Virus record (IMG/VR): IMGVR_UViG_3300042326_000500
Span: 1-29,828 of that record
DNA length: 29,828 nucleotides
From: a virus
Lineage: Duplodnaviria; Caudoviricetes
Reading direction: 5' to 3' (one strand)
A program made the position numbers and the translations under genes. Positions 1 through 29,828 of the stretch are shown here, one piece after another (within the stretch, counting starts at the first letter, position 1; the number at the start of each line of letters is the position of its first letter). Below the pieces are notes generated by a model that had not been told where the DNA came from, ran no database searches, and saw only the letters and a list, made by a program, of their open reading frames with translations.

Positions 1-36
1 TTGCTCAACGGGTGCGGACTGTTGTTTGTTGCTCAT
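1..36 (-). CDS. 5' end of the next early-operon gene (MSNKQQSAPVEQ..., runs off the window)
   Basis: ATG at 36-34 lies 2 nt after the stop of the DUF669-type gene, and the frame is open to the window edge. Confidence 0.4.
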   Translation of the reverse strand, partial: MSNKQQSAPVEQ

Positions 37-38
37 GC

Positions 39-521
39 TTAACCCCAAGGACGTGCTGACTTTGCGGGGGCTGCAGCCGGTGCCGGCTTGGCCGGCGCTG
101 CAGGCTTGGCCGCCGGGGCATCGACGGCCGCGCGGTAGTTCCAGATCACGTTGCGCGTCGGGTCTTTCTTGTCGATGCCGACCTCGGCCACAAACGGCGT
201 GTCGTGCAGCTCGACGCTGTCCTCGACGTTGTCCAGGTGCAGCGCCATGCACAGGCGGGCCAGCTGCTCCTGGGCAATCTTCACCGTCTGCTGCGACGGG
301 TTGTCAAGGTTCAGCCGCTCCCAGTGACGGCGGCCGGAGTGCTCGCCGCTGATCACCTGCATCTCAAGCTCAAGGTAGCTGCCGGTCTTGGGCGCCTTGA
401 CCTGTTTGGTGCTGCTGGCCGTGATCATCATCTCGTAGTCGCCCGCGGGCAGCGGGTCGTAGGCCTTGGGTGCGCGCTCCTCGAATTGGATTGCGGATGC
501 TTTGAAGTTGATCGATGCCAT
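39..521 (-). CDS. DUF669-type phage single-stranded DNA-binding protein
   Basis: YDPLPAGDYEMMI...GSYLELEMQVISGEHSGRRHWERLNL pattern; flexible Ala/Pro tail ending in PW; next to an AAA_24 ATPase; AAGGA RBS. Confidence 0.8.
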   Translation of the reverse strand: MASINFKASAIQFEERAPKAYDPLPAGDYEMMITASSTKQVKAPKTGSYLELEMQVISGEHSGRRHWERLNLDNPSQQTVKIAQEQLARLCMALHLDNVEDSVELHDTPFVAEVGIDKKDPTRNVIWNYRAAVDAPAAKPAAPAKPAPAAAPAKSARPWG

Positions 522-540
522 GGTTCCAGTTCCTTATGGT

Positions 541-1290
541 TCAGGCGTTTTGAGATGCGGCCAAAGCCGCGGCGAATGCCTCCCAGTCGAGGGGCATGTT
601 CTTCAGGCCGAATCGGTTGCCGCCCATGTGCGCGGGGTGCGGCTCGACGTGAAGGATTCGTTTGCCCGTCGTGCGGGCTTTGGTTTCTTTGTTGCCGTAG
701 CCGGCGTCCGACTCGGTGGTGACGATCTGGTAATTGGCCCAGCCGATGACGTCGGCCCACTCCTGCACCAGGGCACCGGCGCGGTCGTGGAGCTTCAGGA
801 CGTACTGGTCGTACCCGTCGTGCAGCGGTGACTCAAAGCGCTTGATCTTGTCGTGCGCGATCAGGATCACGGCCATGTTCCGCTGAGCGCGCAGCTCCTC
901 AAAACCCTGCAGCAGCGTGCGCCACTCCTCGGCCGCGGCGATGTAGCCCTTGCCGTAGCCGGCGGCCTCAATCGTGGCCCACTTGTTCTGTGTACACACG
1001 TGTGTGTGTACAAGCGGCTCCAGCCAGTCCAGCGAGTCGAGGAACACCGTCTGGTAGTCGTGCTCCTCGTTGAGCAGCGTGCTGATGGCCTGGTAGACGT
1101 CGGCCAGGCTGGTGGCCAGGGGGAACGCGGCCGCGTCAACCGCGTCGGCGCCGTCCTCGGTCAGGATGCCGATCGCGCTGGGTGCGCTGGCGGCGAACGT
1201 CGTCTTGCCGATCTTGCCAGGGCCGGCGATAACGATCTTGGGGGCGCGCAGCCTCTTGGTGCGGCGAATGGATGAGAGGTCGAATGCCAT
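541..1290 (-). CDS. AAA_24 family ATPase (Sak4-like ssDNA-annealing/recombination protein)
   Basis: Walker A GPGKIGKT, Walker B VFLDSLDWLE, GYGKGY, ILIAH and EWADVIG motifs; start moved to MAFDLSS (ATG 1290, AAGGA RBS). Confidence 0.85.
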   Translation of the reverse strand: MAFDLSSIRRTKRLRAPKIVIAGPGKIGKTTFAASAPSAIGILTEDGADAVDAAAFPLATSLADVYQAISTLLNEEHDYQTVFLDSLDWLEPLVHTHVCTQNKWATIEAAGYGKGYIAAAEEWRTLLQGFEELRAQRNMAVILIAHDKIKRFESPLHDGYDQYVLKLHDRAGALVQEWADVIGWANYQIVTTESDAGYGNKETKARTTGKRILHVEPHPAHMGGNRFGLKNMPLDWEAFAAALAASQNA

Positions 1291-1304
1291 GTCGTGGGTT
1301 TCCT

Positions 1305-1562
1305 TTAGTCGTTGATCTCGTTGTTGGCCCGCACGCGAGCCCTGATCTGCGCGTCGCGCTGCTCCATCTCCTCCTTGCGGCGGCGCTGCTCCTCGTCCCA
1401 CACCTTGCGGTGGTCGTCGCTGATGCGCGCCTGGTCCCAGAGCCGGTCGTATTGCTTCTTGGACTTGGCCCAGAAGGCGTGGTCGTCGCTGTAGTCGTAC
1501 AGCCAGTCGAAGTTCTGCAGCGACTTGCGGTACTCCTCGAGAGGTTGGAATTCAATGGTCAT
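1305..1562 (-). CDS. small early hypothetical protein (FDWLYDYSDDH motif, C-terminal coiled coil)
   Basis: AGGAG RBS before ATG 1562; phage-like codon usage; co-directional with the operon. Confidence 0.7.
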   Translation of the reverse strand: MTIEFQPLEEYRKSLQNFDWLYDYSDDHAFWAKSKKQYDRLWDQARISDDHRKVWDEEQRRRKEEMEQRDAQIRARVRANNEIND

Positions 1563-1583
1563 GTTGTGCTCCTGTTGATGAGT

Positions 1584-1596
1584 TGCCAGAATCGCA
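1584..1596. promoter_or_regulatory. putative repressor operator (TGCC-AGAAT-CGCA)
   Basis: matches the TGCG-N5-C(G/T)CA pseudo-palindrome also at 2328, 3040 and 3074; intergenic. Confidence 0.45.
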
Positions 1597-1606
1597 TCAC
1601 AGTGGC

Positions 1607-1786
1607 TCAACGACTGAGCCAGTAAAACAGCAAAGAAGCTCCTGCGATGCCAAGGGCGGCCGCAAAGGCGATGTCCGCTGCCCTGGCTATGCGGCGCTCG
1701 CCAGGCGTGCGGTAGATGTAGCTACAGTCGGTGAAGCAGGCCTCGTGGATGGTGCGGGGCGTGCGGAAGTGAGAGGGTCGAAGCAT
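1607..1786 (-). CDS. 59-aa membrane-anchored hypothetical protein (MLRPSHFRTPRTIHEACF...AALGIAGASLLFYWLSR)
   Basis: translated by hand, below the ORF-track cutoff; AGGA RBS; C-terminal hydrophobic helix. Confidence 0.6.
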   Translation of the reverse strand: MLRPSHFRTPRTIHEACFTDCSYIYRTPGERRIARAADIAFAAALGIAGASLLFYWLSR

Positions 1787-1806
1787 GGTGTGGGTCCTGT
1801 CGTGGG

Positions 1807-1923
1807 TCAGAAGGGAGCCGGCGGGTATTTCTTAAAGGGGTCTTGCTTTTGCCGGCGGGGTCGAGGGATCGGTCGGCCCTTCCACGTTGGGAAGGGCCAG
1901 TTCGGTGGCGGCTGGTCAGGCAC
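1807..1923 (-). CDS. 38-aa Pro/basic peptide (VPDQPPPNWPFPTWKGRPIPRPRRQKQDPFKKYPPAPF)
   Basis: GTG start overlaps the upstream stop (GTGCCTGA); fills the operon gap. Confidence 0.45.
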   Translation of the reverse strand: MPDQPPPNWPFPTWKGRPIPRPRRQKQDPFKKYPPAPF

Positions 1924-2269
1924 TGACGGCCTGCACGCGGTCGATGATGTCGCGCATGCTGGCCAGCTCAAGCTCGAGCGCCTCGCGGTGGCTGATCTTG
2001 CGGGCGTTGGGGAACACGCCATCGCTGGCGTCGCGGACGTGCTGCACGGCGGCGTCGATGCTGTCGGGGGTGTAGCAGACCACGCGGCCCGTCACGCGCC
2101 CACCGCGGTACTGTTCGCCATCGGCCACCAGGTACAGGCCAGGCGAGCACTCGATGATCCAGGGCGTGCCGGTGATGATGTTGCGCTTGCGCTCGATGCG
2201 CTCCTCGAGCTCGGCAACCTGGCGGCTGCAGCTGTCGATGATCTGCTGGTACTGGTTCGCGGTGTTCAT
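1916..2269 (-). CDS. early hypothetical protein, first gene of the leftward operon
   Basis: 117-aa ORF; AAGGA RBS; lies downstream of an AT-rich intergenic region with an operator-like site. Confidence 0.7.
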   Translation of the reverse strand: MNTANQYQQIIDSCSRQVAELEERIERKRNIITGTPWIIECSPGLYLVADGEQYRGGRVTGRVVCYTPDSIDAAVQHVRDASDGVFPNARKISHREALELELASMRDIIDRVQAVSA

Positions 2270-2327
2270 GGTTCAGGTTCCTTGGTTCTCATGGCGAAGC
2301 TGCCATGTAGTGAATCCTACTCCACGA

Positions 2328-2340
2328 TGCGACTATCTCA
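2328..2340. promoter_or_regulatory. putative OL-like operator (gaTGCG-ACTAT-CTCAtc)
   Basis: near-perfect inverted repeat GATGCG/CTCATC in the AT-rich gap between the repressor and the early operon. Confidence 0.55.
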
Positions 2341-2388
2341 TCAAATAATCCGACAAAAATAGTGGGATAAGGCTTAAAAGCTACAGGG

Positions 2389-2973
2389 TCAATACAGGGG
2401 CTTGATCCAGAGGACCGTGGAGGTCCAGACGATAGAGGCGTCGGAGATCATCTCGTTGGAGGGCCAGATGATCAGGTTGTGCGTGTCCCGGCGGTAGCCG
2501 CGGCGCACTACGGCCAGGATCTGGCGGCCGTCGCCTGTGGCCACCAGGCACAGCTGGTCGATGTTCTCTGCAGGCGCCACCTGGGCCGGCGTCACGAACA
2601 GCAGCCACCCGTCCTTGGTGCTCGAGTGCGACCGCACCTGAATTGCGAACGTCCCAACAGGACAGTCACCAGGGCCAATGACGTCGTCGTGAGTTCGCGG
2701 TGGCATTGTCGTAACCACACCGTTCTCGTCGACGTGCGCGGCCACAGGGCAGCGCCTGACGTCCTCGGTCACCTCGATGCCGGCGTTGCGCATTACCTCG
2801 TTCAAGGGCACGCCGAGAATGACCGAGATCTGGTGCGCCTCGTGGGGCGTGATACGGCGCATGCCTCTGAACATGAGGGACACCGCTGCTGGGTCAATTT
2901 CCAACATCTTCGCCAACCTTCTCTGCGACAACTTCTTGTCGGCAAGCCGATCACGAAACCATTGTGTGTTCAT
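2389..2973 (-). CDS. cI: CI-like repressor: XRE HTH plus a degenerate S24-like C-terminal domain
   Basis: N-terminal HTH LSQRRLAKMLEIDPAAVSLMFRGMRRI; divergent from the cro-like gene; beta-rich C-terminus resembling peptidase S24. Confidence 0.75.
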   Translation of the reverse strand: MNTQWFRDRLADKKLSQRRLAKMLEIDPAAVSLMFRGMRRITPHEAHQISVILGVPLNEVMRNAGIEVTEDVRRCPVAAHVDENGVVTTMPPRTHDDVIGPGDCPVGTFAIQVRSHSSTKDGWLLFVTPAQVAPAENIDQLCLVATGDGRQILAVVRRGYRRDTHNLIIWPSNEMISDASIVWTSTVLWIKPLY

Positions 2974-3039
2974 AGCTACGCAAAGCGAAAGAGCCGCTTC
3001 TTAATCAACAGGGACTAGATAGTGGCAGTCTCTCCATGT

Positions 3040-3086
3040 TGCGTCAACCTCATACAATGAGCAGCCTCAAGATTGCGGCAACAACA
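3040..3086. promoter_or_regulatory. OR-like control region: operator-like sites 3040-3052 (TGCG-TCAAC-CTCA) and 3074-3086 (TGCG-GCAAC-AACA), with a TACAAT -10-like hexamer at 3053-3058
   Basis: repeated pseudo-palindrome between divergent HTH genes. Confidence 0.55.
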
Positions 3087-3099
3087 TCACGGAGTGCAA

Positions 3100-3342
3100 A
3101 TGCCAATTCCCACGATCCATACCCTGTCCCCGGCCTATGACGTCATCCAGCGCCTGGGCGGCAAAACCGAGGTCGCTGAGCGCCTGAACTTGGACAAGAG
3201 CACCCTCAGCCGCTGGTGCCAGCCGCGGCCCGAGGGCACTGGGGGCCAGATCCCGCAGCGGCACTGGCCGGAGCTGATGAAGATTGCGCGCGACAAGAAG
3301 GTGCGCATCAAGATCGAGGAGCTGGTAGCCGTTGAGGTGTAG
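3100..3342 (+). CDS. cro: Cro-like HTH regulator
   Basis: VIQRLGGKTEVAERLNLDKSTLSRW...GGQIPQRHW; GGAG RBS before ATG 3100; divergent from the repressor. Confidence 0.75.
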   Translation: MPIPTIHTLSPAYDVIQRLGGKTEVAERLNLDKSTLSRWCQPRPEGTGGQIPQRHWPELMKIARDKKVRIKIEELVAVEV

Positions 3343-3344
3343 CC

Positions 3345-5468
3345 ATGGTTGTCGGAGCACCAACCATGACCAACAGCGACTTCCTGGCCGAGATCTACGG
3401 CGAGCTCGTGGAGGGCACACACGGCTGGGTGTGCACGTTCCGCGCAGACCCCAGCAACGCACCGCCGGCCGTGTGGGCTGGGCGGCTCTACAAGGGAACG
3501 CCGCAGCAGGCGGCTCTCATTGATCGCAGCGGGCAAGACAACACGTATTTCTGCACTGCCGTTCTCGCGGCCACCGAGGACGGCGAGATCGTCAGACGCA
3601 AGGATTCATTCGTTCGGCTTGCTGTGCTGGTGCTGGACGACGTTCAGCTGCAGGACCTGCAGGGTTACAGCTACGCGATCCAGACCAGCCCGGGCAAGTT
3701 CCAGGTCGGCATCTTGATTGACCTTGATGACCCCGATGCCCGGAATAGGCAGCTCGTAGATCTACTTATGCAGGCATTGGCCACGCGGGGGTTCATCAAG
3801 GCTGACCGCAGCGGTAATAACGCGGTGCGTTACGTCCGGCTGCCAGTCGGGCAGAACACCAAACCGCGCGCCGCCGGCGAGTGGGCGGTGCAGCTCGACA
3901 CCTGGCGCCCGAGCGTGCGCTGGTCCCTCGAGGATGCCTGCCACGCGATCGGGATCGACCTGGACAACCTGCGCGCGGCGTCTGATGCGCAGACAACCAA
4001 ATCTGCATCAACGCCAGGGCAGGGCGTGCACGCCGGCGAGATGATCGCGGGCCTGACAGCGCCAGTGGGCGAGCGGGTCTATCACGAGTCGATCACGCGC
4101 CTGGCCGCCAGCCTGGTGTCCAACGGCATGTTCCCTGGGGCGGCTGTTGAGTTCCTGCGCGACCTAATGCACCAGGTCAAGCCCACCGGGCCCGAGGAGG
4201 AGATCCGGCGCTGGCAGTCGCGCTACGACGAGATCGAGCGGGCGGTCAAAAGCGCGGAGAAGTTCGCACCGGACAACCGCAAGCCGCCCAGCATCACCGT
4301 CAACCTGAACCTCGGCAATGACGAACAAGTGCCGACAGAAAGTAAGCCCGGCGACCTGGTGCCCATGGACTGGGGCAACCTGGCCGGCACCCAGCCAGAG
4401 CCCACGGCCTGGCGCCTTGAGGGCTGGCTGCCCGAGGGCACGGTCACCCTGCTGGCCGCCAACGGTGGCGTGGGCAAGTCCAACCTCAGCCTGCAGCTCG
4501 GCGTGTCGCTGGCCACCGGGCAGCAGTTCATGGGCATCGACACCAAGCAGAGCCGGGTGCTGGTGCTGTCGGGCGAGGACGAGGCGCGCACGGTGCACTT
4601 CCGCGTGGCCAACATCTGCCAGGACCAGGGCGTGGCCATGCGTGACCTGGCCGGGCGCATGGCCGTCTACGACCTGACCCAGGCCGACTGCGTCCTGTGG
4701 CGCGATGGCCACCCGACCGAGCGCATGCAGTGGCTGGCCGACACCGCCGTGCGCATGCGCGCCGAGGTGATCGTGATCGACAACGCCAGCGACGTGTTCG
4801 CGGACAACGAGAACGACCGGACGGCGGTGCGGGGCTTCATGCGGGCCCTGAACCTAATCGCCCACGTCACCCGGGCCGCGGTGCTGCTTTTGGCCCACGT
4901 CGACAAGGCCAGCGTGCGCATGGGCGCCGGCCAAGACACCAACAGCACGTTCTCAGGGTCGACGGCCTGGAACAACTCAGCGCGCAGCCGCTGGGCCATG
5001 GTCCGCGATGGCCAGGTCGTCACCGTGCGCCACGAGAAGTGCAACCTGGGCCCGCTGCAGGACGAGCTGCGCGTCGAGTTTGACCAGGGCAGCAAGACGT
5101 TCAAGCGCTTCGGCTCCATCCCAGGCCATGCTGCTGCGGCCGCTCTGATGCGCAACACGCAACGCGCTGCGATTCTGCGCATGGTCATGGACGCCGAGCG
5201 CGCAGGCCAGCGGCTGTCGATGTCCGCGCAGTCCAACAACAACGCCTACACCGTGCTGCGCCGCTCGGCTGACTTCCCGGCAGGGTTCGACCGCGGCGAG
5301 CTGTTCTCGATGCTGTTTGAGCTCCAGCGCGACGGCCTAGTGCAGGAGCAGGAGTACATGAACGAGCACCGCAAGAAGCACCGCTGCGTGGTGCTGACCG
5401 AGGTGGGCCGCATGCGGGCTGCGCAGGGTTCTGGGGCTCCGGCGATGTGGAAGGGGTCGGCTGAATGA
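3345..5468 (+). CDS. RepB-type (AEP-like) primase fused to an AAA_25/RepA-like helicase
   Basis: N-terminal VLVLDDV, IQTSPGKFQ and VRYVRLPVGQNTK; C-terminal Walker A ANGGVGKS, LSGED, VIVIDN, LLAHVDK, SGSTAWNNSARSR and EKCNLG; alternative start at 3366. Confidence 0.85.
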   Translation: MVVGAPTMTNSDFLAEIYGELVEGTHGWVCTFRADPSNAPPAVWAGRLYKGTPQQAALIDRSGQDNTYFCTAVLAATEDGEIVRRKDSFVRLAVLVLDDVQLQDLQGYSYAIQTSPGKFQVGILIDLDDPDARNRQLVDLLMQALATRGFIKADRSGNNAVRYVRLPVGQNTKPRAAGEWAVQLDTWRPSVRWSLEDACHAIGIDLDNLRAASDAQTTKSASTPGQGVHAGEMIAGLTAPVGERVYHESITRLAASLVSNGMFPGAAVEFLRDLMHQVKPTGPEEEIRRWQSRYDEIERAVKSAEKFAPDNRKPPSITVNLNLGNDEQVPTESKPGDLVPMDWGNLAGTQPEPTAWRLEGWLPEGTVTLLAANGGVGKSNLSLQLGVSLATGQQFMGIDTKQSRVLVLSGEDEARTVHFRVANICQDQGVAMRDLAGRMAVYDLTQADCVLWRDGHPTERMQWLADTAVRMRAEVIVIDNASDVFADNENDRTAVRGFMRALNLIAHVTRAAVLLLAHVDKASVRMGAGQDTNSTFSGSTAWNNSARSRWAMVRDGQVVTVRHEKCNLGPLQDELRVEFDQGSKTFKRFGSIPGHAAAAALMRNTQRAAILRMVMDAERAGQRLSMSAQSNNNAYTVLRRSADFPAGFDRGELFSMLFELQRDGLVQEQEYMNEHRKKHRCVVLTEVGRMRAAQGSGAPAMWKGSAE

Positions 5469-5472
5469 GGGC

Positions 5473-5644
5473 TGCGCTCGCATGCGCTAGCAGTGCGCTC
5501 GCAGTGCGGGCGCATGCTGACGCAGCAGGGAGGCCTGGCATGGCCCCGCCGCCCAAAGGCGGGGGCCAGGCCCTGCGAGGGGGTGCGAGCGCTTGCGCTA
5601 GCAGTGATACACTCGCCGTGTGGCGAGTGAGGTGCGAGCGCACC
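5473..5644. repeat. iteron-like 10-mers TGCGCT(C/A)GCA plus hairpins; candidate replication origin
   Basis: direct copies at 5473, 5483, 5494 and 5594; inverted copies at 5584 and 5633; hairpins at 5525-5576 and 5610-5629. Confidence 0.5.
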
Positions 5645-5671
5645 GAAACGCACAAGGGGCTGCTCCAGGTG

Positions 5672-5706
5672 GGCGGCCCTTTTGCTTGGCGCGTTGGTGA
5701 GAAAAT
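5672..5706 (+). promoter_or_regulatory. putative late promoter upstream of terS (GG-N10-GC, sigma54-like)
   Basis: GGCGGCCCTTTTGCTTGGCGC, 16/21 identical to 13353-13373 upstream of the capsid leader. Confidence 0.45.
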
Positions 5707-5712
5707 GGCGGC

Positions 5713-6228
5713 ATGATGGAAACGCAACATCAGGCCTCCGACGTCGGGTTAAAACAAGAGCCCGAAAAGAGGAAGGTCATGCGGACGCCGGACGGGCGGG
5801 AGCTGCCGGCCGGGCGGCCCAAGGGCACGCCCAACCGCGTCACGCGCACGATCCGCGAGGCCGTCGAGATGGCCGCGAAGGACTGCCACCCCAAGGGCCT
5901 GGCCGGCTGGCTGGTGGAGCGGGCGCAGGGCTCGCTGGGCGATCGCCAGATCTTCGCCGCGATGGTCAACAAGGCCATGCCGCTGCAAGTCAACACGAAC
6001 GTGGACGGCGGCATCAGGCTGGAGCTGGGCTGGTTATCGGCGCGGCAAGTGGGCACGCCTGCGGCACAAATCGAGCAGCAGCCAGCGCAAGTGCTTGATC
6101 TGCAACGGGAAAACGACGGCACCTACCGGATCATTGATCCGGTCACAGGGGCAGAGGGGGTGCCGGCCACTGGCCAGGCGCCGGATGCCGACGCGATAGA
6201 ACGGCCTACAAGGCCCGCGGAGGGCTAG
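5713..6228 (+). CDS. terS: terminase small subunit
   Basis: GRPKGTPNRVTRTIREAV motif typical of small terminases; lies upstream of terL. Confidence 0.7.
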   Translation: MMETQHQASDVGLKQEPEKRKVMRTPDGRELPAGRPKGTPNRVTRTIREAVEMAAKDCHPKGLAGWLVERAQGSLGDRQIFAAMVNKAMPLQVNTNVDGGIRLELGWLSARQVGTPAAQIEQQPAQVLDLQRENDGTYRIIDPVTGAEGVPATGQAPDADAIERPTRPAEG

Positions 6229-6405
6229 GTGGGGCCCTGGCCTGACCTGCTCTGCGATCGCGTCTCCTGCGCGCTCCTGGGCCCGTGCGCGGGGCACTGC
6301 GGGGCCATCTTCGTTTCCAGACCCCTACCCCCCTTCGAGGCGACGGGGGAGGGGGCGGCCGCAGCAGGGGCCCCCGCCCCTTTTCCTCTACCCCCCACCA
6401 ACCTT

Positions 6406-6627
6406 ATGAGCAATTCTCAACACGACCCCGTCAACCACCCGGCCCACTACACCGGCCACCCGAGCGGGGTGGAGTGCATCGACATCACCGAGCACATGAA
6501 CTTCTGCCTGGGCAACGCGATCAAGTACGTCTGGCGCGCGGGGCTGAAATCCAACAGCCCGGTGGAGGACCTGCGCAAGGCGCGCTGGTACATCGACCGC
6601 GAGATCCAGCGCTTGACGCGCGGATGA
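6406..6627 (+). CDS. DUF3310-type protein (T7 gp1.7 nucleotide-kinase-like)
   Basis: DPVNHPAHY...ECID...FCLGNAIKYVWRAGLK...EDLRKARWYIDREI signature; start moved to ATG 6406. Confidence 0.85.
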   Translation: MSNSQHDPVNHPAHYTGHPSGVECIDITEHMNFCLGNAIKYVWRAGLKSNSPVEDLRKARWYIDREIQRLTRG

Positions 6628-6643
6628 ACATCAACACCTCGCC

Positions 6644-7987
6644 ATGAATTTGCAGGAATACCAACCGCGCCAGGTGTTCCTGCCGCTGCACAACCGCGAC
6701 CGGCGCTGGACGGTGGTGGTGGCGCACCGCCGCTGCGGCAAGACGGTGGCCATGTGCGCTGACCTGGTGCTCGGCGCGCTCGAGACAGCGCTTCCGAAAC
6801 CGCAATTCGCCTACCTGGCGCCGCAGCGCGACCAGGCCAAGCGGGTGGCGTGGGGTTACCTCAAGGATCTGACCCGGCCGTTCTGGACCAGGCCGCCCAA
6901 CGAATCTGAGTTGAAGATTTCGATCAACAACGGCCACAAGGGTGAGTCGACGATCTACGTCGCCGGCGCTGACAACTACGACGCCCTGCGCGGCATGTAT
7001 TTCGACGGGGCGGTGCTGGACGAGGTGGGCGACATGAGGCCCAGCGCCTGGTACACGGTGATCCGACCGGCCCTGTCAGACCGCCGCGGCTGGGCGATTT
7101 TCGCCGGCACGCCCCGCGGCAAGAACCTGTTCTGGAATTTGCGCGAGGAGGCGCGGCTGAATCCGGCCACGCACATGCTGCTGGAGCTGCCCGCGTCCAA
7201 GACCAACATCATCCACCCCGACGAACTGCGCGACGCCAAGGCGCAGATGACGGCCGAGGCGTTTGAGGTCGAGTACGAGTGCTCGTTTGATGCTGCGGTG
7301 CCGGGTGCGTACTACGCCAAGCAGATCGGCGACGCCTACGAGCAAGGCCGGATCGGCAAGTTTCCGGTGGACCCGGCGTTCCCGGTCAACCTGGTGGCCG
7401 ACCTGGGCTACACCGACAGCTGCAGCTGGTGGGGATGGCAGGAGACGCGCGACGGTTACCGCATCGTCGATTTCTACGAAGCGGACAACCAGCCAATTCA
7501 GCACTACATCGACTGGGTAAAGTCACGCCCGTACCGGGTCAACGCGGAGGGCATCTTTTTGCCTCACGATGCCCGCGCCAAGTCGTTGCAGACGGGCAAA
7601 TCCATCATCGAGCAGTTCCTGGCCAACGGCATCCGGCCGCGTTTGGTGCCTGAGATGTCGCTGCAGGACGGCATCGAGGCCGCGCGGCTGGTGCTGCCCA
7701 AGTGCTGGTTCGACGAGGAGGTCACCTACGACGGTGTTGACCACCTCCGCGCCTACATGCGGGAGTGGGACGAGAAGACCCAGACCTACCGCAACCGGCC
7801 CAAGCACGACCAGCACTCGCACGCGAGTGACAGCTTCCGGTATCTCGCGCTTGCTGCGCGCCCGGTGATGGCGAAATCGCACCCCGGTCCTAAAATCTCG
7901 ACACCTGTGGTCAAGAGCATGAACTATGCGTTCGCCCTTGACGACATCTGGGACTGCGGTCCCCAACAGAGCACAAGGATCGGGTGA
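6644..7987 (+). CDS. terL: terminase large subunit
   Basis: Walker A VAHRRCGKT, Walker B GAVLDE, coupling motif GTPRGKN, nuclease residues in ADLGYTD and HASDSFRY. Confidence 0.95.
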   Translation: MNLQEYQPRQVFLPLHNRDRRWTVVVAHRRCGKTVAMCADLVLGALETALPKPQFAYLAPQRDQAKRVAWGYLKDLTRPFWTRPPNESELKISINNGHKGESTIYVAGADNYDALRGMYFDGAVLDEVGDMRPSAWYTVIRPALSDRRGWAIFAGTPRGKNLFWNLREEARLNPATHMLLELPASKTNIIHPDELRDAKAQMTAEAFEVEYECSFDAAVPGAYYAKQIGDAYEQGRIGKFPVDPAFPVNLVADLGYTDSCSWWGWQETRDGYRIVDFYEADNQPIQHYIDWVKSRPYRVNAEGIFLPHDARAKSLQTGKSIIEQFLANGIRPRLVPEMSLQDGIEAARLVLPKCWFDEEVTYDGVDHLRAYMREWDEKTQTYRNRPKHDQHSHASDSFRYLALAARPVMAKSHPGPKISTPVVKSMNYAFALDDIWDCGPQQSTRIG

Positions 7988-9918
7988 TGGAAACCAACGC
8001 CAAGATCACCAGCGCAAGCGATTTCCAAAGCACCCCCGCGGGTCTGGCGCAGCGTTGGTCGACTGAGATTCAGGCGTCGCAGCAGGAGCTGATGAAGTTC
8101 CACACGGACGCCAACCGCATCACGCAGCGCTACCTGGACCGGCGCGACGCGTATGCGAAGGACGAGAGCAAGGTCAACCTGTTCTGGTCGACGATGAAGG
8201 TCCTGCTGTCGATGCTGTACGCGCGGCCACCCAAGGCCGACGTCAGCAGGACGTTCCAAGACTTCGAGGACGACCAGGCCCGCGTGGCTGGGTTGATGTT
8301 GCAGCGGATTTTGAACCGCGGCTTCGACGAGAACGTCTCTGTCTGGGACGCGGCCGTGCGGCAGGGCATCGAGGACTGGCTGATCGTGGGCATGGGCCAG
8401 ATCTGGCTGCGCTACGAGGTCAAGACTGAGCCCTACACCGTGCCGGCCGTGTTTGACGAGTTCGGCGTGGAGCTGCAGCCAGAAACCGAGGCCGAGCGCA
8501 TCGTCGACGAGGACGCCCCGGTGGACTACATCTACTGGGAGGACTTCTTCTACTCGCCGGCGCGGACCTGGCCCGAGGTGCGGTGGGTCGCCCGCCGCGT
8601 CTGGATGACCAAGGACCAGCTGGTCGATCGATTCGGCGAGGAGATCGCCAAGATCGTCCCGCTGGGGGTGCAGGTCAAAAAGGCCGACGTCAACGACCAG
8701 TCGCCCAAGCACGACCCGTGGTCGAAGGCTGAGGTGTTCGAGATCTGGTGCAAGGAAAACAAGAAGGTCTACTGGTACGCCAAGGGCGCCGACGTCATCC
8801 TGGACGTGAAGGACGACCCTCTGCAGCTCGACGGGTTCTTCCCGTGCCCGAAACCCCTGGCGGCCAACGTCACGAGCTCCAACTTCATGCCCCGCGCGGA
8901 CTACATCTTCGCGCAGGACCAGTTCAACGAGCTCGACGAGATCAACACCCGCATCACCTGGCTGACGCGTGCGGCCAAGGTCGTCGGCGTGTACGACAAG
9001 ACGGCCGACGGCGTGCAGCGCATGTTCCAGCAGGGCGCCGAAAACCAGATGATCCCGGTGGACAACTGGGCCCTGTTTGCGGAGAAGGGCGGCATCAAGG
9101 GCCAGGTCGACTGGGCCCCGATCGACATGGTGACCAACTGCATCGAGCGCCTGCGCCAGTACCGGCAGGACAAGGTGATGCAGATTTACGAGGTGCTGGG
9201 CATCTCCGACGTGATGCGCGGCAGCTCGCGCGCCAGCGAGACGGCCACCGCGCAGCAGATCAAGGCGCAGTTCGGATCGACCCGGATCCAGCTGATGCAG
9301 TTTTACATCGCCGACTGGATCTCGCAGGCGCTGCGGATCAAGGCCGAGATCATCTGCAAGCACTGGCAGCCTGAGACGATCATCAAGCGGTCGAACATCG
9401 AGCGCACGCCTGACGCGGCCATGGCCATCCAAGCGATCGCCCTGCTCAAGGACGAGCACATGGCGCAGTACCGGGTGAACGTCGAGGCCGACAGCATGGC
9501 CGCGCTGGACTGGGCCGCCGAGCGCGACGCCGCGGTGCAGTTCATGCAGGGCCTGGGGGCGTTCATCTCCCAGGTGGCGCCGATGGCGCAATCGGTGCCC
9601 CAGGCGGCGCCTGTGCTGCTGTCGCTGCTGCAGTGGAGCGTGTCCAAGTTCCGCGTCAGCCAGCAGATCGAGGGCGTGCTCGACCAGGCGATCGGCGCCC
9701 TCAAGCAGCAGGGCATGCCCCAGCAGCAAGGGCCCAGCCCGCTGCAGCAGGCTGAGGTGGCCGAGAAGATGGCCGGCGCCAAGGAGCGCCAGGCCAAGGC
9801 CGTCAACACCGAGATGGACGCGCGCATGAAGGCGATGCAGATGGGGATGCTGCAGCCGCAGCCCCAGCTCCCGCCGGCCGCTCCTCAGATGCCGCCGGTG
9901 GGCGGCTCGATGCAGTGA
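7987..9918 (+). CDS. portal protein
   Basis: about 640 aa directly after terL; ASETATAQQIK motif and Q/P-rich C-terminal tail typical of podovirus portals; GTG 7984 is an alternative start. Confidence 0.85.
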   Translation: METNAKITSASDFQSTPAGLAQRWSTEIQASQQELMKFHTDANRITQRYLDRRDAYAKDESKVNLFWSTMKVLLSMLYARPPKADVSRTFQDFEDDQARVAGLMLQRILNRGFDENVSVWDAAVRQGIEDWLIVGMGQIWLRYEVKTEPYTVPAVFDEFGVELQPETEAERIVDEDAPVDYIYWEDFFYSPARTWPEVRWVARRVWMTKDQLVDRFGEEIAKIVPLGVQVKKADVNDQSPKHDPWSKAEVFEIWCKENKKVYWYAKGADVILDVKDDPLQLDGFFPCPKPLAANVTSSNFMPRADYIFAQDQFNELDEINTRITWLTRAAKVVGVYDKTADGVQRMFQQGAENQMIPVDNWALFAEKGGIKGQVDWAPIDMVTNCIERLRQYRQDKVMQIYEVLGISDVMRGSSRASETATAQQIKAQFGSTRIQLMQFYIADWISQALRIKAEIICKHWQPETIIKRSNIERTPDAAMAIQAIALLKDEHMAQYRVNVEADSMAALDWAAERDAAVQFMQGLGAFISQVAPMAQSVPQAAPVLLSLLQWSVSKFRVSQQIEGVLDQAIGALKQQGMPQQQGPSPLQQAEVAEKMAGAKERQAKAVNTEMDARMKAMQMGMLQPQPQLPPAAPQMPPVGGSMQ

Positions 9919-9926
9919 GGTGACGC

Positions 9927-10295
9927 ATGGAAAAAGCAAACGAGTTCGTCACCAAGCTGCTGGCCGATCGGTCGGCGGCGCACGTGGCCCACTGGCGCAC
10001 CGAAGAATTTTCGGCGCACGTCGCGCTGGGTGAGTTCTACGACAAGCTGACCGACCTGGTCGACGGGTTCGTCGAGCAGTACCAGGGCTACTACGGCAAG
10101 CGCATGGAGCCCAAGGTCGTGGGCCTTGCGGTGAGCGCTGACGGCATCGACGACCTGCTCGAGCTGTCGTGCGAGTGGATTGAGGCCAACCGCTACAAGG
10201 TCTGCGACCGCGACGACACGTCGCTGCAGAACACGATCGACGAGGTCGTCAAGCTCTACCAGACGACCCTCTACAAGCTGCGCATGCTCAAGTGA
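9927..10295 (+). CDS. Dps/ferritin-like four-helix protein (DUF5856-type)
   Basis: HVAHW...H.ALGEFY...D..VE.YQG and terminal TLYKL resemble the Dps ferroxidase signature; GAGG RBS. Confidence 0.75.
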   Translation: MEKANEFVTKLLADRSAAHVAHWRTEEFSAHVALGEFYDKLTDLVDGFVEQYQGYYGKRMEPKVVGLAVSADGIDDLLELSCEWIEANRYKVCDRDDTSLQNTIDEVVKLYQTTLYKLRMLK

Positions 10296-10302
10296 GGACG
10301 CG

Positions 10303-11691
10303 ATGCAACCACAGGACCTGATCAACGCCCTGCGCGACCGCGCGCGCAAGTTCGTCTCCCTGGACAACCCCGAGGACGGCGACCTGGGCGACCTGGCTAT
10401 CGACATCGGCGCCGGCTTCCTGCCGGTGGTTGGCACGGCCACCAGCGGCCGCGATTTCGAGCGCGCGCGCCGCGAGGGCGACAAGCTGGGGATGGTCCTG
10501 TCGGCGGCCGGCATGGTTCCGGTGGTCGGTGGTGTTGCCGGTGCGGCCAACAAGGCGCGCAAGGGTGGCAAGGCTACCGAGGAGACGGTCAAGGCGCTGC
10601 GCAAGGTCGACGACGTCGGCTATGACCGCGCCAAGATCGCGGCCAACTATCCTGACACCGCGCCCCCTGTGCTGGCCAAGGACCCCAAGACTGGCAAGGA
10701 GTTTCTGCAGAAGCAAAACTCTGCCGAGGCGCTGGCTGTCGAGAAGGTGCGCAAGGCCGCGCAGAAGGACATCGACAAGGGCAACTACGACCCGTATTTC
10801 AAGGTCGAGGACCGTTTCTACGCCGACGCCAACAAGTATCCGCTGCAGGGCCGCACCGTCACCGACGCGCTGCCCAAGAAGCAGGCCACGATCGACAAGT
10901 ACACCGCAGAGTTCGACACGCCGGAGGCGCGCGAGCGCCTGACGACAGCCTTCCGCGAGGGTAGCAAGGACCCCAACGCGAAGGACTGGTACGCGATGGG
11001 CCAGCTCGAGGCCGAGTTCATCAAGGAGTTCGGCGACAAGAAGGGCCGCGAGATGTTCAAGGAGCGGTTCGCTGATGCGATGTCCGCGACCACTGGCGGC
11101 GCTGACCCGACCGCCAACCTGCTGATGTCAGCCTACGGCAACTTCCTGCGTCAGAAGGGTGTGCCGCAGCCGAGCGCTGCGTATGAGTTCCCGTACCCGA
11201 TCGGTGGCCGCTTCGCGTCTGGAAACATGGCCATGTACGACAAGGTCATCAACCAGGGCGCTGGCCTGCAGGCCGCCAAGACGCCCAAGCGCTTCGATTT
11301 CTCGGCCAACTTCATGGGGCACCGCGATCGCGCCACGATCGACGAGCAGATGAGCGGCGGTTTCCGCCCTGGTCTGCTGGTGCCGCCGGGTGATTCCTAC
11401 GGCGTGTTTGAGAAGGTGGTGCACGACCTGGCCAAGGCCGAGGGTGTGCAGCCGGCCAACTTCCAAGACGTGGCCTGGAAGGGCCTGAAGGGAGTGCCCG
11501 GCAAGCCGATGATTCAGCACGTCAACGAGGCGGTCGAGCGCACCGCGCGTGTGACCGGCAAAAAGCCGCAGGACGTGGTCCGCGACAGCCTGGTGCGTGG
11601 CACGCATCCGCTGTACAGCCTGGGCGCTGCCGGCATCGGCACCGCCGCTCTGGCAGCCGCGCTGCGCAATCAGGAGGAGGACGAGTTTTGA
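10303..11691 (+). CDS. putative virion-associated effector/toxin: pre-toxin-TG-like segment plus HhH-GPD DNA-glycosylase-like domain
   Basis: DIGAGFLPVVGTATSGRDF...GMVLSAAGMVPVVG, then DWY, PK..F..N..G....TID..M and Y...A...G..P...Q..AW; start moved to ATG 10303 (GAGG RBS). Confidence 0.6.
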   Translation: MQPQDLINALRDRARKFVSLDNPEDGDLGDLAIDIGAGFLPVVGTATSGRDFERARREGDKLGMVLSAAGMVPVVGGVAGAANKARKGGKATEETVKALRKVDDVGYDRAKIAANYPDTAPPVLAKDPKTGKEFLQKQNSAEALAVEKVRKAAQKDIDKGNYDPYFKVEDRFYADANKYPLQGRTVTDALPKKQATIDKYTAEFDTPEARERLTTAFREGSKDPNAKDWYAMGQLEAEFIKEFGDKKGREMFKERFADAMSATTGGADPTANLLMSAYGNFLRQKGVPQPSAAYEFPYPIGGRFASGNMAMYDKVINQGAGLQAAKTPKRFDFSANFMGHRDRATIDEQMSGGFRPGLLVPPGDSYGVFEKVVHDLAKAEGVQPANFQDVAWKGLKGVPGKPMIQHVNEAVERTARVTGKKPQDVVRDSLVRGTHPLYSLGAAGIGTAALAAALRNQEEDEF

Positions 11692-11873
11692 TCGTCCAGG
11701 TCAATCTTGAGCTGTTTCGCGGCATCGAGCAGCTCGGTGCCGAGCTTGCGTTCTAGGTGCGGGTACATGTCACCCGTGTCAACCATCAGCGACGCAGCCT
11801 CGAGCAGGGCAGCCCAGGTTTCCCTTGGCGCCCGCACGACGCGCGTGCCTACGACGATGATGACGTCATCCAT
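11670..11873 (-). CDS. 67-aa antisense protein; candidate immunity/antitoxin or moron
   Basis: AGGAG RBS 6 nt before ATG 11873; its 3' end overlaps that of the 10303 gene; the only credible minus-strand gene in the late region. Confidence 0.6.
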   Translation of the reverse strand: MDDVIIVVGTRVVRAPRETWAALLEAASLMVDTGDMYPHLERKLGTELLDAAKQLKIDLDDQNSSSS

Positions 11874-11900
11874 GGCCATCTCCTTTTCTGCATATCGTTG

Positions 11901-11909
11901 AGAATACCA
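11901..11909 (-). promoter_or_regulatory. extended -10 promoter (TGgTATTCT) for the antisense gene
   Basis: the minus strand reads tgTGGTATTCTcaac about 16 nt upstream of the RBS, in an AT-rich gap. Confidence 0.5.
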
Positions 11910-11913
11910 CAAC

Positions 11914-12240
11914 ATGACTAGACGCCGCTGGATTCAGGACCGCATCACGGGCGAATTGATCGAGGTCACGCCCGACTATCAGCCCGAGCTGCGCACCGAC
12001 TCTGGCGCGCTGTGGGGCGATCGCAGCTACGACGGGCTGCGCGCCACTGACGGCACCGATATCAGCTCGCGGACTAAGCACCGCGACTACATGAAGGCCA
12101 ACGGCCTGGCCACGGCCGACGACTTCAAGGAAACCTGGGCCAAGTCCCAGCAACAGCGTGACCACTACCGACAGCACGGTGGCACGTTCTCACGACGCGA
12201 CGTAGAGCGCGCGATTCAGCAACTCCAAAACAGGCGATAA
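11914..12240 (+). CDS. conserved hypothetical head-module protein
   Basis: DGTDISSRTKHRDYMKANGL pattern; lies just before the scaffold gene. Confidence 0.75.
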   Translation: MTRRRWIQDRITGELIEVTPDYQPELRTDSGALWGDRSYDGLRATDGTDISSRTKHRDYMKANGLATADDFKETWAKSQQQRDHYRQHGGTFSRRDVERAIQQLQNRR

Positions 12241-12243
12241 CCC

Positions 12244-13380
12244 ATGAACGGACCCACGACACTCCGCGACGAGATCGAAGCAGCGATCGAAGAAACAGAG
12301 GCGCCTGCGCAAGCGGCAGCGCCGGCACCGGAACCTGCAGCACCAGCTGAGGCTGCACCGGCTGCAGAACCTGTTGCCGAATCTGCTGCCGAATCTGCAG
12401 AACCTGCGCAGAACCTGGATGCGATGGCAGAGGGCGAAAAGCCCGCTGATGCCCAAGACCTTGCTCAACAGCAGCGAGATGAAAACGGCCGATTCAAGGC
12501 GAAGGAGGAGGGCATCCAGCCCGGCCCCAAGTCAGGACCGCGGCAAGCTGGGGAGCGTGCGCCGGCATCCTGGCGTCCTGATGTAAGGGAGCACTGGGGC
12601 CAGCTGCCCGAGCCGGTGCGCTCTGAGATCCAGCGCCGCGAGGTCGAGGTGCAGCGCACGCTGCAGGAGTCGGCCGAGGCCCGCAAGGCCTACGACGCGG
12701 TGATGCGCACGGTGGCGCCTTACGAGGCGTTCATCCGCGCCGAGGGCTCCAACCCGATCCAGGCGATCGACAACCTGATGGCCACGGCGGCCAAGCTGCG
12801 CACGGGCACCGCGCCCGAGCTGGCCACGATGGTGGCCGGCATCGTCAACCAGTTCGGCATCGGCCGGTTTGGCAACGGATTCATTCAGGCCCTAGACGCC
12901 GCGCTTGCTGGGCAGTCGCCGGTGGTTGACCCGCAGCAGGCCGCGATGGAGCAGGTGCTCAACCAGCGCCTGGCGCCGGTGCAGCAGATGCTGACGCAGT
13001 TTCAGCAGGCGCAGCAGATTCAGCAGGAGCGTGTCGCCCAGGCGGCCCAGTCGGAGGTCGAGCAGTTTCTGGACCGCGCTGAGTTCGGCAATGACGTCCG
13101 CGAGGACATGGCCGACATCATGGAGACGGCCGCCCGCCGCGGTCAGAACATCAGCCTGTCCGACGCCTACAAGAAGGCCTGCCTGATGAACGACCGCGTG
13201 CTGAGCGTGCTCAGGGCGCGCAAGCAGGCCAAGAGCGCCCAGACGCAGACCCAGGCTGCGCAGCGGGCCAGGTCGGCCGCGGTGAGCGTTTCCGGCTCGG
13301 CGCCGGTGGGCGCCCTGCAGCAACCCAGCACTGACGTTCGGTCGGCCATCGAGGCGGCCATTATGCAAAGCGCACGGTGA
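12244..13380 (+). CDS. capsid scaffolding protein
   Basis: acidic Ala/Pro/Glu-rich N-terminus, RDENGRF motif, APASW motif, coiled coils; directly upstream of the major capsid gene. Confidence 0.75.
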   Translation: MNGPTTLRDEIEAAIEETEAPAQAAAPAPEPAAPAEAAPAAEPVAESAAESAEPAQNLDAMAEGEKPADAQDLAQQQRDENGRFKAKEEGIQPGPKSGPRQAGERAPASWRPDVREHWGQLPEPVRSEIQRREVEVQRTLQESAEARKAYDAVMRTVAPYEAFIRAEGSNPIQAIDNLMATAAKLRTGTAPELATMVAGIVNQFGIGRFGNGFIQALDAALAGQSPVVDPQQAAMEQVLNQRLAPVQQMLTQFQQAQQIQQERVAQAAQSEVEQFLDRAEFGNDVREDMADIMETAARRGQNISLSDAYKKACLMNDRVLSVLRARKQAKSAQTQTQAAQRARSAAVSVSGSAPVGALQQPSTDVRSAIEAAIMQSAR

Positions 13381-13388
13381 TGGATAAT
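13353..13388 (+). promoter_or_regulatory. putative late promoter for the capsid transcript
   Basis: GGCGGCCATTATGCAAAGCGC..GGTGA..GATAAT parallels 5672-5706. Confidence 0.45.
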
Positions 13389-13389
13389 T

Positions 13390-13563
13390 CACACCACAGG
13401 GAGGGGCAACCTTCCCTTGGTGTGCCCAAGCACCCCAGCCACCGCAGCTCCTGGGAGACGCCAAGCGTCCCACCCACGACATAGACGGACTGAGATCGGT
13501 TCGCGTCGGCGCATCTGAAATGGTGGGCGAAAGCCCGTAACAACCCAACTCAGATGAGGAGTT
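13390..13563 (+). ncRNA. structured 5' leader RNA of the major capsid gene
   Basis: 15-bp GCAA-capped hairpin 13390-13424; hairpins 13452-13472 and 13484-13507; CATCTGA/TCAGATG stem enclosing GGGC-GAAA-GCCC and abutting the AGGAG RBS. Confidence 0.6.
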
Positions 13564-13567
13564 AATC

Positions 13568-14542
13568 ATGGCATTCCCAAATGTCTCAGACATCGTCGCA
13601 ACGACGATTCAAAACCGTTCGCGTCAGATCGCGGACAACGTCACCAAGAACAACGCCATCCTGGCCAAGCTGAACCAGCGCGGCAACGTCAAGACGATCT
13701 CTGGCGGTAACGTGATCTTTGAAGAACTGTCTTTCGCTGAGAACGCGAACGGCGGCTTCTACTCGGGTTACGACCTGCTGCCCGTGGCCGCTCAGGACGT
13801 GATCAGCGCTGCTGAGTTCCAGATCAAGCAGTACGCCGTTCCTGTGGTGATGTCTGGCCTCGAGATGCTGCAGAACAGCGGCAAGGAACAGTTCATTGAC
13901 CTGCTGGAAGGCCGCCTGAACGTGGCCGAGAGCACGATGATGAACGAGCTGTCGCAGTCGATCTACTCCAACGGCACCGGCTCTGGTGGCAAGGAAGTGA
14001 CCGGCCTCGACGCAGCTGTTCCCAGCGATCCCACCACCGGCACCTACGGCGGTATCGATCGTGCCACCTGGACCTTCTGGCGCTCGAAGTTGTACGACTT
14101 CAGCACCGCCACCGGCGGCAACGCCACGGCGGCCAACATCCAGGCAGGCATGAACAACCTGTGGGCCCAGACCACCCGTGGTTCTGACCGTGTCGATCTG
14201 ATCGTCATGGACACGAACTACTGGGCTCTGTACATGGCCAGCCTGCAGGCTCAGCAGCGTTTCACGTCGCCGGAAACCGGCAACCTCGGCTTCCCGTCCA
14301 TCAAGTTCATGGACGCTGACGTGGTGCTGGACGGCGGTATCGGTGGCTTCTGCCCGGCGAACACGGCGTTCTTCCTGAACACCAAGTTCATCAAGTGGCG
14401 CCCCCACAAGGACCGCAACATGGTCCCGCTGTCGCCGAATCGCCGCTACGCGATCAACCAGGACGCCGAGGTGCAAATCCTCGCCTGGGCCGGCAACCTG
14501 ACCACCTCCGGCGCCCAGTTCCAGGGCCGCATGCAGAACTAA
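13568..14542 (+). CDS. major capsid protein
   Basis: 324 aa after the scaffold gene; strong RBS, highly biased codons and a downstream terminator; SDIVATTIQNRS...TYGGIDRATWTFWR pattern. Confidence 0.9.
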   Translation: MAFPNVSDIVATTIQNRSRQIADNVTKNNAILAKLNQRGNVKTISGGNVIFEELSFAENANGGFYSGYDLLPVAAQDVISAAEFQIKQYAVPVVMSGLEMLQNSGKEQFIDLLEGRLNVAESTMMNELSQSIYSNGTGSGGKEVTGLDAAVPSDPTTGTYGGIDRATWTFWRSKLYDFSTATGGNATAANIQAGMNNLWAQTTRGSDRVDLIVMDTNYWALYMASLQAQQRFTSPETGNLGFPSIKFMDADVVLDGGIGGFCPANTAFFLNTKFIKWRPHKDRNMVPLSPNRRYAINQDAEVQILAWAGNLTTSGAQFQGRMQN

Positions 14543-14569
14543 TTGGTGGGCCTGTCGTGGGTCACCCTT

Positions 14570-14608
14570 CCCAAGGGGCTGGGGTGACCCACACCCCTTG
14601 GGTTTTTT
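14570..14608 (+). terminator. intrinsic terminator with an overlapping alternative (antiterminator) stem
   Basis: CCCAAGGGG/CCCCTTGGG stem capped by TGGG-GTGA-CCCA and followed by T6; competing stem 14557-14567/14582-14592. Confidence 0.8.
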
Positions 14609-14626
14609 GCCATTCAGGAGATCAAC

Positions 14627-15079
14627 ATGCCGGCAACCGCAACCCCGACCGCGTCGCCTTCTGGCGGCCAGGTCAATCCCGGATCCACCTTCACGCTGGC
14701 ATGTGCCACTGAAGGCGCGACCATTCGCTACACCTACGGGACCGCTCCGGCCAACACCGGCTGGACGACCTACTCGGGCGCGGTCACGCTGCCCGCAACC
14801 TCTGGCCAATCCGTCGTCGTCCGCGCCTACGCCACAAGCGAAGGTAACGATCCGTCGGCCGTGGCTGAGTTCACGTTCTACACCATCGGATATGGCGCTG
14901 CAGTGAGCGCCAACGCCAAGACGGTGCTCGATACCAACGCATCGCAGGGCCTCGGCGCTGTGTGCGAAGGCATCAACCCGACTGGCAACGACGAGGCCAG
15001 CATCAGCGGCCAGCGCATCGGTGCGTCTGGTACGACGACTGACCTCAAGGTCGAGACTGGCGACGGTCCCGGCGCTTAA
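14627..15079 (+). CDS. probable capsid decoration protein with an Fn3-associated/CHB_HEX_C-like Ig domain
   Basis: ATPTASPSGG...LACATEGATIRYT...YSGAVTL...VRAYA...S.VAEFTF pattern; AGGAG RBS; follows the capsid gene. Confidence 0.7.
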   Translation: MPATATPTASPSGGQVNPGSTFTLACATEGATIRYTYGTAPANTGWTTYSGAVTLPATSGQSVVVRAYATSEGNDPSAVAEFTFYTIGYGAAVSANAKTVLDTNASQGLGAVCEGINPTGNDEASISGQRIGASGTTTDLKVETGDGPGA

Positions 15080-15102
15080 TCCACCACTAGAAAGAAAAAA
15101 CC

Positions 15103-15708
15103 ATGCAACCCACGACACCCACTGTATTTGACGACATCCCACTTCCGCAGCCCAACGAGTCCCGCTACGCGATGGACTCGAAGCTGTACATCGAGTTTTA
15201 TCGCAAGCCCGTGATGCACCACGCCAAGAGCAAGGATGCAGGGCGCGCGATTTACGACGAGGTGGACTACATCCGCATCCACACGCCCGGTGACAAGAGC
15301 AGCGTCATCGACAAGCCAATCACGGCGCTGGACATCCAGCGCTTTTCCGATCGGTACAACAAGTGGAAGGCGGGCCAGGCTGAGGCCGTCACTGGCACGC
15401 CGCTGACGGCGCTGCCTGGCATCACGCCGTCGAAGGCTGAGGAATACAAGTTCTTCAAGATCGTCACCATCGAGCAGCTCGCCGACGCGCCCGACAACCT
15501 CGGGCAGAAGTTCATGTCCTTCCAGCAGGACAAGACCCGCGCCAAGGCGTTCATGGAGGTCGCGGCCAACAATGCCCCGATCGAGAAAATGAACGAGGAG
15601 CTGCAGAAGCGTGACCAGGTGATTGAGGACATGCAGGCTCAGCTCGAGGCGCTCAAGGCGCAGATCAAGCCCAAGCGACAGGTCGCAGCCACGGCCGACG
15701 CTGAGTAA
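15103..15708 (+). CDS. conserved hypothetical morphogenesis-module protein (possible HhH-like motif, C-terminal coiled coil)
   Basis: GTPLTALPGIT...IVTIEQLA; strong codon bias. Confidence 0.75.
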   Translation: MQPTTPTVFDDIPLPQPNESRYAMDSKLYIEFYRKPVMHHAKSKDAGRAIYDEVDYIRIHTPGDKSSVIDKPITALDIQRFSDRYNKWKAGQAEAVTGTPLTALPGITPSKAEEYKFFKIVTIEQLADAPDNLGQKFMSFQQDKTRAKAFMEVAANNAPIEKMNEELQKRDQVIEDMQAQLEALKAQIKPKRQVAATADAE

Positions 15709-15722
15709 ACCGGAGGACGGGG

Positions 15723-16472
15723 ATGGCCTTCCAGATCGTCAACGAATCGACCCTCTCGGCCATCGTGCAAAACGTGGCCGGGATGGTGGCCTACCCCGTC
15801 CCGACTGACCCTGCGGGCTCTGAGGACCCCGCGGTTCAGCAGATGGTTCAGGCGGCCAACATGGCCGGCAATGAGCTGCTGTCGATGTTTGAGTGGCAGG
15901 AGCTGATCAAGAACTATCAGATCCCCATCCAGTCGGACAGCAACGGCCAGAAGGAAAAGGGCTTCGCCCTGCCGCAGGACCTGTACCGCTGGATCGACCA
16001 GACCAACTGGAACGCGACGACGCAGTTCCCCTCGCTGGGCCCGGTGTCGGCGCAAATGTGGCAGCAGCTGCTGATCCGCACGACGCTGCCGACGCTGTCG
16101 TTCTACTGGCAGGTCCGCGACAACAAGATCTACGTGCTGGCGCCGCCCAACTCGCCGCAGACGATGAACGTGTTCTACGTCTCGGCCGGATGGGTGCGCG
16201 ATCAGAACGACCCCGACCTGTACAAAAACCGGATGACGCAGAACGGCGACGTGTCGCTGCTCGACGCCACGGTGATGACCCTGTACACGCGCGTGAAGTG
16301 GCTCGAGATGAAGGGCCTAGACAGCAGCGCCGCGATGCGCGACTTCAACATCGCGTTTGACAACCGCAAGAATTCCGAGAAGGGCGCGCCGGTGCTGACC
16401 ATGGCGCGCGACTTCCGCTTCCCGTACATCCAGCCGCTGATCAATACGCCCGACACGGGCATGGGGGCATAA
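15723..16472 (+). CDS. head-tail adaptor (tail tubular protein A-like)
   Basis: size and position; F.W.EL and LPQDLYRWIDQTNW pattern; GGAGG RBS. Confidence 0.7.
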   Translation: MAFQIVNESTLSAIVQNVAGMVAYPVPTDPAGSEDPAVQQMVQAANMAGNELLSMFEWQELIKNYQIPIQSDSNGQKEKGFALPQDLYRWIDQTNWNATTQFPSLGPVSAQMWQQLLIRTTLPTLSFYWQVRDNKIYVLAPPNSPQTMNVFYVSAGWVRDQNDPDLYKNRMTQNGDVSLLDATVMTLYTRVKWLEMKGLDSSAAMRDFNIAFDNRKNSEKGAPVLTMARDFRFPYIQPLINTPDTGMGA

Positions 16473-16475
16473 GCC

Positions 16476-18089
16476 ATGCCGTTGGTCCCCGTCAGGCCCT
16501 TCAAGACTCCACGAAGGGCGGCCGCCGCACAAACTGCGCAGTCAGTTGTCATTCCGGCGCCGACTGGCGGGCTGAACTACCGCGACCCGATTTCGGCAAT
16601 GCAGCCGAATGATGCGCTTGTCTTGAGCAACATGATCCCGCGTCAGCAGGGCGTGGAGCTGCGCAAGGGCTACCAGGTGCACGCCACCGCGGTCACTGTT
16701 GCCAGCGTGCCGCAGGCCGTCGACTCGGTGTTCTCGTACACCGCGCCAAACCCGGCCCACAACAAGGTGTTCATGGCCGCCAACGGCAACATCTACGACG
16801 TGACGGCCAGCGGCGCGCCAGTGCTTGCAGTAACGGGCACCGGCAGCACCAACGACGACTGGTGGACGACGCAGTTCTCGACGGCCGCAGACACGTTCCT
16901 GTTGGCTGTCTCGCCTGGCGCCGGGTACTGGACCTACAGCACCACCTCCGGCTGGGTCAACCGCACCGGCACCGTGACCGGCATGACGACGGCAGTGCGC
17001 ACGGTCGCCGTGTGGAAGCGCCGCGTGTGGTTTACGTTTGAGGGCAGCCCCAACGTCGGCTACATGGACACCGTGGACGCGATCACGGGCACCGTGACGT
17101 CGTTTCCCATGGGCTCGATCCTGCGCAATGGAGGCTCGGTTTCCGCGCTGTTCAATTGGACGATCGACGCCGGGTTCTCGGTGGATGACTTCCTGATTGC
17201 CGTGGGCACTGAGGGCGACGTGGCCGTGTGGGAGGGCACCGACCCGACAAGCGCGACGACGTTCAACCTGAAGGGCGTTTGGTACGTCGGCCCAGTGCCG
17301 AAATTCGGCAGCTACTTCACCCCGTTCGGCGGCGACGTGATGATCGTCAGCGAGCTCGGCCTGGTGCCGATGTCGCGCCTGATCACCGGGCAGTATTCGC
17401 AGGATGTGCAGGCCGGCGGCCCCGCGTCCAAGATTCAGTCGGTGTTCGCGCCTTTGGTGCGCAAGCTGCGCAACAACCGCTACTTCAACGTGTTCGTGGT
17501 GCCCTCGTCTGAGGTGCTGGTGATTAAGCTGCCAAACGACGGCGGCACGTTCCGGCAGTTCGCCATGAACGTCACCACGGGCGCCTGGTGCGAATTCGTT
17601 GGCATGCCGATGCGCTGCGCGACTGTCATCGGCGGCCAGCTCTATTTCGGCACCGACGATGGTCTGACATGCAAGGGCTTGTTCGGCGACCGTGACGGTG
17701 TGGACACTGTGGGCGCTGGCGGCAACTACGTTGAAGGCGACGTGCAGACGGCGTTCTCGCATTTTGGCACGCCAGCGCAGAACAAGAAGTTCAGCATGGT
17801 GCGGCCGATCTTCATTGCGCTGTCGGCGCCGTCGGTCAAGCTGATCATCAACACGCAGTTTCAGTTGTCGCCGGTGGGCGGTTCGCCGTTCTACCTGGCC
17901 GACGACAGCGGCGTGTGGGGATTAGCAAACTGGAACGTGGCGACATGGGCCGGGCAGAACACCTACCAGGGCTGGGCCGGAACGAACGGCCTGGGCTACT
18001 ACGGCTCATTGCGCATGAAGGTGCGCGGCCTGCCGCAGACGGTGTTCACCAGCTCGCATGTCCTATTTGAAACTGGTGGGGTGATGTGA
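16476..18089 (+). CDS. tail nozzle/stabilization protein (tubular B / P22 gp10-like)
   Basis: 537 aa, beta-rich; IPAPTGGLN N-terminal motif; follows the adaptor gene. Confidence 0.7.
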   Translation: MPLVPVRPFKTPRRAAAAQTAQSVVIPAPTGGLNYRDPISAMQPNDALVLSNMIPRQQGVELRKGYQVHATAVTVASVPQAVDSVFSYTAPNPAHNKVFMAANGNIYDVTASGAPVLAVTGTGSTNDDWWTTQFSTAADTFLLAVSPGAGYWTYSTTSGWVNRTGTVTGMTTAVRTVAVWKRRVWFTFEGSPNVGYMDTVDAITGTVTSFPMGSILRNGGSVSALFNWTIDAGFSVDDFLIAVGTEGDVAVWEGTDPTSATTFNLKGVWYVGPVPKFGSYFTPFGGDVMIVSELGLVPMSRLITGQYSQDVQAGGPASKIQSVFAPLVRKLRNNRYFNVFVVPSSEVLVIKLPNDGGTFRQFAMNVTTGAWCEFVGMPMRCATVIGGQLYFGTDDGLTCKGLFGDRDGVDTVGAGGNYVEGDVQTAFSHFGTPAQNKKFSMVRPIFIALSAPSVKLIINTQFQLSPVGGSPFYLADDSGVWGLANWNVATWAGQNTYQGWAGTNGLGYYGSLRMKVRGLPQTVFTSSHVLFETGGVM

Positions 18090-19075
18090 TGGCAACGACA
18101 CCTGCAGTGCCAACCAACGCGCTGATTGACGCGCTGCGCGGATCGTCAGCGCCTGGGCTGACCAATCCAGGGATTAAGTTCTACGACAACCCGCAGAACG
18201 GAATGGCTTTGGCGCCGTTTGTGCGCCAAAAGTTTGCCGCTCACACCCCTGTCGGGATGGTGCCGGCTGCGCCGCGTCCAGTGATCCCGCCGCCGCTCGC
18301 GCCCGCGCCGGCACCAGCTCCGGCGCCTGCACCCATGGTGCCACCGCCGCCACGGCCTTCGCCCAAGTTGGATGCACTTGTAATGCTTGATGACGCGGTG
18401 ATTTCGGACGTTGATGTGCCGCCTGTGCCGCCGGCAGATCCACCGCCCCCGCCGCCGCCTCCTGAGCCGCCGCCTGAGCCGCCGCCAGAGGTGCCGCCTG
18501 ATCTGCCGCCGGATTTGCCGCCTGACCTGCCACCGGACCCGCCGCCGCCACCTCCTCCTCCGCGTCCGACGCCGCCAACTGTTACGAATAGCGGCACCAA
18601 AACCGACGCGAGCCATTGGGGCGAGGGTGGTGAAAACCTAGTTGCGGGCGACGGCGCCGGCACGTTTGGCGTGCTGCTGTCCGACATGGACGACGACACG
18701 CTGGGCGACGTTGATGACGTCAACGGCTCGGACCTTGCCAGCGACAACTACACGTTTGGCGTCCTCATGGACGACGCTAACGACGCTGGATCGGGGGACG
18801 ACGTCAACGGCGCAGACTTGGCCAGTGACTTGTACAGCTTCGGCGTTCTGATGGACGACGTTGACGATCCCGGCTCATCCGACGACGTCAACGGCTCGGA
18901 CTTGCAGAGCGACCAATACAGCTTTGGCGTGCTGATGTCTGACCAAGACCCCGTGCGCGATGAGATCGTTGACATTAATGCGCTGATCGACGAGCTCGAC
19001 ATGCTCGCGTTTGCCAAGGACGCCGAGCGCAAGTTGCAGGAGAAGTTCGGCGACACGGAGTACGCATACCTATGA
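18089..19075 (+). CDS. Pro-rich, Asp-rich repeat protein of unknown function
   Basis: start and stop overlap both neighbours; polyproline tracts followed by 28-30-aa acidic repeats. Confidence 0.65.
   Translation: MATTPAVPTNALIDALRGSSAPGLTNPGIKFYDNPQNGMALAPFVRQKFAAHTPVGMVPAAPRPVIPPPLAPAPAPAPAPAPMVPPPPRPSPKLDALVMLDDAVISDVDVPPVPPADPPPPPPPPEPPPEPPPEVPPDLPPDLPPDLPPDPPPPPPPPRPTPPTVTNSGTKTDASHWGEGGENLVAGDGAGTFGVLLSDMDDDTLGDVDDVNGSDLASDNYTFGVLMDDANDAGSGDDVNGADLASDLYSFGVLMDDVDDPGSSDDVNGSDLQSDQYSFGVLMSDQDPVRDEIVDINALIDELDMLAFAKDAERKLQEKFGDTEYAYL
18661..18945 (+). repeat. tandem 84-90-nt coding repeats ((T/S)FGVL(M/L)xD...DDVNG(S/A)DL(A/Q)SDxY, about 3.3 copies)
   Basis: unit starts at 18661, 18751, 18835 and 18919. 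Confidence 0.85.
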
Positions 19076-19512
19076 AGCTGGTGACCGACCAACCTGGCGA
19101 GTATCCGGTCGTCTGGGAGTGGATGAACCGGCGCACGCGGCTGCCATGGAGCAGCGACCTGCGCACGATCGCGTCCATGCGAGATGACGGGACGATCGCC
19201 AGCGCGGTCGGTTTCAACGCCTGGACGCTGTCGGCCTGCTGGATTCACGTGGCGTTTGACGGTCCGCATGGGCTGAACAGGCACCTGTGGCGCGCAGCCT
19301 TCGAGTATCCATTCGTAAAATGCGGCATGGAGGCCATCTACGGCTTGACGCCCAAGAACCTCGACGACGCGCTGCGGATGAATGACAAGTTGGGATTCCG
19401 CAGGATCGCTGAGACGGTTGACTGCGTAATGTTTGAAATGCGACACGACGAGTGCCGCTGGATCAAGGAGAACGCTCATGGGCGGCAAGGGATCAGCACC
19501 TCCACCACCTGA
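19072..19512 (+). CDS. GNAT-fold acetyltransferase-like virion-assembly protein
   Basis: AFEYPF...GLTPKNLDDALRMNDKLGF resembles GNAT motif B; lies before the ejection proteins. Confidence 0.7.
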   Translation: MKLVTDQPGEYPVVWEWMNRRTRLPWSSDLRTIASMRDDGTIASAVGFNAWTLSACWIHVAFDGPHGLNRHLWRAAFEYPFVKCGMEAIYGLTPKNLDDALRMNDKLGFRRIAETVDCVMFEMRHDECRWIKENAHGRQGISTSTT

Positions 19513-21283
19513 TTACATCGGTGCGGCTAACACGCAAGCGGCAGCTTCTAAAGAGCTGACCAACATCCAGAACTTTGCCAACCGGCCGACGATCAACACG
19601 CCGTTCGGTTCGCAGTCCTGGCAGACCAGCGCGCAGGTGGATCCGGCGACGGGTCAGACCGTCACGTCGTGGACGCAGAACAACACCTTGGCGCCGGCGC
19701 TGCAGTCTGCGTTGAATGCGCAGATCGGGCTGCAGAACGACCGCTCGCAGCTGGCCGGTAACTTCATGGACCGTGTGGCCAGCGAGTATCAGCGCCCGTT
19801 CGACTACGCCAACCTGCCGCAGATGGCCGAGGCCAACCCGGTGGGCAACCTGCAAACGAACGTGGGCGACTATGCCCGCGGCCTGCAGACGGGGGTCGAC
19901 TCGCGCGCCAACAACGTGGTGAGCGGCTTCAACTTTGCCGGCCCGCAGATGGGCATGTCGCCGATGACCGGCGGCTTGAACTACGGCGTCAGCCAACAAC
20001 CGCTGAACACTGGGTTCAGCGGTATGACGGGTGACCTGACTCGAGGCACCGGCACCGAGTCGCTGCAGCGCTCGCTAGCCACCGGCGACAACCCGGACCT
20101 GCCGCAAATTGACAGCGGCTATCGTGATCGGGTTGCGGATCAGCTCATGCAACGCATGCAGCCGGTGCACAACTATCAGCAGCAGCAGCTTGAGGCGCGC
20201 CTGGCCAATCAGGGCTTTACGGTTGGCAGCGAGGCCTACAACCGTGCGCTGACCGAGTTGCAGCAGCGGCAGGCCAACGAGCGTTTCAACGCGCTCGACC
20301 AGGCTGGAAACGAGGCTCAGCGCTTGTTTGGCATGCAAATGGGCGCTCGGCAGCAGGCGTTTAATGAGGACGTCAGCGGCGGCAACTTCTTCAACCAGGC
20401 CGCGAACCAGGCGTTCAACCAGGGGTTATCTGCAAACCAGTTCGCCAACCAGGCCACGGGGCAGGCGTTCAACCAGGCGATGCAGGCCCAGCAGGCCGGC
20501 AACCAGGCGCTGGGTCAGCAGTTCCAGCAGAACGTCACCAACGCCAACCTGAACAACCAAGCGATCAATCAGGCCTACGGCCAGACGCTGGGCGCGTTCA
20601 ACTTCGGCAACCAGGCGCAGAACCAGGCCTACAACCAGATGATGGGCCAGGCCAACCTCGCCAACCAGGCGGCCGGTCAGGCGTTCAACCAGGACCTGCA
20701 GGCGCGTCAGTTCGGCAACCAGGCCCTGGGCCAGGCGTCCGCGCTCGACGTCGCCCGCATGCAGGCGCAGAACCAGGCTGCCGCGCAGCAGTTTGGCCTC
20801 AACCAGCAGTTCGCCGACTCGCGCAACCGTCTGCGCCAGCAGGCGATCGCCGAGCAGATGCAGCGTCGCGGCATGTCTCTCAACGAGATGAACGCGCTGC
20901 TGTCGGGTCAGCAGGTCAACATGCCCAACATGCCGTCGTTCGCGGCCGCACAGCGTTCAGAGACGCCCAACATCCTGGGCGCCACGCAGATGGGGTACGA
21001 CGCCGCGCTGGGCTCTTACAACGCGCAGCAGGCTGGCTTTGGCAACCTGCTGGGCGCCGGCGCACAGCTCGGCTCGGCCGCGTTCATGTTCTCTGACCGT
21101 CGCCTGAAGTCCAACCTTAAGCGGGTGGGCACGCATGCGACTGGCGTGGGCATTTACGACTACACGATGATGGGAATGCCGCAACGCGGTGTGATTGCGC
21201 AAGAGGTGGAGCGCGTGCGGCCTGACCTGGTCAAGCGCCACGCGAACGGCTACCTGATGGTGAACTACGGAGGCCTGCAATGA
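19478..21283 (+). CDS. Q/N-rich internal virion (ejection) protein with a C-terminal peptidase S74 chaperone domain
   Basis: start MGGKGSAPPPPDY (AAGGAG RBS); NQA(F/Y)NQ repeats; FSDRRLKSN...GVIAQEV...GYLMVNY. Confidence 0.75.
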   Translation: MGGKGSAPPPPDYIGAANTQAAASKELTNIQNFANRPTINTPFGSQSWQTSAQVDPATGQTVTSWTQNNTLAPALQSALNAQIGLQNDRSQLAGNFMDRVASEYQRPFDYANLPQMAEANPVGNLQTNVGDYARGLQTGVDSRANNVVSGFNFAGPQMGMSPMTGGLNYGVSQQPLNTGFSGMTGDLTRGTGTESLQRSLATGDNPDLPQIDSGYRDRVADQLMQRMQPVHNYQQQQLEARLANQGFTVGSEAYNRALTELQQRQANERFNALDQAGNEAQRLFGMQMGARQQAFNEDVSGGNFFNQAANQAFNQGLSANQFANQATGQAFNQAMQAQQAGNQALGQQFQQNVTNANLNNQAINQAYGQTLGAFNFGNQAQNQAYNQMMGQANLANQAAGQAFNQDLQARQFGNQALGQASALDVARMQAQNQAAAQQFGLNQQFADSRNRLRQQAIAEQMQRRGMSLNEMNALLSGQQVNMPNMPSFAAAQRSETPNILGATQMGYDAALGSYNAQQAGFGNLLGAGAQLGSAAFMFSDRRLKSNLKRVGTHATGVGIYDYTMMGMPQRGVIAQEVERVRPDLVKRHANGYLMVNYGGLQ

Positions 21284-21633
21284 ACGACAACCTGATGTTC
21301 GACTACCTGCTGGAGATGGGCGCGATGCGCCCTGAGCAGGATGAACTGCGTCGCCGCCAGGCCATGGTGGACGCGCTGCGCGGCCAAGCCATGACGCCGA
21401 TGCAGGGCCAGATGGTGGGCAAGCACTACGTCGCCCCCGGCATCGCCAACGCGGTTGCCCAGATGGGCACGGCCTACATGGCCGGGCAGCAGCAGAAGGG
21501 CGTGGACACCGCCATGGCGGGCATGAACGCCAAGCAGCGCCAAGCGCTTGAGGAAATGCGCCGCCGGCGTCAGGGCCTGACCGGCAGCGGCGTCATGGAC
21601 TACGGTGACCGCGATCCTCTTGCGGGGTACTGA
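21280..21633 (+). CDS. small internal virion protein (putative)
   Basis: GGAGG RBS; ATGA overlap; G/Q/A/M-rich; in the ejection cluster. Confidence 0.65.
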   Translation: MNDNLMFDYLLEMGAMRPEQDELRRRQAMVDALRGQAMTPMQGQMVGKHYVAPGIANAVAQMGTAYMAGQQQKGVDTAMAGMNAKQRQALEEMRRRRQGLTGSGVMDYGDRDPLAGY

Positions 21634-21635
21634 TC

Positions 21636-22760
21636 ATGGATCCGCTAACTTTTTCCGAGGACGTTGAGCGCCGCAAGCGGGCCATGCTGCCGATGGCCAT
21701 GAGCTCGCTGGTGTCGCCTGGCGGTACGCTGTCCAACAGCGTGCAGCCTGGTCAGGCGCTGCCCATGAGCATGCGCCAGCGGCTGGGCAAGGTGTACAGC
21801 GAGCTCGACAAGATCGAAGGCCAGGAGGTCGACACGTCAGCGCTGCAGGCCTTCGCCAAGCAGCAGGGCCAGGCGGGCGAGCAGGCCATGCTCAACGCGT
21901 TGGCGGCTCAGTACGCCGGCGAGAACTTCCAGCCTGTGCAGGCGCAGTTCCTAAAGCGCGCGGCGGCTGCGTCTGAACCGATGAAGCTCGGCGCCGGCAT
22001 GCTCACGCCCGATGGCCAGTACATCAAGGATCCGTTCGCGTCGCGTGATGCGCGACGCGCATCACTTGAGCGCCAGGCCACCACCATGCAGGGCGCGATT
22101 GATCGGCAGGAGCGGGAGGAGCGCGATCGTCAGGACAGGCTGCGCCAGCAGCAGATCTCCAACGATTTTCGAGAGCAAGGCCTAGCACTGCAAGGCGTGA
22201 TCGCCGGCAACACCAACGAGAACCGCAACTTCACTCGGGCGACCACGCTGCGCAACGAGTACGGCAAGAAGGCCGACAAGATCGGCGAGGGCGTGCGTCA
22301 CGCTGAAACAGTGATGACGCTGTTGACCGATCCCGACATTAAACAGAACCCGACAAAGCAGGTCGCGCTCGTGTTTGCGTTCGGCAAGATGCTGGACCCC
22401 GAGTCGGTGGTGCGCGAGAGCGAATACGCGCTGATTGCCAACGCCCGCGGCGTGTTCCAGGGGCTCATCCAAAAGCCGGATCAGTTGATGACCGGCGCGC
22501 GGCTGACGCCTGAGCAGTTGAGCAGCATGCAAGCGATTGCCGGGCAGCTTTTTGCAGGCGCCGATCAGCGCCGAAACGACTTGGCGGCTGCCTACCGCAG
22601 CATGGCCGAGCGCAACGGCCTGCGCGTGGAGGATGTGCTGCCGATGATGCCGCGTGTTGGCGCCGGCGGCGCTGGTGGTGACGACAAGCTATCGCCCGCC
22701 GAGCGTGCAGAGCTGCGCCGGCTGCGCGAGAGGTTCGGCCAAGGTGCTGGAGGTCAATGA
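21636..22760 (+). CDS. internal virion/ejection protein (putative)
   Basis: helical Q/A-rich; ALVFAFGKMLDPESVVRESE motif typical of podovirus ejection proteins. Confidence 0.65.
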   Translation: MDPLTFSEDVERRKRAMLPMAMSSLVSPGGTLSNSVQPGQALPMSMRQRLGKVYSELDKIEGQEVDTSALQAFAKQQGQAGEQAMLNALAAQYAGENFQPVQAQFLKRAAAASEPMKLGAGMLTPDGQYIKDPFASRDARRASLERQATTMQGAIDRQEREERDRQDRLRQQQISNDFREQGLALQGVIAGNTNENRNFTRATTLRNEYGKKADKIGEGVRHAETVMTLLTDPDIKQNPTKQVALVFAFGKMLDPESVVRESEYALIANARGVFQGLIQKPDQLMTGARLTPEQLSSMQAIAGQLFAGADQRRNDLAAAYRSMAERNGLRVEDVLPMMPRVGAGGAGGDDKLSPAERAELRRLRERFGQGAGGQ

Positions 22761-24556
22761 TGTCTGAGCGTCAAGAACTGGAGCAGCTGCGGCGCCTGGC
22801 CGAGCTCGAGCGCAAGGCTCGCGGGCCTGTGACGGTCGCGCCTGAGCCGGTCTTTGACCCGACGGCCGGCATGTCTACCGGCGACAAGATCCTGGCCAAC
22901 ATTGGCGCTGGCATGGCCGACCTCGGCACAGGCGTCAAGAGTCTCTACACCGACATGTTCGGCAGCGACGCTGAAAAGCGCGCCATGGAGCAGGAAGTCG
23001 CCCGCAAGCGCGAGATCGACAAGCGGCTAGCCGGCACCGTCACCGGCGGCGGCTTGCTGCAGGTGGCTGGTGGAGTCGTGCCGACGCTGGCCATTCCCGG
23101 CATCCCGTTGGCCGCTGGCGCTGGTCGTCTGGCCACGACTGCCGCAGGTGCCGCAACGGGCGCTGGGTACGGTGCCATCGTGCCTCGCGGTGAAGGTGAA
23201 AACCGCACCAACAGCATGATCTTGGGTGGCGCCCTGGGCGGTGCCCTGCCGCTGTCTCTGGCCGCGCTCAAGGGCGCCGCAACGCCCTTCCGCGGTCAGT
23301 CGCGTGCGGCGCAGGAAGTCACCGAGGCCATCGTGCCGCAGGGCGCGACCAGTCCTGAGCGGCGCGCGGTGCTCGAGCAGGCTATGCGGCAAGTGCGCCA
23401 ACAGGCTCCGCAGGCCTCGCAGGCGCCTCGCGGCAGCATTCCCTTGTCGGTGTCGGCCAGGCTGGGCAACCCCGAGCTTGCGCGCCTTGAGGCCGGCAGC
23501 CGGGCCCGCAGCGGTGCCAACTGGTACGACTTTGACCAAAATCAGGCGAGGGCAGTGGCCGATGAGGTCATGGCGGCCACGCGCGGTGCTGACGATCTTG
23601 CAGCACGGCGCGCACTGCGATCGAACAACCGCAGCGTTTTGTACAACCAGGCAATGGGCTCCATCAACGAGCCCGCGTTTGCGCGTGATCTGACATCGTT
23701 CCGGGCCAACCTTGATCAGGCCGCTAGGTCGGCTGAGGCCAGCAACCCGGCCGTGCGCAACATGGTGCAGCAGCTGGCTGACGAGATTGACAGACTCGGC
23801 CCCGACTTCACGCCGGAGCACTTGGCAACAATTCGCGCCAACCTTGCCAAAAAGGCGCCGCTGGTGCCGACCAATGCATACGAGGCCGTGCCGCGGGAGT
23901 CTCCCGCCACCATGAGCGTGCTGCGTGAGGTCGACAACATCCTAAACAGCGCCACCGGCGGCCGTTGGCAGGATGTCGTGGGCAGCTATGCGCGCGACTC
24001 CAATCAAGTGCGGGCATCACAGGCTGCCGGAAAAGTGCGCGAGGCCTTTATTGATCCGGCCACGGGGCGCGTGCGAGGTGTGTCGGCAGACGCAGCTGGC
24101 GACGTCCCCAAGATCACCGAGGCACGCCTCGGGCGCGCGCTTGACGCAGCCCGCGGCCCGCGCAAGGACCTGGTGCTAGACCCGACCGCCAACACGCGGC
24201 TGGAGTCCGTTCTTGATGCCCTGCGCCGGCAGAACATCGTGCAGGGCGTGAAGCGCTCGGCCACGGCGGGCGGCGGCAGTAATACGGCCAGCGACCAGTT
24301 CGCGGCCGGCACCGCGCGCGCCATGGGTGACGTTGCCCTAGACGTCGTTGGCGGCCCGGCGGCGACCGTCGGGCGCGGCTTGCTAAGCGGCCTCCGCAGC
24401 GCGGTTGACGCCCGCAAGGACCGCGCGCTGGCCGAGGCGCTGCAGAACGAACAGGCGTTCATCCAGATGTTGGAAAATCAGGCTGCCAAGGAAGGCAGCG
24501 TGCTTGATCGAAGTGAGGTCGCGCGACTTCTGCGCTATCTCCGAGGCAATCAGTAA
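22757..24556 (+). CDS. large internal virion/ejection protein (putative)
   Basis: Gly/Ala-rich hydrophobic segments (GAATGAGYG, GGALGGALP) and GSNTA motif; precedes the tail fibre gene. Confidence 0.65.
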   Translation: MMSERQELEQLRRLAELERKARGPVTVAPEPVFDPTAGMSTGDKILANIGAGMADLGTGVKSLYTDMFGSDAEKRAMEQEVARKREIDKRLAGTVTGGGLLQVAGGVVPTLAIPGIPLAAGAGRLATTAAGAATGAGYGAIVPRGEGENRTNSMILGGALGGALPLSLAALKGAATPFRGQSRAAQEVTEAIVPQGATSPERRAVLEQAMRQVRQQAPQASQAPRGSIPLSVSARLGNPELARLEAGSRARSGANWYDFDQNQARAVADEVMAATRGADDLAARRALRSNNRSVLYNQAMGSINEPAFARDLTSFRANLDQAARSAEASNPAVRNMVQQLADEIDRLGPDFTPEHLATIRANLAKKAPLVPTNAYEAVPRESPATMSVLREVDNILNSATGGRWQDVVGSYARDSNQVRASQAAGKVREAFIDPATGRVRGVSADAAGDVPKITEARLGRALDAARGPRKDLVLDPTANTRLESVLDALRRQNIVQGVKRSATAGGGSNTASDQFAAGTARAMGDVALDVVGGPAATVGRGLLSGLRSAVDARKDRALAEALQNEQAFIQMLENQAAKEGSVLDRSEVARLLRYLRGNQ

Positions 24557-24569
24557 GAGGAGCGACGAC

Positions 24570-27500
24570 ATGCCCCGCAACCTTTCCGGTGTTTACACCC
24601 TTCCCGCTGGTAACCCTGTGGTGCCTGGCACCACAATCGACGCGGCCTGGGCCAACTCGACGCTGGAGGACATCTCCAACGAGTTGACCAACTCGCTGTC
24701 GCGCACGGGCGCTGGCGGCATGCTGGCGCCGTTCCGCATTGCTGACGGCAACGTCACCGGGCCGGGCCTGTCGTTCCTGAACGAAACCAACACCGGCTAC
24801 TACCGCGTCGGGGCGGGATCGACCGCGTTCTCAATCCTGGGCGTCAATACGCTGCAGATGAACACCACGTCGGTGACTGTCCCTGCAGCGCGCACCCTAA
24901 ATGCGCAGGGCAACGCGCTGGTGGCCGGTACGCTTGGCGTCACGGGCGCCACGCTTATGGCCTCGACGCTTGGCGTGACTGGTGTGATTACGGCACTGGG
25001 TGGAGTTCTTGGCAACATCACGGCAGCCAGCGGCACCTCGACGTTCAACGACCTAGTGATCAACGGCTCGCTGGACATGGTGGCCGGCAGCTCGGCGACC
25101 ATCACCGGGCTGTCGACCCCGACCAACGCTAGCGACGCGGCCAACAAGGGCTACGTCGACACGCAGGACGCGCTGAAGCTCAACCTCGCCGGTGGCACCA
25201 TGAGCGGCAACCTCGCCATGGGCAACAACCTGGTGACGGGGCTCGGCACGCCGGCATCTGGCGGCGACGCGACCAACAAGACCTACGTCGATGGCCAGAT
25301 CGCCACGCGTCTAGCGCTGGCCGGCGGGACGATGTCGGGTGCCATTGCGATGGGCACCAACAAGATCACGGGCCTTGGCACCCCCACCGCCGACGCTGAC
25401 GCGGCCACCAAGGCCTACGTCGACAGCGTGGCGCAGGGCCTGGACGTGAAGGGCAGCGTGCGCGCTGCGACCACCGGCAACATCACGCTGTCGGGCACGC
25501 AGACGATCGACGGCGTGGCCGTGATCGCCGGCGACCGGGTGCTGGTCAAGGACCAGTCGACGGCCGCCAACAACGGCATCTACGTGGCCGCTGCTGGTTC
25601 CTGGTCGCGTGCGGCTGACGCCGACACCTGGGCTGAGCTGGTCGGCGCGTTCGTGTTCGTCGAGGACGGCACCGTCAACGACAACAGCGGCTGGGTCTGC
25701 ACGGTGGCGCCTGGTGGCACGCTGGGCGTGACCGCGGTGACGTTTGAGCAGTTCTCTGGCGCGGGGCAGATCACTGCCGGCGCCGGTATGGTCAAGGTCG
25801 GCAACACGCTCAATGTGCAGTCGGCGTCGAGCTCTCGCATCGTGGTGGGTGCCGACGAGATCGACCTGGCGACCACGGGCGTGAGTGCCGGCACCTATCG
25901 GTCGGTCGGTGTCGACATCTATGGCCGCGTGACAACGGGCACCAACCCGACGACGCTGGCCGGCTACGGCATCACCGACGCCTACACCTCAACGGCCACC
26001 GACACGCTGCTTAACGGCAAGCTGTCGCTGACCGGCGGCACGATGTCGGGCCCGATCGCCATGGGCACGAGCAAGATCACTGGCCTGGGTGATCCGACCA
26101 ACGCCCAGGATGCTGCCACCAAGAACTATACCGACACCGGCCTGAACGCCAAGCTGTCGCTGTCGGGTGGCACGATGACCGGCGCCCTGGCCATGGGCAC
26201 CAACCGCATCACCGGCATGGGTGACCCGGTCAATGCGCAGGACGGGGCGACCAAGAACTACATCGACACGATCTTCGGCTCGACGGCGTCGGCTGCAGCG
26301 TCTGCCGCAGCTGCTGCGTCTAGTGCTTCGTCGGCGAGCTCTAGTGCGTCGAGTGCGTCGACCAGCGCGTCCAATGCGTCGACGTCGGCTAGCACTGCCT
26401 CGACGGCCCTGTTCAACTTCCGCGCTCAGTACCTGGGCCCGCTCGCGTCTGACCCGACGGTCGACGGCAACGGCAACCCGGTGAGCACGGGCGACCTGTA
26501 CTTCAACACGACGGCCAGCGAGACGCGCGTCTACAACGGCAGCGCCTGGGTCGCGGCCTATGTGCCGACTGCTGGCTACGCGCTGCTGGCCTCGGCCAAC
26601 GTGTTCACCGCGAACCAGACCATCACGGCCAACACCTCAAACGACGCGCTGAAAATCACGCAGACGGGCTCGGGCAACGCGCTGTACATCGAGGATGTGG
26701 CGGCTGACGCCACGCCGTTTGTGGTGTCGTCCACCGGCGTGCTGGGCATCGGCACCACGACGCCTGACAACGTGACGTCGGCTGGTATCGCGCTAGTGTC
26801 CAACAGCGGGTTCTATCCGCAGCTCATCCAGCGCAACACCGCCAACGACGCCAACGCGTCGTACTTAGGCCTTGAGAAGATTCGCGGCAGTTCGGCCGTC
26901 CAGAGCAACGACATCCTGGGCAACATCGTGTTCCGCGGCTACGACGGCACGCAGTTCCTGCAGGGCGCGGCGATCTGGGCCAGGATCAGCGCCACGCCAG
27001 GCGCCAATGACATGCCGACCGATCTGCTGTTTGGCACGACGCCTGATGGCGGCGCGGGCATCAGCGAGCGCATGAACTTGGACAAAAACGGCAACCTCGG
27101 TCTGGGGGTGACGCCAAGTGCTTGGCAATCTGGTTTGCGTGCTTTTCAAGTTGGCGCAACAGCATCAATTTACTCAAACGGCTCAAACACCACTTTTCAC
27201 GGCCTAAACTTCTTCACAGATTCTGGTGGGACAAACAGATATTTAATTTCAAACTTTGCATCTGCCTACGGTCAGGTTTCTGGCGCTCATAACTGGTTTA
27301 CCGCCCCCTCCGGCACCGCAGGAAACGCCATCAGTTTCACGCAGGCGATGACACTGGAGGCTTCTGGTCGATTGCTTGTTGGTGTTACTTCTGGAAGTTA
27401 CGCACTTGATGTCGGTGATGTTTCCGGCGGAAATATGTTCCGCTTCGCTCGTTCAGGGGTTGAACTAAGTTCTTACATCAGTAGCGGTACTCCGTTCTTT

Positions 27501-28649
27501 GGAACGACCTCAAATACAGAACTTGCGCTGATGACCAACAGCACAAGGCGTGCAACCATAGACACCTCCGGCAACCTCGGTCTGGGGGTGACGCCGAGTG
27601 CTTGGGGAAGCAGTTACAGGGCTTTGCAAGTTGGCTCAGCATCTTCGCTGTATGGGATCGGCGCCAACACGATTGTTGGAAACAACGCCTACAACGACGG
27701 GACAAATTCTCGTTACATCACAAGTTCTCAAGCCACTTTGTACGCCCAAAACTCATCAGGGCAACACATTTGGTACACCGCAGCCTCCGGCACCGCAGGA
27801 AACGCCATCAGTTTCACGCAGGCGATGACGCTGGATGCGAGTGGGAATTTGGGCGTCAATGCCACATCAATTGCCGGTCTTGGCACCAACATCACGACCA
27901 TTGAAATAAAAGGAAAGGCCACTGATCGCACTGGTGGAGTGCGCTTGCGCAGTTCTGATAACTCGGTTGACTTCAGCTATTACTCAGCATCAGGCGTGGG
28001 GTCGCTTGGTTCAGATTCAAATCACCCGCTTGCGTTTGTTACTTACGCCACCGAACGCGCACGGATTACGTCGGGTGGTCTGCTTCTCATCGGCAAAACC
28101 TCCGATGTAAACGGCAGGCTTCAGGTGCGCGGTTCTTATTCGTCCGGTATCCTTGTTGATGGGGGCACCGATGATGGCAACTGGGGTGGCGGCGTTGGCT
28201 TTTACTCCGCCACAAGCAACGGCCAATACGGACGTGTCCATGCGAGCACGGGCGGGCTGTTTGCTACAGGTGGCACGACAGGGGGAGTCGTTCTTTCGCC
28301 CGGCGCTACGTCGTGGGCTTCAGCGTCCGACGTCCGCCTAAAGAACATTATTGAGCCAATCGCAAGCCCTTTAGACAAGGTGATGCGACTTGAGTCGTTC
28401 ATCTTTTCGTGGAAGTCTGACGCCTCGAATAAGCGTTGTGTGGGCTTGTCGGCCCAGTCTGTTGACGAAGTTTTGCCTGAGGCTGTCGTCAAAACACGCA
28501 ATCAAGAGAACCGCGAAGATGAAACCGAATATCTCGGAGTCAAGTACACCGAGTTGGTGCCTTTGCTGACCGCAGCAATCCAAGAACTTAAGGCACAGAA
28601 CGACGACCTCCGCGCCCGTGTGGCGCAACTTGAAGCCAAAGGAGCATGA
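24570..28649 (+). CDS. tail fibre/spike with a C-terminal peptidase S74 intramolecular chaperone
   Basis: start moved to MPRNLSGVYTLPAGNPVV (GAGGAG RBS); GGTMSG...DAAxKxYVD repeats; Ser/Ala-rich stretch; SDVRLKNI...GLSAQ...YTELVPLL..AIQEL. Confidence 0.9.
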   Translation: MPRNLSGVYTLPAGNPVVPGTTIDAAWANSTLEDISNELTNSLSRTGAGGMLAPFRIADGNVTGPGLSFLNETNTGYYRVGAGSTAFSILGVNTLQMNTTSVTVPAARTLNAQGNALVAGTLGVTGATLMASTLGVTGVITALGGVLGNITAASGTSTFNDLVINGSLDMVAGSSATITGLSTPTNASDAANKGYVDTQDALKLNLAGGTMSGNLAMGNNLVTGLGTPASGGDATNKTYVDGQIATRLALAGGTMSGAIAMGTNKITGLGTPTADADAATKAYVDSVAQGLDVKGSVRAATTGNITLSGTQTIDGVAVIAGDRVLVKDQSTAANNGIYVAAAGSWSRAADADTWAELVGAFVFVEDGTVNDNSGWVCTVAPGGTLGVTAVTFEQFSGAGQITAGAGMVKVGNTLNVQSASSSRIVVGADEIDLATTGVSAGTYRSVGVDIYGRVTTGTNPTTLAGYGITDAYTSTATDTLLNGKLSLTGGTMSGPIAMGTSKITGLGDPTNAQDAATKNYTDTGLNAKLSLSGGTMTGALAMGTNRITGMGDPVNAQDGATKNYIDTIFGSTASAAASAAAAASSASSASSSASSASTSASNASTSASTASTALFNFRAQYLGPLASDPTVDGNGNPVSTGDLYFNTTASETRVYNGSAWVAAYVPTAGYALLASANVFTANQTITANTSNDALKITQTGSGNALYIEDVAADATPFVVSSTGVLGIGTTTPDNVTSAGIALVSNSGFYPQLIQRNTANDANASYLGLEKIRGSSAVQSNDILGNIVFRGYDGTQFLQGAAIWARISATPGANDMPTDLLFGTTPDGGAGISERMNLDKNGNLGLGVTPSAWQSGLRAFQVGATASIYSNGSNTTFHGLNFFTDSGGTNRYLISNFASAYGQVSGAHNWFTAPSGTAGNAISFTQAMTLEASGRLLVGVTSGSYALDVGDVSGGNMFRFARSGVELSSYISSGTPFFGTTSNTELALMTNSTRRATIDTSGNLGLGVTPSAWGSSYRALQVGSASSLYGIGANTIVGNNAYNDGTNSRYITSSQATLYAQNSSGQHIWYTAASGTAGNAISFTQAMTLDASGNLGVNATSIAGLGTNITTIEIKGKATDRTGGVRLRSSDNSVDFSYYSASGVGSLGSDSNHPLAFVTYATERARITSGGLLLIGKTSDVNGRLQVRGSYSSGILVDGGTDDGNWGGGVGFYSATSNGQYGRVHASTGGLFATGGTTGGVVLSPGATSWASASDVRLKNIIEPIASPLDKVMRLESFIFSWKSDASNKRCVGLSAQSVDEVLPEAVVKTRNQENREDETEYLGVKYTELVPLLTAAIQELKAQNDDLRARVAQLEAKGA
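25098..26270 (+). repeat. 44-aa fibre shaft repeats (LAGGTMSG.IAMGT.KITGLG.PT...DAATK.YVD)
   Basis: GGTM units at 25191, 25323, 26034 and 26166 (132-nt spacing within each pair), plus a partial copy near 25100. Confidence 0.85.
27089..27829 (+). repeat. two pairs of near-identical direct repeats bounding diverged fibre modules
   Basis: 27089-27125 vs 27569-27605 (36/37 nt identical); 27307-27352 vs 27784-27829 (46/46). Confidence 0.9.
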
Positions 28650-28957
28650 GCATGGACATCATCATCAACACCCTGGAGCGCAACACCGCCGACGGCGCCG
28701 TGATCACGGTGCACTGGTCGACCGCCAAGACGCAGGGCGAGCACACCGCCAGCCAGTACGGAACCGAGTCGTTCGAGGCTGATCCGGCAGCGCCTGGGTT
28801 CGTGCCTTACGAGCAGCTGACGAAGGAGATCGTCACCGGCTGGCTGACCGCGCGCTGGGGGGCTGAGGGCCTGGCCGCCAAGGAGGCTGCGCTGGACGCG
28901 CAGCTGGCTCAGATGGCCAACCCGCCGGTGGTGATCGGCCTGCCCTGGGCGGCATAA
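28646..28957 (+). CDS. small tail-fibre-associated protein
   Basis: ATGA overlap with the fibre gene; V.TVHW...FVPYEQLT...V.GW...LPW pattern common downstream of fibre genes. Confidence 0.7.
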   Translation: MSMDIIINTLERNTADGAVITVHWSTAKTQGEHTASQYGTESFEADPAAPGFVPYEQLTKEIVTGWLTARWGAEGLAAKEAALDAQLAQMANPPVVIGLPWAA

Positions 28958-29025
28958 TTCACGGCTGCAGCGGTGCGAATACAGCACCGCGCTGCGAATC
29001 CCACGACAACCCACTGGAGATCCAA

Positions 29026-29196
29026 ATGGAAATCACCCTGAAGCTCGACCTGCAAGAAGTCAACGCGCTGCTGAATGTCATGGGCCAGCTGCCCACCAGC
29101 ACCAACGTCTGGCCCCTGGCCGCCAAGGTCCGCGCACAAGCCGAGCAGCAGATCCCCAAGGAGGCGACAGATGATGCTGCGCCTGTTCAAGAGTAA
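29026..29196 (+). CDS. 56-aa hypothetical protein (MEITLKLDLQEVNALLNVMGQLPTSTNVWPLAAKVRAQAEQQ...)
   Basis: translated by hand; GGAG RBS; phage-like codon usage. Confidence 0.7.
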   Translation: MEITLKLDLQEVNALLNVMGQLPTSTNVWPLAAKVRAQAEQQIPKEATDDAAPVQE

Positions 29197-29206
29197 GGAG
29201 AGAACA

Positions 29207-29437
29207 GTGTCAGCCGACCACGCAACACTTGACGCCACGTTGGCGGCCGCGGGCAGCAAAGCGACCTACACCGGCGCGAGTGCCAGCGTGGTGGCCTGGT
29301 TCCTCTCCTCTGAATTCGGAATGCTGGCCGGCCTCGGTATCGGTATCGCCGGCCTCGGCGTCAACTGGTACTACAAGCACAAAGAGGACAGGCGACGCCA
29401 GGCCGAGCACGACAAGCGAATGCGCGACGAGGATTAA
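29207..29437 (+). CDS. holin (HP1-like class); alternative upstream in-frame start at 29171
   Basis: hydrophobic segment followed by VNWYYK and a charged tail; directly before the endolysin; TAAGGAG RBS before GTG 29207. Confidence 0.8.
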   Translation: MSADHATLDATLAAAGSKATYTGASASVVAWFLSSEFGMLAGLGIGIAGLGVNWYYKHKEDRRRQAEHDKRMRDED

Positions 29438-29828
29438 ATGGACCGCGTGAAGCTCGCCGGCCTAGCACTAAGTGCTACAGCACTTGTCGGGATTGCGCTT
29501 CACGAGGGCTACAGCGACCGGGCCTACACACCGGTCCCAGGTGACGTCCCGACGATCGGATTCGGGACCACCGAGGGCGTCAAGCCCGGTGACACGATCA
29601 CACCCCCCAAGGCCCTGGCCAGGGCCCTGCAGGACGTTCAGAAGTACGAGGGCGCCCTCAAACGCTGCGTCAAGGTGCCGCTGCACCAGCATGAGTACGA
29701 CGCCTACATCAGCCTGTCCTACAACATCGGCCAGACCGCGTTCTGCGGCAGCACCCTGGTCAGGAAGCTCAACGCCGAGGACTACGCCGGCGCCTGCGCG
29801 GAGATCCTGCGCTGGGACAAATTCAAGG
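29438..29828 (+). CDS. SAR endolysin, GH24 lysozyme (3' truncated)
   Basis: MDRVKLAGLALSATALVGIALHEGYSDRAYTPVPGDVPTIGFGTT...EYDAYISLSYNIG..AFCGSTLVRKLN; weakly hydrophobic N-terminal anchor. Confidence 0.92.
   Translation, partial: MDRVKLAGLALSATALVGIALHEGYSDRAYTPVPGDVPTIGFGTTEGVKPGDTITPPKALARALQDVQKYEGALKRCVKVPLHQHEYDAYISLSYNIGQTAFCGSTLVRKLNAEDYAGACAEILRWDKFK

Follow-up and report, generated by a model that had tools for sequence, protein, structure and literature searches.

The 66-base tail of the capsid transcript in the phage DNA analysed here (a stretch of 29,828 nt, called the window) is probably a trans-acting RNA that would block translation of several phage genes once the capsid transcript accumulates, as judged from sequence comparison and predicted folds. 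This tail is complementary to gene starts of the same phage and covaries with them in relatives, suggesting that it is likely a small regulatory RNA. The capsid mRNA tail carries a conserved RNA element whose three helices, i.e., P1, stem A and stem B (Table 1), compete with one another in the folds predicted for it.

Table 1. Capsid-tail element, its helices and the motif sites in the window
Feature	Position	Strand	Remarks
Candidate regulatory RNA, 3′ end of capsid transcript	14543..14608	+	stop codon (14540-14542) to U-tract; 66 bases; conserved behind capsid gene
Major capsid protein gene, parent of 3′ element	13568..14542	+	phrog_9953
Seed UGUCGUGGGU, antisense motif copy	14553..14562	+	folds; three seed states in relatives
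P1, seed-presenting hairpin	14545..14566	+	predicted; compatible with terminator, competes with stem A
Stem A, predicted antiterminator, GUGGGUCACCC with GGGUGACCCAC	14557..14592	+	masks 3′ half of seed
Stem B, intrinsic terminator hairpin and U6	14570..14608	+	arms 14570-14578 / 14594-14602
Leader and SD of 59-aa early gene (1607-1786), strongest predicted target	1790..1809	-	19 bp, one bulged A, with 14546-14564
Sak4-like annealase gene (541-1290; phrog_124, AAA_24), site between SD and AUG	1290..1299	-	labile in close relatives
Putative scaffold gene 12244-13380, codons 3-6 (Pro-Thr-Thr)	12252..12261	+	covariation
Gene 15103-15708 (phrog_20268), codons 2-5	15108..15117	+	covariation
56-aa gene (29026-29196) overlapping holin start, site just upstream of SD	29000..29008	+	11/11 C-seed genomes with the gene family
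Capsid-leader copy	13472..13481	+	inside separate structured leader, about 87 nt upstream of ATG; only window's close clade
Gene-body copy, antisense to gene 22757-24556	23974..23982	-	off mRNA strand

The motif CCCACGACA occurs eight times in the window, on the + strand at 12253, 13473, 15109 and 29000 and on the - strand at 1298, 1806, 14561 and 23982, with a leading A on six of the copies. About 0.4 copies are expected (0.29-0.70 under Markov orders 0-5). These copies and strands had been listed in an earlier note on this DNA, whose estimate of less than one chance copy also holds. The motif takes the top rank among the 9-mers and 10-mers of the window in the Markov test, with a thin family-wise margin for the count alone (p 1.06e-8, reached in 0/60 simulated genomes, the best simulated value being 1.07e-8). 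Placement adds far more than count. Five of the eight copies lie at gene starts in mRNA sense, and CCCACGAC is found in 5 of the 33 translation-initiation regions (TIRs, -40..+25) of the window; in dinucleotide shuffles of these TIRs (n=3000), it was found at most three times and no 8-mer whatever reached five. The earlier note had counted six gene-start sites, of which the five in TIRs stand and the capsid-leader copy (13472) falls outside the TIRs. The TIRs of the window are C/A-rich.

A pattern search for the element showed that 97 of 98 loci lie directly after the capsid C-terminus, the remaining one being too short to tell. The strict pattern matched 97 viral contigs and a single genome contig; this lone match, too, adjoins a capsid gene, and thus no host-chromosome ancestor is seen. 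The capsid protein is 73% identical to that of Stenotrophomonas phage BUCT555 and 64% to that of Myxococcus phage Mx8, and the element is absent from BUCT555 and more distant capsid relatives. No description of a capsid-tail element was found in a search of the open-access literature.

In the predicted folds, the seed core UGUCGU forms the loop of P1. A stem of at least 4 bp surrounds this core in 51 of 55 distinct seed regions, and the core is in a loop in the MFE structure of the terminated form in 36 of the 55. Stem A shows two-sided changes in four of its nine pairs (20 cells), a level that none of 500 shuffles equalled, and in 86 of 87 distinct sequences no more than 2 nt separate the end of the terminator hairpin from the U-tract. 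Across these 87 sequences, the stem-A and terminator folds are energy-matched, with medians of -25.3 and -24.8 kcal/mol, and 79 have values of -10 kcal/mol or lower for both. Thus, as judged from predicted folds and pair counts, the element has the mutually exclusive, conserved terminator and antiterminator helices of a transcription attenuator. At the sequence level, it also has the features of a 3′-end-derived sRNA, being located in a 3′ UTR, sharing the intrinsic terminator of its parent mRNA and carrying a conserved seed that is predicted to be accessible and is complementary to unlinked TIRs. Promoter scans were empty, with no sigma-70 consensus promoter found in 11700-15800. Six sequencing runs gave a 5-6% word share; the four examined consisted of contigs of relatives and are uninformative on ends, strand and level.

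The seed exists in three states across relatives (GUCGUGGG, GUGGUGGG and GUGGUAGG), and the gene-start sites switch alongside at synonymous codon positions. A reciprocal count was made in 33 genomes (the window, 31 relatives and BUCT555) using gene predictions made in this analysis. The 594 TIRs of the 14 C-seed genomes hold 55 copies of CCCACGAC and four of CCCACCAC, and the 676 TIRs of the 16 G-seed genomes hold none and 25, respectively; antisense 8-mers are absent from the TIRs of the whole set. The 55 sites in 594 TIRs compare with only eight across 368 kb of gene bodies. In the scaffold gene, the third position of the Thr codon tracks the seed in 96/96 rows, ranking first among 321 four-fold columns: C-seed rows have ACG (45/45), and G-seed rows have ACC in 53, with the site missing in five. 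With the third seed state, GTGGTAGG, the scaffold reads CCT-ACC in 8/9, i.e., the Pro third position follows. In gene 15103, all 50 C-seed rows with a readable start carry the site (rank 2 of the 321 columns), and three seemingly discordant rows proved to be a labelling artefact, their starts holding both overlapping 7-mers. The NMI values of the two motif Thr codons are 1.00 and 0.53, against a 95th percentile of 0.20 for the 321 columns; these columns have the same shared history as the motif codons, yet the other 319 are far less concordant. Non-coding early leaders also switch with the seed. The C/G seed position is unpaired in all three intramolecular helices, and its sole pairing partner is therefore in trans.

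In line with the correspondence, L031 has lost the element and the scaffold site alike. There are also exceptions: the GCCGTGGTGGCT clade keeps all three helices and lacks the scaffold site, L075 has a mismatch in the seed, and some clades retain the element without targets. At the seed 5′ flank, C-seed phages with C mostly hold a mismatching A in the scaffold (15 A, 6 G, 3 C). The C/G switch may have been a single evolutionary event. Single-gene fast trees give 4-6 seed changes, and repeated independent origins of the C seed, hinted at by capsid trees, were not upheld by the AU test, in which a single C-seed clade remained compatible with the concatenated tree (p-AU 0.51). Sign tests on independent pairs (1-3 pairs) did not reach significance.

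The strongest predicted duplex is with the leader of the 59-aa early gene, where a 14-nt perfect complement had been claimed. CCTGTCGTGGGTCA is indeed found at both 1796-1809 and 14551-14564, and the predicted pairing is longer, at 19 bp with one bulge. Of the 33 TIRs, this one takes first rank both for duplex energy and in ensemble cofolding (-23.4 kcal/mol). Among 27 genomes, 18 have an early-cluster TIR as the best partner and 21 have one among the top three; the duplex spans 11-20 bp, with bulges and G-U pairs, and its flanks track those of the seed in the phage concerned. Near-identical rows inflate the within-type permutation p values (0.0004 and 0.0002). The early site is missing in 6/27 genomes (G018, G021, G025, G027, G031 and G030, the last a fragment). 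When accessibility is included by cofolding, the top five of the window's 33 TIRs are those with the motif, all of them predicted to bind the terminated form better than the stem-A form. The Sak4 copy is present as had been noted, but it is missing or changed in each of the three closest full genomes. The name of the scaffold gene comes from position only, as no family match was found for it, and a homolog search with gene 15103 revealed no function. The capsid-leader copy, offered earlier as a further site, is probably not a conserved target: it is not among the 12 best binders by cofolding, and relatives mostly have CCTACGAC whatever their seed state, with no covariation. The gene-body copy is probably due to chance and likewise not a conserved target.

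Transcripts stopping at terminator B would fold into P1 and display the seed in its loop, and read-through transcripts would fold into stem A and mask it; thus only the terminated, capsid-surplus product is inferred to be active. The active species may be an RNase-released fragment or the intact mRNA tail. Where TIRs are unstructured, its pairing with the SD or the first five codons would repress initiation. The early Sak4/SSB recombination cluster would be shut down late in infection through the long duplex with one of its genes. The 8-10 bp sites on the scaffold gene, gene 15103 and the pre-holin 56-aa gene, and on the integrase in some phages, would tune output relative to capsid. A further step, which we regard as possible but doubtful, is an RNA-only toggle, in which the terminated form of the three-helix attenuator regulates multiple early, assembly and lysis genes of the phage while the same mRNAs, by binding the nascent seed, lock in termination. 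If so, both the capsid-to-tail ratio and the timing of the early-to-late switch would be set by one 66-nt element, whose targets would have rewritten synonymous codons to keep pace with it.

Control might instead run mainly in the reverse direction, with target mRNAs binding the nascent capsid seed, preventing stem A and triggering termination before the tail genes. The duplex spans GUGGGUCA, the 5′ arm of stem A, the P1/A/B arrangement is attenuator-like and energy-balanced, and every covariation result fits either way. However, the sites are confined to TIRs, as expected if the targets are what is regulated, and the gene 15103 site lies downstream of the terminator it would need to trigger, making this reading unlikely. 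Less probable still is that CCCAC(G/C)AC is recognised by a DNA- or RNA-binding protein of phage or host origin, the alternative raised in the earlier note, with the copy behind the capsid gene being one more in reverse. One specificity change could switch all sites at once, in keeping with a tree compatible with a single C/G event, several early sites come after promoter-like A/T stretches, and the phage has genes for repressor and Cro-like proteins. However, the motif lacks palindromic symmetry and its TIR copies are strictly mRNA-sense, while the one antisense copy that is conserved falls in the loop of an RNA hairpin whose G-U pairs are valid on the + strand. In addition, the complementarity reaches 11-20 bp with bulges and phage-specific flanks, and the third seed state alters a different position. 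On sequence grounds, pairing between the element and gene starts, as the earlier note preferred, accounts for the data better; the enrichment, positional conservation and covariation it had named as tests all bear it out.

Cis pairing within the long late mRNA, in which the starts of the scaffold gene and gene 15103 would fold onto the 3′ UTR of the capsid gene and the early sites would be secondary, is very improbable: these two most constant sites do share the element's strand and lie on either side of it (2.3 kb upstream and 0.55 kb downstream), but an early gene encoded on the opposite strand gives the strongest duplex, part of the seed is predicted to be masked in read-through RNA, and the pre-holin site is 14 kb distant. 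Least credible is a C/A-rich translation-enhancing or unstructured stretch with conserved Pro-Thr-Thr starts and covariation from shared ancestry only, which would suit C/A-rich TIRs and a possibly single C-seed clade, but TIR shuffles never attain five, the other four-fold columns are far less concordant, and non-coding early leaders switch as well.

The phage family itself is temperate, widespread and uncultured. A Polaromonas MAG contig contains a 97% capsid match, and the tRNA-His of one relative matches Cellvibrio and Betaproteobacteria genomes. hfq is present in all three candidate-host genomes checked, which shows availability only. Of the 11 C-seed genomes that have an integrase, five also carry GTCGTGGGTTC within a tRNA-His gene next to the integrase, the others having different tRNA-like ends (four) or none (two). 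With the match missing from six of the eleven, the link is not required and is likely a coincidence.

Phage T7 has a leaky terminator, T-phi, after the capsid gene, where partial termination sets the capsid-to-tail ratio; we know of no seed, trans targets or alternative stem there. The C4 RNA of phage P1 pairs in trans at more than one short complementary site and is linked to termination. The same is described for P4 CI RNA, which is processed from an untranslated primary transcript and confers immunity by terminating target transcription, acting on seqA/seqC in RNA-triggered attenuation (PMC4825925, in the part available). The capsid-tail element lies apart from CI and C4, being 3′ of a coding gene and giving no relevant Rfam match up to E 5. 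IsrK of Gifsy-1 also combines a leaky intrinsic terminator, short and long isoforms and trans action on phage mRNA, but is located 5′ in its operon and acts as an activator of a single downstream target (same part of PMC4825925), whereas the capsid-tail element has a 3′ location and would, by prediction, repress several genes unlinked to it.

A closer comparison class is DicF of the Qin prophage together with the 3′-end-derived sRNAs CpxQ, SroC and SdhX. According to the available part of PMC9438474, the DicF/CpxQ class shares intra-operonic origin by early Rho-independent termination, a short seed and several trans TIR targets, and DicF also shares prophage origin; the DicF targets listed there are host genes, and its processing and Hfq dependence are proven. 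In contrast, the capsid-tail element has a capsid gene as parent, the phage's own genes as predicted targets and a conserved alternative stem predicted to mask the seed in read-through RNA. OOP, aQ, sar, VpdS and PreS likewise control phage developmental timing by base pairing, but, in the portion of PMC12197685 available, OOP, aQ and sar are antisense RNAs to one gene each, PreS is directed at host dnaN, VpdS affects mRNA levels of both phage and host by way of Hfq, and a capsid 3′ end origin is described for none. Unlike such cis-encoded antisense RNAs (OOP, sar and aQ), which arise opposite their targets at one locus, the element has its targets 0.5-14 kb away.

As far as these partial accounts extend, phage regulatory RNAs described so far are mostly single-target antisense or host-directed sRNAs. 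The present case, from a family that is both widespread and uncultured, is a candidate regulon internal to the phage, with the capsid transcript as its source, with intermolecular RNA-RNA pairing backed by compensatory changes at synonymous codons and an alternative stem that would give a structural reason for activity of terminated transcripts only. The natural C-seed, G-seed and A-seed variants are ready swap controls, and thus early-gene shutoff and structural balance without a dedicated protein would be testable with short reporters.

An exact search of the window returned eight copies of the motif, all where the earlier note had placed them, and the enrichment it had roughly estimated was upheld: no other 9-mer is as over-represented as CCCACGACA (8 observed vs. 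0.40 expected, order 3), with a family-wise margin that is thin on the count alone (0 of 60 simulations reach it, the nearest being 1.07e-8 vs. 1.06e-8). The placement at gene starts is strong, with the 8-mer in 5 of 33 start regions (−40 to +25) and no 8-mer at five in 3000 shuffles of them. The antisense 8-mer was found in none of the start regions of 33 genomes, with gene calls made for this analysis. Judged from its relatives, the RNA element behind the capsid gene is real, conserved and covaries with gene starts.

By gene and domain annotation, the window holds part (29.8 kb) of a podophage-like genome. Its leftward early cluster (117-aa, 59-aa and 85-aa genes, a Sak4-like annealase and an SSB-like gene) is followed by repressor and Cro-like genes and then by primase-helicase, terminase, portal, scaffold, major capsid protein, tail genes, holin and endolysin; the gene between portal and capsid is a putative scaffold, named from its position. 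The capsid protein is 73% identical to that of Stenotrophomonas phage BUCT555 and 64% to that of Myxococcus phage Mx8. A tyrosine integrase gene, in many cases adjoining a tRNA end, is present in the complete relatives, so the phage family is temperate (on the lineage, see PMC10386132).

Positions of the RNA element, its predicted targets and other features (window coordinates unless a locus is named)
Feature	Position	Strand	Remark
RNA element	14543-14608	+	
P1	14545-14566		hairpin, predicted fold
Early duplex	14546-14564 with 1809-1790		predicted, 19 bp
Sak4	541-1290	-	predicted target
59-aa gene	1607-1786	-	predicted target
Scaffold	12244-13380		predicted target
Gene 15103	15103-15708		predicted target
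56-aa pre-holin gene	29026-29196		predicted target
DUF5856/phrog_858 gene	9927-10295	+	directly 3′ of portal gene
Capsid leader	13383-13570	+	second conserved structured RNA
Gene 3′ of terminator	14627-15079	+	variable; 150 aa, N-terminal Fn3-like/CHB_HEX_C domain; shorter gene in many relatives
Acyl-CoA N-acyltransferase-like gene	19072-19512	+	inside tail module
CATAAT and hairpin	28950-29000	+	5′ of 56-aa gene
56-aa gene end	29171-29196	+	overlaps tandem ATG-ATG holin start
tRNA-His	L101, 5834-5909	-	beside integrase; holds GTCGTGGGTTC

Relatives were gathered via the capsid protein from the best 80 matches of each scan, giving 276 screened loci; in 265 of these, both the capsid gene and its 3′ region were recovered in full, and 176 of the 265 were unique. 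A capsid-independent pattern search matched 97 viral loci and one genome locus, 97 of these 98 lying directly 3′ of the capsid C-terminus and the remaining one being too short to judge. The element has no Rfam match. Predicted folds conserve three helices, P1, stem A and stem B. P1 presents the seed core in a loop of 5-6 nt, as seen in 36 of 55 MFE folds; at least 4 bp surround the core in 51 of 55 distinct seed regions, although G-U pairs make such stems easy. In stem A, the central part of the element pairs with the 3′ half of the seed; in a 30-row alignment, 4 of its 9 pairs show two-sided changes. Of 87 distinct sequences, 86 have the stem B hairpin ending at a U-tract. Both stems reach −10 kcal/mol or lower in 79 of 87 sequences (medians −25.3 for A and −24.8 for B; three loci lacking the U-tract left out). 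Because the 5′ arm of stem B lies inside stem A and a full pseudoknot would seem to need longer linkers, the two are read as alternatives.

Among the relatives, the seed reads GUCGUGGG, GUGGUGGG or GUGGUAGG, and 141 of the 176 unique loci match these three cores, the scaffold start being unreadable in 29 rows. This start is CCC-ACG-AC in 45/45 readable C-seed rows, CC-ACC-AC in 53/58 G-seed rows and CCT-ACC-AC in 8/9 A-seed rows. The start of gene 15103 matches the seed in 50/50 C-seed and 7/8 A-seed rows; in the G-seed rows, 27 are exact, 37 carry G-U-compatible changes and 9 have no site. The switching bases of both sites are third codon positions, and the motif Thr codons rank first and second of 321 four-fold columns drawn from capsid, scaffold and gene 15103 (95th percentile 0.20). 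With gene calls made for this analysis, CCCACGAC and CCCACCAC occur in 55 and 4 of 594 start regions (14 C-seed genomes), 0 and 25 of 676 (16 G-seed genomes) and 0 and 1 of 153 (three seedless genomes). The pairing of capsid 3′ UTR and gene starts proposed in the earlier note is supported by covariation at synonymous positions (scaffold 96/96) and by the 33-genome counts. Rarer seeds with matching starts were seen by eye and left uncounted, e.g., AGGUGGUGAG vs. CUCACCACCU before the 53-aa gene of genome G039.

The predicted main target is an early-cluster start: in 18 of 27 genomes, four of them nearly identical, no other start pairs better with the seed region of the same phage, and in 21 it is among the top three; the early site is absent in six of the 27. 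The partner gene differs by phage (59-aa gene, Sak4 or a 127-aa DUF7173 gene), and the predicted duplexes hold 11-16 unbroken bp, or ~20 bp with bulges, often covering the SD, with the flanks of the site following those of the seed in the respective phage. When intramolecular structure is taken into account, the window's five motif starts fill the top five ranks among 33, with stronger predicted binding to the terminated form than to the stem-A form in every case. The Sak4 site listed in the earlier note is present in the window but labile among close relatives. Locus L113 (genome G027) is a mosaic (capsid 94%, Sak4 44% identical to the window's) with a C seed and late sites, without the early site.

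Single-gene fast trees require 4-6 seed changes. One C-seed clade is nevertheless not rejected on a concatenated tree of 31 rows (p-AU 0.51), and independent-pair tests gave 1-3 pairs and no significance. The safe count is two seed changes that are well sampled, with matching changes at several unlinked sites for each. Locus L075 shows a seed change without compensation, and C-seed phages match poorly in the flanks of the scaffold site. One clade (L046, L064, L068-L072, L076, L078-L080) with seed GCCGTGGTGGCT keeps the three helices and has no scaffold site; its capsid leader differs.

The motif copy in the capsid leader, also listed as a site in the earlier note, does not covary with the seed among relatives and is probably not a conserved target. 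The leader itself has invariant blocks (GTG-GC, CAGCCACC, CCA-C and CGGACTG), a CAUCUG/CAGAUG stem adjoining the SD and, in many relatives, a −10-like (C/G)ATAAT on its 5′ side; it has no Rfam match. Locus L031 retains the leader and has lost the 3′ element. Loci L016, L057, L067 and L073 keep the 3′ element and have lost the structured leader; in its place, about 200 nt 5′ of the capsid ATG, lies the apparent end of an inserted reading frame. The 56-aa gene is possibly coupled translationally to lysis. The C-type seed core GTCGTGGGTTC also lies in a tRNA-His gene beside the integrase (L101, L081, L084, L088, L117), making C-type scaffold starts complementary to this tRNA as well; such a tRNA-His occurs in 5 of 11 integrase-encoding C-seed genomes, with two copies in G007 and G016.

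On sequence grounds, complementarity, position, covariation and competing helices are shown. We propose that some capsid transcripts would stop at stem B, leaving capsid message in excess, with the seed exposed in the P1 loop of its tail, and that read-through transcripts would fold stem A and hide the seed. The tail, severed or attached, would pair over the SD or first codons of start regions, which are predicted to fold poorly by themselves, so that repression is predicted rather than activation. The element would resemble a DicF-type 3′-end sRNA in its working (PMC9438474), as a candidate known here from its sequence, and IsrK and P4 CI in combining a leaky terminator with trans pairing on phage RNA (both PMC4825925); a review tabulates 38 uncharacterised phage sRNAs (PMC12197685). 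The main rival reverses the direction, with target mRNAs triggering termination, and is compatible with the same pairing. The data agree less well with a protein-binding site, cis folding or compositional bias. If the capsid mRNA tail acts on the gene starts, the recombination cluster would be shut off late, and scaffold, gene 15103, the pre-holin gene and sometimes the integrase (site at 2 of 17 starts) would be damped.

Follow-up and report, generated by a model that had tools for sequence, protein, structure and literature searches.

A swappable candidate glycosylase effector and its convergent partner gene in the head operon of Mx8-like phages

Here we describe an accessory cassette (10299..11913) in the head module of a tailed phage that is likely to represent a polymorphic effector system, independent of MuF, in Mx8-like temperate podoviruses. 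The cassette consists of a 462-amino-acid (aa) effector gene (P0001; 10303..11691, plus strand), a convergent 67-aa partner gene (P0002; 11670..11873, minus strand) and the promoter element of the partner. In its best explanation, which we hold with belief and doubt about equally weighted, the effector would be a capsid-packaged glycosylase with a swappable core, and the 67-aa protein its cognate antidote. Among the points that favour this explanation, the cassette is lost whole, the partner is selected as a protein, partner and effector core are found together in 62 of 63 partner-seeded loci, and two other cores have unrelated convergent genes of their own.

An accessory slot in the head operon

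The window, that is, the whole stretch of 29,828 nucleotides analysed here, is a linear virus record with a completeness of 83%. The sequencing runs that contain the stretch are almost exclusively lake metagenomes; no RNA run holding it is among the listed runs, two RNA-labelled ones being judged probably DNA. Head and tail genes form one operon, in which the terminase gene (6644), the portal gene (7984..9918, plus strand; phrog_12082, E 2.6e-159) and a DUF5856 gene (9927..10295, plus strand; PF19174) precede the effector gene, and a conserved 108-aa gene (11914..12240, plus strand), a gene in the scaffold position (12244) and the major head protein gene (13568) follow it. The effector gene is thus downstream of portal, as a preliminary description of this DNA had it, but does not directly adjoin it, because the DUF5856 gene intervenes. 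That gene is separately accessory: it is missing from L003 and L005–L007, and contigs of runs X7 and X11 connect 9899 to 10291, leaving it out. Six further loci (L011, L092, L093, L096, L103 and L106) have blocks of extra genes of ~3.5–4.6 kb between portal and the effector slot, some of which look, by eye, like fibre or decoration proteins.

In its capsid protein the phage is 73% identical to Stenotrophomonas phage BUCT555 and 64% identical to Myxococcus phage Mx8, in both of which the interval from portal to the scaffold position contains no large gene. The effector gene is present in no cultured phage in INPHARED; one relative of the phage carries the source label Betaproteobacteria. All five complete close relatives (5/5) encode a tyrosine integrase, in keeping with the temperate setting proposed earlier. 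Elsewhere in the window, positions 26400–28800, within a 1,414-aa tail fibre gene, have a GC content of 0.53–0.58 against about 0.65 and lack a counterpart in G001, a complete relative, so that a receptor-binding part may have been swapped here. Positions 19433–21283 encode a virion protein whose C-terminal domain is a Peptidase_S74 chaperone and which matches a DNA ejection protein family. In G001, a metallophosphoesterase gene (L234:6511-7497) is flanked by lysis genes and the integrase.

We compared the slot across relatives using the 108-aa gene as the anchor, which left 80 of 107 loci. The slot is empty in L046, L047 and L049–L052, where the next gene is 91–94% identical, and a natural contig (run X7) joins 10298 to 11914, missing exactly 10299–11913, or 1,615 bases. 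Where the slot is otherwise occupied, the encoded proteins are alike only over residues 1 to about 100. A search with residues 5–95 of the effector returned 273 proteins, the best 120 of which split into ten core classes with 37, 25, 22, 14, 8, 8, 3, 1, 1 and 1 members, the effector's own core being the class of 22; three of these best 120 carry ART-PolyVal, one of them together with GNAT. Seen from the other end of the protein, only 1 of 148 core representatives bears the N-terminus of the effector. Two proteins, P0327 and P0329, have residues 1–88 that are 97.7–98.9% identical on an unrelated core. In P0327 the near-identity (98.9% over residues 1–88) stops at residue 88 and the sequence is unrelated beyond, so the core swaps are recent. 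The preliminary description had proposed checking whether relatives swap C-terminal domains and partner genes at this locus, and both swap: recombination directly after residue 88 exchanges core and partner between phages. One slot protein with a different N-terminus (L060:7027-8004) matches phrog_2579, labelled ParB C-terminal domain.

The common N-terminal module (residues 1–88; 10303..10566, plus strand) contains a Gly-rich hydrophobic helical hairpin and is a putative packaging or delivery signal. Both the doubled pattern GFLPVVG/GMVPVVG and the basic linker pointed out before are present in its translation. We take a doubled hydrophobic P-V-V-G ahead of a variable effector to resemble PT-TG (PF14449), and this likeness is one seen by eye: the N-terminus gives no match to the PT-TG HMM and contains no TG motifs, which corrects the earlier PT-TG-like assignment. 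A similar doubled hydrophobic N-terminal pattern occurs in L149:3948-4853, directly after a core gene, in front of a different C-terminal part with no Pfam match. The reported absence of a MuF domain agrees with our searches, which found no PF04233 match in the window and no MuF family in a Pfam scan of 76 members.

The arrangement nevertheless recalls MuF toxins, which include those of Jamet et al. 2017 (PMC5576092) and the Apk2 toxins (PMC12226406; see also PMC3482391). As far as the accessible text of PMC5576092 and PMC12226406 goes, both have in common a head-module gene just after portal, a constant N-terminus, a variable effector, a small neighbouring open reading frame (ORF) and integrase-bearing phages. 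Unlike MuF toxins, the effector has no match to PF04233, the MuF profile compared. Its small gene faces it and is preceded by a promoter element of its own, whereas MuF immunity ORFs are described in the accessible text as following the toxin gene; and several cores here are glycosylase-like, an effector type absent from the MuF descriptions in that text. With polymorphic toxin systems in general the effector shares a constant N-terminus and exchanged C-terminal domains, with the crossover after residue 88. A literature search, covering mostly open-access papers, found no description of the system; the supplements of PMC5512222 and PMC5576092 could list these proteins.

Fusions of the core to other domains suggest, by analogy, that the effector is packaged in the virion. 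The core occurs in proteins of up to 1,989 aa, and among 43 scanned of the 62 core proteins with 650 aa or more, ART-PolyVal was found in 14 (7 above the cut-off), LPD23 in three, and SLT, phage tail lysozyme and PBECR5 in one each. It is fused to SLT in L036, L161, L185 and P0129, with SLT N-terminal in the first three, and L185 has a match to an internal virion protein family. Among viral proteins, the best fold match of the effector is a 1,385-aa protein labelled SleB cell wall hydrolase. Such fusions are described, in the accessible text of PMC5512222 and PMC7824862, as features of injected polyvalent proteins. Long polyvalent-type proteins with ART-PolyVal, LPD23, PBECR5 and SLT share the effector's core, and ART-PolyVal occupies the effector's slot too, as it occurs in polyvalent proteins (PMC5512222, accessible text). 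Unlike these, the effector has a single core and comes with a cognate partner, and the word 'glycosylase' is absent from the main text of PMC5512222. In L186:2802-5086, two adjoining genes have like starts, one with a weak ART-PolyVal match and the other with the effector's core, which suggests tandem effectors.

The predicted glycosylase core

The effector has 621 homologues at E<=0.001 among 8,000 scored sequences. Pfam, PHROGs, NCBIfam and PADLOC give no match for either the effector or the 67-aa partner, and a PDB sequence search with the effector protein or its profile gave none. In a structural model built with AlphaFold2 on 72 sequences, pLDDT is mostly >90 at residues 110–440 and <50 at residues 15–49, 70–89 and 442–462. 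In a structural search with this model (VIA, 48,161 chains), every one of the 21 best rows belongs to the HhH-GPD superfamily. The best match is Thermotoga maritima OGG2 (3n0u; Z 9.9, rmsd 3.6, 178 aligned, residues 207–403), followed by the queuine salvage protein DUF2419 (Z 6.6) and hOGG1 (Z about 6.2–6.6); a second comparison gave Methanocaldococcus jannaschii OGG2 (3knt) at Z 9.2, rmsd 3.6 and 174 aligned. As a Z of 9.9 is a modest value for a helical domain and Foldseek against the PDB returned nothing at E<=0.001, the evidential weight lies in the consistency of the match list. Residues 207–403 (10921..11511, plus strand) are accordingly predicted by the model to adopt an HhH-GPD glycosylase fold. 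This agrees with the earlier proposal of that fold and departs from its endonuclease III-like assignment, since OGG2-type 8-oxoguanine glycosylases are the closest; the suggestion of base editing found no support.

Two regions flank this domain. Ahead of it, a conserved subdomain (residues 104–204; 10612..10914, plus strand; pLDDT >90) is retained together with the core in most of the 148 representatives, and the structural matches barely cover it. Behind it, the C-terminal tail (11623..11688, plus strand), Gly/Ala-rich and hydrophobic and then acidic, is of low pLDDT and occurs on several unrelated cores too.

Residue conservation, scored on 149 sequences, namely the effector itself and 148 representatives at 50% identity, singles out the motifs noticed earlier, whose codons begin at 10987 (W229), 11284 (P328-K329), 11335 (T345-I-D347) and 11464 (Q388). 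K329 (11287..11289, plus strand) and D347 (11341..11343, plus strand), 18 residues further on, are invariant (149/149 each), as is W392 (149/149), and Q388 is conserved in 148/149. From their order and spacing, K329 and D347 are the putative equivalents of the HhH-GPD catalytic Lys and Asp, which strengthens the identification proposed in the preliminary description; in hOGG1 the catalytic residues K249 and D268 are 19 apart (PMC3397491, accessible text). The same text gives the base-binding pairs as Q315/F319 in hOGG1, D194/W198 in OGG2 and D218/W222 in AGOG. Q388-x3-W392 (11464..11478, plus strand) has the spacing of these pairs, with Q388 as the candidate reader of the guanine edge and W392 as the candidate base-stacking Trp, and we therefore infer that the substrate would be a guanine-type base.

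The resemblance to the OGG2/AGOG/OGG1 branch, which extends to the fold, the Lys/Asp spacing and the Q/D-x3-W/F motif (PMC3397491, accessible text), has limits. Identity is about 10–13%, and the effector has extra subdomains and lies among virion genes. A canonical hairpin and Gly/Pro-rich GPD motif are not recognizable in its sequence; the hairpin of AGOG is likewise described as non-canonical (PMC3397491, accessible text). The 8-oxoG sensor of OGG2 is its C-terminal lysine, according to the same source. The OGG2 C-terminus aligns near residue 403, and the effector ends about 60 residues further on, at F462; lacking a counterpart of this sensor, it is not an OGG2 member.

A further comparison concerns DUF7178 (PF23802), for which we found no literature. 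By Atlas feature match (0.93), the effector is close to clusters rich in DUF7178, yet the protein itself does not match the PF23802 HMM; 7 of 76 effector relatives match at E<=0.1 (best E 1.7e-05). On these profile matches, DUF7178 is probably a distant relative of the effector core.

Three other core classes in the slot have, by eye, a similar order of W-Y, Lys, Asp and Q-x3-W motifs. Profile–profile comparison of the effector core with the other slot cores is weak (best probability 13–16%), so that the glycosylase nature of those cores is read from motif order by eye. L058-type cores gave only E>1 matches in a PDB sequence search, and the L080-type core no usable Atlas match.

A cognate and separately promoted partner gene

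The partner gene overlaps the 3′ end of the effector gene by 22 nucleotides (nt) on the opposite strand. It is preceded by an AGGAG ribosome-binding site (11880..11884, minus strand) 6 nt before its ATG, for which most relatives have purine-rich equivalents, and by an extended −10 element, TGGTATTCT, that begins at 11909 (11901..11909, minus strand). The coordinates previously given are all correct. The minus strand of the 29.8-kb window contains the pattern TG.TA...T at only two places, one of them at 11909. A standard sigma-70 scan called no promoter for the partner, because the scan demands a −35 match. Of 26 distinct loci that have a reverse gene, 25 show the pattern [T/C]G.TA...T at the equivalent place, against 0 of 40 loci that lack such a gene; the loci are related, and in about five of the 40 the anchor start was misplaced. 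In several loci the element is a perfect TGnTATAAT. A terminator-like site at 11586–11565 (minus strand) is within chance, with 3 such sites found and 1.7 ± 1.1 expected.

Codon statistics indicate that the partner is under purifying selection as a protein. Among 16 sequences, pN<pS in 120 of 120 pairs, which are not independent, and variability at codon positions 1, 2 and 3 is 64, 39 and 129. A purely antisense role, antisense control being one of two functions first offered for the reverse gene, is therefore unlikely. Searches seeded with the partner gave 63 loci (21 metagenome and 42 viral, in part the same contig), in 62 of which the effector's core lies convergent to it; the exception is truncated, with 151 bases of flank. 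Together with the selection and the promoter counts, this pairing upholds the earlier view of a real, cognate and separately promoted partner. The model of the partner is a β-hairpin and three helices (pLDDT 85.9). A fold search found no clear structural relative and only weak winged-helix and sigma-region matches (best Z 5.4). Of 25 partner sequences, 22 are net acidic. Binding to an EndoIII-like domain has been described for small phage proteins, namely anti-END (PMC12191111, accessible text). In L035 (6001–6964), the effector is internally deleted with an early stop and the partner and promoter element are intact; as the deletion is seen on one contig only, it may be an assembly error.

Two other core types have convergent genes of their own. 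L074- and L080-type cores each have an unrelated small convergent gene behind the same promoter element (L074:6236-6403, a family of 56–68 aa; L080:7795-7980, 62 aa), each bound to one core class. A cognate small gene is thus present for three core classes and absent for the L053/L054/L058/L070, L056 and L060 types. For the effector's own core, 60 of 63 distinct loci could be scored, three being without downstream DNA: the partner family is found in 36 (34 clear, 2 divergent), another small convergent ORF in 4 and none in about 20, among which are all 7 large fusion proteins. Two distant core relatives, neither of whose records has an integrase match, have other small acidic convergent ORFs with a 41-nt 3′ overlap (L164:4989-5141 and L186:5049-5219). 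Neither partner nor promoter was found for the glycosylase-like cores of L053 and L194–L196, which are in integrase-bearing phages, or for those of L054, L056, L058 and L070; phages with L056- and L058-type cores likewise have integrases. The fold therefore need not be host-toxic.

Among records at least 90% complete, a tyrosine integrase accompanies core plus partner in 9 of 11, a partnerless core in 0 of 4 and a core with another small ORF in 0 of 2; in G019 and G022, both complete and with core and partner, neither integrase type was found. This pattern tracks lineage, which confounds any link of the partner to lysogeny, and Mx8-like records with an empty or partnerless slot have an integrase as well. 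Identity in the partner rises with identity in the core (Spearman 0.67, 276 pairs), as linkage alone would also yield. By sequence comparison the two trees agree only in part; in L012, an exception, the core is 96% identical and the partner 63%.

Proposed mechanism and rival explanations

In the scheme that we favour with equal parts of confidence and reserve, the effector would be made late, together with the head genes, in line with its position in the operon. The shared N-terminal module would load the swappable domain into the virion, and the effector would be injected with the DNA, as the core fusions to muralytic and polyvalent virion proteins suggest. In the newly infected cell, K329, D347, Q388 and W392 of the predicted fold would excise a guanine-type base and nick the DNA. 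The partner, expressed from its own host-type promoter outside the late operon, would neutralize the effector and so protect producer cells, lysogens and cells in which the genome establishes itself; damage would fall on cells that destroy the genome, as well as on those without the cognate partner. Recombination after residue 88, which is observed, trades core and partner between phages.

A further-reaching version is possible, but we advance it tentatively and think it doubtful. The slot proteins would form a family of virion-injected glycosylase toxins that share one delivery module, with a self-promoted antidote for each host-toxic type, and would serve in phage kin recognition and in punishing defence. 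If this were true, a cell would survive only if it held, or admitted and expressed, the matching phage genome.

Several rival explanations address the same data. The effector, injected or made late, may be a weapon of phage against phage that excises a modified guanine of competitors, of the 7-deazaguanine type, with the partner merely curbing off-target activity in some hosts. A precedent is the bacterial protein Dag1, an HhH glycosylase with K118, D132, D184 and W188 that cleaves guanine-modified phage DNA only (10.1101/2025.10.29.685425, accessible text). By the description of Dag1 there, its D184-x3-W188 corresponds to Q388-x3-W392, so that Dag1/Dag2 and the effector are alike in the use of an HhH glycosylase fold with Lys, Asp and D/Q-x3-W in conflict; Dag1/Dag2 are stand-alone bacterial defence genes, whereas the effector is phage-encoded, modular and partnered. 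Such a weapon would account for the partnerless relatives, and is consistent with the second place of the queuine salvage protein DUF2419 (Z 6.6) in the structural match list and with a scan of the proteins of G001 and the window in which no DNA modification gene was recognized. Against it, three hosts expressed Dag1 on its own (same source, accessible text). An enzyme blind to normal DNA would need no cognate partner, and the 62/63 retention of the partner therefore speaks against a Dag1-like weapon, which we regard as unlikely.

We consider it quite improbable that the effector instead repairs the phage's own incoming genome or counters host defence, removing 8-oxoguanine or a host-added guanine adduct until the partner stops the enzyme after entry. 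The closest folds are indeed those of 8-oxoguanine repair enzymes, polyvalent proteins have been proposed as protectors of the incoming genome (PMC5512222, accessible text), and partnerless forms would fit. Yet the effector lacks the C-terminal Lys sensor of OGG2 and runs about 60 residues beyond the aligned end, and a repair role leaves unexplained the rapid exchange among unrelated cores that each bring a partner of their own.

Co-orientation of the effector gene with the late genes and the separate promoter element of the partner would also suit an effector that is not packaged and acts in the producing cell, in late host-DNA damage or lysogen addiction, with the partner as antitoxin. This reading fails to explain either the conserved, low-confidence N-terminal module common to ten core classes or the core fusions to muralytic virion proteins, and seems very unlikely. 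Scarcely credible, finally, is a reverse unit that acts by antisense or transcriptional interference, or whose small product is a DNA-binding regulator rather than an inhibitor, since for all its convergent layout with a 22-nt overlap and its weak winged-helix and sigma-region matches, the partner is selected at the protein level, is net acidic in most sequences and comes from a different protein family with every core.

What polymorphic toxins do physiologically for the phages that carry them is an open question according to PMC12226406 (accessible text), and the slot described here offers natural near-identical phages in which it is empty or filled with one of ten cores, with the antidote present or absent. 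A packaged effector with a cognate antidote would provide a second delivery module alongside MuF, would show that base-excision enzymes are used offensively by phages, beyond their part in bacterial defence, and would assign a function to DUF7178-like domains. The family may also give new glycosylases whose base specificity is unusual, as well as small proteins that inhibit the HhH-GPD fold.
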